In this document: piece by piece, positions 1-64,000 of the stretch
How the letters are laid out: each line of letters starts with the position of its first letter
Position numbering within the stretch: the first letter of the stretch is position 1
Source of the DNA: Plasmodiophora brassicae
Taxonomy: Eukaryota
Assembly (NCBI GenBank): GCA_036867785.1
Contig: CP145415.1
Location: 310,001 to 374,000 of the forward strand
Reading direction: 5' to 3'
DNA: 64,000 nucleotides
The notes under the pieces: generated by a model
Told to the model about the DNA's origin: nothing
The model's database searches: none
The model's input: only the letters and a program-made list of their open reading frames with translations
Translations under genes and position numbers: made by a program

Positions 1-3000
1 CCCGCTGCCAGCGACATGCACGTGATCCAGCTGTTCACCCCGCTTGGCGTCGTAAGTGCCGTCTCGTTCAATGGGTGGTGGCCGGTCGGCGATGTCGCTG
101 ACGCAGACGACGACGCTCTGTTTGTGCAATAGCACCTGCGTACGTTGCCGGTCCCGGGCAAGGACCTGACCGCGTTCAGCTGGGACCGCACCGGATTGCG
201 CCTGGGCATCGCCGTCGATTCCCACCTGTACTTCGCCAACGTGCGCCCGTCGTACCGGTACGGGTTCCTACAGCGGCACACGCTGGCGTACGTGTTCCAG
301 CGACCCGACCGTCCCGACCAATGCGTCATGTTCTGGGATTTCCACACGGGCGAGAAACGCGTCAAGTACGTACGACGTTCAGGGGTTGGCCCGCCCCGGC
401 CCTATCGCCCCGCTTCTGATGCCTGGGGGGCGCTGCAGGTATGTGAAGAACCTGGAGCGGTTGGCGACGCGCGGCAAGTTCTGCGTTCTGGCGGCACGCA
501 CGCAGGCGGACGAGGACGCGCCGTCCCCCTTCATCTACATAGTGTGCTCAGCGATCGGGTCGCCCATCGACTCCAGGTACTGCGAGGTGTCGCCCGAGTT
601 CGTCGACCTCACCGACAACTACCTGGTGGTCGCGTCGTCGTCCACCGTCTACTGCTGGGTCTTCAACGATAAGGGGTCGCAGCCCTTCTCCTCGGCCGTA
701 CCCGTCTCTGGAGGTACTTCTTCGCTCGCCGCCCCGTGCTGTGCGTCTGCCCCGGGAGTGACGCGCACCATGCCTAGAGGAGCGGTACCTGCACGTGGAC
801 GAGCCGGCGCACGTGTCCGGCAGCGCCTACAGCAACAAGCGCAAGAACTCGCGCATCTCCCGGCCCAGCAAGGACCCGATCGTCGCCATTGCCGCTCGCA
901 ACGACTGCGTTGTGGTGGCGCGCGCCTCGGGCATCGGCGTGCGGTACGCGCTCCCGCACCTATCGTGCGTTCAGAAGTAGGACCTCGTTTGGGTGCATGG
1001 GCGCCGCGTGCTGGCTGCTGCTCACCGGTGGGCAAGGTACTGGTTGGCGCCCAACGCCCGCAACATCTACCTGAATTGCAATTGCACGACGCTGGCCGTT
1101 ATCGACACGAACGGGGGCCTGACGCTGGAGGACATGGAGAAGGACGGCGGCGCTATCGTCGAGGGCGGTGAACGCGAACAGAAACAGCCGTGCCGGAAGG
1201 ACACCTGGGCCCTGAAATGGTGCTCGTCCTGGTGCTCGTGCCGACGAACGCGGCCCGTCTGACTCTTGATCGGTCCAGGTCGAGCGATTCGCCGGACCTG
1301 TTCGCCGTGATGGAGAAGACGCGCATGTACATCTACAGAGATAAGCAGCCGGAAGAGCCGCTGCCCTGCAACGGTACGTGGTACAGGGGTTGGGCCCTCG
1401 TCAGTAGCTGATGGCGTAATGCATATATTAGGGTACCTGTGCGAGTTCAGCGACCTGGTCATTGTGACCGCCCAGCTGGACGAGATCATGGACGACGCGC
1501 ACAACCCGCTCAAGGCGCACATCGTCAACATTGACACCAAGTCGCTGCGAGACACGCACGTGCTCCTGGACACGGTCCCCATTGCCGAGGTCATCGCATC
1601 GTGGCGGCACCTGTCGAGCGCCGCTCTGACAGTCACCGCCGTTGCCCCGACAGGTGTACCAGTTCGTGTCGGATAACCCGCACCCGCGCCTGTGGCGTTT
1701 GCTGGCCGAGAACGCGTTGCGCACGTTGGATTTCACGATGGCCGAGAAGGCGTTCGTGAAGTCGGGCGATTACCAGGGCATCCAGATGGTGAAACGCGTC
1801 AAGCTGATGAAGGACGAGGGCATGCAGCAGGCCGAGATCGCCGCCTACTTCCGCCGGTTCGAGGAGGCCGAGGAATTGTACCTACGCCTGGGGCACAAGG
1901 AGGCCGCTGTCGACCTCCGCATACGCCTTGGCGATTGGTTTCGTGTACGTCTGCGTTCTGTTCCCTGGAGGTGCACACGGACGACTCAGTAACGGGGGCG
2001 CACGCGCCTATGTAGGTTGTGCAACTGATCCAGGAGCATGGCGCGGGTAGTGACCAGCTGTTAACGCACGCTGCGAACTCGATCGGCGACTACTACGCCG
2101 ACCGCATGAAGTGGGACAAGGCGTACAAGTACTACGTGCAGTCGGGGAACACAGGTCGGTGGATTGGCGGGCTGCTCTGACTGGCTTGCCCGATCCAACG
2201 TTGCGTTTGCTCAGCCGCCACGGTCGAGATGGCGTACAACCTCGAGGACTTTGATTCATTGTTTGATCTGCTGAAAGAACTGCCAGACGGGTCTCCGCTC
2301 TGCGCCCGTATCGCCGAACAGTTCGCCTCGTTCGGGCTGTCGGACCAGGCCGTGATCGCGTTTATCAAGGCGGGCAACGTCCAGGGGGCCGTTGACTGCT
2401 GCATCACCCTGAACGAATGGTCCAAGGCGGTGGAGCTCGCTGAGAAGTACCACCTGCCGCAGATCGAGAAACTTCTGACGCAGTACGCCGCGCACCTGAT
2501 CGCCAAACAGGAACCGTTCCAGGTACGTACGCCCAGTGTGTGTCTGTGGATGAAGCAACGTGAATGACCTGCCGATGACCAGGCGATCGAATTGTATCGT
2601 CGGGCGCACAAATACCATGAATCGGCGGCGCTGATGAAGAGCCAGGCGCCACCTGGGCAACCGGCCATCGCTAAGAAGTTGCACGTATGCGCCGCCATGG
2701 ACATGGATGCTGCGCGTCGCGCCATTGGCCAGATGGCAAGCAGCCAGGACAGAATACAGGTGCAGGAGCGCTCGTTATGCTGCTCTCGTCGCCAAACAAG
2801 CTAATGGTGTGTGTGTGTGTGCGGCAGACAATCACATCGCTGTTACAGGCGGATGCGGCGACGTCTGTGTCGAGTGCCGGGTCTAGTGCGGAACCGTCAT
2901 GGCTGAACGCGGAAGCGTACCACTACCTGATGCTGGCCCAGAGGCATCTGTATGCGCAATCGTATGACGCAGCGCTCAAGGCGGCCCTGCGTCTCGTGCA

Positions 3001-3539
3001 TTACGAAGCGGTCCTGCCGTCGCGCGTCCTCTACTCGACGATCGCGCTGGCAGCGTTCCATGCACAGTTCTACCAGCAGTGTTCGACGGCGTTCATGAAG
3101 CTCGAATTGCTGGAGGGTATACCACAGGCCGAACGGGACGCGTACAAGGCGCTGGCGTTCGCGATCTTCTCGAGGCAGGCCCCGGTGGATCCCGTCACCC
3201 GCGAGTTCAAATGCCCCAACCCGCAGTGCCAGGCGGCCGTTCACGACTGGTCTGCCTCGAGAGACGTCATCACCTGTGGTCATCCGTTGAACGAGTTGGC
3301 AGGAACGTGTCGTGCCCAGTGTGCGAGATGAAATTCACGGGATGTGTGGCATCCGGACGCAGCATCTTCTCGACGTCATCCAGGTGGGTCGTTGCTACGT
3401 GCGCCTGCGGTTGTCTGAGCCTGATGAACGTGATCGCACATGGCATAGCTATACGTGCTCGAGGTGCGACCACCAGATGCTGGAGTCGGAGATGTCTCGA
3501 TACGATCATTGCCCGCTGTGCCATGCAGCGTTGCATTGA
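1..3539 (+). CDS. WDR35: WD repeat protein 35 / intraflagellar transport protein 121 (IFT-A), multi-exon, 5' end outside window
   Basis: Exon peptides such as 'SWDRTGLRLGIAVDSHLYFANVRP', 'PDLFAVMEKTRMYI', 'NPHPRLWRLLAE', 'AVDLRIRLGDWF', 'EAYHYLMLAQRHLY' and a C-terminal zinc-binding region ending 'CPLCHAALH*' match IFT121; many ~50-70 nt GT-AG introns. Confidence 0.92.
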
Positions 3540-4093
3540 ATAACATCAGCGTGGCGTTTCATTGGCGTGCGAACCTAATGCCAAACTGGGTCGAAACCAC
3601 GTAACTATCGTCGTGCCGTGCCGGGCATTGATATCCACAGCAACTGCTGTGGGTACTGAAGGTGCCCTGCCATCGGCACCCGGCCGACTTGGTCCGCGCT
3701 GTGGAGCGCGAGCCCAGTCAGGTGCCTGAGTCGGGCACGTGGTGTCCCAGTGGCACACATGGACAGAAACACGTACAGCAGCGCGTGACGTTCTCGCAAG
3801 GGGGAGCACATCAATCGTTGCGATCGATTGCGTTGATGTCCACCTAGGACGCTGGCGCCACCAACCCAAGGGGGGAGACACTCGGCACCGGCTCCTCAGG
3901 TAAGGGATAGGCTGCGTTAGACACGCGCACTCAAATACGGGCACCTGTCCACACCAACAAGTAGCGGGTCGGTAGCTGCCGGTACACATCCATTGGAACT
4001 AATGACAAGATATAGATGACGCCTCCAAATGTGTGATTTATTACAATTGGACAGGGAGCGACGCCCATAGTAGAACGCACCGATGGGACTGTG

Positions 4094-5020
4094 CTAATGG
4101 CAGCACTCGTCGCATTGGAAGCACTTCTTGGTGGGCTTCCTGTTCCGTTTTGGTCGCTCAGTTCCCGTCGCTGTAGGCTGAGACAGTACGGCGCTGGCCT
4201 CGTGCCTACGACGTTTCGGTATGTGGGCGTGCTGGGCGTATGACGGTTGACGCGTCTCACTTGCAGACAGTTCTGAGTAAGGCCCGCGCTTCTGCATATG
4301 TTCACCGGATGCCCACATCGACATGGCGTTGTCGTCGAGATCACCAAGACTGTAGTGGTCGTCCTTCGGTACCCAGCTGGATGTCATCACCCCATCATCA
4401 AAGTTAAACGTCGAAAGCGTTTGGACGACATCATCCAAAGGTACGTCCCAGACCGGCATAGCAGGCTTGTCGCTGTCATCCGCCGCCGCCCAGGTTGATG
4501 TGCCGCTAAGCAGGTGCTCGCTGTCGTGCAACGCTTCGTGTTCGTCACTGTATGCCCAGGTAGGCACTGGGTCATAATCATCGGTAGGCAGTCCGTGTTC
4601 GTCTTTCGATAGCAACATTAGTAACGTGTCCACGTCGAGATCCAGCGGATTGCGTTCGCCGTCAGCTGGGGTACCGGTGAGCATTGTTGCGTGTTCGTCA
4701 GCGGTCCTCTCGTTGTGACGTCCTGTGCTCGGATCCGCCAATGGCATTGCGTCATCGTCAATCGCATCACTCAAGTTGTTGCTGATGTCGACGTCCAGTC
4801 CCGGCCGGATGTCATCAGCGACCATAGCCGGGGAGTGGGCGTGGCTCGGCACCGCGTTTGACATCATGCCATCGTCCAGGTCTCTATTAGCGTATGCGTA
4901 CGCATCCAGGTCGAAGTACGTCTTGATCTGCATCTGGTCGGCGCCGTTGACACCGGCGCCGAGAGCGCTGCGGCCGGCTAGGAACGCGAAGAACACTGCA
5001 TAGGATTTCCAGGGCGTCAT
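4094..5020 (-). CDS. Hypothetical secreted protein (signal peptide, acidic middle, basic NLS-like C-terminus)
   Basis: ATG at 5020 gives MTPWKSYAVFFAFLAGRSALG (signal-like); Asp-rich body; PKRRRH and RPKRNRKPTKK near the end; the 3' end may be spliced. Confidence 0.55.
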   Translation of the reverse strand: MTPWKSYAVFFAFLAGRSALGAGVNGADQMQIKTYFDLDAYAYANRDLDDGMMSNAVPSHAHSPAMVADDIRPGLDVDISNNLSDAIDDDAMPLADPSTGRHNERTADEHATMLTGTPADGERNPLDLDVDTLLMLLSKDEHGLPTDDYDPVPTWAYSDEHEALHDSEHLLSGTSTWAAADDSDKPAMPVWDVPLDDVVQTLSTFNFDDGVMTSSWVPKDDHYSLGDLDDNAMSMWASGEHMQKRGPYSELSASETRQPSYAQHAHIPKRRRHEASAVLSQPTATGTERPKRNRKPTKKCFQCDECCH

Positions 5021-6467
5021 TGTCGGTAGTATAGCTCGTGGATTCACCACCGGCTGGCAGAAAGCGATATGAGCCCGACGCCAGGCTGCAGCACAGCTGT
5101 CAGAACCTGGGCCGGCGCACGCGGGCAAACCGCGCAGTCAGGCAAAACCGCGCCAGCCACGGAAACTGCGGGCGCCAGGCGCGCGCAACGGAGGGCGACC
5201 GGTCGCGTCTGCGGAGTGCGGGGAGACTGGCCGCGGTAGCCCTGCGCGTCGTGCATTCCAGCCCGGGCGTACCAGAGATGGCGTATGGGCCACGGATGTC
5301 CCGGAATACAATGGCAGGCAATGTGGATCGTGAGTGAATCGCCGCTCGAGATGGATCTCGACAGGTGCATGCAGCTTCACAGTATTCCCACCAGGATGTC
5401 CATATCACAGTGTACTTTCATGGCCGGCAATGACGTTTCGCACAGTTGCCGTATCTCGTTTATTTACCATCAACCATTTCGTGACGCAGTCAACGCCGAA
5501 ACGGTCAGCGGCTGCCTGCTGAGCGCGACGTGCCGGGATTGCTTTCGATGAAATCATCACTTGGGGCTTGTCAGCATTGCTGACGCCGTGGGTACGTTTG
5601 TTTCCTCGCGTCATAGAGTATTCGAACAGACCCCAGCGGCAACGACTGTGCCGCCCAGCTGGGCAGTGACAAAAAGCCGCGGCCGAGTGGGCATGCTGAA
5701 ACAGTCCACCTCGGTCATTCAGGAGCCTCACGTTAGGCGCATGTGCTCATTTCGGGGTCAACATGTGTGCTTAAACCGAGGTTAAACTCTGCATCGTACG
5801 CGCGTCGGAGTTGAAGGCGCCTCGCGGACAGGACGTATACCGGTTACCGGCTCCGCGCTCCAGTGCCCTTCTTCTTGGCAACGGCACCGTCGGGGGCGTG
5901 AATACCTCCTGGATCGAAATGCACGGCCCGCGCATTGCTATGACAAGTGGAGTTGTCGTTAATCAATTAGCATGGATCGCAGGTACGTGCAGGGGAGCGG
6001 GCGCCGCCTATCTAACGGACGTGTCGTCATGGAGTCAAATGATGGCGCCGGCGCCGGCGGAGGCCAGGACGCGACAGTACTCGCCAAGGTAGGGAAAACC
6101 TACGGCGCGTCTGTGGGCGAGCAGCGACGTGTTCCTGATCGGGTGCCGCTGCGCGTCGATAGGAACAAGCGCTCCTGCGGTCGTACCTGAAAGACCATCC
6201 GCTGCTCAGCGCGATGACGCACGACTTCATCAGGTCCTGCCTCGTTGAGCGCCCCGACGACGTCCGCTCGCATGCGCGCAAGTTCTTCAGCAAGTTCGGC
6301 AACTCGTAAGCAGCATATGGTCGATGAAATGCACGAACGTCCTTCCAGCCGCATCGCCTCCAATAAGCCAGAAGTAGCCCCGTACCCAGAATGCCTATCA
6401 CGACGTTGCGATCGCGCCAGACGCGTGCGGGACACCCAAACGTTGGACGACAGTGAATGCAATGTTT

Positions 6468-7069
6468 TCACAGTTTGGGGAGAGTCCTATCGGCCAGCGC
6501 CCTGACATTGTCGGCGAACGCGGGCGACGTGATGGGCGACGTGCGCTGGTGGAACGGGTTCAGGGCGATCTTCAGGTACAGGTCGTAGAGGTCGTTGAAG
6601 AAAACGCCAATGCTGGCCTCGTCGCAACGCGGATCGTGCAGCAGCATGAACTTGACATCTGAAGGACGTACAACGACGTTATTGGGATGTAGGCGCGCAC
6701 ATCGACGTATCTGATCAGCTGACGTGAGGCGGTCACGTAGACGCTGATCTGCAGGTCGTTAAACCTGTCGACCTGCTTCAGGTACAGCGACGGCGTGGTC
6801 CACAGCTTCCTGTCGACAATATCTGATCGCCGCGGGCGTCAGTGGGACGACATCCAGGAAGATAGGGCCGCGAACTGCCTGACCCAGGGCGGCGTGGACA
6901 ACAAACTGGTTCAGGTCCTCCTTCATCTGCAGGCGGGGACCCGCACCCGTTACTGTCCGATTGGCGGCGGCGTGAACGACATTCAGAACCATGCCTTTCC
7001 ATCGTTGCTAGCGAGCTGCGTTTCGAACACGGGTATGTCCCCAGGCACGACGATGACCAGGTAGAGCAT
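6468..7069 (-). CDS. TRAPPC2: Trafficking protein particle complex subunit 2 (sedlin/Trs20), 4 exons
   Basis: Spliced peptide MLYLVIVVPGDIPVFE...LNQFVVHAALDIVDRKLWTTPSLYLKQVDRFND...VKFMLLHD...FFNDLYDLYLKIALNPF...ITSPAF is typical of sedlin. Confidence 0.88.
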
Positions 7070-7230
7070 GGGCGCGGCGCGCGCGTGCCGTCGCCGTTCG
7101 TATACGTGCCCTACCGGTCGGTACTCGTGGGCGCCGCCCCCGGGGCCACGGTCAGGGATGACACGGGATAAGTCCGTGACGGAGTCCGTAGCGGGGTCGC
7201 ACGGGCCCACTTGTGCAACGGCAACGCGCG

Positions 7231-7482
7231 ATGGCCAGCAACGACCAGCTCACGGATCGGCAGCAGCGCGAGGTGCAGGACTTCCTGCAGAAGCAGCAGC
7301 AAGTGGCGCTGGTCCAGCAGGCGATCAGCAAACTGACCGACATCTGCTGGGACAAGTGCCTGGACAAGCACCCGGGGTCGTCCCTGTCCAATCGGGAGTC
7401 GACCTGCCTGACACAGTGCGCGCAGCGTTACCTCGACACGAGCGCCTTCGTCATGAACCAGCTCGTCCAGAAGAACGCCTGA
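7231..7482 (+). CDS. TIM8: Mitochondrial small Tim chaperone (Tim8-like), twin CX3C
   Basis: 83 aa; LTDICWDKC...CLTQCAQRYLDTS twin CX3C motif; divergent from TRAPPC2 with a ~160 bp intergenic region. Confidence 0.85.
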   Translation: MASNDQLTDRQQREVQDFLQKQQQVALVQQAISKLTDICWDKCLDKHPGSSLSNRESTCLTQCAQRYLDTSAFVMNQLVQKNA

Positions 7483-7514
7483 CCGGGTCGCAGTACACGC
7501 AACGTATTCCGTCT

Positions 7515-9798
7515 TTACTGCCGTTTGCTGGCCGAGCGGGCGCGCCGCGCCTTGACGCTGCCGCTGGTCAGCGGGCCTGAGCTGGACCGGCATCGCGGCA
7601 GCGCACGGAACGCGGGCAGCCTGGCGTCGCTGTTGGATCGATGTATCGGACGCGCGGCCGTACTCGGGCGTCGCACGTCCGCCAGCGACGTGGCTGCCTG
7701 CAGGGCCCCGATCCGGCCCATCAGCAGGCTCTCGAATGATGATGCCGCTCGTGCGGACGGACGGGCTGCCGGCGCCTGGACGCCGTCGCTGATGGTGCAC
7801 ATGAGAGCCGCGTAGGACAGCAGGGCCTGGCGACCGTTCCTCATATGCAGGGCCTGCGTGTACGAGGTTGTTGTCACCATGTGGTCGACGTTTGTCTAGG
7901 TGTGCGCGTGTGACCGACCCGTTCGAGGGCGGCGGCGCGTTTCGAGATGGCCTTGGCCGGCCATTGTGCGCGCATCGCGAATAGGTCAAACTCGGCGTGC
8001 TGGACCCGATGTCGGAAGTCCAGCCAGCGTCGCCCAACGTCGTCGAGTACCTGGCGGGGCGCGGGCGTGTCAGCTTGCATCAATATGGCGCCCGGTGCGG
8101 CGTGCCGGTACACACGTCTGTGTGCGTGGATGAGTGGTACCGTACCATTGCAGAGTAGGTCCTGGCGTGGGCCGGATCCAGCAGGGCGTTCTCCGTGATG
8201 CCGAAGCAGTAGAGCGCGCCCGGCACGCGCTCGCACCTGCTGCTGAACTCGTCGACGTCCATGGGCGTGTCGACGACGGCCGACACGAGCCGGTCCAGCT
8301 GCCTGACGTCGTCTGTGGCGAACATGGCGAATCGGCAGAGGCAGACGCAGTCGGCCCTGGGCAGGCGGGTCGCATGTCGCGGCGATAGGCGCAGGGCCCA
8401 GTACAGGACGCGCAGGCGCGGGCGTAGCCACCGTAGCCGGTCCAGGCGGTGCGCCAGGATCAGGTCGGCCGCCCCGTACACGTCCCAATGATGCTGCTGG
8501 CCCGGGACGGCGTCCAGCTGGTCGGCGTGCAGGTCGGGCTCCAGGTCGAGCAGGTCGGCGCGCGTCAACGCGCCCCGACCCTGGCAGCGCTGGCGGATGC
8601 GGGCGACCATGTCGACGTAGAACAGGACGTCGCGCCGGCGGACCGTGTCGGCGTCGCACAGCGCCTGGAACGATCGCACCTCGGCATCGTCGGTGCCGTC
8701 CTCCTCCTGCAGCAACAACGACGACGTCTGGTGTCAGTGGAGGCGGTGCCAGCGCGCGCGCGTTGTCGTTACAATGATCTGGAACGCCCCGTCCGTCATG
8801 AACTGCCTCAGGGACACGGCGGGGTCCGCCGTCGACTTGTACCTGTCGAGGATGTCGCCCCGAGTCACTGCGATGCGGCCGGCGCCGTCTCGCGTCTCGA
8901 CCCGCATGGCCTGGTCGACGGCGGCCTGGAACGCGTCCAGCAGGCGGGCGTTGCGACGCAGGACGGCGGGGTCGACGATCGCGCCGTCGCTGTCGCCGAA
9001 CAGGACGCTGCGGATCGCGTCGAACCGATCCAGCTGCGCCTGCCAGGCCTTGGCCGTCGTCGCCCCGCCTCCCTCATCGTCGTCGTCGTCGACGTCGTCG
9101 TGGCCGACGTCCAGCGGCAGGTGGTCGACGTCGTTGGCGAACGCGATCTCGACGGGCAGGCCGCAGACGAGCTTGGCGTGCAGGCTGACCAGGCAGTGGG
9201 CGGCCTGGTCGTCGCGCGCGAATCGCACCAGCAGCCAGCCCTGGGCGACGCCATGGCGCTGCACGCCGCTGACGGTGCCGAACCGGGCGAACCAGGCCGC
9301 CAGGACGGGCGTCGGCAGTGCGCTGACCGGGCCGAACACGCTCAGCGTCGCCGTCGGGTACTCGGACGCGTACCGAGCGCGCAGGCGCGCGCCGCCCAGC
9401 GGTTGCCCGTCGAGGATGCCTAGGGCGAACCGCGCATTGTCGACCGTGGCGAACTCAGCGAGCACGGCGCTGGTGCCCAGGTGGGCCTGGACGGCGTCGC
9501 CGCGGTTGAACAGCGGGATCGGGCGCGTGCGGCGCGTCGGCCCCAGGGCCTGCAGGCGGACGCCGACGGCGACGTTGCTGACCGACTGGCGGATGTTGTC
9601 CAGCAGCAGGACCCGGGTGGGTGCGTCCCCGTCCGACAGCAGCACGTCGACGCAGGCGCTGTCGTCGTACCGAGCCAGGGCCATGCGCGCCTGACGCAGG
9701 CGCTCCTCCAGGTCGTACTTGGCGGCCGACAACGCGGCCGCGTCGGCCTGGGCAGCCGACAGCAACGGGTCCACCGCGGCACGACGCTGTACCATCAT
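7515..9798 (-). CDS. Hypothetical multi-exon protein with RRM-like domains
   Basis: Long coding-biased ORFs 8734-9798, 8080-8718 and 7515-7880 joined by short introns; RNP-like segments 'AVLAEFATVDNARFAL..LDGQPLGGARLRARYA' and 'WLLVRFARDDQAAHCLVSLHAKLVCGLPVEIAFA'. Confidence 0.55.
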
Positions 9799-9959
9799 GG
9801 CTGCTGCCGCGTTGCTAACGACCAGTGTAGCAGTACGGCAGCTGCGATTCATAAACGAGCCGGCAGCAGCGGTCGACGGTGGCCGGGATCGACGCGAGGT
9901 ACCTGATCGACCCGGCTGGCGGGTGTCGTATATCACTATCCGGCAGAGTCGACGTCGGG

Positions 9960-11053
9960 ATGTCGTCGTCGTCGTCAGCAGCACCAGCAACGGTCCCGCT
10001 GGACGACGCCCTGCTGCAGTACAGGGTGCCCGGCTACATGGGCTACGTGCCCGCCCACGAGGCGTTCGCCGTCGGGCGCAAGGTCGGTTACCAGGCGGAC
10101 CTGGCCGAGCGCGCCCTGCAGACGGACGCCGACTACGCCGAGTCGGCCAAAAGGCGCCACTCGCACGGCGTGCAGATGAGCTCCTACACGCAGCAGGTCG
10201 GCAACGCTGTCCAACCGAGCGATTTCCAGCGGCCCGTCCTCGTCAAGGCCGCTCAGGTGAAGCTGGCCACGGCCGGGTAGGGGACGGGCGCCTCGCCCAT
10301 ATCGGCCGCACGATACCTACTGGCAGGTGCTGAGCACGGGTGCGTACGCTAGGAGCACGTCGCACTGGTCGACAACCTACTCGGCGGCGTTCGGCGACTT
10401 TGAGTCCAGGACGGGGCCGGCGCCGCCCCGGTACGGCGACGGGACCGGCAGCGCCGCCGCCCGGCCCAGCCAGGTCCTGAACCACTCGATGCCCAGCTCG
10501 TCGTACGCCACCGACTTCGTGGACCCCGGGGTACGCGACGAGTGATGCGTCCCCATGTTGTCGGATGCTGACCCGCCTGCGCGCTCTCTCCTGTAGGTGA
10601 TCATGGCGACTCGGCCTCCGGGGCAGATGCCCGTACGGCACGACGAGCTGTCGTTCGGGACGAACAAGAACTCGAACCGGTACGTTGCCGGCGGGCGAAC
10701 AACGCAGAGCCGGACGGGGTCGCTGACGACGCCGTGTGTTTCGCGCGCGCCTCAGCCTGCTCGGGTACATGGGCTTCGTGCCGGCCGCAAAGGCCAACCA
10801 GGGTCAGACGCATGCGACCATACCGACGCCAAAGAACGAACTGCTGACGTTGAACTTGTAAGTTGGGTGTGTTGTGTGTGTGCGAGCGGGGCGCGCCCTG
10901 AGCCGTGTGTGTGTGTGTGTGTGCCGCAGCCGGCAGAACTGCACCGGGTACACGGGTCACGTGCCACGCAGCCCGGCGAACAACCGGGGCCCGCGCCAGG
11001 CCGGCCCGCTGACCTCCAGCGGATCCCAGTTCGGCAACGGCGCCCGCTGCTGA
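9960..11053 (+). CDS. Probable ciliary microtubule inner protein with PGY-type repeats (FAM166/CIMIP2-like), multi-exon
   Basis: Three copies of the motif: VPGYMGYVP, LLGYMGFVP, CTGYTGHVP; GT-AG introns; stop at 11051-11053. Confidence 0.6.
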
Positions 11054-11288
11054 TGCCGGCCGCCGCCCGCATCGTCGTCAGCAATACAAACGGGGGCGCC
11101 CTGCCACCACACCACTCCCCGACTGAGCCTGTCAGCAGCCGCCTGGCGAACGCGGACGTTGCGTTTCGGGGGGGTGCGGGGGACCGGGGGAGGCACCGCC
11201 TCGCCGCCGCATTTTCGGCGCCCGGTTCGCCCGTTCGGCCGTCCCGTCCCGTCCGCCTGTCTGTCTGTCGTAGTGTCGGCGCTGCGCC

Positions 11289-11903
11289 ATGGGTCAGCAG
11301 GGCGCCGCACGCGTCGCCGTCTGCAATCTGGTCCGGGGCCTGGTCGGCATGGGCGTCTTCGTGGCCCTGCGCGCCCTGCATGTCGCGCGGGACACGATCG
11401 TCCCCGTCTGGTACGTGTCGTACACGGCGAGTGCGCGCACGCCCCTGCGCTCATGGGCCCGTTGCTTGCAGGTCGGGCCTGTCGACGCGCCTGTCCGGCC
11501 TGCTGGAGGCGGCCATGATCATCGTCGCGTTCGTCGTTGGATCGGTGACGTCGGCCTGGGCGACGTCGTCGTCGAGCGCAACGCCGGCGGCCGACCCGCT
11601 GCGTACGCATGCCGGCCGCGTACGCAGCGGGTACGATCGCACCGGCAAAGGCGGCGGGTGGGGACCGCCGGTGACCGGCGACGGCATCCAGCCGGCCTGC
11701 CCCAGGATGCGCTCCGGGCCGTTGACGTCGACCGAGGCCATCAAGGTACACCTCGTTTGCTATCGTCCCAGGCACCGCGTAATACGGTTGCTGATGGGTG
11801 ACCTCGCATGCAGGTCTCCGACGACGAATGGACGACCCCGCTAGCAGCCACGATCAACGCGGGCCACGTCGAGTGGGACCATCTGTGGATCCCCACCCAG
11901 TGA
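11289..11903 (+). CDS. Small hypothetical membrane protein, probably 3 exons
   Basis: Hydrophobic stretches LVRGLVGMGVFVAL and LLEAAMIIVAFVVG; last exon VSDDEWTTP...IPTQ*; exon joins inferred. Confidence 0.35.
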
Positions 11904-12014
11904 CGTCGACACGCGTTGTTCGCGCGCCGGGCGCGGCTGCCAACCCGTCATGGTGTCACACGAGCCTCGGGTTCTGTATTAGTACAAGGGCACTGGCCGC
12001 TCCCCACTCACTCC

Positions 12015-12461
12015 CTACTTCTTCGCCTTGCCGCTCCTGATCAGCGTGTCGATCGGGTCCCTCCATCCGCATTCGCTACTGGTCGTCAGCGGCCACTTGG
12101 ACAGGGCCTTGGGCGCCTTGACCGTGCGCCGATGCTCGCATCGCCACGAGTCCGTCCTGCATTTGAAGCAGGGCCCCGTCGTGCCGGCGCCCGGGCCGTA
12201 CACGTGGTCGTACATGTAGTCGACGGTGTCCAGCGGCGCCCTGTCGACGGCGTACTGGGCCAGGTACGACGGGCGGCCGTATTGGCGGACGAACCCGTCC
12301 AGCGAGTGGTCGACCTTGCAGTAGAATGCGCTGTCCATCCGGTTGTGGTGTTCCTGGCGGTTGCGTGGGGCGCTGTCGAACAGGGCGCCGCGGCCCTTGT
12401 AATCGCCGCTGCCGAACCCGACACCTTGGCCGTGCGCGCCTTTGTCCTGGCTGCCCGACAT
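12015..12461 (-). CDS. Hypothetical protein, possibly CFAP90-like ciliary inner protein
   Basis: 148 aa ORF with YDHVY...R.D...PLTTSSECGWRDPID, resembling the 'LTSS.YG' motif of axonemal MIPs; extra exons possible. Confidence 0.35.
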   Translation of the reverse strand: MSGSQDKGAHGQGVGFGSGDYKGRGALFDSAPRNRQEHHNRMDSAFYCKVDHSLDGFVRQYGRPSYLAQYAVDRAPLDTVDYMYDHVYGPGAGTTGPCFKCRTDSWRCEHRRTVKAPKALSKWPLTTSSECGWRDPIDTLIRSGKAKK

Positions 12462-12604
12462 GACCAGCTGGGTGACGACACCTGCAGATCTTCACCTTCA
12501 ACCTATGGGCGTGCCTACCTACGACGGCACGCGCACGGCTCATGTCGTTCAAATCCAGATAAGGCAGTCGGACAAGTACTAGTGCTGCAGTAGGTGCATG
12601 CATG

Positions 12605-12648
12605 TATTGTTGGCCAGTGCATGCATATGCATGCACTGGCCAACAATA
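12605..12648. repeat. Perfect 44-bp palindrome at the gene/TE boundary
   Basis: TATTGTTGGCCAGTGCATGCAT-ATGCATGCACTGGCCAACAATA. Confidence 0.95.
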
Positions 12649-13220
12649 TTCGGATTAGAGTTGGCAAGCGATCTCCCAGGTAAGTGGCCCAGCAAGCCGG
12701 TCGACACCTTTGCCGGCCTGGCAGTGGGTACCTAGAACTGGCGAGTCGGCCCTGGAAGCGATCCCGGTGCGCGCCGGGGCCGGCAAGGCAATATATTGTG
12801 GAACTGCATGCGCCTGTCGAGGTCCACCCCTAGCGGAGATTCACTCACGGCCTACAGTGCGGGAAGTCTATACGCAGTAAATAAGTCCCGGCTTCTACAG
12901 AGGACTTGGGATATCGAAATGTAAGGAGAAAAGTTGCGGCTTGATGCGAGGAAACCGCTGGCCCCGGTATTACCGGGATGGCCGAAAATAATCAAACCGC
13001 CCGGAAGAAATCAAACGCCGAGCGAAGCTAGGCGCCTCCGACCAGTCGATATTCAAAATGCACGTTCGAGGTACTCCTAGTGATTGTGCAGAGGAATGGA
13101 AGGATCTGTCTAGCAGCGGGCCACGAATGAATGTCTATTGACTATTGTGAATCCTTGCGCCTGCGGATGCTGACTCGCGTGACGAAGTCTGCGGGAGAAG
13201 TGGGGCATTTGTCCCTATCC

Positions 13221-14110
13221 CTAATGCCGGGACACTTGGCCACCGGCGACGGCGTCATATTGATCCTGGTGATGAACGACTACCGTCGGTCCCCATCGAA
13301 TTTGTATGATGGTTTCCGCGTTAAGCAACCTTGGCGCAGACTGCCTGGCAACCATTGCAGGCGCGACCCGCACCATATTAGAATCGAGCATAGCAGATCG
13401 CCGGAGATTGTCGATGGCTGTTTGATACTTCCGGCGGTCAGCAAGGATCGAATCGGCCATTGACATCCTTTTCAATCGATGCTCAATAAAAACGGTCGTC
13501 TTTGTAGAACAGTTGAACCGTTGATATAAACGAAGTCACCGTTCTCGTCAACATCATGCCGTCGCCTACAAAGGCGGTCGGCAGACAGATTCCGAAACGT
13601 TCGGACCAGATAGTAATTCAGCAGTTTGAGGTCATCGGCATGGGAGAAATTTACGAATGGCAACACGATGCCAAGCCTGCCGGCGAGAAAGCGATCAGAT
13701 GGACTCAGCTGAATGTTGCTGAGTTTCCGACACGCAGTCACCACTGCACTCGTCTCAACAACCAAAGGACTGGGAACTATGCCGAAACTTTCGCCCAATG
13801 GCGCGAAGTCTGCCGGAATGACACGATCCGGATATTCGACATAGCCACGAGAAATTCTCGTGAAGAGTTGGATGTCGTCTTCGATCCAAGAGTGATGATG
13901 CTGACGATCTGGAATGTATCCCCGGTTTCGCTTCACGGTGTTGCTGTAACGATAATATCGCCATCGAGTATTTGCCTCAAGGCGCTCGGAGCCAATACTG
14001 AACGAGTCGAAGTGCTTCCAGTTCACGTGGAAATTTGCCTCGACATCGTTCTCGCCTCGTAACGTTCGATATGTCATCAAACCGTTAGCATCGAGTCCGT
14101 CCTCAAAATA
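13221..14110 (-). pseudogene. 3' half of a degenerate transposase-like gene (partner half at 27465-28970)
   Basis: YFEDGLDANGLMTYRTLRGENDVEANFH...KHFDSFS...INGSTVLQRRP; frameshifted. Confidence 0.55.
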
Positions 14111-14321
14111 TTCTAGTATGCCTCGTTTTCACCCAAAATGGAACTGCCGCGGCGGGTGCCACGGAGATTTTCACATTGCGGTTGCCGGCTACCTACAGTG
14201 TTTACCGTAATTGTCACGACTCAACGACGACGCGTTGACCGACTGCCGTCGGTCCCCGCTCGCACGGACTTTATTCCGGCGCCGACCTGCTATGTCGACG
14301 CCTGACACTACGACTGTCCTG

Positions 14322-17300
14322 TTAACGGGACGTTTTCCGGCGCCGTTGTGCGGGTCCAGGTTTCGCCGGGTGGAGAGTGTGGAACTCTGCTATTGCTTGA
14401 TCCATCCCTCCCGTGCCACAAAGCGTTCCGGCCGGTTCCCATGTCCTCTCGGACGGCGGGTAGCCCTCCCAATCGATCAAATACTGAAGACGCCCCCGTC
14501 GGTACCTTGAGTCCAGGATGTTGTTGACTAGGTAGAGGGGTTCCGCCTCCCCATCGACCACGATAGGATCTGGTGGCGGCTGGTGGCGGCCGGGTATGAC
14601 GCTGGCGACGTACGGTTCCAGAAGGGACGCATGGAACACATTGTGGATCCGACAGGTCGGCGGCAACTCGAGCTCGTACGCAACGGCGTTGATGACTTTC
14701 GCTACGGGATATGGGCCTAACATACGGACGTCGAGTTTGTCACAAGGTCGGCCCGTTCGTAAGGCCCCCTTCCGTAGCATGACCAGGTCGCCGGGCTTGT
14801 AGGACGGGTGCGGGCTGCGACGAGCATCGGCGAACCGCTTCATCGCGTGGATCGCGTTGGACAGGTTCTGCTTCAGCACTGTGCGTAGCGTATGCAGGAA
14901 CTCCGCGCGCTCATCCGCTGACGGATTCGAAGATGCGGAGGTTCGCGGTCGTAGATCGTGGAACGCCGGGTGATACCCGTAATTGGCGAAGAACGGGGAC
15001 ATCCCCGTCGATGAGTGACAGGCGTCATTGTACGCGAATTCGGCGATGGGCAACCAAGAGGCCCAATCATCCTGCTGGAAATTTACGTACGTTCGTAGGT
15101 ACTGCTCGAGGGTCTGGTTGACCCGCTCGGCCGTTTGGCCATCCGATTCTGGGTGACGCGCCGAAGACAGATTCCGCTGGACGCCGAGCCGGTTCAGCAG
15201 TTGCTTCCAAAACTTCGATATGAACTGGGGTCCCCTGTCGGAGACGATGTCGGTCGGCAGCCCGTGCAAACGGAAGATGTTGCAGAGGAACAGGTCCGCC
15301 AGCTGGGCCGCCGTCGTCGTCTCGTTACATGGGATGAAGTGCGCCATCTTAGAGAAACGATCAACAACCACCAGTATTGAATCGAACCCGATGGATCGTG
15401 GAAGTTTGACGATGAAGTCCATCGAAATGGACGACCAGAGCGCTGTCGGAAGTGGTAACGGTGTAAGAAGGCCAGCGGGCTTGTGACGTGGTATCTTACA
15501 TCGCCGGCAGGTGTCACAGGACGCGACGTAGTCCTTGACATACGACCGGAGCTGGCACCACCAGAACTCGCGTTGGACTAAGCGCAAAGTCTTCCACAAA
15601 CCGAGATGACCAGCGGCGGGCGAGTCATGCAAGGTCTGAAGGATCTCGAGCTAATTGCAATCGTCCCCGACCACGATGAGACGGTGATCCCTGTAGAGCA
15701 GGCCGTCGATTAATCGGAAGCGGCGTCCTTTCGGAGTGTCGACGAGTGCCTTCATCTTCGCGACATAGGCATCCGTCGCCTGCTGCCGCCGAATGCGCTC
15801 AATCAAGGGTACCGAGCTGTTCTCCGGCTGCAAGGCGCTGATGGTATGCCCGAGCGGGCCGGGAAGAAAGTGTTCCGGAGACAGCATGCGGAGGGAGCGT
15901 TGGACCATCTCTTCTTCCTCGCGCGAGGGCTGGTACTCTGGTCGGCGGGACAGGGCGTCCGCCTTACCGTGAAGTCGTCCAGGGCGGTGTTGGATACGAA
16001 AATCGAATTCGCCCAGCAGCTCGGACCACCGCGCTTGCCGCCGGGAGAGTTTCTGCGTGCTGAGGAAGTATTCCAGGTTCCGGTGATCACTGTGGACCAG
16101 GGTCTGGTGCTGCGCGGAATCGAGGAACTGGCGCCACTTCTCAAACGACTGAACAATCGCTAACATCTCCTTATCGTGAATCTTGTAGTTGAGCTCCTCC
16201 TTCGTCAACTTTCGAGAGTAGAACGCGAGTGGTCGCAGCTCATCGTCCGCGTCCCGCTGGGAGAGGACCATAGCAATAGCGAAGTCCGACGCGTCGGTCT
16301 CCACCTCGCAGGGCCGATCGGGGTGAAAGTGGGCCAGGACTGGGGCCGACGTAAAGGCGGCTTGTAAGGAGCGGAAGGCGTCCTGTTCCCGATCAGTCCA
16401 GCGGAAGGCGACGTCTTCACGAGTAAGATTGGTTAACGGTAGAGCAATCTCGCCGAAGTGAGGAATGAATTTGCGGTAGAAATTCGCGAAGCCCAGGAAG
16501 ACGCGGACGCCGTTCGCGTCCTTGGGTGGTTCCCACGCCAATATGGTATCCACACGGGACTGATCGAGGCGAACTCCTGCAGCGGAGATGACGTAGCCCA
16601 GGAACTCGACTTCCCGAGCGTCGAAGGAGCACTTGGAAAGCTTCGCGCTCAGATTGGCCTGTCGTAGGCGGTCGAGGACGAGTTTAACGTGCCGTTCGTG
16701 CTCCTGTGCGTCGCGAGAGAACACGAGGATGTCGTCGAGATAGACGACAACGAATACGTCAACATAATCCCGGAATAGATCGTTCATAAAGCCTTGAAAT
16801 GCTGCCGGGCCGTTGGACAGCCCGAAAGGCATCACCAGGTACTCGAACAGGCCGTATGGCGTGCGGAACGCGGTTTTCCATTCGTCACCGTCACGGATAC
16901 GGATCTGGTTGTAAGCGCCACGAAGGTCAATCTTCGTGAACACGCGCGCCGCGCTCAGTTGCGCCAGGATCTGGTCGATGAGAGGTATCGGGTAGCGGTT
17001 CTTCACGGTAGCCGCATTCAGGCCCCGATAGTCGACACAGAGGCGAAGAGAGCCATCCTTCTTTTTTGCGAAGAGGATCGGTGCCCCCGCTGACGACTTC
17101 GATGGGCGAATGAACCCCGATTCCAAGTTTGCCTTCAGGTACTGTTTGAGAGCAACTTGTTCCCTCGGAGATAGCCCGTACAAGCGACCAAACGGGGGTT
17201 CCATGCCCGGTTTCAGGTCGATACAACAGTCGTATGGGCGATGAGCAGGTAAGGACGTGGCCCCGGTTTCGTCGAAGACATCCGTAAACTCAGCGTACTT

Positions 17301-18857
17301 GTCTGGAAGATGGGGCGAGTCGTCTGGTTCTTCGAGCGGTGTCCACATCGTGTGGACCGCGTAACACGCCGAACCGTCCTCCGCAGCCGCATCCAGGAAT
17401 GCATCGATATCGAGCGCGCAAACGTCGATGCATGCGGGGTCTTGCGGCACGGCTGCAGCACCAACGACTTCGTCGTCGTCGGCGTCGGAATCCACCCCGG
17501 TCGCGGACGCAGGTTCGTCGAAAGGCGGCCAAGGTGTCCGGTCACAAGGTGCAGTGTCCAGCCAGGCCTCAAAGGCAGCGTCTCGCCTGGTTTCCCATGC
17601 GCGCAGGAGGGCTGCCGAGGCGAGGATCTGAGTAGCCGCTTGCCGTTCGGAAAGTTGCTGGCGAGCATCGCGAAGCAGACCCCATAAGACGACACCGCGC
17701 CGAACCCATAACGCATCGGGAGATGTAGTCGGGGTTGCGGCCTCGGTGGTAACGGTTGCCATGCTGCGCCGGCTAAGGGGTGGGCGGCGGCACCCACCAC
17801 GCCATTCGGCTGGCCGGCGATGGCACGAATGACCGGATCGAATTGGAGATCGACTCGCGGCAGAAGTCGACGACGTGGCCACGTTTGCAGACGCGGGGCC
17901 CTCGGTCGCGGCTGGGTTGACAGGCCCATCGCGGACGGTGGGTCGGCAACCGTTCAGGGGTGCGGACAAGGAAATCCAGGCGAAACAAGCGCCGAAACCG
18001 CATCCCAGTAGCGCGAGCCGAAAGATCCAGGCGACAAGGGCGCCGGAGCAGAGACAGACAAGGAGAGGCAGTAGCGCTATGCAAACCAGCCACAGGCCCA
18101 CAAAACATAATCGAAGGCCAGATGTGACCCACGATTCAGCCGCCACCGAGGCTGGGGTGTGGGTCACGGCCGACAAGACGGAACCGCCATCAGTTCGCTG
18201 TTGACGCGGAGAGCAGGCATCGGCGCGCTGGTCCAAGGTGAACGCAGGAGGATCCGACGGGCGAGAAGCTCCCTCAGCGACTCGGCTCTCGCCTACCGGA
18301 ATCATGGGGTCGACCTTGTCTAGCGTCGATACTGTAAGAGGTGAGCGACGTGGCGGAGCCGGTGTCGATGTTGGGGTCGCCGAGTCACGGCGGGCAGCAG
18401 ATCGCTGACGCCAGTCGATCACCGGATTATGGTGTTCGAGCCACGGCATCCCGAGAATGATGGGATGGTTGGGAGCGCGGATCACATTCAAAATCAAGTT
18501 GCTGTCCTGGAACTGACCGTCGACCCTCACAGCCATGGGTAGCGTCTCCTGCGACACCGGCGGTAGGGCCCTGCCATCAACCACTTTGACAGCAATCGCC
18601 TGCTGCTTCGCAACGCAGGGAATGTCGTTCGACCGAGCGAAGGACCAGTCGACGAACGACGACGTAGCGCCACAATCGATAAGGGCCTTAGTCGAGATGA
18701 CACGTGATGCGATAAATAGCTGAATGGGGACAGTGCCAGACGGGACGAATCGTACGCTGGAATAAATAGAAGAGATAAAGAGGCAATCGGGTCCAAGAAT
18801 GTCGTCATGTAGTGGGTGATCCGCGAACCCGGCTCGGATCACCCGCGAACATTTCCC
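14322..18857 (-). pseudogene. pol: Pol of element A (PR-RT-RH-IN-chromo), -1 frame to gag, one in-frame stop
   Basis: [59 protein letters not shown] at 15651-15653 from a 3-nt insertion. Confidence 0.9.
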
Positions 18858-19771
18858 GGCTGGGACCGGGGGCACTGGTTCGCCATGTGTCCCGGTTCGC
18901 GACAGCGAAAACAGCGGCCTTCGCGGCGACAACGGTCCCGCTCCTCGTCGGTCAGCGGCTGCAGCGCGCTTGTGGCCACGGTCAAAATCGCAGTCGACGG
19001 CACCGGGAACAGCGGCGCCAGATGGACCGCCTTATCCACCATGGCGGAGAAGCTGCGCAGCTGCCACTTGTACAGCTCCTCGGCCAGCGCAGGGGTCAGC
19101 GATGTGCGCAGCTTCTCGGCCAGCGAGGAGTCGCTTAGACGGCAGTCCGGGTCGCGGGCGACAGCGACAAAGTAGCGGCGACGAAACTCCACGAGATGCC
19201 CGGCAAACGGGCCCGTCTGGCGCAGGGCGTCGAATTCAGCCTTGGCGCGCGCGGCAGTGATCTCCGGAAAGTTCTCCAGGAGCATTGTCTTGAGGGCCTG
19301 CGGGGACGATGGCTTGATAGCCACGTACAGCTTCAGCGCCACGCCGTCCAGGCTCGACGCCAACAGGCTCCTGGCCGCATTCGACAGCGGTGCCGTTGAC
19401 GTCGGATCCGCGTCAGCGAAGCGACAAAACTCGTCGAACCACGTCGTCGCAGACATTGGATCGACCGAGTCATCGCCCGTGAACGTGTGCAGCCGGACTG
19501 GTGTCGAGTACGATATGGTCGATAAGGGAGTCGGCGGTCGATCAGGATCAATGGTTTCGGTCTTGGGGACGATGGACGGGCTGGCGGCGACCTGCGCCAA
19601 GATCTCAGCGCGCTGCTGCCGGAGCATGGCGTCGATGTCGGCGCGCTGTGCCTGGAGCGCCTCCGCTACGATCGCCGCGATCGTGCTGGTCAGCGCCGAT
19701 ACGGGTGTGTTCAATGGCTCCTCGTCGGGGTCCTGGTGATCGCGGTTGCGTTGGGTTCCACGGGTGTCCAT
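18839..19771 (-). CDS. gag: Gag of element A
   Basis: 310 aa; CCHC knuckle CFRCREPGHMANQC. Confidence 0.9.
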   Translation of the reverse strand: MDTRGTQRNRDHQDPDEEPLNTPVSALTSTIAAIVAEALQAQRADIDAMLRQQRAEILAQVAASPSIVPKTETIDPDRPPTPLSTISYSTPVRLHTFTGDDSVDPMSATTWFDEFCRFADADPTSTAPLSNAARSLLASSLDGVALKLYVAIKPSSPQALKTMLLENFPEITAARAKAEFDALRQTGPFAGHLVEFRRRYFVAVARDPDCRLSDSSLAEKLRTSLTPALAEELYKWQLRSFSAMVDKAVHLAPLFPVPSTAILTVATSALQPLTDEERDRCRREGRCFRCREPGHMANQCPRSQPGNVRG

Positions 19772-20179
19772 GGTGAAGGTCGGTCAAACTGTCACGACTC
19801 AACGACGACGCGTTGACCGACTGCCGTCGGTCCCCGCTCGCACGGACTTTATTCCGGCGCCGACCTGCTATGTCGACGCCTGACAGTAATTACCGTATTT
19901 TCACATGAACAATCCCCCCCCCCCCCCCCAAATGTTTCTGCGCGCAGTTTTTGCGCCAGTCGAGTACCCCGAGGGGGGATATGTAAGTGTAACTTCCACT
20001 CAATTTCAGGTTTCCAGCCGTAAACTTCGGCATCTTTGTTGTAGATGTTTTCTAGATAACGTGGATGTTTTTTGTTTGGATTTTCCAAGAGACACTGCAA
20101 CGCACGGCGCCTTTGTCCATGCGCTTGGTCGGCAACCATTGCATTTTCGCGCGTTTTTTGAGAGTTGGACAGTCGTACG

Positions 20180-21549
20180 ATGCCGACGTCGGAGGGAGAA
20201 CGGGCGCGGAAGAGCAGGCGATGCGTCTGGACGGTCAAGCAGAAGCGATCCCTAGTGCGCGAGTCGTTCGGGGGTACAGTTAAAGGCACGGCTCGTAAGT
20301 ACGACATTTCGTCGAAACAAATACGGGACTGGCGCCGTAATGTCATGGGATCCGACAACGAAACAATCGAATCGTCTGATGAGGATGGAGCACCGGTGAG
20401 CTTCAAATCCTTCAGTCGCAAGACGTCTGTACGGAAAACCCGATCCCATGGGCGTGCCTCCAGCTTGCCGGTCGCTGTCCAGGAAGCTATCGAAGCGCGA
20501 GTCATCGAGCTTGAGGCGCTGGACGTTAATATCAACGTCCGGTCCATCTACTTGTACGCCAAGGGGTCAGGCCGGTGTCTGTATTATGCCTTCCAGTATT
20601 TGTAACCGAGTTTGCTAGGGCGTTCCCAGAGTTTGCCGCATCTGTGACCAATGAGAAGACGGCAGAACAGAAAATCCGGCGCTTTCTCAACAACAACGGA
20701 AAGCTGGTGACACGGCGGTACACGCGCACCGCTCAGAACACGCGCCACAATGAGGCGGTTGTGCAGGAGTACGTCAAGGTCACAAAGGACCTCATTGACA
20801 TGCTCGGAATCCGTGATCCACGATTGGTGTTGAATATGGATGAGACACCAATGCCCTTCGATATGCCGAAGGCATGGACTCTTGCGAGAAAGGGCAGCAG
20901 AACAGTTCCCTGCAAGACCACCAGCAACGCCAATCGCGCAACTGTGTGCATCACCGTTTCGCTGGCAGGAGACAAGCTGCCTCTTCTGCTCATCTTTAAA
21001 GGTAAGACTGTTTTGTCTCCAATGCATCAATGGATCCTTGAAGTGTAACGTTGTGATGGGTTTGTAGGCAAACCGGGTGCGCGTGTTGAGAAGGAGATGA
21101 AGCGGTTGGACGACCAGATGAACGACGGCCACCGCTGCATTGTCCAGTCTTCATCCTGGAATGATGAAAGGGGCATGCAGGTGTATGCAGACGAAATCTT
21201 TGGTCCCTGGATCGGAAACCGTCCCGTGACATCGCTGATGCTCCTCGACGACTTCGCTGCTCACAAGTGTACCCCTGTGCGAGACGCATTTGCCAGGTAT
21301 GGTGCAGAGGTCGACATCATTCCACCATCGTACACGGGACGTCTCCAGGCGGTGGATGTGGGCATCAACAAGCCGTTCAAGGATAGGATCCGAACTCTCT
21401 GGGACGCGTGGATGATTGAAGAGCTGACGGCGCGACCAGGCACGGCGCCCAAAGTGTCAAGGCCGCTCATTCGCCAATGGGCGGTTCAGGCGTGGCGTGA
21501 GATCCCGCAGGAAATGATCACAGCGACGTGGCGAAAAATCGGACTCTAG
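20180..21549 (+). CDS. pogo DDD transposase (HTH + DDE_1), 3 exons
   Basis: Introns 20566-20618 and 21002-21067 restore the frame; catalytic motifs NMDET, LLDDFAAH, QAVDVGINKPFK. Confidence 0.88.
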
Positions 21550-21556
21550 CAATCCT

Positions 21557-21970
21557 TTAATGTGATTGAATACAATTCGCTTGGATCAGCTCTGCGCAAA
21601 CGCACACTGCACTACCACCACGAAGATGTGATCGTCTTCTTGTTTGAAGGAAGGGGCTGAGGTCTCCTAGACTTTCCACGATGAGGATCTTGCCGAGGAA
21701 GTCGTTCTTACGCCAGAGCATTGATATCGGCATGAAGGCGACTCGGCAGGGATTGTTTCCGAATGTATGAACAGCGACAGCATCTTCGAGGGAAACAGGA
21801 ACGAGGACGCCGTCGACAACTTCATGGCGTTGAACTACGGCTGGAACAAGCTTGAGCTTATCGTCGACCTGGACGCTTTTACCGCAGCCGTCAGGGTGCC
21901 GTTCGCAGCTACGTCCGCTGTCGTTATACAGTAGACCGACAATCTCCAGCCGCAAGGCCAACGCGTCCAT
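21557..21970 (-). CDS. Second (cargo) ORF inside pogo element, HIRAN-like
   Basis: 137 aa intact ORF convergent on the transposase: LEIVGL...GRSCERH..CG...EDAVAV...CRVAFMP. Confidence 0.6.
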   Translation of the reverse strand: MDALALRLEIVGLLYNDSGRSCERHPDGCGKSVQVDDKLKLVPAVVQRHEVVDGVLVPVSLEDAVAVHTFGNNPCRVAFMPISMLWRKNDFLGKILIVESLGDLSPFLQTRRRSHLRGGSAVCVCAELIQANCIQSH

Positions 21971-22317
21971 CCTCAGTCCGTAACGTCCGCGCCACGCATG
22001 ATCCGGCGGGGGGTACTATTCAAGGGGGGATTGTTCATGTGAAAATACGATAGTCTGTATCAGACTACCTAATTAGGTGTTAGCAGTTTTCGACCCCCAA
22101 CCCTTGATTAGTGTGTATAACACTAAATGGGAATTAACACTATATAGGTGCTGGCATGAATACTGTGATACACACTATTTATTTTGACACGTAATTAGTG
22201 TGTATAGGCATACGCAGCGCCGCAGTGCGAGTCGGCCCTCACGGATGCCTCAGGTGCTGGACGCTGAGCCCGCAGGGACCCGGAATTCATTGCATTCAGT
22301 TCAGGTGAGATACAACG

Positions 22318-23870
22318 ATGGCTCCAGCTGCATCATCATCGTCGCAAGCGTTGTCGGTATTTTCAGCGTCACCTATTGCTGCCGCATTTGCTCGCTCGCA
22401 GCTGCATTAGCAGCAGCGACAGCCCCATCAAGTGCCGCGAGATCCGGAACAGCAACAAGGCGACGGTGCCGAAGAGGAGATCAGGACTGAAGAGAAGTCT
22501 GACCATGAAGGTGATGCGATCAATGGCGGAGACTGGCAACGCGTGTCGGGGGCACTCAAGGATCCCGGCAAAACATTCTTCCTCAAACATGCTGCTGACT
22601 GGGTGAAGTACGTTGACTCCTTCGCAATGAGAATGGGCTGAAATACGCCATGATCCATTGCGGTTTGTCTAAGGATGTCATTGGCGGATGGCGCATCCAG
22701 CAGTTATCGCCTGCATCCGGTGTGGATGCAGGAACGATGCAGACCCATAATTTGCCACGGACCCTCCCGGACCGGGATGCAGAGTGGATGTAGGGCTAAC
22801 CGTCTGCAACCAACGTGCATCTTCCTGGTGATCCAGGTTAGATGTAAGAAACCTGTTGTTTTTCGAACCTCAAGAGAAGCCGATTTTCCTGCAACCGTCT
22901 TGCATCTCGAAGCTGGAACGCGAACAACGATTCAATGTTCTGAATATCAACTGGTGAATGATTCACGTCGCCTGCCGTATTCGTTGTGGTTAGTCTCGAC
23001 GCATGGCAATGCGAATCGAGGTTGGACTACGAACTAAATATCACATTTCTCATTAAACGCATGTGCCGTGTGACAACAAGTCGGCCTTGTTGTTTACTCA
23101 AACGGAATAGTCGAAATTGGCGAGTCTGGAATCATGTTGGAACGGTTCAATACGCAAACGAACTCGATCGGGTCGTTGGTGCGGTACCGCTTGTTCGTGC
23201 TTCCAACTCGGTTCTCGCGGGCGACCGTGCTGGACACGAGGACAACATTATTTGGAACGGCCTGTTCTATGGGAAACCATGGACTGAATGCACAGGTGAA
23301 CAATGTATCCAAGGAGGCAGACGCCCGCTGTTTCCTGGTCAACATGCTCAATCAGCCACCACCTGGAGAAGTTAGAGCAACTGGTGGACACGCAGGTGTG
23401 ACAGAACACCAACCTATTACAGTAGAATAAATCCAGAAGGAATGGTGAGCCATCTTGCTCTGGTTCACAAGAGAAACAGACCCGTGCCACCCTACGGATA
23501 GCACCAAGGTACTGCACCCCGTCCGCGACAGCGAGTTTGTTTAGTTTAGTTTTATTTGTTTTTCGCGCTTTTTCATCACGCAGGCGCCTCGGTCTCGAGT
23601 CCGAGGATCGAAGGTTCAGCAGCAGAACGCCAACATCACCCGGCCTGGCCGTGCCGGCCCGTCACCTTTGTACTGGGTTCATCGCGCCTTGGACGATATC
23701 GGAACGGGACGTGATTCGCTCGGACTTGTCGACTGCACTCTTGTCGTACCTCTTTCGCCATACCGCCTATGCCGGGGAGCCGACATACACTTGTTACGGG
23801 CCGTTCTTTTACCTTCCAGACGCTCAAGCGAGACCCCTAATGGCTCTGGCACTTTGGGCTGCCTGATCAG
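22318..23870 (+). pseudogene. Degenerate MULE/SWIM-type transposase remnant
   Basis: Fragmented ORFs with FAR1/ZSWIM-like pieces (WVKYVDSFA, RFSRATVLDT); many stops and frameshifts. Confidence 0.3.
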
Positions 23871-23893
23871 TAAACACACCCCTTCAACATTTA

Positions 23894-26325
23894 CACGGCC
23901 AAAGTTAGCGAGCCTCCTGGGGAGCATTTGGCGGACCTCCCTAGGGGTATTTTGCGGAATCTCCTGTGTGGAATTTGGCTGCAGGACCTCCAAACCGCAT
24001 CCGCCAAAAACGGCAAACGGACATTCGCCAAAACCTCCTCAGGAGCTCGGACAAACCTCCTGAGAAGGTCCTTCCACGGCCTCCGCAGGACCTCCCCAGA
24101 ACCTCCTGGAGGACCTCCGCGAAACCTCCTGCAGGACCTCCCCGAAACCTCCTGATCGTCCACAGTACTCTATAATGATCTCGGGAGCAGTAATGATTTT
24201 CAAGCTAAGAAGCTTATGTTTATTATGTAATCATGCTGTTCTGGTGTTTGTTTCTTGACGATGTCGTCTTGGAGGCGTTTGTAATGCGTGACTTGTGAAC
24301 AGCTGATCAACCGGACACCGAACAACCGGCCAGATGCTGGGATTTCTTGTTATTGGCGCGCGAACCTTTGGGGTTATGAGGGCAGAGGGCATTCAGCCAC
24401 GATCTGCATTTTATTACCCCAGAGTTGGTTCCGGCTTTCTTCGTGATCGGCGTGGGGTTTGGCTGTCTTGGATCATCCGTTGTTGATTGGTGGCGTGGAC
24501 ATAAAGTACCAGCTGCCGTTTTATTGATATGATACGGGCACAGTTTAACCGGCCGATGATCTCCGGTTTCACCCCGCAGCCTCAGGGACAGCCGGCCGCG
24601 ACTCGAGCCTTAACATCGTTCTCGCGAGAGCGTCTGTTCAAAATGACCGCGGCGCGGGCACTGTGCAGAAATTATGGGCCCCTCCTGCACAGTGTCGCAC
24701 ATTCTGTCATGCGCAGTCTCGCACTCTTTCTTCATGCGCGCGAGTCTCGCTTTTTCAATACGCGACGTCGTCAGTGCCGCCGGTTGCCACTTCGATTTCG
24801 CCATATCATATGCCATTCGACCAGAACGTGATTATTGAGCTTGAACATGGCGGGTTCTTGTGTCGAGCATGCAATGCCCGACTTGGTGGGTCGCGAACGT
24901 TGGCCATGCACTTGGCGCGCGAGGGTCATGTCCGAAGCAGCATTGCGTTCAATCACCTGTTGACCACGACTGATCCCGTTGATTCGATCGTCGATCAGAA
25001 TGACCAGACTGGTGACCAGTCTGCTGAAGCCGATGCTATACTCCACCCGATTGAGCAAGACGTCATCGAGCCGATGCATTCTGACTCTGCAGGCGGCAGC
25101 GCCCGAATCGATTGTAACGACGGTAACGACTGTATCGACCCCATTGGAGAGCTTTTCGACGATGAAGAAGACGTTCCCCAGCCCGAATGTATAAACTGTT
25201 TTCCGAAGGAGATGCATGGTCCAATGACGTCGAGCCCGAGGCGGCTGAGTGGCACCCGTATGGATCGAAGGCCCTTATCGCTCGGGCAGTTGAAACACAT
25301 CTGGTTCATTATGGGGACCAAACTCGGCTTCGACTTGCCATCGCTCGAATCTGTCCGTAGTACCCATCGACGCGTCTGCTTTCGAATCGGCCAGCCCACC
25401 AAACAGTTCACCTCCCCACTGGGCAATGGGTACTATGTGAACGACCTATCGCGTTGATTCAACGCGAACTAGGCAAGCCTTTTGTTCGTTCACGGCTGCA
25501 CATTCATGCAGAGGACTTAGGAACCTCTGTCTGCGAGACGTACCAGGCAGCGACGAACCTGTACTTCACACTCCGATGATCACTGTAACCGGTGTAGGCC
25601 CCATCGTTGTTGACGATATTGTGGCTTCCTGCTTTGGCAGCAATGTCTATCGGGTCGATCGGTTTATAACCAGGAATTGTGGGATTACATCGAGGACGAT
25701 AAGGAAAAGTTCGGCACAACTATCAATGACGATCATTACGAAGGTGACGACCCACAGGTCGAGGGGAACGAAGAACCCCGTCCCTGAAGAAGACGACGGG
25801 AATAACGAGCGTGTCCCTGATCGCATCACGACTTCCGTTACGAATACAAAATTACGATCACCATTAATGCATGTGGACGCGTTGGTCCAACGCCCGCGCC
25901 TGGCCGCTGACGAAAGTTGACAAACGTAGAAAAGAGGAGAGACGGAGAAACCTGCGACAGCGTGGTCGAAGGGATGCCCCCAACGACCCTAACCGGCATT
26001 TGCCCAATAAATACAAAATCGCAATCACCCATTCGATGTGGACGCGAACAGATTGCCGTGGGTCGTGGCCATGCTTCACGACTGAGGACCTCCTACGGAG
26101 TCTCCTTGAAAGGCCTCCTCAGGAGGTCCGCTGTTAAAATGTTCTACAGGAGCTCGGCGTCGACCTTTGAGAGAGTATTTTGCACACCACTCCGTGGGAG
26201 ACTCCAGCCGCAGTCTCCACCAGAGGTCCGAGACGAGAAACCTCCCACGGAGCCTCCGCAAGAATGGTGCCACGGAGATTTCCCCGCCAAAAACCTCCTC
26301 AGGAGAACCTCAACTTTTGGCCGTG
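23894..26325 (+). mobile_element. Internally deleted CACTA/EnSpm-like element with subterminal repeats
   Basis: TA|CACGGCCAAAGTT ... AACTTTTGGCCGTG|TA; clusters of ACCTCC/CTCCTCAGGAG repeats at 23910-24155 and 26085-26310; internal ORF 24663-25457 with a C2H2-like finger and SPLGNGYYVNDL...RSRLH. Confidence 0.7.
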
Positions 26326-26571
26326 TACGGCTGTTGGTCACCGGGACATTTTTTGGGGGAGATCGTGCCTCGAACTGGGACCTTGCGGTCCCACGACTGC
26401 TTGCTGACCTGCTGGTACTCCTGACCAGCTAGGTCACTGGGGCAGCGCCCTCCGCGACAGCGAACACCAAATGGGTTCGTGGTGGATGGCTCCGCGTTCT
26501 CATCCTACAGGATGTTCACCCTCCAAAGAACATTTCCTGTCGTATTCAGATTTCAGTACGACACAAAATGA

Positions 26572-27460
26572 TTAGACTTTCAGCAGCATTGACGTACCGA
26601 AAGATGCTTCGTTGAACACCTCGCAAGAGGACGGAAGAATAGGTCTACCACACATGTTCTCGCAGAACGTGTCAAACGACTGAAGGGAGTCTCGCATCCC
26701 CGCAAAATCAACAATATCACCACCATGTTGCTTGACGAACAGGACACAGATCTGTCGATAGTACTGCAGAAACGACGATTGCTGATAATGTCGCCAATCG
26801 TCGTTACGAAGGTGGTGATGCAAATGGCACCGGTCGTCGTGGGAGAGAACCATCAACGTCTCCTTGAAAGGGCGGACTCTACGGGTACAAAGGACCATGG
26901 AACCCGTATTCGCGTCCAAACTGGCCAATTTCTCACTGCCCAATGGGGACGCGTTGTTGGGGACAATACGATCGGGACACATGAACCTGACAATGGATCA
27001 CGTGAGGTACAGAACACCGTCAACAACGGTGACATACCCGAGTTTGCAAGAACCCGAAAAGACCTGGTAGTTTTTCACGATATTGGATGATAATCAAAAG
27101 TGTGCAGGTCCTTCTTGAGCAGCATGAAGCGCTCAGACGGTAAGCCCCACACGAACCCAGATATCGGGCCAAAAGCTTCAATGATGTCGGGTAGATGAAT
27201 AAGAGAATGGACCTGTAAACATTACGCGGTTAGGCCGTTCGAAATAGCAGTCGAAAGGGGGATTTACCGAAATTGTCATCCAAGTAGACGGTACGATTTG
27301 CTATAGATCGTTCAAAGCACGCAGGAGGCGTTGTCGAAGCCCAGGTAACTGATCCTTGGCAATGCACTTGGACATCAGGCGGTTGCATGCATCGAGTAGG
27401 TTGAAGAAAGGAAACCAGAATTTCGCGTACTTCTTCCAGCCCTGCTTCCTCAGACAGCCT
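26572..27460 (-). pseudogene. C-terminal fragment of a CACTA-type transposase
   Basis: HSLIHLPDIIEAFGPISGFVWGLPSERF matches the H.L.H+...I..FGP...W.F..ER signature. Confidence 0.55.
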
Positions 27461-27464
27461 TGTA

Positions 27465-28970
27465 CGAGACGTAGATGCCCTCTAGAATGTCGCCGAGCAG
27501 AGACGTGGCCGTCTCGTGCCAATTGTCTGAAGAGAACAGAGCCTGAGACGGCGCTGACCCGGTGCGCATGAACCCGAAGGTCAATATAACCGCAGGACGC
27601 GTCGGTATCCAACGGCAGGGGTTTAAGCAGCCTGATATGCTTCGCCACAAAATTGTCGCTGGGGTTGTGCTTGCGGCGTAGAAACATCGTCACCGCCATG
27701 AAGGTCAGTAAGATAGGACATGACATTCGCGTAGTCGTCGGCGTCGTACATTGAGAACGCGTCGCTCAGAGCGAACATCGAGTGCTTGCGCAAAGGGTGT
27801 CCTAGTGGTGCCGGTTCCACACGTCGCATGCCATGGAAAATGCCTTGCTTAACGCCTGATTCATGTGGACTGCGATGACAGTAGGCGTGACCCATGTCGC
27901 AAATGTATAGAAACTCGACGAACCTGCCAAACGCTTCGAGCGTCTTCTTATCGTCGTGTTGGCAATCAGGAAGTTCAGGTGCATCGCAATGCTGTAGAAG
28001 TGTACAGCCAAGCTGGACGAAGTCAATAAATATCATTCGTGCCAGGGGCTTCAGGCCGCTTCGGCGTGGCGTCCCCGGGATCAGAAGCGTCTTGCAATGG
28101 TACCGGTTCTGGTTCTTGGGCGTCGTTCTCCTCAGCCCAACTGTCGCGTAAAAGGGAAAATGGAACGACGACGTCAAGTGGAACATCACCAAAGCTAGAT
28201 AAAGCAGTAGACGAACGCGGCGCCAGAGCGTGCGATATACCATCGCGGTGAAATGTCATCATATGCAACAACGCGTTTGAAACAAGGACGTGAACGACAA
28301 GGACACGAGCGTGGGTTAGCGGACCGGGCCCTGAGAACCAAGATGAAACGGCTGGTTTGGACAAAGCTCCAGCAGCTGACCCCGACAGATTTCTGCAGAC
28401 CCGGCAACCCGTTGCATAATTAATATCAACGCTTCTTTGGCCACTTTCGAGCAACGCCTGACATAGTTGCAAATTGAGACGGCGGTCCGGATCGCGGAGA
28501 GCAACAGCGTTTGTACACAATATGCCCAGCCTGTAAATCATAAGAGAGGTACTCGAGCTGTTCATTACTAAGAACATGCCTGGACCATGCTTTTGAAACC
28601 CGAACAGGCCCTGCTTTGTTGGGGACATGCAGGCCCGTACAAGCATAGACAAGTTTGTCGAAAGACGATGACGCAGGTACCACGGCACGTGAGGCGTCTC
28701 GTTTCTTAACGCGACGCTGCTTGCAGAGGTGCCCCCAATCGATAACACCGTTACAATCGTCCTCATCGATAGCAATGGTTCTTCCGAGCCGCCGCAAATC
28801 CCTGTGGATGGCCTTCCCAACTAACAGTACGTTGACAGATCGGAAGACTTCGACGACGGACACAGGTACGAGATATCTACCATCGACATCCCGCTTCTCG
28901 TTCGCGAATATGTGGCATATATTAGGGCTCATGCCATAGACAAGGCTGGCTCGGACTTCCGGAATCCGGG
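27465..28970 (-). pseudogene. 5' portion of degenerate transposase-like gene with WRN-type 3'-5' exonuclease domain
   Basis: LLVGKAIHRDLRRL...SFDKLV...RVSKAWSRHVLSNEQLEYLSYD (DEDDy/WRN-like); then VKQGIFHGMRRV, HPLRKHSMFALSDAFS, KHIRLLKPLP, LLGDILEGIYV. Confidence 0.6.
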
Positions 28971-29298
28971 AGCTGCTGTCGAGGCTAGATAAACACATAT
29001 TAGAGAACTTTCGGAGCCGCTTTTCCGTTCAGTTTCCCGTTCCGCTGCCCGGCACAGCCACCGTCACAGAGTCGAAGCCCAAAAGTCTCCAAACCGAAAA
29101 GCTGAGCCAGAGGTGAAAAAGGCCGCGCTAACGGAACTACTTTTCCGTCCGCCGACAGCGTCAGAAGTGGGCACCGCCGAGCCCGTGGCGCAAGACTTCT
29201 GCTTTTTGCACTCAACACACCCATCATCACGAACCGGCACCTGGCAAGTGGCAACGCCCTCGTGGATCCACCGCCATCTGCGATTTTTTCCGCGATGT

Positions 29299-32200
29299 TG
29301 AGAAGGACAATAATGAAGTGGATGTATTACGTACGGCGTGTGCGGCGGACGTTACAGTGGCGACGTAGTCGCCGACGGTGTAACGGTTGCCAACGCCGGC
29401 GGGCACGGAGTCGCGGAGTGCGTGACGGCGTTCACGTGCTGCAGGCATGTGCTGCTGGTCGTAGTGGATACGTTGTTCGACACGCCCCCTCCAGCAGCAC
29501 ACGGCCTGGGACTTGTGTCGATGATGCCGGCCAGGAGCAGGTTCGCATGATACGAGGTGCTGAGAGCGGGCTTCGTGAGGTAGTCTGCAGCCATCTCGGC
29601 GGACGGGCACTTGTGGACCACGATCAAACTGGCCTCGACGGCCTCCCGGGTGTAGTGAAACTGCACCTCGATGTCCTTCGTGCGATCATCCATCCGACGA
29701 TAGCCAGACCAGGCCTTCGCGCCTTGATTGTCCTCGTATACGATCGTCGGACTGGAGCGTGCGAAGCCGATTTCGGTCAGGAATGACCGGATCCAGGCCA
29801 GCTGGCGGGTAACAGCACACAGCGACTTGATCTCTGCATGTGTGGACGATAAGCTAACTTTGACTGCGCCCAGGTCTTGGCGACGTGACTGCCAGTGCAC
29901 GGGGCCGCCAGCCAGCAGGATGATGTGGCCGGAGCGCGACCGTCGCGTGTCAGGGTCGGATGCCCAATCAGCGTCGGCGTATGCGATCAGACGATCTTCG
30001 GGCTGGCGTTCGTATCGGATGCCGTGCGTCATGGTGCCGGCGAGGTACTTAAGAACGCGTTGCCCCGCACGCCAATGCTGGATGCCGGGATTCGAGGAGA
30101 ATTGGGCCAGTACATTCGTTATGTACGCGATGTCGGGACGGCATCGATGGGCGAGCCATGTCAGGCAGCCAATAAGTTTGAGGTACGGCTTGGTCGCCAT
30201 TTCGTCACGGTCGAGGTCGCTTTGTGGACTCATTGTCGTTGATAGGTGAACGCCAGGCTGGTGCGGCGTGTCGACCGGATGACAATGCGACATGTTGAAG
30301 TCGCTCAACACCTTCTCGATGTACTCGGCTTGGTCAAGGGTGATGGCGCCGGTGCCAGGTTCGCGTCGGATGCGCATGCCAAGCAGGGTCGACGGTTCAC
30401 CTTGATCGGTGATCTCGGCCATCGTGGAGAGCTTCTCGAGAACGGATTCCGCGAACGGGACGTCATTGTACGCCAGCAGACCGTCGTCGGTGTGCACCGA
30501 CATGATCATGAACTTTCCATCGCGATCGTACCGGAAGACGCAGGGGTCCGCGATGATCGATTCGAATCCGAGTGATAACAGCATCTCCCGAAGCGTCTTG
30601 TACCAACGTTCGGCGCCTTGTTTCGTTCCATAAAGGGCCTTTTGCAGTTGACGAACTCGGTACGGGACGTGATGATCGGTGAAGCCATCCGGCTGACGAA
30701 TGTAAACATCATGGAGCATGTCGGCGTTCAGGTATGCGGCCACCCAGTCGACCTGGCGAAGATGCAGGCCGTGCTGCGCCGCGAGCGCTAGGATAACGAG
30801 GAACGCAGTGGCACGGGCGGTCGGCGCGAACGTATCGTCGAAGTCGATGCCGGGGCGTTGTCGGAAGCCCTGAGCACAGAGTCGGGCGGTGAACTTGCGC
30901 GCGGATGCCACCGTTGCCACTGAGCGAGGACTTCACTCGGAACACCCACTTGGCGCCAACAGCGATCTTACTTTTCGGCAGGTCGATTAGCGGGCCGAAC
31001 GTGTCCTTGGCGTCCAGTGTTGCCATCTGGGTGACGGCGGCGTCCCACCAGTGGCCAGCGAAAGGTGATGAGAGGGCATCGGCCATTGAGTTGGGTACGG
31101 GAATGTCGGTCGCTTTCAGCTTCGACAGGTCGGGTCGTGGTAGACGGGCTGGGTCGATCGGGGCGGATACCTTGGCTCGACATGCCTTGGCAGCTGCGCC
31201 GCGACATGTCGGACGGTTGGACCTGATGGCCTGATCGATCAGACGGCGCTCCTCAACCTGCTGCCAATGCCGGATCAGTCGGCGGGAGCGACGAGGAGGG
31301 CGCTGTGTCGGGAACGTTAGGGTCGGATTCTGGAACCAGGCGTCGACCGTCGAGGACCACCGTGTCGACGAACGATTGGCCGCCTCCGGCGCCTTCCACC
31401 ATTCACCAGGCGGTTGACGACGACGATTCGATCGGCGAGGGCGTGGCACGTCGATGACATTGTGGTCAACGATATCAGCAGCATCGGAATTGTCGTGGAC
31501 GTCGGGGTCGGCAGCTTCGTTGGGAGAGTCGTTGCTGGACGCCGAACCTTCGTAGTCGGGATCATCTTCAGCGTCATCATCATCTTCGTCGGTGGATACG
31601 TCATCAGGAGACGGTGAGCGCGACGGTCGGACGATCTCGGAAGGCGATGACGCAGCGGCAGGTGACGGAGGCTCGGGAGGGGATGCTGCGAGAGAGGATG
31701 CTGACGTCGATGGTAGAGGTGCCATGACGGCGTCGGAAGAGACGGGCGTCGGGACGATCGTGTCAACGTTCGGCGCAGAGCTCGACTCGGGACTGGACGG
31801 TGGCGCTGATGATGAACTAGCAGGGCTGGATCTTCCAAAGCCGAATGTGAACGAGGTCTCCAGGAACTCGGCAGTCGTGCTCTCGAACGTGTCTTCCCGG
31901 TCCACGTCGTAGAACCGCCAAGCCTTCATGCCGGGCGTGAAACCGATAAACACAGCGCGAACACGACGAGGCTCCAACTTGCTCGGCTTCTTCGTGGCTG
32001 GATGCGGTCGCATGGCATATATAGGCATCGCAACCGTAGACACGAAGGGCCGAGATGTTAGGTAGGGCGCGACGAGCAGCCTCGAACGATGTGCGACGCC
32101 CGGGAAGGACTGATCTCGGGTGGATGTTGTACAGTATCGCAGAGTAGGACAGCGACCAGGGCCACGTGGAGTCAGGCATGCGAGAGTGGCACCGGATTGA

Positions 32201-34542
32201 GCTTTCGATACCGCAGAGCGTGTGGTTGACGCTTTCAGCGCGGCCGTTCTGCTCGGGCGTGTACGGGACAGATTTGCGGTGCAGGATGCCGGACTCGTTG
32301 TAGAACAGGACGCACGCCTTGGAGTTGTACTCGCCGCCACCGTCGGTCTGGAACGTCCGGATACCACGTCCTTCCTGGTTGCGAAGACGCGCGTCATAGT
32401 GCTTGATGACGTCGAGCGCCTCCGATTTGCGACGTAGCAGATAGACGGACAGGTACCGAGAGGAATCGTCCAGCATGGTCTGGTAGTACTCAAAGCCGCC
32501 GACACCGACGACAGGCCACCGTCCGGACAGATCGCTATGGACGAGATCGCCAACACGACGCGCGCGCGACGTACTGGGAGGGAATGATGACCGTTTGCCC
32601 TTGGCGAGTAAACATGCAGCGCATGGACATCGATCTTGCGGCCTCGGGATTGGCCCGTCGAACTTCATGCCACGACAACGTTTGTGCAGGATGCGCAGGT
32701 TGCCGTAACCCAGGTGGCCGGTTCGAGCGTGCCAGACAGCTGGAGCTGCGGCGGTGACCTTAGCGACGCGGCATGAGACGCTGGATGCGATCAAGGAGCA
32801 GACTCGGGCAGAGTGAAGTGTGCCGGGCGCGGAGGTTGGAGCGGATAATGGAATCCGGTACAGGTTATCGTGTCCTCGTTGACTGACGGCCACTGGCTGA
32901 CCGACGGGCGCCGTCCAGTTGGCCCCCGAGTAGATCTTCGCGGTATCGCCGTCGAACACGATCTTGTGACCTGATCTGGTGAGCTGGCCAACTGATACTA
33001 GCGCTTGGCCAAGTCGGGGAACGTGCAGCGAATCGATACTCGTCGCCTGGACATCCATGCCGAATGACGTCACGCCTCGACCGGAAGTGGTTGTACGCGA
33101 CAGATCGGCTAGCTCAACTTCCGGTCCGGTGCCTTGGCGATAGCAGCTGAGATGTCGGCGCAGGGGCGTCATCGTCGTGGAACACGCTGAGTCCAGTAGG
33201 CCTACTGAGTTCGCGTACACGTCGATGGCGTGGCGTGCCGACAAAGCACGCATCGGCTCGGGCGCCGGATCGATCGGATGAGCGCCAGACGTTGGATACT
33301 CGTTGGACGTTGGTGAGGATGTATTGCTTTTCGCGTTGCTGTCGCGGTACCAGATGTGTCGTTGCAGCGTGCATTCGCCGTTAGTGTGCTTGGATCCGGG
33401 ATGGAAGACGCAGGACTCGTTGCGTCGTGGTCCACGGGGACGCGTCGATGTGGCGCAACTGGAGCGGTTGGCCGTTTGGAACGCGTCGTGTCGGTCCCGC
33501 ACGTCTTGGACCCTGATCTCCTCGCTTGTCAACGACCCGACGACCTCGGAGACACTGGGCAGCGTGTCCAGAGCACGATTGTGCAGGCCAGCGACGACGG
33601 CGTCGAGATCGGATGATGCGTTGGCCAAGATGAGGACGGCGACCAATGCGTCGGTGAGGGACAGCATCTCGGTCGGTACCGTCGACCGGACGCGATGAGC
33701 CGCTGCTTGAACTCGGGCGGCGTACGTGGCGACCGACTCGCCGGGCATGTGCTGGACCGTGACGAGGTCGCGGACGGCGCGCACGACCGATGCCAGCGAC
33801 GACGGGCTGTACGCCTGGAACAGCACGCGCCAGCACTTGGCAGCCGAGCCTGCCTGAAACAAAGACAATGCGGACGCGATCTTGTGGTCCAGCATGTGGA
33901 CGAGTAGAATCTCGCGCGCGGCTGCCTCGAGAGCTGGGTCGTGTGCCGTACCGGTTGTCGCAGTCGGCGAGCCATCTTCGTTGATCCCGATGACGTCCGC
34001 GTACCCACGATTGCGAAACCAGAGTGCAGCTGTCTGAACCCAGGACGTGAACGAGTCGGGAGTACCGTCGAACTTGGGCATGGGCAGTCGGCCTGCGTCG
34101 CTTCGGCTGTGCGCCTCGGCGATGATCGGCATGGCCGGGGTCGATGGACAGCTGGTCGGACGCGCCAGCTGCTGCTGCAGGACACGGAGACGGTCGATCT
34201 TCTCCTGCCTGGCGATCGTTGCCTCCGCTTCGGCAATTCGGGTGTCGATCTCCTCGAGCGACAGATGACGCAGCGGGTCGTCATCCGTGTTAGGCGTCGC
34301 CTGGCGCTCGGCCATGGCGAGTAGGGGCTCAGCGCCTGCGCCTATACGACTGTTAATCTGAGAAGGACAATAATGAAGTGGATGTATTACGTACGGCGTG
34401 TGCGGCGGACGTTACAGTGGCGACGTAGTCGCCGACGGTGTAACGGTTGCCAACGCCGGCGGGCACGGAGTCGCGGAGTGCGTGACGGCGTTCACGTGCT
34501 GCAGGCATGTGCTGCTGGTCGTAGTGGATACGTTGTTCGACA
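29299..34542 (-). mobile_element. Ty1/Copia element copy A
   Basis: 184-bp LTRs 29299-29482 and 34359-34542; TSD GATGT; PPT GGAGGGGG; gag-PR-IN-RT-RH order. Confidence 0.96.
29352..34315 (-). pseudogene. Copia A polyprotein, two 4-bp frameshifting insertions
   Basis: Colinear with the 1546-aa ORF of copy B but with extra TATA (~32018) and GCGC (~30898). Confidence 0.9.
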
Positions 34543-34543
34543 G

Positions 34544-35706
34544 ATGTCTGCGCCACCAGATCCTAGCATTGTCGAGGCGACGACCACTGTCCCCAATGAC
34601 TTGTTCAACGTTCCAGGCGCTTATAGAAACAAGGACTGCCAGCCGCTGGCACAGGGCGGCGCCCCGACGCACAAGCGGTTTGCGGCATGGCACGATGTGC
34701 TCCTGCTGCGCGCAGCGAACGACATCAAGCCTTGGGAGGCGAAGTACGGGAAGGTGATGGCCGTGTGGGACCTCATTGCCGCTCGGCTGGCCAACACCAT
34801 CGGCTTTGGCCTGAAGAAAGACGGGGCTTCGCTGAAAAAGCGTTTCGAACTCATAGTCGATCAGTTCAGGAAGGACGACCAGGAGTCCCTCAAGAAGTCC
34901 GGCGTCGAGGAAGAATTCACCGAGAAACAGGAACTCTTGACCGATATCGTCACCAGAATGGACGATCATCTGACGATGACCGCGGCTGCGAAGGCTGAGT
35001 TGACCGGCAAGAAGGAAGCCGTCGAAGCGTCGGGGGCCATCATGCGCGAACTCGCGATGCGAGAAATGGGCTACGAGAGTCTCGACGACGAAAATAATGG
35101 CGACACAGTGCTGAACGGAGAGGTTTCCGGCGAGAATCTCACGAATGCCAGTGTGCGTCTTGCTCTGAATTTCAAATTTCACTAACATTTGCTAACATAT
35201 GCTGCCAGAGTGATAACCCCATGGAGATTGCCTCGCCCTCTCCCCACCAGCCGAATAGGATGAAAAGGACAGGCGATTTCCGGCGCAAGATCAGCAAGCG
35301 CCAGAAGCTGGATGCCTTCTCTGACGCAATCGCGGCGGGCGTTAGTCAAAGCAACCAAGCACAGGCGGATAAGTTGCAGATCCTGCAGCAGCGGCTGGCG
35401 TTCGACATGGACAATGCAAGGCGCCTGCTGGAGTTCGAAGAGCGACAATGGCAGCGCGACGAGGAGCGCGAGGAGCGGCAACGGCAGCGCGACGAGGAGC
35501 GCGAAGAGCGACAACGGCTCCGGGATGAACAGCGAGAAGAGCGTCAGCACCAAAACATGCTGCGCGACGAGGAGCGCGAGGAGCGGCAACGGCAGCGCGA
35601 CGAGGAGCGCGAAGAGCGACAACGGCTCCGGGATGAACAGCGAGACGAGCGTCAGCAGCAAAACATGCTGGCGATCGTTGCCCTCTTGACGAAGAACACT
35701 CAATAA
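34544..35706 (+). CDS. Harbinger accessory Myb/SANT-like DNA-binding protein with coiled-coil tail, one intron (~35153-35208)
   Basis: RFAAWHDVLLLR...KPW...WDLIAARL...SLKKRF...SGVEEEFTEKQELL; RDEEREERQRQ repeats. Confidence 0.8.
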
Positions 35707-35713
35707 ATTCTGT

Positions 35714-36844
35714 TTATTCACATCCGAGGTATTCCTCCAGTGAGGGCGGAAGCATGTCAAAATACATGCTGATTTGGTTGCCACGTGGTTGCAGTGTTGT
35801 ATGGCAATTCGTCAACAAGGTGGCGACCAAGAACGAAATCCCAACCGGAGCCTTTCGGACCTTCTGCTTCTTGTCAAAGTCCATATACGACCACAACGTC
35901 TTTAGCCGTCCGAACGCCCATTCGACTGCCTCGCGAACCGAGCTCATTGCGGCATTAAAGTGCTTCTGAAGAGATCCAGGAGCCGGAGCGTTGAAAGGGC
36001 AACACATAAGGTCGTTACAGCCATATGCAGGGTCTCCGTAGATAAGGCGTCCTCCGAACACGTCAGGGCGGCTCCTCAGCAAAGGCAGAATATTGCTCAT
36101 CGACAGCAGCGTTGTGTCATGTCGCCGACCTTCGACGGGGCCGTACATACTGACTATCAGTCCATCAGGCGTTGTGATGCCCTGCCAACTAAAACAATGC
36201 GTCCTCGTGTGCCCACTGAACACGGACCTCTGAAGGTTTTCGCCGGAGGGAGCGTCATCTCTAGGGCTTGGACGGCACAAGTGCTGCTTGGTGCCATCAA
36301 TGAACGCCCAACAGTTCGGAAGTGGCGCTCCCTTCTCCTGGATTGCTTGACAGTATCTAGCAATTCGAGCTTCGACCACTGGCATGTTGAAGTAGATCAA
36401 GTGCTTGTGGTTCCGATACACAAGCTTTGCGGTGTGCCAGAAAAGTCGCGATATCGCAGGCTCCGAGCGCCCGAACTCATTCGCGATAGTGTACAGCCAT
36501 GCTGGCTCCGCCAACCGCCGGCACAGCAGGGCAATTGCCTCAAGACCGGAGATCTTATCGCCTGCCTTCGTCACGACCACATCCGGGATCTTGAGAGATC
36601 GCCGGAGTCGTCGTAACTCGGATATCGTGAAACGATATCGTTTCCTGGCAGCCGCATCTGGTAGAAGCGGATCGAAGTGGTTGCTGTGGTCGATTTCTGC
36701 GCCTGCAGGTCGTACCGCGAACCATCGGTTGTCGAGCATGACCGACATGATCTCCAGGAAACGTCGCCTATTCCAGCCAACGCCGACAAGCACGAGCAGT
36801 AGAACGCGGATCGCCTCTTCCTCCGTCAAACGCGGTACGTTCAT
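35714..36844 (-). CDS. Harbinger/HARBI1-like DDE transposase
   Basis: WAFIDGTK, GRRHD, IYGDPAYG, REAVEWAFGRLK; intact ORF. Confidence 0.92.
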   Translation of the reverse strand: MNVPRLTEEEAIRVLLLVLVGVGWNRRRFLEIMSVMLDNRWFAVRPAGAEIDHSNHFDPLLPDAAARKRYRFTISELRRLRRSLKIPDVVVTKAGDKISGLEAIALLCRRLAEPAWLYTIANEFGRSEPAISRLFWHTAKLVYRNHKHLIYFNMPVVEARIARYCQAIQEKGAPLPNCWAFIDGTKQHLCRPSPRDDAPSGENLQRSVFSGHTRTHCFSWQGITTPDGLIVSMYGPVEGRRHDTTLLSMSNILPLLRSRPDVFGGRLIYGDPAYGCNDLMCCPFNAPAPGSLQKHFNAAMSSVREAVEWAFGRLKTLWSYMDFDKKQKVRKAPVGISFLVATLLTNCHTTLQPRGNQISMYFDMLPPSLEEYLGCE

Positions 36845-37040
36845 ATTGCTATGAACGGAACGGAAAACGCTTTCGAAAGGCAGCACCTGTCGACCTTTCC
36901 GTTCCGTGACTGGCTGCGGCTGCGACTGTAGCTGTGCCGGGCAGCGGAACGGGAAACTGAACGGAAAAGTGGCTCCGAAAGTTCTCTATTGCCTAGCCGG
37001 AATACGACACAGTGATCACTGTAGTCACGTACGAAGGTCG

Positions 37041-38671
37041 ATGGCTGCAGGGACGACGCGCGAATCGGTGTCGATGATCGACGAGGACTTGACTGCGGTT
37101 ACAGGGCGACTAGACGCGCTGCAGCCGGTGGTCGAGAGCGGTGACGAAGACCACCCGGTCTACGAATACCCGGATGAACAGTCGGGGCTGCCAGACGGCA
37201 ACAACGCTGTCGACGCAGCCCGCATCGCCAGCATATATAGCCAAGGTGGACAGGGCGTCCAAGGCCCCTGAACTCAGGCTGTGTGACGGTAAAAGCACCA
37301 ACAGGTGGTTTGATGCTCAGAAACGACACACCGAGTACCTTAACAGTTTGGGCGTACTCCGGAGTCGTGCACCGCTTCGGGAAATGATCGACGAGGATCT
37401 GCTACCAATTCTCCTATGCAGCGCGGGTGAACTTCACTGGACCTCGGAAGACATTCCCGATGACGTTATCGAGCGGATGCTACGTGGCTGGCAGATGGCC
37501 CAGGCGCCTGCTCAGAGCGGATCATACTGGACCTACTTCGACTCTCTGCGCATGAACAAGAGCATCCAGGATGCCAGGGCGCGGGTGCTCGACTATGGTC
37601 GACAGCTGGTGAAGATCGTCAAGGACCGTGACCTTGGGGAGATCTTCTCGGGAGAGAAGGGCCCCAAGAAGGTCGACATCCTCATGCAGGGAATCTACCC
37701 CCTGAGCTCAAGACGCGCATGAAGGAGCTGCTGGAAACGACTGAGAAGCACCTCAAGTCGGATCCGGACGCGTTCTTCAAGCGTCTTGAGGATAAAACTA
37801 TTGCTTTCGACGAGTGCGGCGTGCACTGAGCATGTCCCGTCTCGATGGTGCATCGCGACAGACTGCGATCGCGTCACGCAGCGCCCTCACCATCCCCAAG
37901 AAGAGGAAGGAGAGGGATCAGCCCATGCCGGCGGAGGAACAAGCCCTCAAGAAGCTGAAGCGTGGCAAAGAGGAAGGCGAAGTGCCCCAATGCGGGTTAT
38001 GCAAGGGGGAACACCGTCTCAGACAGTGTCCCAAAGCCTCAGACGACCAGAAGGAGCGCATCGTCAAGAAGCTGCGAGAGGCGCGCGAAGCGATCAAGGA
38101 GGCGCGCATCAACAGCAGCAGCAATGCCATTAAACCACAGGGTAGCGGCTACATGCGAGTGTCGAAAGTAGACATCCGATTAGAAAGTAGCGCTGAGCGA
38201 CATGGCGACAACCAGATCGTAGTTGGCGTAGGAAAAACAGACGGCAAGTGGCCGGGCATCCTTGACAGTGCAGCTGAGCGCACGCTGATGCCGATGTCGA
38301 TGGCCATGCAAATTGCCGAATTGGACCCAAACACAGACATGAGAGAACTGGAAGCACCAGTGACACTGATTCTAGCCGACAGTGAGCAAGCAATTGGGAA
38401 AGCCACCCACGAAACCAAAGTGGACTTGTCGCTGCAGACACGTGCTGGGAAGCTGCAGATTCCTAAGCACACCTGTCTTGAATGGGATGTGCCAGCAGAA
38501 CATATCTACTTGGGTCTCGATTTGCTTGAGGACCTTGGAATAGATCCGGCCTCAGCTCTGGAGCATCTGATCGCAAATTAGCAAGCAACCAGCGACAACG
38601 AATCGCAAACTGATGATCAGATGTACGAAGATGTTGAAATAGGAGACATCATTCCAGAGGACATACGTGAA
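37041..38671 (+). pseudogene. Gypsy element F gag-protease fragment (frameshifted)
   Basis: CGLCKGEHRLRQC knuckle; ILDSAAE protease; YLGLDLLEDLGID; truncated by element E. Confidence 0.75.
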
Positions 38672-39714
38672 TGTCAGGAGACGACACGACGGACGACTAT
38701 TGTCTCCACAACACGGAATTAACAGACTGCCGAAGCCGTCGGTTGCCGTGGACGTTTATTCAAACTGCGCGGCTGCGCGACCCCCGTCGCGGCCGTGCCA
38801 TAACAGTATAGTCCCCTGTCATCGGGCCGGTCTGCGGGGTGGCTTTCGCCACTTCGGCTCCGGCTTGGTTGGGTACCGAGCGTGGAAGATAGCCAACAAT
38901 TCGTTGAGCCCACCTGTGCCGTGTAGTTCTCCTGCGGGTTCCCACGTGCGTTCAGAAGGCGGGTACCCCTCCCAGTCAAATATTCCAGTCGGGAACGGCG
39001 ATATCGAGAATCGAGGACATCGTGAACGATGAAGAGGGGAGCATCGTCATCCGCGAGAAGAATCGGTGGAGGAGGAGGTTGAGTGCGACCAGGGATAAGG
39101 TTGGCGACGTAAGGCTCGAGTTGAGATACATAAAATACATTGTGGATACGGAAATCGGCAGGAAGGTCGAGTTGAAAGGCAACCGGATTGACGAGTTGGC
39201 TGATAGGGAATGGCCCCAAAAATTGGTAGCCGAGCTTCGCGCAGGGTCGCAGAGTTTTCAGCGAGCCGCGGCGTAGCATCACTAAGTCGCCCACCTGAAA
39301 CTTCGGAGACGTTTGCCGCGTCGCGTCGGCGAATCGTTTGGAATCGGCAGAAGCTCGAGTCAATTGGCGGGTCAAGAAGGTGCGAATCCTCTGCAAGGGC
39401 TCAGCTCGCTCGTCGGCAGTCGGATTGGCGCTGGTAGACGGTCGAGGTTGCACGTCCATCACACGTGGATGGTAGCCATAATTCGCGAAAAACGGTGACA
39501 TACCTGTCGCGGTATGGTCTGCATTGTTGTACGAGAATTCAGCTACGGCAAGGAGCGGCTGCCAGTCGTCTTGTAAGTAGTTGGCGTACGCACGGAGATA
39601 CTGTTCCATGACTTGGTTCACCCGCTCGGTTTGGCCATCGGATTCTGGGTGCCGCGAAGAAGACAGGTTGCGTTGCACGCCGAGACGTATGAGAAGTTGC
39701 TTCCAGAACTTAGC
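38672..39714 (-). mobile_element. Chromovirus element E, 3' fragment (integrase C-term, chromodomain, 134-bp 3' LTR 38672-38805)
   Basis: [16 protein letters not shown] module, VHDVLDSRYR; TG..CA LTR with AATAAA. Confidence 0.85.
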
Positions 39715-41898
39715 TGTAACGCCTGAACGGGCGCGTTGGCAAATGGCGCCTCAAATGGCGCCGACGGCAATAAAGTCCGAGACGACCGCGGACCGACGGC
39801 AGTCGGTCAACGCGTGAGTCAGTTGAACCTGACAGTTTGACCGACTACCATGCCGGAGACGCGAGCAACCCGGAAGACGAACGACGACAAGCCCGCCGAG
39901 ACGGTAACGACTGACGGGATCGAGACGACTGACGAGGAGGCGATGGAGAAGAGGATCGCGAAGGCAGTGGCGGACGCGCTGCGCGCCCAGAGGGCCGAAT
40001 TTGAGGAGATGCTCCGACGGGAGCGGGCGGAACGGGCGTTGACTGCTGCGACCGAGGCGATACGCTCCCAACCGCCGGCACATATCGACGACCTAGGAAC
40101 GCGAACGCTGAACGTCACCGTCGATTTGCAGTCATTTTCGGGCAACTTTTCAATCGACGCCATCACCGCCCGGGATTGGCTAGAGATGTTCTCCGACTTG
40201 CTCGACCTGCGTTCGCAGGAACCGTTGCCTCGCACGGCCCGAAACCTGCTCTCGTCCCGCCTGGTCGGCGACGCGCGGGAGCTCTATTTCGCGGCGGCGC
40301 CGATGACGCCGACCGAGTTGACAGCGACACTGACTGGTGCGTTCCCGGAATCGACACCGCGTGCCGCCAAGGAGGCATTCGAGCATTTCCGCCGGACGAC
40401 GCCCAGCATCGACGTGCACGTCGTGCGATTCCGGTGCCTGTACCTACGGGCCCGCCGGCTGAACCCGCGGGAATGCGACTACACCGAGGAGACGCTAGCG
40501 GAATACTTTCGCAATTCCTTGCACGTCGCATTGAGCGAGGAACTCTACAAATGGCAGCTCGTCACCTTGGACGCCATGATCGCGAAGGCCCGGCACCTAG
40601 AGCCCGCATACCCGTTTGTCCCGCCGCAAGTGAACCAGCTGACGGGAGGCCAACAGACGGTACCGCTGACCGACGACGAGCGCGCGCGATGCCTACGCGA
40701 GGGACGCTGTTTTCGATGCAAGGCGCACCACGGTCACCGGTCGCGCGAGTGCCCTCTCCGCGCCCAGCCGGGAAACGGGGAAGGGTGATCGGACCCGGGT
40801 TCGACGATCGCCCATTAGATTCCTCATTCCACGAACCCGACTGCTTAATCCTTACTTCGCTTCATCTCGCCCAACGCCCGTTCGTTCAATCGCCTATCGT
40901 GGACATCTCCATCACATACAGAGGCATCACGTTCACGACGAAGGCCCTCCTGGATTGCGGCGCGACAGGCTCGTTCGTCGACTGGGCTCTGGTGCGACAG
41001 CACGGCATCCCTTGTCGACGCAAACCGGACCCTGTATCCGTCAAGGTCGTTGATGGGCGAGCACTTACGCCGATCTCGCAAGGGACCGTTCCGCCCTCCT
41101 CTGTGGTCAATGGGGAATTCGCCGATCAACACCTCGTCCTCAACGTCATCCATTCGCCGAATCACCCCATTATCTTGGGCATGCCGTGGCTGGACTTCCA
41201 CAATCCCGATGTGAACTGGCGGTTGAGATCGACGACGCGACGCTACGCCTGCCGCTGCGGCAACGCCGCCCCGAGTCCCGATCACAGCGAGCCGATCTCG
41301 AGAGCGACGGGCGCCAACATGGTCGCCACCGCGACGGAGACTAGTTCACCGGGAGACGAGCATGGGCCTGAGCCGGAACCTGTGCCTGACGACCCTATAC
41401 CACGAGACGACGACAGTCCTATGCCGCGATCGCCACCACTAGCGCCGGCGGACGCCACGCCGCGGCATCCAGCGTTAGAGACAGCTGCTGTTAGAGACGT
41501 GCTACGTGGCGCCCCTACCGACCGACCGGACTGGACTACGCACCATGCCGTTCACGTCACGTCCTTGCTCCTGGGGCCGCACTGGAGTCGCGTCGCGCCT
41601 GCCGATTGTTCCCCCTTGCAACACGCGCTGCCGCTGACCATTCACAACTTGTCGCCGCCCCGCGAAGTGCCGACGAGCCAGGCTCCGAACTTAATGACGT
41701 CCGCACAGATGAAGGACAGAACAAACCGAGATGAGCGACGACCGGCGTTCACGAGCACACCTGCCTTGTGGAGGGCGCGTCGCAGGACCTCGCCTCCTTG
41801 TCACGATCAGGCAAGCTGATGCAACGAACGCTTTGACGGACTGGCGAAGTCCGTCGCGGGGTTCGGGATTTATTCAGTTATCACAGAATAGTCCTCTT

Positions 41899-44800
41899 CT
41901 AGCGATTGGGTCTCCGCCGGTTTCGGGAGCGAGGGCCAGGTTTATCGGGATATCGAGCATGAAATTCAGCAATCGCTTGGTCCAGGCCTCCTGTCCCATG
42001 GAGATTGCCCGCGGGTTCCCAGGTGCGATCGGACGGGGAGTATCCTTCCCAATCTATGAGATATTGCAACCGCCCCGACCGGTATCGGGAATCCAAGATC
42101 GACTTAACGATGAACAGGGGCTGGTCGTCATCTTCCAATACAATGGGCGGCGGCGGTGGCTGTTGGCGATGTGGAAGGACATTAGGCGTATACGGTTCCA
42201 GCTGTGACACATGGAAGACGTTATGTAGGCGCGAGGTAGGAGGCAGCTTCACTTCGTATGCGACGGGGTTAACTGTGCGAACCACTTGGAAGGGTCCCAG
42301 CAGACGGTCATCCAGTTTCCCGCACGGGCGGCCAGTCGATAAGGTTCCACGCCTGAGCATGACGAGATCGCCCACCTGCAGTGGTGGTGGTTCGCGGCGA
42401 CGGCGATCCGCAGAGCGCTTCATAGCGTCGACCGCCCGTTGCAGTTGGCCCTTCAAGTAGCGGCGAACCTTCTCAAGGAATTCGGCACGCTCATCGGCGG
42501 CTGGGTTACAGACTTGGCCATTCCTGGGTCGAGGCTCCGTCACCCTTGGATGAAACCCGTAGTTGGCGAAAAACGGCGACATGCCGGTGGCCGAATGGTC
42601 GGCGTTGTTGTACGCGAACTCGGCCATAGGCAGAAGTTGCAGCCAGTCGTCCTGCATGTAGCTAACATAGCAGCGTAAGTATTGTTCGAGGATCTGGTTC
42701 ACGCGTTCCGTCTGGCCGTCGGATTCCGGGTGCCGGGATGAAGACAAGTTCCGTTGGATACCAAGACGGTCCAGTAAGTGCTTCCAGAAGGCCGACACGA
42801 ACTGGGGCCCCCGGTCGGAGACGATGTCGTCCGGTAGGCCATGCAGGCGGAATATCTGCTGCAAAAACAGGTCGGACAGCTCGACCGCTGTGAGGGTCTC
42901 CTTGCACGGAATGAAGTGGGCCATTTTCGAAAACCGGTCGACGACGACGAGGACCGAATCGTAGCCGTCGGAAACTGGAAGCTTGACAATTAGATCCATT
43001 GAGATCGATGACCACAGAGAACTCGGCAAGGGAAGAGGCAGCAGGAGCCCGGACGGTTTGTGGCGCGGAGACTTGCTTCTCTGACAAATGTCGCAGGATG
43101 AGACGTACAGTTTGACGAAGGCCCTCATGCCAGGCCACCAAAATTCACGCTGGACAAGCCCAAGCGTTTTGCGGATACCAAAGTGACCAGAGGCCCTATT
43201 ATCGTGGAGTTGCCGGAGGATCTCGATCTTGCATTCGTCTCCGGAGACGACCAAGGAGCGTCCTTTGTACAGGAGGCCGTCTCTCAGGCAATACTTCCTA
43301 CCTTGAGGTCGGTCGAGCAGACCGGCAATCTTGGCGACGAACGGATCACTCGCTTGGTGTCGTCGGATACGGTCTAGGAGAGGCTCGGACGGAGCCGCCT
43401 CCGCGTGGACGGTGAACGCGTCCACCACGGGGGACGGAACTAGGCGATGAAGCGGGAGCAGTTGGAGAGATTGTTGCAGGATGCCTTCTTCAGACGCCGT
43501 CGGGACGTACTCCGGGCGGCGCGTCAAGGCGTCAGGTTTACCGTGCAAGCGGCCCGGTCGGTGCTGAATCATGAAGTCGAAGCCGCTAAGCAGTTGGGAC
43601 CATCGGATTTGGCGCGGATTAAGCTTGTGGGTCGTCATGAAGTACTTGAGGTTGCGGTGGTCGCTGTGCACAAGTGTCTGATGTTCATCCGAATCCAGGA
43701 ACTGGCGCCATTTCTCGAAGGACGCAACAACGGCCAGGAGCTCTTTGTCGTAGACCGCATATCGGATCTCAGCGGGGTCCAGTTTCCTCGAAAAGAACGC
43801 CAGAGGGTGTAAGTCCCCGTCACGGCCCCGTTGTGAGAGGACCATGGCAATGGCGAAGTCGGAGGCATCCGTTTCAATCTCGCACGGCACGCTAGGATCG
43901 AAGTGGGCGAGGACCGGAGCGCGTGTGAACGCGCTCTTCAGAGTTGCGAAGGCGGTCGAAGCAGTCTCGTTCCAGATAAATTCGGTTTCCCCGCGAGTAA
44001 GGTTCGTCAAGGGAAGTGCGATCTCCGCGAAATGCGGGATGAACTTTCGGTAGAAGTTGGCGAACCCAAGGAAGACTTGCAGCCCGTGGAGGTCACGCGG
44101 CGGGGCCCACGCGAGTATTGTGTCTACTCGGCTGGGATCCAACCGGAGGCCGTCCTTGGACACTAAGTAGCCGAGGAATTCGACCTCCGGTGCGTCGAAC
44201 AAGCACTTAGACAGTTTGGCCGTCAGGCGCGCGGAGCGTAGACGTTCGAGCACCAAACGCACGTGCTGTTCATGTTCCTCAGCATTCTTGGAGAAAATCA
44301 AGATGTCGTCAAGGTAAACAACAACGAAACGGTCAATGAAGTCGCTGAATGTCTCGTTCATGAAGGCTTGAAAGGATGCCGGGGCGTTGGCAAGCCCGAA
44401 GGGCATAACCAGGTACTCGAACAATCCGTACGGTGTCCGGAATGCTGTCTTCCATTCGTCACCTTCGCGAATGCGGATCTGGTTGTACGCACTTCGAAGG
44501 TCGATCTTGGATAAGACCGTTGCTTGACCGAGTGTCGAAAGCAGCTGGTCGATGAGCGGAAGTGGGTAACGGTTCTTCACGGTGACCGAGTTCAGGCCTC
44601 GGTAATCAACGCAAAGCCGTAACGAACCATCCTTCTTCTTCGCGAAAAGGATCGGCGCGCCGGCAGATGAACGCGACGGCCGTATGAAGTTCGACTGGAG
44701 GTTATCTTCCAAATACTTCTTGAGGGCTACCTGTTCGCGGGGAGACAAGCCGTAGAGGCGACAGAATGGAGGCTCCGTCCCCGGTTTCAGGTCGATCGAG

Positions 44801-46233
44801 CAGTCAGAGGCGCGGTGCGGCGGTAAGGATGTGGCGGTGGCCTCGTCGAACACGTCGGCAAAATCCTGGTATTTTTCAGGTATCTTCGTCTGCTCTGACT
44901 CGGTGTCCTCGGTCCACGTATAATGGATGAGGTAGCACTGAGCGTCGTCCATGAGTGCGTCCAGGAACGGTTCGGCGTCGACTAGATGGATGGGAACGTT
45001 GGCCGCCAGAGGTTCTTCAGTGCTTGGTGCCGGCAAGGGAACGTGGTCGATCCGCGTCCCGTCGCCTTGATTAGAATCCGTGGGCCGTACGTCGCACGAC
45101 GACTGTGGAGCATCTCCGGCTAGAACGTCAGGGCCGGCGTTCGGCGGGGCGATCGGACAGGCGTCGTCAGATGACGTGTTTAGATAAGCACGAAGGTCGA
45201 CGCGTGCGGGTTCGCGGCACATAGTGACGAAGGCAAGCGCCCAAGCGGCCGCCACGATGGATGAGCACATGAACAGGCTGACCACCTGGCGTGCCCTGGA
45301 ACCGTCGTCCAAACGACAATCTGGTAGACGTCGACCGGCTCCCCGCCTGTGTCGCTGCTCCCGCGCCGGCGACGTTAGCCAGCCTGTCTGGTCGGGGAAC
45401 GATTCGAGCTCGAGGCAGTTCGCAGGGGTGTTACCGGTGTCAGCCGTTTCCAGGTCGCCAGCGGCTTTGTCCTGAGTCTCAATTGCGGCTGTCGCCAAGG
45501 ACTCTGCCACCCGGCGTTCATCGTTGGCCGCAGGCGGCAATGGTGTCACGATCAGGTCTTGTGCGGAAGTTGGATCTGGATGTTGTTTTGTGTTAACAGG
45601 CGCCTGGGCGATGAGCGGAGCTGCACTAGAGGCGTCCAGGGCCGGATAACGGCAGTCGTCGTGTGGCGCAGCCACGCTTGCCTCGGTTGTCTCAGCTTCT
45701 GCATGGCCAGGATCCGCCACAGTTGTCGGCGTTGACGTTGACGGCGAGGGGGGGCACTGGCGCGGCGAGACGAGCCGCCGGCGCCAATCCACATCTGGAT
45801 TAGTCTGGGCTAGCCAGGGCAGACCCAGGATGACGGGATAGGTCGGCGAATTGATCAGATTCAGGACGATCTCACACGAGAACTGGGCGTCCACCGTCGT
45901 TCTCAACGGCTGAGTCTCCTGTGATATAGGTGCGAGCTGGCGGCCGTCGACAACGCGGACAGGTATCGGACGATGCGTCGGGCGGGTAGGCAGAACGTGG
46001 AGCCGCGCGAAGGACCAGTCGATAAAGTTGCTAGTCGCGCCACAGTCGATCAAGGCCGTTGTCGAGATACTTTCGGACCCGGTGTATATGGTCATCGGAA
46101 GTACGAGATGCGGGACAGAGCGGGCGTGGAGAAACATGAGATCGCTTATTTGAACAGGGTCGGGTTCGGATGACAATGCAGAGTTTACTGGGTGGCCGGC
46201 GAACCCGTTGGCGGTCACCCTTGGACATTTCCC
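41899..46233 (-). CDS. pol: Pol of element C (PR-RT-RH-IN-chromodomain), expressed by -1 frameshift
   Basis: Uninterrupted reading frame; [42 protein letters not shown]. Confidence 0.93.
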
Positions 46234-47063
46234 GGTGCAACCGGCGGCCGTTTCGGGCAATCCGCGATCCGGTGGCCATCTTCTTTGCAGTAGAAGCAGA
46301 GGCCGTCCTTGCGGGCACGCTCACGGGCATCGGCGGCGACAACCTTCGGAACGGGGTAGCGCGGGCAGAGGTGTTTCGCCTTTTTGACCATCTCGTCGAA
46401 GTCGGTGATCATGTCCTCGAACAGTTTTTCCGACAAGGCAGTATGCAGCGACTTCCGGAACTTCGACGCGCGCCGGGCCGAACTCATCTTGAAGGTTGCA
46501 TCCGCGCGCTGAAGCGCTTGATACAAATTGTTGAACATCAACACATGCTCTTCGACAGGTTCGGTCTGGGTGAGGTTGTCGAAGCACTCCTCCAGCTGTT
46601 CGAACGTCGGCACCGGAAACCATTTTGACATCGCGTAGGACAGGTCGGCCATCGTGGCGTCGTCCGGCAGCCCGAAATAGACTTCCAACGCCGGGCCTTC
46701 CAGCGATCTAAGAAGGGCGCTGTGCGCCGCCGGCGGAAGGCGGGTCGTCGATGACGGGAGCTGCAGCGTCCTTGACAGACACTTCAGAAAGTCGCGGGAG
46801 TTCGTGGAACTGTCGCGAATACGCCCGGTAAAGCGGGGCAGGTGGATCTGGTGGTCGACGATGTGTCGGGATGTCGGCGACGGCTCGCTCGGCGGCATCT
46901 TGTCGGGCAGCGAGCGATTTATCGCTGTCCCAACGGCATCTTCGACCCGGTCGGCCACTACGGACTGCATAGCTTTCAGCTGGTGCAGCATGTCGCTGAC
47001 AGTGAGCGTGAGGTCCCGCACTTGATCTGCCAGTGCGGCGATCTGGTCCTCGCTCGTTGTCAT
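46215..47063 (-). CDS. gag: Gag of element C
   Basis: [14 protein letters not shown] knuckle; ends PGNVQG*. Confidence 0.9.
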
Positions 47064-47102
47064 CGCGAACACACCGGTAGACGGACAGGAAACGGGACGG
47101 CA

Positions 47103-47220
47103 GGAACGGAGCGGGCGGAACGGAGCGGGCGGAACGGAGCGGGCGGAACGGAGCGGGCGGAACGGAGCGGGCGGAACGGAGCGGGCGGAACGGAGCGGGC
47201 GGAACGGGGCGGGCGGGACG
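47103..47220. repeat. 14-bp tandem repeat (GGAACGGAGCGGGC)n in the 5' UTR of element C
   Basis: About 8 consecutive units. Confidence 0.9.
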
Positions 47221-49524
47221 GCGGTGACCGTTGGTTAGTCCGTCAAAATGTCACGATCAGGCAAGCTGATGCAACGAACGCTTTGACGGACTGGCGAAGT
47301 CCGTCGCGGGGTTCGGGATTTATTCAGTTATCACACTCCTCGCCGCCGAACCAGCTCTGATGCGTCCAGGGCCTCAGCCTTAGCCCAACCCTGTGAGCCG
47401 CGGCCGTCGACGGACCGCTGCACTCTGCAGGCGCTGGTGCTCTGGGGCCTTCTCAGGGAGGCAGACCCCCGACTTGACATGAAGCGGGCCTTCCTGGAGG
47501 TCTCCCGCATGGCGTCCGCCCTGCGCGCGCACGACGCATCCTTTGACGAATGGCTGGATCTGAGCCCATGCGACCGGACGGTCGACCCTCCGGGCGGAGG
47601 CGACACTTCGCAGCATCCTCTACCGGCCACCACCGACGCCACTGAGGAGATGGCCACGGCACCCCCCGACATGACTGTTGACGATTTCCACATTCGCACG
47701 GTGGCGCGGACGAGTTCTTCAACGACGCATACGAGGATGGCACGAATTGTTACATGATCCATACGACATGGATGACGCCTGGTTCCACGCAAGACACGCA
47801 GCTTCCCGCCAAGTATGCAGACTTCGCCGACGTGTTCGATGAAGCGGCCGCGTCTCGACTACCGGAACATCGGGCCTCCGATTGTGCCATCGACTTGCAC
47901 ACCGGGAAGGAACCGCCGTTCGGCCGCCTTTATGGATTATCGCCACGTGAGCAGGAAGCTATGAAGGTGTACCTGACGACCAACCTCGAGTCCGGCTTCA
48001 TTCGCCCGTCGAAATCCCCGACTGGCGCCCCCGTTCTGTTCGCTAAGAAGAAGGATGGATCGTTGCGTTTTTGCGTCGACTATCGCGGGCTGAACGCCGT
48101 AGCGATCAAAAACCGGTATCCCGTTCCTCTCGTCGACCAGAGCCTTGCCCAACTAAGCTCGGCCAAGATATTCACCAAGATCGATCTCCGCTCGGCCTAC
48201 CATCAAGTCCGGATCCGGGAAGGCGACGAATGGAAAACCGCGTTTCGCACACCGTTTGGACTCTTCGAGTACTTGGTGATGCCGTTCGGGCTGGCCAATG
48301 GACCGGCCGCATTCCAAGGGTTCATGAACGCCATGTTCCGGGACTACTTGGAAGTATTCGTCCTCGTGTACCTCGACGACATCTTGATATTTTCTCGCAA
48401 TCCGGAGGACCATGAACTCCGCGAGGAGGAACGCTTTGGGAAGCTCAGCAAGTGCGCCTTCGACGCTTCCGAGGTCGAGTTCCTCGGCTACGTCGTTTCT
48501 CACAACGGCGTCCGAATAGACCAGGCCCGAATCGACACGATTCTAGCTTGGGAGCCGCCCGGCGATGCGCACGCTGTCCGAGTTTTCCTGGGGTTTGCCA
48601 ACTTCTACCGCAAGTTCATCGCGCATTATGGAGAGATTGTCTTGCCACTCACCGACCTCACGAAGGACAATGTGGACTTTCACTGGGGAGCTGAAGAAGA
48701 TGCCGCATTCCGCACCTTGAAAGCCGCGTTCACGTCTCCTCCGATCCTGACGCGCTTCAATCCCGACCGGCCGTGCGAAGTCGAGACGGACGCATCCGAC
48801 TTCGCCCTCGCCATGGTACTGTCGCAGCGCGACGACGACGGCGAACTGCACCCGATTGCGTTCTACTCGAGGAAGTTGACCCCGGAAGATATTAACTACA
48901 AGATACACGATAAGGAGCTACTACCGATCGTGGAAGGCTTCCAGAAATGGCGCCAGTTCCTGGACTCGGCGCAGCACCAGACGCTCGTCTACAGCGACCA
49001 CAGGAACCTGCAATGGTTCCTCAGCAGCCAAAAGTTGTCGAGACGACAAGTTCGCTGGGCGCAACTCTTGGGCAATTCGACTTCCGCATCGCCCATCGTC
49101 CGGGACGCCTTCACGGCAAACCGGACGCATTGACGCGTCGACCAGAGTACCGGCCAACGAAGGCGGAGGCCGACGCAGCCCAGCAAGCAACCCAAGTATT
49201 GCCGGCAGCTCACTTCATCACCACTGATTCCCCCGTTACCAACCACGTTCTTAACTTGATTGGCGAACCGCGCAGCACCGAGAGCTTGTGGGCCCGCATC
49301 CGAACTAACCAAGCAACGGACCCCTTTGTTCAGAAGGTACTCGCACGCTTAGCCGCCCCGACACCACGGAACCGTCGCTTCCGCCAGGCCGACGGCATCC
49401 TCTACCGGGACGACCGCGTGGTGGTCTCCGGCGACGATTGCAAGTTGGAAATCCTGAAATCGCTGCACGACGCGCAGACAGCTGGACACTTCGGCCTCGG
49501 AAAGACGCTGCACCTCGTGCTCCG

Positions 49525-51948
49525 TGTCACGACTGAGTCGTGTTGGCGACTCAGCCGGCACCAAATTGGGCTCCTTCGTAAGCGCACTAGGTACAATAAA
49601 CGTCCACGGCGCGGACCGACCTCAGTCGGTCAATCCGTGTGGTTGACTCATCGTGTTCGGTCGTCACATTTTGACCGACTGACCTTCTGTCGTCGTCTTG
49701 TCTCGACTCGTATCGTATTGTGCCGTATCGTATCGTATTGTGCCGTATCGTACCGTGCCGTACCGTTTCTATCGTTGGTATTGTATTGCATTCATGGCAG
49801 GAGGCGATGGGTCGATTCCGTCATTGGCGGACGACGTCCCATCGTCCGCGAATCCGGATGTTGCGGGTGCGTCGGATTCTGCTCTCGGTCCCCTGTCGCA
49901 TCTGCACTTCGCGCGGGGTGTTCTGCCACTGGCGAATCATCTCCCTGCACGACCGCTCACCCCGCCTTCGCTCACTAGTACCGCTGCCGATTGGCCCGAC
50001 GACTCTCTGTCCTCTTCGGACCCTCACTCCCCGCCAGCCTTATCGTCCATACACGTTTCTGCCGCCTCGCGGTCTCTGCAGGACCCCGGCGGCACGCCTC
50101 GGCATGACCGTGTCTCCTCGACGTCGCAGCATATTGGCGCTTCGTCCGTTGGGGCTCGGGTGCCGGCGCCACGGGTGTCTCCGGGCCCACCCTTAACGTC
50201 TATTGTTGTCCAGTCACAAGACATTCCGCGTTTTTCGGGAAGCGATGGTCTGTCGACGACGCGTTGGTTGACTGCGTTCTCTCGGATCACCCAGACGCCG
50301 TTAACGTCTACAAGTCCTCTATTCAGCGATGTGCAATGTGTCTTAACGACAGCCTTGCAAGGTCAGGCCCTTGAGACTTACCTCGACTTGCCTGCGGACG
50401 CGTCTATGGCGGACGTAGCGTCCGTCCTGCTCCATGTCTTCCCGGGACCTTCGTTCAAGCAGATTGAAGCGAAGTTTGACAACCTGAAGCAGACTGCAGG
50501 TGTCGCTCACCACGCACTGGCATTCCAACGCTTGTACAAGCACCTTCAACGACTTGACCCATTGTACAGACTCAATCCGGCCCGCTTGGCGGAAAAGTTC
50601 CGCCTCTCGTTGAACCCTGCGCTCTCCGAAGCGCTGTTCTTCTACAACTTCAGAGACTACGACAAAGTTGTCGAGATGGCGGTTCATCTTGAGTCGAAAT
50701 ACCCAATCGCCGCCATCAACGCTGGCGGTGATGCAAGGGCACAACCCCTGGCTTGCCACTATTGTCGCGAAGTTGGACATTTTATTGCGTCCTGCCCGAA
50801 GATGCCACCGTGCCCGCACTGTCATAAGGTTGGCCACCGCTCATCGCTGTGTCCCGAGCGGTCCGGCAACCCTCTCCACGTCACTGATCTGTTCCTTATG
50901 ACGTCTCCCTCAATACCGCATCTATTGGTATCGGTACGCCTCGTTATCGGCTCACGCCGTGTCAACACTATCGCCCTGTTAGACTGTGGTGCGACTTCCA
51001 ACTTCATCGACTGGTCGTTCTGTCGTCACCATGAAATACCGGTTCGCTCTAAACGCGTGCCATTCCTGTTCGCGTCATCGACGGGCGACACCTGTCTCCA
51101 GTAACTCAGGAAACCGTCCCGCTACGTGCTACAGTCGACGGATGTTTCGACAGCGATGTCGTCCTGAACATGATGCACTCGCCTCAACACCCTGTCATTC
51201 TTGGGCTGCCTTGGTTGGCGGATACAAACCCAGATATTGATTGGCGTCAGCGCCGCCTACAGCGCCGCGGAGATACCCTCGTGGGGATCCGTACAGGAGA
51301 CGTCCATGAGTCTGGGTCCTTCGTCTCTTCGGCGGGACCATTTGCAACAGTAAAGCGCGACGATAGTCTCTCAGCTGGGGTCTCACCTCCTGCACGAAGC
51401 GTTCCTGCGCCTGCGTGTGCCATCCCTTCAGCTGAATCACTCGAAACGTTGCCGCTTACATCCGTGTTTGTCGACGGCAAGCTGGCTTCCGTAGCTAATG
51501 ACGACCACCCGATGTGCCACATTGCCACTGCTGCCGTCGACGACAGGCCGAGTCCTTCCGCTTTCGATTATGGCTCCGAGTCCACGCCCCTTATGTCCTC
51601 CTTCCGGAACTGGGGCCCCCTTCGGCGAAGGGTGAAACGGTCTCTCCCGCCGCCCCCGCCGCCTCCCTCCAATGGTGGCTTCCGAGACGGCCACAGCCTC
51701 AACCTTCTGATGTTCGCAACCTTTGTCGCCCTGACCTGGATCCTAGTTGGGTGGCCGTATTTTCCAATAGCACAGCTGTGTACGAGCGCCTTTGCGGAGC
51801 CCCCGCCCTTGAATGCGCCCGCCGAGTCCTTATTTGCACCTTTTGCTACGTTAGAGGATGACCAGGCCTCATCAACCTCGATCGCGTTTCTCAACCACGA
51901 TCTCATGTTCCTGGACGCCGCCGTACGTGCGTTTACCCACAAGCTACA
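49525..51948 (+). mobile_element. Gypsy element D, 5' fragment (144-bp LTR 49525-49668, in-frame gag-PR from 49794)
   Basis: Two CCHC knuckles, [19 protein letters not shown]; frameshift near 51060; ends at the Copia B junction. Confidence 0.85.
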
Positions 51949-54900
51949 TAATGAAGACGATAACGAAGTGGATGTATTACGTACGGCGTGTGCGGCGGAC
52001 GTTACAGTGGCGACGTAGTCGCCGACGGTGTAACGGTTGCCAACGCCGGCGGGCACGGAGCCGCGGAGTGCGTGACGGCGTTCACGTGCTGCAGGCATGT
52101 GCTGCTGGTCGTAGTGGATACGTTGTTCGACACGCCCCCTCCAGCAGCACACGGCCTGGGACTTGTGTCGATGATGCCGGCCAGGAGCAGGTTCGCATGA
52201 TACGAGGTGCTGAGAGCGGGCTTCGTGAGGTAGTCTGCAGCCATCTCGGCGGACGGGCACTTGTGGACCACGATCAAACTGGCCTCGACGGCCTCCCGGG
52301 TGTAGTGAAACTACACCTCGATGTCCTTCGTGCGATCATCCATCCGACGATAGCCAGACCAGGCCTTCGCGCCTTGATTGTCCTCGTATACGATCGTCGG
52401 ACTGGAGCGTGCGAAGCCGATTTCGGTCAGGAATGTCCGGATCCAGGCCAGCTGGCGGGTAACAGCACACAGCGACTTGATCTCTGCATGTGTGGACGAT
52501 AAGCTAACTTTGACTGCGCCCAGGTCTTGGCGACGTGACTGCCAGTGCACGGGGCCGCCAGCCAGCAGGATGATGTGGCCGGAGCGCGACCGTCGCGTGT
52601 CAGGGTCGGATGCCCAATCAGCGTCGGCGTATGCGATCAGACGATCTTCGGGCTGGGGTTCGTATCGGATGCCGTGCGTCATGGTGCCGGCGATGTACTT
52701 AAGAACGCGTTGCCCCGCACGCCAATGCTGGATGCCGGGATTCGAGGAGAATTGGGCCAGTACATTCGTTATGTACGCGATGTCGGGACGGCATCGATGG
52801 GCGAGCCATGTCAGGCAGCCAATAAGTTTGAGGTACGGCTTGGTCGCCATTTCGTCGCGGTCGAGGTCGCTTTGTGGACTCATTGCCGTTGATAGGTGAA
52901 CGCCAGGCTGATGCGGCGTGTCGACCGGATGACAATGCGACATGTTGAAGTCGCTCAACACCTTCTCGATGTACTCGGCTTGGTCAAGGGTGATGGCGCC
53001 GGTGCCAGGTTCGCGTCGGATGCGCATGCCAAGCAGGGTCGACGGTTCACCTTGATCCGTGATCTCGGCCATCGTGGAGATCTTCTCGAGAACGGATTCC
53101 GCGAACGGGACGTCATTGTACGCCAGCAGACCGTCGTCGGTGTGCACCGACATGATCATGAACTTTCCATCGCGATCGTACCGGAAGACGCAGGGGTCCG
53201 CGATGATCGATTCGAATCCGAGTGATAACAGCATCTCCCGAAGCGTCTTGTACCAACGTTCGGCGCCTTGTTTCGTTCCATAAAGGGCCTTTTGCAGTTG
53301 ACGAACTCGGTACGGGACGTGATGATCGGTGAAGCCATCCGGCTGACGAATGTAAACATCATGGAGCATGTCGGCGTTCAGGTATGCGGCCACCCAGTCG
53401 ACCTGGCGAAGATGCAGGCCGTGCTGCGCCGCGAGCGCTAGGATAACGAGGAACGCAGTGGCACGGGCGGTCGGCGCGAACGTATCGTCGAAGTCGATGC
53501 CGGGGCGTTGTCGGAAGCCCTGAGCACAGAGTCGGGCGGTGAACTTGCGGATGCCACCGTTGCCACTGAGCGAGGACTTCACTCGGAACACCCACTTGGC
53601 GCCAACAGCGATCTTACTTTTCGGCAGGTCGATTAGCGGGCCGAACGTGTCCTTGGCGTCCAGTGTTGCCATCTGGGTGACGGCGGCGTCCCACCAGTGG
53701 CCAGCGAAAGGTGATGAGAGGGCATCGGCCATTGAGTTGGGTACGGGAATGTCGGTCGCTTTCAGCTTCGACAGGTCGGGTCGTGGTAGACGGGCTGGGT
53801 CGATCGGGGCGGATACCTTGGCTCGACATGCCTTGGCAGCGGCGCCGCGACATGTCGGACGGTTGGACCTGATGGCCTGATCGATCAGACGGCGCTCCTC
53901 AACCTGCTGCCAATGCCGGATCAGTCGGCGGGAGCGACGAGGAGGGCGCTGTGTCGGGAACGTTAGGGTCGGATTCTGGAACCAGGCGTCGACAGTCGAG
54001 GACCACCGTGTCGACGAACGATTGGCCGCCTCCGGCGCCTTCCACCATTCACCAGGCGGTTGACGACGACGATTCGATCGGCGAGGGCGTGGCACGTCGA
54101 TGACATTGTGGTCAACGATATCAGCAGCATCGGAATTGTCGTGGACGTCGGGGTCGGCAGCTTCGTTGGGAGAGTCGTTGCTGGACGCCGAACCTTCGTA
54201 GTCGGGATCATCTTCAGCGTCATCATCATCTTCGTCGGTGGATACGTCATCAGGAGACGGTGAGCGCGACGGTCGGACGATCTCGGAAGGCGATGACGCA
54301 GCGGCAGGTGACGGAGGCTCGGGAGGGGATGCTGCGAGAGAGGATGCTGACGTCGATGGTAGAGGTGCCATGACGGCGTCGGAAGAGACGGGCGTCGGGA
54401 CGATCGTGTCAACGTTCGGCGCAGAGCTCGACTCGGGACTGGACGGTGGCGCTGATGATGAACTAGCAGGGCTGGATCTTCCAAAGCCGAATGTGAACGA
54501 GGTCTCCAGGAACTCGGCAGTCGTGCTCTCGAACGTGTCTTCCCGGTCCACGTCGTAGAACCGCCAAGCCTTCATGCCGGGCGTGAAACCGATAAACACA
54601 GCGCGAACACGACGAGGCTCCAACTTGCTCGGCTTCTTCGTGGCTGGATGCGGTCGCATGGCATAGGCATCGCAACCGTAGACACGAAGGGCCGAGATGT
54701 TAGGTAGGGCGCGACGAGCAGCCTCGAACGATGTGCGACGCCCGGGAAGGACTGATCTCGGGTGGATGTTGTACAGTATCGCAGAGTAGGACAGCGACCA
54801 GGGCCACGTGGAGTCAGGCATGCGAGAGTGGCACCGGATTGAGCTTTCGATACCGCAGAGCGTGTGGTTGACGCTTTCAGCGCGGCCGTTCTGCTCGGGC

Positions 54901-57178
54901 GTGTACGGGACAGATTTGCGGTGCAGGATGCCGGACTCGTTGTAGAACAGGACGCACGCCTTGGAGTTGTACTCGCCGCCACCGTCAGTCTGGAACGTCC
55001 GGATACCACGTCCTTCCTGGTTGCGAAGACGCGCGTCATAGTGCTTGATGACGTCGAGCGCCTCCGATTTGCGACGTAGCAGATAGACGGACAGGTACCG
55101 AGAGGAATCGTCCAGCATGGTCTGGTAGTACTCAAAGCCGCCGACACCGACGACAGGCCACCGTCCGGACAGATCGCTATGGACGAGATCGCCAACACGA
55201 CGCGCGCGCGACGTACTGGGAGGGAATGATGACCGTTTGCCCTTGGCGAGTAAACATGCAGCGCATGGACATCGATCTTGCGGCCTCGGGATTGGCCCGT
55301 CGAACTTCATGCCACGACAACGTTTGTGCAGGATGCGCAGGTTGCCGTAACCCAGGTGGCCGGTTCGAGCGTGCCAGACAGCTGGAGCTGCGGCGGTGAC
55401 CTTAGCGACGCGGCATGAGACGCTGGATGCGATCAAGGAGCAGACTCGGGCAGAGTGAAGTGTGCCGGGCGCGGAGGTTGGAGCGGATAATGGAATCCGG
55501 TACAGGTTATCGTGTCCTCGTTGACTGACGGCCACTGGCTGACCGACGGGCGCCGTCCAGTTGGCCCCCGAGTAGATCTTCGCGGTATCGCCGTCGAACA
55601 CGATCTTGTGACCTGATCTGGTGAGCTGGCCAACTGATACTAGCGCTTGGCCAAGTCGGGGAACGTGCAGCGAATCGATACTCGTCGCCTGGACATCCAT
55701 GCCGAATGACGTCACGCCTCGACTGGTCGTACGCGACAGATCGGCTAGCTCAACTTCCGGTCCGGTGCCTTGGCGATAGCAGCTGAGATGTCGGCGCAGG
55801 GGCGTCATCGTCGTGGAACACGCTGAGTCCAGTAGGCCTACTGAGTTCGCGTACACGTCGATGGCGTGGCGTGCCGACAAAGCACGCATCGGCTCGGGCG
55901 CCGGATCGATCGGATGAGCGCCAGACGTTGGATACTCGTTGGACGTTGGTGAGGATGTATTGCTTTTCGCGTTGCTGTCGCGGTACCAGATGTGTCGTTG
56001 CAGCGTGCATTCGCCGTTAGTGTGCTTGGATCCGGGATGGAAGACGCAGGACTCGTTGCGTCGTGGTCCACGGGGACGCGTCGATGTGGCGCAACTGGAG
56101 CGGTTGGCCGTTTGGAACGCGTCGTGTCGGTCCCGCACGTCTTGGACCCTGATCTCCTCGCTTGTCAACGACCCGACGACCTCGGAGACACTGGGCAGCG
56201 TGTCCAGAGCACGATTGTGCAGGCCAGCGACGACGGCGTCGAGATCGGATGATGCGTTGGCCAAGATGAGGACGGCGACCAATGCGTCGGTGAGGGACAG
56301 CATCTCGGTCGGTACCGTCGACCGGACGCGATGAGCCGCTGCTTGAACTCGGGCGGCGTACGTGGCGACCGACTCGCCGGGCATGTGCTGGACCGTGACG
56401 AGGTCGCGGACGGCGCGCACGACCGATGCCAGCGACGACGGGCTGTACGCCTGGAACAGCACGCCCCAGCACTTGGCAGCCAAGCCTGCCTGAAACAAAG
56501 ACAACGCGGACGCGATCTTGTGGTCCAGCATGTGGACGAGTAGAATCTCGCGCGCGGCTGCCTCGAGAGCTGGGTCGTGTGCCGTACCGGTTGTCGCAGT
56601 CGGCGAGCCATCTTCGTTGATCCCGATGACGTCCGCGTACCCACGATTGCGAAACCAGAGTGCAGCTGTCTGAACCCAGGACGTGAACGAGTCGGGAGTA
56701 CCGTCGAACTTGGGCATGGGCAGTCGCCCTGCGTCGCTTCGGCTGTGCGCCTCGGCGATGATCGGCATGGCCGGGGTCGATGGACAGCTGGTCGGACGCG
56801 CCAGCTGCTGCTGCAGGACACGGAGACGGTCGATCTTTTCCTGCCTGGCGATCGTTGCCTCCGCTTCGGCAATTCGGGTGTCGATCTCCTCGAGCGACAG
56901 ATGACGCAGCGGGTCGTCATCCGTGTTAGGCGTCGCCTGGCGCTCGGCCATGGCGAGTAGAGGCTCAGCGCCTGCGCCTATACGACTGTTAATCTGAGAA
57001 AGACAATAATGGAGTGGATGTATTACGTACGGCGTGTGCGGCGGACGTTACAGTGGCGACGTAGTCGCCGACGGTGTAACGGTTGCCAACGCCGGCGGGC
57101 ACGGAGTCGCGGAGTGCGTGACGGCGTTCACGTGCTGCAGGCATGTGCTGCTGGTCGTAGTGGATACGTTGTTCGACA
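51949..57178 (-). mobile_element. Ty1/Copia element copy B
   Basis: 5' LTR 56995-57178; 3' LTR to 52132 with its outer ~16 bp replaced; no TSD. Confidence 0.93.
52311..56951 (-). CDS. Copia B polyprotein (Gag-PR-IN-RT-RH), premature stop in distal RNase H
   Basis: 1546 aa; LLDSACS, WHARTGH..CAAC, HSDL/TDGGGEY/NGRAE, FTARLCAQG, HTDD, YADADW; CAG>TAG at 52311-52313 versus copy A. Confidence 0.9.
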   Translation of the reverse strand: MAERQATPNTDDDPLRHLSLEEIDTRIAEAEATIARQEKIDRLRVLQQQLARPTSCPSTPAMPIIAEAHSRSDAGRLPMPKFDGTPDSFTSWVQTAALWFRNRGYADVIGINEDGSPTATTGTAHDPALEAAAREILLVHMLDHKIASALSLFQAGLAAKCWGVLFQAYSPSSLASVVRAVRDLVTVQHMPGESVATYAARVQAAAHRVRSTVPTEMLSLTDALVAVLILANASSDLDAVVAGLHNRALDTLPSVSEVVGSLTSEEIRVQDVRDRHDAFQTANRSSCATSTRPRGPRRNESCVFHPGSKHTNGECTLQRHIWYRDSNAKSNTSSPTSNEYPTSGAHPIDPAPEPMRALSARHAIDVYANSVGLLDSACSTTMTPLRRHLSCYRQGTGPEVELADLSRTTSRGVTSFGMDVQATSIDSLHVPRLGQALVSVGQLTRSGHKIVFDGDTAKIYSGANWTAPVGQPVAVSQRGHDNLYRIPLSAPTSAPGTLHSARVCSLIASSVSCRVAKVTAAAPAVWHARTGHLGYGNLRILHKRCRGMKFDGPIPRPQDRCPCAACLLAKGKRSSFPPSTSRARRVGDLVHSDLSGRWPVVGVGGFEYYQTMLDDSSRYLSVYLLRRKSEALDVIKHYDARLRNQEGRGIRTFQTDGGGEYNSKACVLFYNESGILHRKSVPYTPEQNGRAESVNHTLCGIESSIRCHSRMPDSTWPWSLSYSAILYNIHPRSVLPGRRTSFEAARRALPNISALRVYGCDAYAMRPHPATKKPSKLEPRRVRAVFIGFTPGMKAWRFYDVDREDTFESTTAEFLETSFTFGFGRSSPASSSSAPPSSPESSSAPNVDTIVPTPVSSDAVMAPLPSTSASSLAASPPEPPSPAAASSPSEIVRPSRSPSPDDVSTDEDDDDAEDDPDYEGSASSNDSPNEAADPDVHDNSDAADIVDHNVIDVPRPRRSNRRRQPPGEWWKAPEAANRSSTRWSSTVDAWFQNPTLTFPTQRPPRRSRRLIRHWQQVEERRLIDQAIRSNRPTCRGAAAKACRAKVSAPIDPARLPRPDLSKLKATDIPVPNSMADALSSPFAGHWWDAAVTQMATLDAKDTFGPLIDLPKSKIAVGAKWVFRVKSSLSGNGGIRKFTARLCAQGFRQRPGIDFDDTFAPTARATAFLVILALAAQHGLHLRQVDWVAAYLNADMLHDVYIRQPDGFTDHHVPYRVRQLQKALYGTKQGAERWYKTLREMLLSLGFESIIADPCVFRYDRDGKFMIMSVHTDDGLLAYNDVPFAESVLEKISTMAEITDQGEPSTLLGMRIRREPGTGAITLDQAEYIEKVLSDFNMSHCHPVDTPHQPGVHLSTAMSPQSDLDRDEMATKPYLKLIGCLTWLAHRCRPDIAYITNVLAQFSSNPGIQHWRAGQRVLKYIAGTMTHGIRYEPQPEDRLIAYADADWASDPDTRRSRSGHIILLAGGPVHWQSRRQDLGAVKVSLSSTHAEIKSLCAVTRQLAWIRTFLTEIGFARSSPTIVYEDNQGAKAWSGYRRMDDRTKDIEV

Positions 57179-58329
57179 GCGCCCCAGGCGAGGACTCAAC
57201 CGCCGCAAAATGCGGGGCGGCCGATTCGAAACGCGATAGGGCGTGTGGACGGTGACGGACTGACGGTGGACGCTTGGGGTATGGGCGGTGGGCAAAAACG
57301 GACGAGAGATGATCTCGATGACGTAGCTGAGGCAAGGGGGTACGATGGGCGTTTGTGATAATATTGTTTGCGAAAACAGGTGTTTACTAAGGGACGATTG
57401 TATCGGACGTGGGACTGAATGAAGCGAGCCTACAGTCACGTTGGATGTGTGGATGCGCCGCGCTGGTTCCGGCGTATGTCGTCAAACGGGTTCGTGTTTG
57501 GCGGGTTGAAGTCGCGCGCTTCATCATGCCGGTCTTTGTTACGTCTGGCATATGAGTACCATTCGGACGTGCGGAAGCAGTTGAAACGGTGCAAGTTCGC
57601 ATGAAGCGATTCGTTGGGATGGAAGTGGCGCCCTTGGAGGAATGTGGTCGTGGCATCTGAATGCGTCTGCAGAATTTCGGCCTGCAGGCGGTGCGTGTGC
57701 TTCCAGGTGTTTAGTATCAAGACGGCTTCGTTAACGCCACAGACCTGTTTGTACTGCTCGAAAGCAGCACGAAGTGCTCGCTCTGCATGTCACGACTGGC
57801 ATCCGTTTATAGCTGTTGGCAAGCGGCGTCCTAATTGGGCGCCGCTGCCAGACCGAATAAATGTCCGTGACGGTGGTCGACGTCAGTCGGCTAATGTCCT
57901 GTTAGCCTCAACATCGTGTTGTGTCTAACACTGCACGCTGCCGGAGTTGCTTGATGGCGCTGGTTGACTTTCCCATAGCCTTTCCAATCTTTTGACCGCC
58001 TTGTGCCAGTATCACCGAGTGGAGTTCGTTGATGTCTTCAGGTTCTTTGGTGGCAGCGTTGTCAGCACTCATCGTGAACCTGGACGGTCTAGGAGGTGTG
58101 ACTTTCAAAGTGACAACAAAGTGCGTTTCTGGCTGGCTGTTGTAGTCCAATGGCGGTTCGGGAAACGTGGTAATGGGACCCCTTCGATGTTATCTGCTCG
58201 GACGTTCAGCTAGGAAGGCGAAGCTCCGGTCGTCAACCCCCCCCCCCCCTCCCCCGCACCGACTCGCATGTGGGGACGTATTTCGGCAAACAAATGGGGT
58301 AATAGAGCGCCTCATCGGGCACCTGATGG

Positions 58330-58735
58330 AAAGTAGCGGATTGGGTTCACGATTCTCTCTATTTTAGTGGGAGACCTTGTGAGCGTTGCCGTTTTTTTAA
58401 TAGATGCTTGGATTTACGACACTCTCGTCTTTCTCTTAATATAGAGGCTTGGAATTACGAGCCTCCCTTGTTAAATAGAGAGCATCGTGATTCCAATGCT
58501 CTCTATCTATATACTCACTCCCTTATATAAAGAGAGAGGCTTGGAATCACGATCCTCTCTGTCTATATAAATAGGGAGGCTTGCAATCACGATGCTCTCT
58601 ATTTAAATAGAGGGGATTGCATTCACGAGGCTCTCGGGGCGGTTGAGCAAAACCTGGGGCGGTTGAGCAAAAACTGCGGCGGTTGATAAATAGAGAGGCT
58701 TGCGTTCGCGATCCTCTCGCGCTGGGGCGGTTGAG
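58330..58735. repeat. Array of imperfect ~30-45 bp hairpin repeats plus GGGGCGGTTGAG repeats
   Basis: Units like AGAGAGGCTTGGAATCACGATCCTCTCT, one inverted copy at ~58475. Confidence 0.75.
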
Positions 58736-58770
58736 GTTTATTCGCAATACAAAACTCCGCCTATTGCCGC

Positions 58771-60815
58771 TGTGCCCAGATATTATACATTGACGATACA
58801 GAACGATGTACCCTGTCTGGGCAGTCCAGTAGTGTGACGTCCTTCAAGCTTCGAGACGTACTCGTTGAGAAGCTCGCTCCTAGCCCCTCGGTCTATGACA
58901 AGCAGCCTGTCGTCTGACTGCTGATTGCCTGTCTGGTGACTATTGTCTGTCTGGTTTATTTCGGGCCGTCTGGCCTCACGCCCTCCACTGCGTCTCCGGA
59001 GTCCGTGACGGTCTCCGGAAGTCCGCGGTCTATTCTGGGACACACACGACTGGTCTGGCGGGACAGCTGACTGTGCTGGTCCGGAACGGATCGGCAATGT
59101 TGGCGGGCCGTGTCGGGACAGGGGTTATGACCGTGAACAACATCATAGGTGCTGCTATGCTGTACGTATGATACACTTCCCTCCTCAAGATAGCGTCCCT
59201 CTTCGTGTTGTGATCTTGGAGCTGGCATGAATGGCATCTTGTCATACGGAATAAACTTGAGTTGCACTATTCCTGTTACAGGTGAACATTTGGAGAAAAA
59301 TTATGTGGGAATCATTCTTCCGTAGGTTATGTTTTCCCCAGTCCGTCACACTCTTTTTTCGCGCGGCGGACCTCGACGTCGTCGTGATGTCGAGCGGCCC
59401 TGAGACCATGACCCTTGTCAAGGTACTGCGAGGCTTGCCTTCTGGCTCACTCGCTAAACCCACTAAAAACCATCTTGTTCAGTGACCATAACTGTGCAAT
59501 GTCTAGTTGCGACGTCGCCGCTTGGTCGAGGCATCTGCCTGACCTGGCGTCTTTCGCTTGACTGGTTTCCTCTGGGACCTGGTTTTCTGCAATGATTGCG
59601 GCAGCATTTTCTGCAATTCTTCCGCCAATGCATGACTCCTATGTCCATTGATGAAAACTTGCACCATTTTGGGCTGATCTTCAATGATGACGCTTGCCGG
59701 TTCCCATGTGGATTCTTCATCGCTGAAGCCCCGCCATCGTATGCGTAATTCCATGGTTTGCTCACGATTCTTACGTGCATCCATTATTTCTTGGATTTCC
59801 CATGTAGCATTGTCATAGGCTATTTGTTCTTTGAGTTCTTCTGTAACGTTGAGCTTCTGATCGCAATAGAATTGGAGTCTACTTCCGTGTACAATGTGAT
59901 GATCCCCATTCACTAGATCTTCGACCTCGAAGATGTAGTTGGAGTGAACCTCAGTAACACGGTATGGCCCTCGCCATTTCAGAAATAGTTTCTCTCCAGC
60001 TCTGAGCGTTTCTGCTCGCAGAACGAAATCCCCTTGATAGACATTTGGTGGCTTCCGATTCCCCGACGCTTTCTCTCGCCGCTGCGCTCTCTGGCGCTCG
60101 CTGAGATCTGCTGCTTCTTTGTGCATCTCATTCAGTCCGGCTGTAAGCTCGTCGGTGAGAGTTTGGATTGTCTCAGACGTGAGTTGGGCAACACTGACTT
60201 GTGTTTCCCGTGTGGGATTCATGCAGACTGCTTCTAATGGGTCATCTGGTTCTACCCCACTGTGAACCTGCACAGGCGCTCGCCCTCCCAGTCTTTGCTG
60301 TGGCCGATGATTGAGCACATGCTCTACCACCTTGATTAGCCATGGCCATTCTTCCTTCTGCCATCGGAGGTCGGAACAAATGGCACGGAATAGTGCCAGC
60401 ACATGCTTGTTGACTACTTCAACCGTTCCGTTGGGATAGTGTATGTAAGCGGTTGTCCAATGTTGCTTAACATTGCAAAGCTTACTGTACTCCCTAGTAA
60501 CCTCAGACATGAAATACGATGCCTGGTCGGAGACTATGATTTCTGGTGTTCCTGACTTGGATCTCCATTCCATCAGTGCCTGTACTGTTGTCAGACTATC
60601 TGGCACAACAGTTGGCACGAGGTGTACAAGTCCCGAGAGGTCATCTCTCAGTACGAGAATCCATTTGAAATCATGTCCTGCCTCTTCCTTTGACGGCATC
60701 ATGTACAGATAATCCATATGGAGTACCTGTCCACGCCTGGTTGCATGACATGCATGGCCTAATGGCCTGGGACACACCTCACCACCTCTCGTGGGTCTGC
60801 AGTGCAGGCAGCCTC
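58771..60815 (-). mobile_element. Gypsy element G, 3' fragment: integrase + chromodomain (59503-60815), candidate PPT and 3' LTR (~58771-59175)
   Basis: CLHC, LHMDYLYM, VSDQASYF, NGTVEVVN, WRGPY, IRWRGFSDEESTWEP; GAGGAGGGAAG followed by TG; LTR limits tentative. Confidence 0.75.
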
Positions 60816-63800
60816 TGTCGAACAACGTATCCACTACGACCAGCAGCACATGCCTGCAGCACGTGAACGCCGTCACGCACTCCGCGACTCCGTGCCCGCC
60901 GGCGTTGGCAACCGTTACACCGTCGGCGACTACGTCGCCACTGTAACGTCCGCCGCACACGCCGTACGTAATACATCCACTTCATTATTGTCCTTCTCAG
61001 ATTAACAGTCGTATAGGCGCAGGCGCTGAGCCCCTACTCGCCATGGCCGAGCGCCAGGCGACGCCTAACACGGATGACGACCCGCTGCGTCATCTGTCGC
61101 TCGAGGAGATCGACACCCGAATTGCCGAAGCGGAGGCAACGATCGCCAGGCAGGAGAAGATCGACCGTCTCCGTGTCCTGCAGCAGCAGCTGGCGCGTCC
61201 GACCAGCTGTCCATCGACCCCGGCCATGCCGATCATCGCCGAGGCGCACAGCCGAAGCGACGCAGGCCGACTGCCCATGCCCAAGTTCGACGGTACTCCC
61301 GACTCGTTCACGTCCTGGGTTCAGACAGCTGCACTCTGGTTTCGCAATCGTGGGTACGCGGACGTCATCGGGATCAACGAAGATGGCTCGCCGACTGCGA
61401 CAACCGGTACGGCACACGACCCAGCTCTCGAGGCAGCCGCGCGCGAGATTCTACTCGTCCACATGCTGGACCACAAGATCGCGTCCGCATTGTCTTTGTT
61501 TCAGGCAGGCTCGGCTGCCAAGTGCTGGCGCGTGCTGTTCCAGGCGTACAGCCCGTCGTCGCTGGCATCGGTCGTGCGCGCCGTCCGCGACCTCGTCACG
61601 GTCCAGCACATGCCCGGCGAGTCGGTCGCCACGTACGCCGCCCGAGTTCAAGCAGCGGCTCATCGCGTCCGGTCGACGGTACCGACCGAGATGCTGTCCC
61701 TCACCGACGCATTGGTCGCCGTCCTCATCTTGGCCAACGCATCATCCGATCTCGACGCCGTCGTCGCTGGCCTGCACAATCGTGCTCTGGACACGCTGCC
61801 CAGTGTCTCCGAGGTCGTCGGGTCGTTGACAAGCGAGGAGATCAGGGTCCAAGACGTGCGGGACCGACACGACGCGTTCCAAACGGCCAACCGCTCCAGT
61901 TGCGCCACATCGACGCGTCCCCGTGGACCACGACGCAACGAGTCCTGCGTCTTCCATCCCGGATCCAAGCACACTAACGGCGAATGCACGCTGCAACGAC
62001 ACATCTGGTACCGCGACAGCAACGCGAAAAGCAATACATCCTCACCAACGTCCAACGAGTATCCAACGTCTGGCGCTCATCCGATCGATCCGGCGCCCGA
62101 GCCGATGCGTGCTTTGTCGGCACGCCACGCCATCGACGTGTACGCGAACTCAGTAGGCCTACTGGACTCAGCGTGTTCCACGACGATGACGCCCCTGCGC
62201 CGACATCTCAGCTGCTATCGCCAAGGCACCGGACCGGAAGTTGAGCTAGCCGATCTGTCGCGTACGACCACTTCCGGTCGAGGCGTGACGTCATTCGGCA
62301 TGGATGTCCAGGCGACGAGTATCGATTCGCTGCACGTTCCCCGACTTGGCCAAGCGCTAGTATCAGTTGGCCAGCTCACCAGATCAGGTCACAAGATCGT
62401 GTTCGACGGCGATACCGCGAAGATCTACTCGGGGGCCAACTGGACGGCGCCCGTCGGTCAGCCAGTGGCCGTCAGTCAACGAGGACACGATAACCTGTAC
62501 CGGATTCCATTATCCGCTCCAACCTCCGCGCCCGGCACACTTCACTCTGCCCGAGTCTGCTCCTTGATCGCATCCAGCGTCTCATGCCGCGTCGCTAAGG
62601 TCACCGCCGCAGCTCCAGCTGTCTGGCACGCTCGAACCGGCCACCTGGGTTACGGCAACCTGCGCATCCTGCACAAACGTTGTCGTGGCATGAAGTTCGA
62701 CGGGCCAATCCCGAGGCCGCAAGATCGATGTCCATGCGCTGCATGTTTACTCGCCAAGGGCAAACGGTCATCATTCCCTCCCAGTACGTCGCGCGCGCGT
62801 CGTGTTGGCGATCTCGTCCATAGCGATCTGTCCGGACGGTGGCCTGTCGTCGGTGTCGGCGGCTTTGAGTACTACCAGACCATGCTGGACGATTCCTCTC
62901 GGTACCTGTCCGTCTATCTGCTACGTCGCAAATCGGAGGCGCTCGACGTCATCAAGCACTATGACGCGCGTCTTCGCAACCAGGAAGGACGTGGTATCCG
63001 GACGTTCCAGACCGACGGTGGCGGCGAGTACAACTCCAAGGCGTGCGTCCTGTTCTACAACGAGTCCGGCATCCTGCACCGCAAATCTGTCCCGTACACG
63101 CCCGAGCAGAACGGCCGCGCTGAAAGCGTCAACCACACGCTCTGCGGTATCGAAAGCTCAATCCGGTGCCACTCTCGCATGCCTGACTCCACGTGGCCCT
63201 GGTCGCTGTCCTACTCTGCGATACTGTACAACATCCACCCGAGATCAGTCCTTCCCGGGCGTCGCACATCGTTCGAGGCTGCTCGTCGCGCCCTACCTAA
63301 CATCTCGGCCCTTCGTGTCTACGGTTGCGATGCCTATATATGCCATGCGACCGCATCCAGCCACGAAGAAGCCGAGCAAGTTGGAGCCTCGTCGTGTTCG
63401 CGCTGTGTTTATCGGTTTCACGCCCGGCATGAAGGCTTGGCGGTTCTACGACGTGGACCGGGAAGACACGTTCGAGAGCACGACTGCCGAGTTCCTGGAG
63501 ACCTCGTTCACATTCGGCTTTGGAAGATCCAGCCCTGCTAGTTCATCATCAGCGCCACCGTCCAGTCCCGAGTCGAGCTCTGCGCCGAACGTTGACACGA
63601 TCGTCCCGACGCCCGTCTCTTCCGACGCCGTCATGGCACCTCTACCATCGACGTCAGCATCCTCTCTCGCAGCATCCCCTCCCGAGCCTCCGTCACCTGC
63701 CGCTGCGTCATCGCCTTCCGAGATCGTCCGACCGTCGCGCTCACCGTCTCCTGATGACGTATCCACCGACGAAGATGATGATGACGCTGAAGATGATCCC

Positions 63801-64000
63801 GACTACGAAGGTTCGGCGTCCAGCAACGACTCTCCCAACGAAGCTGCCGACCCCGACGTCCACGACAATTCCGATGCTGCTGATATCGTTGACCACAATG
63901 TCATCGACGTGCCACGCCCTCGCCGATCGAATCGTCGTCGTCAACCGCCTGGTGAATGGTGGAAGGCGCCGGAGGCGGCCAATCGTTCGTCGACACGGTG
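60816..64000 (+). mobile_element. Ty1/Copia element copy C (runs off window), inserted in element G
   Basis: 5' LTR 60816-60999; ORF 61043-63541 identical in protein to copy A including the TATA frameshift. Confidence 0.95.

What the first reader, a model, noticed from the sequence alone, without database searches (positions are those of the whole stretch)
19779..49682. Short-LTR Gypsy family with a covarying self-priming (tRNA-independent) PBS
Seen: none of the four 5' LTRs is followed by a tRNA-3'-end PBS (TGG...). Instead the PBS is complementary to a motif inside the same LTR. A: GTCGGTCAA / TTGACCGAC (LTR motif ~19813-19822, PBS 19779-19787). B: AGTCGGTCAA 39801-39810 / 39837-39846. C: AGTCCGTCAAA / TTTGACGGACT (47282-47292, 47237-47247), a compensatory change. 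D: TCAGTCGGTCAA 49622-49633 / 49671-49682. In all five LTRs (E included) the motif begins at a CAGT 23-26 nt after AATAAA. In A-D a U3 copy (GACCGAC or GACGGACT) forms a hairpin with the motif. Established: S. pombe Tf1 primes reverse transcription with the first 11 nt of its own mRNA. Inference: this is a self-priming family in a probably non-fungal protist. The U3 hairpin, present only at the RNA 3' end, could mask the 3' R copy so it does not compete for the PBS. Prediction: the missing 5' end of element E has a PBS like TTAACAGACT.
Basis: partly seen in the sequence, partly recalled or inferred. Interest (0 to 1): 0.82.

Follow-up and report, generated by a model that had tools for sequence, protein, structure and literature searches.

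The report
Self-priming retrotransposons in the clubroot parasite
A family of very compact jumping genes in the clubroot parasite Plasmodiophora brassicae appears to start copying itself with the first bases of its own RNA instead of a host tRNA, as the yeast element Tf1 does, and carries an extra, apparently undescribed hairpin that could tell the two ends of that RNA apart.

Summary
The window is Plasmodiophora brassicae (Rhizaria) and holds a nest of chromodomain Ty3/gypsy elements with 87-134 nt LTRs (8 LTR copies, 6 types). Each of the four 5' LTRs is followed, 1-2 nt after its terminal CA, by 9-12 nt complementary to a motif inside the same LTR; none has a TGG-type tRNA site. LTR shuffles reach these matches in 37, 8, 0 and 1 of 20000 tries. 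The motif starts at CAGT, with AATAAA 29-32 nt upstream. In metagenomic relatives a canonical TATA box sits at that position. The same layout occurs in 31 of 60 relatives against 10 of 60 on the control strand. This is Tf1-type self-priming, a known mechanism, not reported for Rhizaria in the papers I could search. The motif also pairs with a PBS-like copy just upstream in U3, so the hairpin straddles the inferred start site. Five nearest metagenomic relatives have such a hairpin with different sequences (three strong, two weak). Its role, masking the 3' copy of the primer, is inference. Not tested: the transcription start, host tRNAs, full-length E copies. A fixed-register covariation count on the six LTR types was inconclusive.

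The parts
14212..19885 (-). Element A, a complete chromovirus. Gag 18839-19783; PR-RT-RH 15651-19031; IN-chromodomain 14322-15650, following an in-frame stop at 15651-15653.
   Evidence: LTRs are 96/96 identical, with target duplication GTAAT.
19790..19885 (-). A 5' LTR (96 nt). AATAAA 19848-19853; U3 arm, loop and R arm of the hairpin 19815-19832; primer motif 19813-19822.
19779..19787 (-). A PBS TTGACCGAC, 2 nt after the LTR end. The gag ATG is at 19771.
39715..39834 (+). B 5' LTR (120 nt). AATAAA 39769-39774; hairpin 39791-39808; primer motif 39801-39810.
   Evidence: The right end is confirmed by other copies.
39837..39846 (+). B PBS TTGACCGACT. The gag ATG is at 39850.
41799..47335 (-). 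Element C, complete, inserted in B. Gag 46215-47234; pol 41899-46320 in the -1 frame, with slippery GGGAAAT at 46233. LTRs 41799-41885 and 47249-47335.
   Evidence: One contig in run X9 joins 41798 to 47416 without C.
47282..47292 (-). C primer motif AGTCCGTCAAA, inside hairpin 47285-47305. AATAAA is at 47319-47324.
47237..47247 (-). C PBS TTTGACGGACT, carrying the compensatory change relative to A, B and D.
49541..49668 (+). D 5' LTR (128 nt). AATAAA 49595-49600; hairpin 49614-49631; primer motif 49622-49633.
49671..49682 (+). D PBS TTGACCGACTGA
38672..38805 (-). E 3' LTR (134 nt), motif AGTCTGTTAA at 38719-38728. The IN/chromodomain remnant 38852-39717 is cut off by B.
57814..57930 (+). F, an orphan LTR of the same family (117 nt). 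Motif AGTCGGCTAA at 57885-57894; the hairpin has one G-U pair. No recognisable element body beside it.

Best explanation
The elements are chromodomain Ty3/gypsy retrotransposons of Plasmodiophora brassicae that prime minus-strand DNA synthesis with the 5' end of their own RNA, as Tf1/Tf2 of fission yeast do.

Inferred steps:
1. Transcription starts at the A of CAGT, about 30 nt downstream of an AATAAA that occupies the TATA-box position.
2. The first 10-11 nt of the RNA fold back onto the PBS, which lies 2 nt beyond U5, with a small U5 stem-loop between them.
3. The element's RNase H cuts after about nt 10-11, and the freed 3' OH is extended.
4. Plus-strand strong-stop DNA copies the primer, so each cycle rewrites the PBS to match the R motif. 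This explains why C changed both together.

The same motif also pairs with a PBS-like copy just upstream in U3. That arm is transcribed only at the RNA's 3' end. My preferred reading, at roughly 35-40%, is that the hairpin hides the 3' copy of the primer so that only the 5' copy engages a PBS.

Shown: the sequences, their positions, the predicted folds and their recurrence in relatives.
Inferred: the start site, the cleavage, the priming and the role of the hairpin.
For: 1. Pfam finds RVT_1, RT_RNaseH, Integrase_H2C2, rve, SH3_Tf2-1 and Chromo in pol, and zf-CCHC in gag.
2. All four 5' LTRs are followed, 1-2 nt after CA, by 9-12 nt complementary to their own LTR. Shuffles reach this in 37, 8, 0 and 1 of 20000. 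None has a TGG site.
3. Folding the RNA from CAGT to the PBS pairs the 5' end with the PBS and leaves an internal U5 hairpin in 4 of 4 elements (z -2.9, -4.2, -4.6, -2.4).
4. C carries G>C in the motif with the matching change in the PBS. A host-encoded primer would not follow an element's own mutation.
5. Relatives: 78 metagenomic loci at 36-58% pol identity were fetched.
   - Of the 60 with at least 600 nt of 5' region, 31 have ACA, 1-3 nt, then at least 9 nt complementary to a motif up to 700 nt upstream. The reverse-complement control gives 10 of 60.
   - Of the 38 sense hits, 25 are at offset 2, against 7 of 16 control hits.
   - 11 of the 25 offset-2 hits have a TATA-like box starting 26-36 nt upstream of the motif. 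Background is 456 of 119805 positions, and control hits give 0 of 7. These 11 belong to about 6-7 families, so they are not independent.
   - The P. brassicae AATAAA starts 29-32 nt upstream of the A of CAGT, which is inside that window.
6. Many relatives' motifs begin AGT or AG, for example AGTCTGAAAT and AGTTCGAATAT, like AGTCGGTCAA here.
7. C looks young and multi-copy.
   - It has identical LTRs and open gag and pol.
   - In four public runs its depth is 26-216 against 0-24 in most flanking bins, with one letter different over 5310 nt.
   - Its LTR ends run into other flanks, and one contig lacks the insertion.
8. Hairpin:
   - 7-8 perfect bp in A-D.
   - The extended stem-loop has z -3.5, -3.1, -4.5, -2.6 and -3.0 in A, B, C, D and F.
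   - C changed the U3 arm as well.
   - All five members of the two metagenomic clades nearest by path length have a U3-arm/motif hairpin built from quite different sequences. It is strong in L012, L004 and L002 (z -5.5, -7.1, -5.3) and weak in L001 and L005 (z +0.15, -1.1).
9. Mechanism as published for Tf1: the first 11 bases pair with the PBS, and RNase H cuts between bases 11 and 12 (PMC7175516, passages read; PMC4600332, passages read).
Against: - No transcription start or poly(A) site was mapped. The runs are held as contigs of unrecorded library type and gave no start or end table.
- R plus U5 would be only 33-57 nt, so R must be very short.
- The one poly(A) end seen in the window (53305, run X9) lies 21 nt after an ATAAA. 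If the LTR's AATAAA acted the same way, cleavage would fall upstream of the motif and leave no R.
- Inside the window the covariation is a single event.
- With fixed registers, 76.5% of cells pair. Shuffles reach that in 173 of 500, and the count of pairs changed on both sides in 128 of 500. The arms of C and E are out of register there.
- E's hairpin is imperfect, and those of L001 and L005 are weak.
- 16 of 21 self-priming-type relatives have no U3 arm of more than 6 nt, so the hairpin is not needed for self-priming as such.
- The 10 of 60 control-strand hits show that the scan has a real false-positive rate.
- Host tRNAs and tRNA fragments could not be screened.
Confidence: 0.75

Rival explanations
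1. A host RNA (an internal tRNA fragment or another small RNA) is the primer. The LTR motif merely resembles it.
For: CAGTCGGT resembles, from my recollection only, the D-arm of some tRNAs. Half-tRNA primers are known for some copia lineages (PMC6317226, passages read). The host tRNA set could not be checked.
Against: The PBS of C changed together with C's own LTR motif. Relatives carry many different PBS sequences, each matching its own LTR. The resemblance does not extend over the 3' half of the PBS match, and the variants in C, E and F break it. No tRNA gene lies in the window.
Confidence: 0.05
2. The motif/PBS pairing is a leader RNA structure with another job (packaging, dimerisation, or control of gag translation, whose ATG follows the PBS within a few nt in A and B). 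Priming happens in some other way.
For: The gag ATG lies 15-18 nt after the LTR end in A and B, so the stem would sit right at the start codon.
Against: The paired segment sits exactly where a PBS must be: CA, 2 nt, then the PBS. This holds in 4 of 4 elements here and in 25 offset-2 hits among relatives. No alternative PBS is visible. In C and D the ATG is 185 and 125 nt away.
Confidence: 0.07
3. The U3/R hairpin serves 3'-end formation rather than masking. AATAAA would double as the poly(A) signal, and the stem-loop would bring it close to a cleavage site just past the stem, giving an R of about 20 nt.
For: In C the extended stem spans LTR positions 21-61. In two runs from two studies a 5310-nt contig stops at 41823, which is LTR position 63; a third run stops at position 51, a weak hint only. 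One AT-rich motif acting as both promoter and poly(A) signal is described for HML retroviruses and proposed for Retrofit/Tnt1 (PMC3601003, passages read).
Against: The relatives with the strongest hairpins (L012, L004, L002) have a true TATA box there and, where the PBS is on the contig (L012, L004), 150-165 nt of R plus U5. They do not need such juxtaposition. Contig ends cannot show RNA ends.
Confidence: 0.2
4. The hairpin is a switch on 5' ends. RNAs that start upstream (read-in or alternative starts) include the U3 arm, which sequesters the primer. Only RNAs starting at CAGT could then self-prime.
For: In S. pombe, choice of start site decides whether Tf2 RNA carries the self-primer (PMC5341516, passages read). 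These elements lie nested in one another, so read-in transcription is likely.
Against: No upstream starts have been observed. An RNA with a 5' extension would already be a poor substrate without any hairpin.
Confidence: 0.15

Closest known systems
Tf1/Tf2 of Schizosaccharomyces pombe and Tj1 of S. japonicus (self-primed Ty3/gypsy chromoviruses)
   Same: - Chromodomain integrase.
- No tRNA-type PBS.
- PBS complementary to about 11 nt at the start of R in the same LTR.
- A stem-loop in U5 between the primer and the PBS.
(literature passages.)
   Different: - LTRs of 87-134 nt with R plus U5 of 33-57 nt.
- AATAAA in the TATA position.
- A U3 arm that pairs with the primer motif across the inferred start site. 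I found no description of such an arm in the passages I read; the original Tf1 papers were not held.
- A rhizarian host.
- Priming is not shown experimentally here.
Tf1/sushi group of vertebrates and fungi, and the Tcn1 clade of Cryptococcus, mosses and lycophytes (self-priming predicted from sequence)
   Same: The inference is of the same kind, resting on LTR/PBS complementarity (PMC6317226; PMC2864245). The best named protein hits are amphibian, ascomycete, basidiomycete, amoebozoan and green-algal chromoviruses at 39-56% identity, with seed plants at 38-45%.
   Different: The P. brassicae rows form their own clade (support 100) on a long stem, inside an unresolved radiation. No labelled Tf1, sushi or Tcn1 sequence was available, so clade membership is untested.
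Unnamed metagenomic chromoviruses L001, L002, L004, L005 and L012
   Same: They are the nearest relatives by path length in the tree and share the tripartite layout: TATA-position box, U3 arm, short loop, primer motif, then ACA-GT-PBS. PBS matches of 11-12 nt are present in L001, L004 and L012.
   Different: They have canonical TATA boxes, LTRs of roughly 270-450 nt, and unrelated arm sequences. The hairpin is weak in L001 and L005. The hosts are unknown.
Retroviruses and retrotransposons in which one AT-rich box serves as both promoter and poly(A) signal (HML; Retrofit/Tnt1)
   Same: There is a single AT-rich box in a short LTR and a very short R (PMC3601003).
   Different: Those elements are tRNA-primed. 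A dual role for the box here is only a possibility.

Membership tests
Chromovirus (Ty3/gypsy with chromodomain integrase) | Domain order PR-RT-RNase H-IN, with a chromodomain at the C-terminus of integrase | tested here: met
   In C pol: RVP_2 83-184, RVT_1 561-718, RT_RNaseH 808-914, Integrase_H2C2 1031-1084, rve 1106-1198, SH3_Tf2-1 1317-1377, Chromo 1403-1456 (E 7.6e-12). A shows the same order.
Chromovirus (Ty3/gypsy with chromodomain integrase) | LTRs ending TG...CA, a short target duplication, and a polypurine tract before the 3' LTR | tested here: met
   TG...CA occurs in all six LTR types. A and C have 5-bp duplications. Purine runs (AGAAGAGGA, ACAGGGGA) lie 7-8 nt before the 3' LTRs of C and E; the run is weaker in A.
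Tf1-type self-primed retrotransposons | No PBS complementary to a tRNA 3' end (TGG...) | tested here: met
   0 of 4 elements have TGG in the first 10 nt after the LTR.
Tf1-type self-primed retrotransposons | A PBS just after U5, complementary to a sequence inside the same LTR | tested here: met
   9-12 nt in 4 of 4 elements. Shuffles reach this in 37, 8, 0 and 1 of 20000.
Tf1-type self-primed retrotransposons | The complementary sequence is the first ~11 nt of the element's RNA (the start of R) | tested here: inconclusive
   This is indirect only. CAGT lies with AATAAA starting 29-32 nt upstream. Relatives have TATA boxes at the same spacing in 11 of 25 offset-2 hits. No RNA 5' ends could be read.
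Tf1-type self-primed retrotransposons | RNase H cleavage of the RNA duplex after about nt 11, and extension of that primer | not testable with these tools
   This needs biochemistry or mapping of strong-stop DNA.
Tf1-type self-primed retrotransposons | A U5-IR-like stem-loop between the primer and the PBS | tested here: met
   predicted in 4 of 4 leaders. This is prediction only.
Tf1/sushi clade (phylogenetic sense) | RT-IN groups with Tf1, sushi-ichi, Maggy or Tcn1 reference sequences | not tested
   No labelled reference sequence was available. The FastTree of 51 rows places the P. brassicae clade in an unresolved radiation together with self-priming-type metagenomic lineages and one Ustilago protein.

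The most novel reading that the evidence does not exclude
A clade of self-priming chromoviruses (the P. brassicae family and its nearest metagenomic relatives) carries a three-way base-pairing device. The first ~10 nt of R pair with the PBS at the 5' end of the RNA, and with a PBS-like arm in U3 at the 3' end. This would give the element a built-in way to tell its two identical R copies apart, so that only the 5' copy becomes a primer. In P. brassicae the device is packed into an LTR of 87 nt, in which one AATAAA may serve as both TATA box and poly(A) signal.
Probability: 0.35. Interest if true: 0.65.

Novelty: new variant of a known kind. Interest (0 to 1): 0.5.

Why it matters
Self-priming was shown for Tf1 in 1995. 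Since then it has been inferred for fungi, vertebrates, mosses/lycophytes and one plant copia lineage. For amoebozoan Skipper elements it was looked for and not found. A rhizarian case, together with the many metagenomic relatives that show the same layout, indicates the mechanism is widespread in one large chromovirus radiation.

The start-site-straddling hairpin is a concrete, testable answer to a question that self-priming raises: the primer sequence is also present at the RNA's 3' end, so what stops it from engaging the PBS?

There are two practical points.
- LTRs of 87-134 nt with no tRNA PBS are easily missed or misclassified by LTR finders that require about 100 nt or more and a tRNA match. 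That statement rests on my recollection of the tools' default settings.
- Gypsy and copia blocks are reported to shape structural variation between P. brassicae isolates (bioRxiv 10.64898/2026.10.14.759018, passages read).

Tried and rejected
- Whole genome of the window: none is held. A genome-wide census of the family, a host tRNA screen and a search for full-length E or F copies were therefore impossible.
- RNA evidence:
  - No RNA holder was listed for element C. All 24 runs are of guessed or unknown kind and are held as contigs.
  - Laying four of them gave no table of starts or ends.
  - Some contigs carry GT..AG joints and one carries a poly(A) tail, so RNA is present in at least some runs. 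I do not use contig ends as evidence for the start site.
- Formal covariation of the hairpin: MAFFT/RNAalifold on the six LTR cores put the arms of C and E out of register. A covariance-model realignment did not fix this. The counts were not significant: 76.5% of cells paired, reached by 173 of 500 shuffles.
- The covariance model found no hairpin in 13 relatives' loci (one hit at E 0.59 in L077). This is expected, because their arm sequences differ.
- First tree attempt: MAFFT timed out on full-length proteins. It was redone on blastp-trimmed RT-IN spans.
  - My length filter dropped 13 of 64 rows.
  - Twelve were named proteins: axolotl, Ranitomeya, three Berkeleyomyces, Microbotryum, two Closterium, two Lolium and two Planoprotostelium.
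- LTR pairs in relatives: only 27 of 78 loci gave a repeat pair, and many of those were contig-end overlaps with unknown LTR ends. I therefore switched to the ACA + offset scan with a reverse-strand control.
- L074 has an AATAAA, 26 nt, then an AGTCTGTT layout like E, but its PBS region pairs at only 6 of 8 positions. It was not counted as self-priming.
- Region 57302-59560 around F: no similarity to gag, pol or copia.
- Earlier findings of this scan: three look-ups returned nothing.
- Papers: the original Tf1 papers and the Levin review were not held. A search for the 'shortest LTR' gave nothing usable, so I make no claim of a record.
- Chance as an explanation was rejected on the shuffles.


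Full report
**What is in the window**

GC content is 50-70%. The stretch 14-64 kb is a nest of LTR retrotransposons.
- A (14212-19885, minus strand) is a complete chromovirus.
- E (38672-39717, minus) is an integrase/chromodomain remnant with its 3' LTR.
- B starts at 39715 (plus strand) and cuts off E.
- C (41799-47335, minus) is a complete chromovirus inserted in B.
- B resumes at about 47700, as RT, RNase H and part of IN.
- D starts at 49541 (plus strand) and cuts off B.
- D is in turn interrupted by a copia element (51956-57301, minus).
- Two further copia copies lie at 29306-34665 and from 60947 onward.
- A sixth short LTR, F (57814-57930), stands alone.

A covariance model of the LTR core finds exactly eight copies: A twice, B, C twice, D, E and F.

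Pfam gives the full chromovirus domain set, including Chromo and SH3_Tf2-1. Gag and pol are linked by a -1 frame overlap, with the same slippery heptamer GGGAAAT shortly before the gag stop in A and C.

**Whose genome it is**

C's pol is 100% identical to an NCBI protein labelled Plasmodiophora brassicae. A's RT-IN is 100% identical over 699 columns to another (P0007).

**The observation**

In element orientation, each 5' LTR ends in ...ACA. After 2 nt (1 nt in C if its extra A-T pair is counted), there follow 9 (A), 10 (B), 11 (C) and 12 (D) nt that are exactly complementary to a motif inside the same LTR.
- Shuffled LTRs reach these lengths in 37, 8, 0 and 1 of 20000 trials.
- About 1000 control windows per element inside gag gave at most 8-10 nt.
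- None of the four has a TGG site.
- The motif is (C)AGTCGGTCAA in A, B and D, and AGTCCGTCAAA in C. C's PBS carries the complementary change.
- AATAAA starts 29-32 nt upstream of the A of CAGT in all six LTR types.
- Just upstream of the motif lies a copy of the PBS core (GACCGAC; GACGGACT in C). It forms a 7-8 bp hairpin with the motif around a 4-5 nt loop.
- With neighbouring bases the stem-loop grows to about 30-40 nt and is more stable than shuffles in A, B, C, D and F (z -2.6 to -4.5). It is not in E (z -0.99).

**Reading it as self-priming**

RNA from CAGT to just past the PBS folds in all four elements with its 5' end on the PBS and a small hairpin in U5 between them (z -2.4 to -4.6). 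This is the published Tf1 layout. [quoted passage not shown]

The position is also what retroelement geometry demands: CA, two bases, then the PBS. In such a system plus-strand strong-stop DNA copies the primer. The PBS of each new copy is therefore rewritten from R. On established retroviral logic, this is a sufficient explanation for the paired change in C, and it argues against a host primer.

**Relatives**

An alignment of C, A and database homologues retrieved 78 metagenomic loci with 36-58% pol identity. Only 27 gave an LTR pair, and many of those were contig-end overlaps. I therefore scanned the 5' regions of the 60 loci that had enough sequence. The pattern sought was ACA, 1-3 nt, then at least 9 nt complementary to something up to 700 nt upstream.
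- 31 of 60 loci had a hit, against 10 of 60 on the reverse-complement control.
- Of the 38 sense hits, 25 lay at offset 2, usually as ACA-GT-PBS. Of the 16 control hits, 7 lay at offset 2.
- 11 of the 25 offset-2 hits had a TATA-like box starting 26-36 nt upstream of the motif. Background was 0.4% of positions, and control hits gave 0 of 7. These hits fall into about 6-7 families, so the nominal p-value overstates independence.

This has two consequences. The P. brassicae AATAAA sits exactly where relatives have TATAAATA or TATATAA. That is the best available evidence that the motif's first base is the transcription start. Second, self-priming signatures are spread across the whole radiation to which the P. 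brassicae clade belongs. That tree was made with FastTree and has 51 rows. My length filter dropped 13 of 64 rows, 12 of them named proteins. The P. brassicae clade itself has support 100, but the backbone is unresolved.

**The hairpin in relatives**

Among 21 relatives with a self-priming-type hit, 16 show no U3 complement to the motif of more than 6 nt. L004 does (9 nt). Reading the sequences of the two clades nearest to P. brassicae shows a U3-arm/loop/motif hairpin straddling the inferred start in all five members, built from unrelated sequences.
- L012: an 11-13 bp stem, motif ATTCCGGTTCAA, PBS its exact 12-nt complement.
- L004 and L002: 11-12 bp stems, motif AAGGTGAACAA.
- L001 and L005: only 5-6 bp.

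L012, L004 and L002 are far more stable than shuffles (z -5.5, -7.1, -5.3). L001 and L005 are not.

The three-way relation (U3 arm resembles the PBS, and both are complementary to the start of R) is therefore a lineage feature rather than an accident of one family. Its strength varies. A fixed-register covariation count on the six P. brassicae types was not significant.

**What the hairpin does**

The U3 arm is transcribed only at the 3' end of the RNA. At the 5' end the motif is therefore free for the PBS, while at the 3' end it is held in a local hairpin.

I find it the most economical reading because it applies equally to the short-LTR family and to relatives with long LTRs. A PBS that engaged the 3' copy would, after cleavage, tie cDNA synthesis to the wrong end of the RNA.

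A 3'-end-formation role fits the P. brassicae geometry: AATAAA, 3 nt, the stem-loop, then a possible end at LTR position 63 of C. Contigs of two runs from two studies stop there, which is a weak hint at most. This role is not needed in the relatives that have true TATA boxes and long R-U5.

A switch against RNAs that start upstream is also possible (compare Tf2 start-site choice, PMC5341516).

None of these could be tested here.

**Activity**
- C has identical LTRs, open reading frames and a 5-bp target duplication.
- In four public runs its body has depth 26-216, against 0-24 in most flanking bins.
- It differs by one letter over 5310 nt.
- Its LTR ends run into other flanks.
- One contig joins B across the insertion site without C.
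- A has identical LTRs but an in-frame stop between RNase H and IN.

**Literature**

Self-priming is established for Tf1. It has been inferred for Tj1, the Tf1/sushi group of fungi and vertebrates, Tcn1 of Cryptococcus and of mosses/lycophytes, and the TAR copia lineage. It was sought and not found in amoebozoan Skipper.

Searches for Plasmodiophora with LTR/Gypsy terms, Plasmodiophora with 'primer binding site', and Rhizaria with chromovirus found no description of priming in this organism or supergroup. These searches cover open-access papers and bioRxiv only. The original Tf1 papers were not available to me, so I cannot exclude that a U3 arm was noted there.

**Verdict**

The mechanism is most likely Tf1-type self-priming (about 0.75). 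That makes it a new host group and a compact variant of a known kind, with a conserved start-site-straddling hairpin as the new and testable part.

Noticed in passing
window 52242-53613, + strand (antisense to the copia element at 51956-57301): All four laid runs hold a contig at depth 29-164 that skips 52458-52522 (65 nt) and 52831-52893 (63 nt), with GT..AG ends on the + strand. Run X9 has a poly(A) loose end at 53305, 21 nt after an ATAAA. This looks like a spliced, polyadenylated RNA antisense to copia pol. Further + strand GT..AG joints lie at 38871>38926, 48114>48167 and 55089>55152.
   Followed up: partly
window 56976-57030: Run X4 has a contig (depth 185) that skips 53 nt with CT..AC ends. 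This would be a GT..AG intron on the minus strand, in the copia element's 5' leader or gag start.
   Followed up: no
window 15651-15653: Element A has identical LTRs but a single in-frame stop between RNase H and integrase. NCBI protein P0007, identical to A's RT-IN region, is labelled '(mitochondrion)', which looks like a mislabel.
   Followed up: partly
window 46233 and 18857 (minus strand): The same slippery heptamer GGGAAAT lies shortly before the gag stop in C and A. It fits a -1 ribosomal frameshift into pol.
   Followed up: partly
window 39715-40438: Runs X1 and X4 hold a roughly 1.1-1.4 kb contig. It joins the U5-PBS-gag start of a B-type element (39813-40438) through 380 other letters to a B-type LTR (39715-39832). 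It may be a short internally deleted, non-autonomous derivative.
   Followed up: no
window 57814-57930: F is an orphan LTR of the family and was not in the finding. Its motif is AGTCGGCTAA and its hairpin has a G-U pair. A second small hairpin (GGCTAA...TTAGCC) lies in its U5. No element body lies beside it.
   Followed up: yes
window 35418-35699: A tandem array with a 33-nt period (six overlapping 108-nt copies, 60-97% alike) lies between the copia element and E.
   Followed up: no
window 19914-19929: A run of 16 C lies 29 nt outside A's 5' LTR.
   Followed up: no
L074:1-130 and 4859-4973: A metagenomic chromovirus that groups with a frog protein has an LTR ending AATAAA, 26 nt, AGTCTGTTCGTTCCGTGACA. 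This is very like E's layout, with R plus U5 of only 20 nt. The bases after its LTR pair with that motif at only 6 of 8 positions.
   Followed up: partly
window 59563-60786, minus strand: There is a weak (22% identity) integrase-like match to a different gypsy lineage. A possible LTR-like AATAAA...CAGTC stretch lies at 58916-58960.
   Followed up: no

Follow-up and report, generated by a model that had tools for sequence, protein, structure and literature searches.

The 64-kb window (the whole stretch of DNA that was analysed) was compared with itself, and a single element with about 99% identity among its copies was revealed in three places: copy A (29299-34542, minus strand), copy B (51954-57178, minus strand) and copy C, which begins at 60816 on the plus strand and is truncated at 64000, where the window ends. 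An intact gag-pol open reading frame of 1546 aa (P0001; 52311..56951, minus strand), with gag, protease barrel, integrase and RVT_2, is carried by copy B. The domain scan of P0001 located Retrotran_gag_2 at residues 154-271, Pol_BBD at 373-447, gag_pre-integrs at 509-570, rve at 588-685, SH3 at 750-820 and RVT_2 at 1106-1347 (E 4e-49). By its gag–protease–integrase–RT order with an RVT_2-type RT, the element belongs to Ty1/copia (Pseudoviridae), and the hallmarks of this group are present, namely TG...CA LTR ends, a 5-bp duplication (copy A) and, just ahead of the 3' LTR, a polypurine tract. A database protein 99% identical to that of the element bears the label of a hypothetical protein from Plasmodiophora brassicae; a relative from a second family (P0006, 63% identical) carries the same species label. 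The public sequencing runs in which the element occurs have labels of soil metagenomes, plant metagenomes and coded organisms, and it is by such labels that the host is taken to be this clubroot protist.

Copy A is enclosed by LTRs of 184 nt (TGTCGAAC...TTCTCA), of which the 5' LTR (34359..34542, minus strand) and the 3' LTR (29299..29482, minus strand) are identical at 184/184 positions. The polypurine tract GGAGGGGGCG (29483..29492, minus strand) abuts the 3' LTR, and a perfect 5-bp target-site duplication, ACATC, is present on the 5' side (34543..34547, minus strand) and on the 3' side (29294..29298, minus strand), where it adjoins TG and CA exactly. The 5' LTR of copy B (56995..57178, minus strand) differs from that of copy A at 2/184 positions; its polypurine tract, again GGAGGGGGCG (52133..52142, minus strand), abuts a 3' LTR (51954..52132, minus strand) whose last ~15 nt are diverged or cut short. 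Around the ends of copy B (regions 57179-57188 and 51940-52000, minus strand), the flanks are without target-site duplication, and the present ends of this copy may be due to recombination or deletion instead of simple insertion. Copy C starts with a 184-nt TG...CA 5' LTR (60816..60999, plus strand) that shows no difference from its counterpart in copy A, followed by a first ORF of 832 aa (gag-PR-IN; 61043..63541, plus strand), the ATG of which lies 43 nt past the LTR. This copy sits inside a chromovirus integrase/chromodomain ORF of the opposite strand (60400-60815; ORF 59503-60960, minus strand), and the chromovirus ORF continues into the Copia LTR by chance.

Only copy B has the intact ORF. 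Relative to it, copies A and C contain 4-nt length changes which shift the frame, with a second such change in copy A. One 4-nt and one 6-nt length difference from copy B are shared by A and C (63336 region in C, matching place in A), and the 4-nt change closes the first ORF of both at 832 aa, past the integrase. Judged by these shared differences, A and C are sister copies of a frame-shifted lineage, yet one that inserted recently (identical LTRs in A); either the lineage was mobilised in trans, it would follow, or the frameshift is a programmed one. From the identical LTRs and the one intact copy, the family looks recently active.

The remainder of the window holds chromovirus copies and a PIF/Harbinger-type transposase. 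One chromovirus (14212-19885, minus strand), a Gypsy element with a chromodomain integrase, has very short LTRs of 96 nt (TGTCAGG...GTGACA) and the 5-bp duplication ATTAC on either side. Its 5' LTR is followed by GTTTGACCGAC, without TGG and with a 9-nt complement to GTCGGTCAA within the LTR, GTCGGTCAA being one arm of a GACCGAC/GTCGGTC hairpin; by its sequence, the arrangement looks like self-priming of the Tf1 type. A tandem array with units of 33-42 nt (35418-35699) adjoins the PIF/Harbinger DDE_Tnp_4 ORF (35714-36886, minus strand).

A pattern search of the 64-kb window with the 12-mer GATTAACAGTCG gave three exact matches, at 61000-61011 (plus strand, copy C), 34347-34358 (minus strand, copy A) and 56983-56994 (minus strand, copy B), which are the three places named in the original prediction. 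A further match with 1 mismatch (37173-37184, plus strand) has no adjoining LTR and was taken as chance. None of 100 dinucleotide shuffles reached 4 matches (mean 0.17); the three exact matches amount to one observation, given that the copies in which they occur are 99% identical, so that their count reflects the copies and the conservation of the site says nothing on selection. All three begin at the first base after the 184-nt TG...CA 5' LTR, as had been predicted, and the boundary is set by copy A: since the ACATC duplication adjoins its termini and both of its identical LTRs end at the same base, the LTR end is fixed at ...TCTCA, and the first base past the terminal CA is accordingly the G of GATTAACAGTCG. 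The sequence upstream of a PBS is copied into both LTRs, and hence the 3' base of the primer must pair at this first G. On the strength of its position, GATTAACAGTCG is probably the minus-strand PBS of a Ty1/copia family that is young and has Plasmodiophora brassicae as its probable host, and the identical LTRs of copy A show that an element with such a PBS completed reverse transcription recently.

The reverse complement of the site, CGACTGTTAATC, reads as three stem bases (CGA), a 7-base loop (CTGTTAA, the motif to which attention had originally been drawn) and two bases of the returning stem (TC). The loop has T at position 33, the anticodon GTT and A at position 37; bases 31/39 (A/T) and 30/40 (G/C) are mutually pairable, as an anticodon stem demands, and the last base of the motif corresponds to tRNA position 40. 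According to the available portion of PMC1181622, it is the 3'-OH of this nucleotide, inside the anticodon stem-loop, that hemiviruses extend into cDNA. Compared with a generic tRNA-Asn, as distinct from that of the host, the site thus abuts the LTR, complements the anticodon stem-loop and ends at nucleotide 40. The potential for pairing is short, at only 12 nt or perhaps 14 (in copy C, up to 61013, if the stem of the host tRNA permits). Neither of the two other PBS types, a tRNA 3'-end site or a self-priming complement, is present. Initiator tRNA-Met does not fit as primer, the loop complement being CTGTTAA (GTT) and not the CAT loop that was read from 16 metagenomic Copia loci with half-tRNAiMet sites.

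The specificity of the motif was assessed with tRNAs from IMG/VR, where a pattern composed of the site complement and a T-loop motif pulled 120 loci. All ARAGORN tRNAs with the 13-mer on these loci were tRNA-Asn(gtt) (111/111). In the panel of 562 ARAGORN tRNAs from the loci, 8- to 11-mers anchored at the 3' end of the primer were found in 116/117 tRNA-Asn and the 12-mer in 111/117 (6/117 without it), whereas 8- to 12-mers were found in 0/445 non-Asn tRNAs; the Asn rows had been chosen with a motif-derived pattern and are mostly of phage or bacterial type, so a fair comparison is confined to the 445 non-Asn tRNAs. What the panel establishes is the wide occurrence of such an arm in nature; it does not extend to the host.

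Stem positions 29, 31 and 39 of tRNA-Asn differ among organisms, a point against a full match to the host tRNA. In the 64-kb window, neither ARAGORN nor Rfam at gathering scores detected a tRNA gene (0 each). Logan contigs were aligned to a eukaryote-like tRNA-Asn gene of an IMG/VR contig (L106:2341-2454, minimum likeness 80), and runs X13, X2 and X19 gave none; run X5 gave 3 contigs of low depth, which have AT-rich flanks and differ at two bases in the 5' strand of the stem and were taken as those of another organism in that run. The literature yielded no usable Plasmodiophora tRNA or tRNA-fragment resource. The host tRNA-Asn would be expected to match all 12 positions, because the loop is near-universal, bases 30 and 40 can pair, and A31 and T39 complement each other.

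Primer types in other Copia elements were surveyed by a metagenome scan that matched generic RT motifs and returned 80 Copia loci with 27-39% identity. A half-tRNAiMet site (CA followed by GGTTATG[AG]GC[CT]) was found at 16/80 loci, and these sites share the register of GATTAACAGTCG, in which two bases of stem precede the seven of the loop and further stem follows; the tRNAiMet 3'-end site TGGTATCAGAGC was found at 15/80, and for the other 49/80 no PBS was called, the contigs being too short or the site of neither type. ARAGORN found no tRNAs on the 80 loci. TTAACAGTC in three of them (L122, L132 and L136) was considered as a second Asn-type PBS and rejected on account of its location in the 3' untranslated part, ahead of the polypurine tract. 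These three are related plant-like Copia contigs with a common conserved non-coding block, ...GTTCAACTTAACAGTCTC... (L122 4474, L132 4955, L136 2555), which is located ~90-100 nt upstream of the polypurine tract and is not a PBS.

The nearest proteins (P0003-P0005, P0007, P0009 and P0010), with 43-59% RT identity, are known as proteins only. Close relatives were found neither in viral contigs (searched by protein, then by alignment A1) nor in prokaryote genome contigs, and the relatives with 43-59% identity were absent from the 80 metagenomic Copia loci. A quick tree was computed by maximum likelihood from 98 RT rows and split at the midpoint; in it, the six nearest proteins and the element formed a fully supported clade. 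The element's side of the midpoint comprised 19 rows (SH-aLRT 85), and all 5/5 with a readable PBS were of the half-tRNAiMet type, with 0 of the tRNAiMet 3'-end type. The tree is weakly consistent with a change of tRNA within a half-tRNA-priming lineage, and lends the same slight support to the proposed switch of the primer from Met. It is quite possible, if short of probable, that a rhizarian Copia lineage with half-tRNAiMet-primed ancestors came to use the 5' part of tRNA-Asn(GUU) as primer instead.

Priming from the anticodon arm of tRNA-Asn is considered likely. In this mechanism, GATTAACAGTCG would pair with nucleotides 29-40 of cytoplasmic tRNA-Asn(GUU), which comprise the whole seven-base loop CUGUUAA together with the three bases before it, on the 5' side of the anticodon stem, and the two after it, on the 3' side. 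A 3'-truncated tRNA-Asn would supply the 3'-OH, at nucleotide 40, from which synthesis copies U5 outward, in the way that tRNAiMet serves the hemiviruses copia and Ty5. A cut tRNA would thus be the primer, with the agent of the cutting likewise an inference. Position 37 of tRNA-Asn bears a bulky modification that may weaken the pairing, and the same holds for tRNAiMet. The original prediction of a half-tRNA-Asn primer stands in so far as the PBS of a Ty1/copia element, the GTT arm, the end at position 40 and the register shared with tRNAiMet are concerned; the match to the host tRNA is a prediction.

Where the 3'-OH comes from could be answered differently. An intact tRNA-Asn might anneal by its anticodon arm and then be cut at position 40 in the particle, by the RNase H of the element or another nuclease; this is a sub-variant of priming by tRNA-Asn, with the same tRNA and another source of the 3'-OH, and the data favour neither source. 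Self-priming Tf1 elements depend on RNase H to cut their primer. In P0001, the RVT_2 match covers residues 1106-1347 and the protein runs on to residue 1546; no RNase H family in P0001 was reported by the domain scan. Cutting in the particle finds no support in the sequence, and for copia it is a pre-cut tRNA fragment that is found in particles, which counts against it, so that this variant is regarded as unlikely. The likeness to tRNA-Asn could also be due to chance or be partial, the real primer being another small RNA or host tRNA region with a 3' end that pairs with GATTAACAG.... The shortness of the pairing, just 12 nt, and the non-host origin of the tRNAs on which the Asn match rests speak for this. 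It is nonetheless quite improbable, since 9/12 bases (the 7-base loop and the 30/40 pair) fit 116/117 tRNA-Asn and 0/445 others, bases 31 and 39 complement each other, and the match stops exactly at the nucleotide 40 described for hemiviruses in the accessible text of PMC1181622.

Two further explanations dispense with the anticodon arm altogether. The 5' end of the element's own transcript might fold onto the site, in the style of Tf1 or of plant TAR elements. Self-priming is predicted in 12% of plant LTR elements (PMC6317226, available text), and the chromovirus of the same window looks self-primed; here, however, the longest LTR complement to the first 20 nt past the LTR is 6 nt (TACGAC), a length equalled or beaten in 188/500 shuffles, and such folding is held to be very improbable. 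That the LTR boundary is misplaced and a canonical tRNA 3'-end site lies elsewhere is scarcely credible. No point in its favour was found, and it is opposed by the ACATC duplication, which abuts TG and CA, and by the two LTRs of copy A, which end at the same base. The 43-nt stretch that separates the LTR from the gag ATG contains no TGG, the site for the CCA end of a tRNA, so that priming from a tRNA 3' end is excluded there. Another LTR boundary exposing a TGG PBS had been named in advance as one observation that would overturn the proposal; the boundary holds, and no TGG precedes the gag ATG.

With priming from the anticodon arm of tRNA-Asn as the preferred reading, this probable case in a plasmodiophorid, a eukaryotic lineage far from the others, joins a short list of LTR elements that are primed by a cut tRNA and not by a tRNA 3' end. 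It predicts that the host tRNA-Asn reads CGACTGTTAATC at positions 29-40 and that a tRNA-Asn fragment ending at nucleotide 40 exists. Annotation pipelines which scan tRNA 3' ends alone would give the family no PBS. As for the genomic setting, TE-rich blocks of the host genome vary between isolates, according to the part of 10.64898/2026.10.14.759018 that was available. The general picture of retrotransposon priming is unchanged. If the move to tRNA-Asn(GUU) took place, it would be the first such case outside fungi and further evidence that about a dozen base changes suffice to redirect anticodon-arm priming freely from one tRNA to another.

All of the Arg, Ile, Met and Asn primer tRNAs decode A-starting codons, and an identical bulky base occupies position 37 in each. 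One hint to be drawn is that cutting or annealing may favour the class of tRNAs for A-starting codons; a strict rule is not proposed, because the published Tyr and Asp cases argue against it. In yeast Ty4, tRNA-Asn also serves as primer, but with the 3' CCA end of the whole tRNA and not with the anticodon arm.

Among known systems, the hemivirus-type Copia elements (copia, Ty5, Osser, 1731) come closest: in the accessible parts of PMC1181622 and PMC10886601, they are described with the Ty1/copia order, a PBS that abuts the LTR and a PBS complement that is the anticodon stem-loop ending at nucleotide 40, all as in the element here. They differ in the anticodon, which is CAT (iMet) in the hemiviruses and GTT (Asn) in the present element, the latter being known from sequence alone. 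Use of a half-tRNA other than Met had originally been called unusual, which proved overstated, as Arg, Ile, Tyr and Asp tRNAs have been described in print as anticodon-arm primers (PMC4139406, PMC6317226 and PMC10886601, as far as their available text goes) and tRNA-Asn-GTT is reported there as primer in fungal Helenus elements (PMC10886601). The hosts of the Puccinia Copia elements and the Helenus TRIMs are rust fungi, whereas the element here is rhizarian, and the primer tRNAs of Puccinia Copia and Helenus are described as intron-bearing; for the Asn case of Helenus, the main text, in the portion available, leaves anticodon loop versus 3' end unstated, so that its register is not comparable (all PMC10886601). 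In Candida albicans Tca2 (gamma LTR) and whio, the PBS likewise shows homology to the interior of a tRNA other than Met, but the tRNA is a different one, tRNA-Arg(UCU), and the host is a yeast (PMC4139406, accessible part). Plant Bianca belongs, like the element here, to Ty1/copia, and its PBS also complements a non-Met half-tRNA; it differs by its plant hosts and by the use of tRNA-Ile with an edited anticodon base, and about 2% of plant elements are given as using 1/2tRNA-Met or 1/2tRNA-Ile, the latter in Bianca (PMC6317226, available text). Pairing of pre-tRNA with the PBS in Drosophila, as presented in the accessible part of PMC13537249, has no bearing on the choice of primer here. A literature search returned no report of a tRNA-Asn anticodon-arm PBS in a rhizarian or in Plasmodiophora. 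By analogy with these systems, the mechanism is most likely that of the hemiviruses, already known for other tRNAs, and the element of the window most likely a further example of it.
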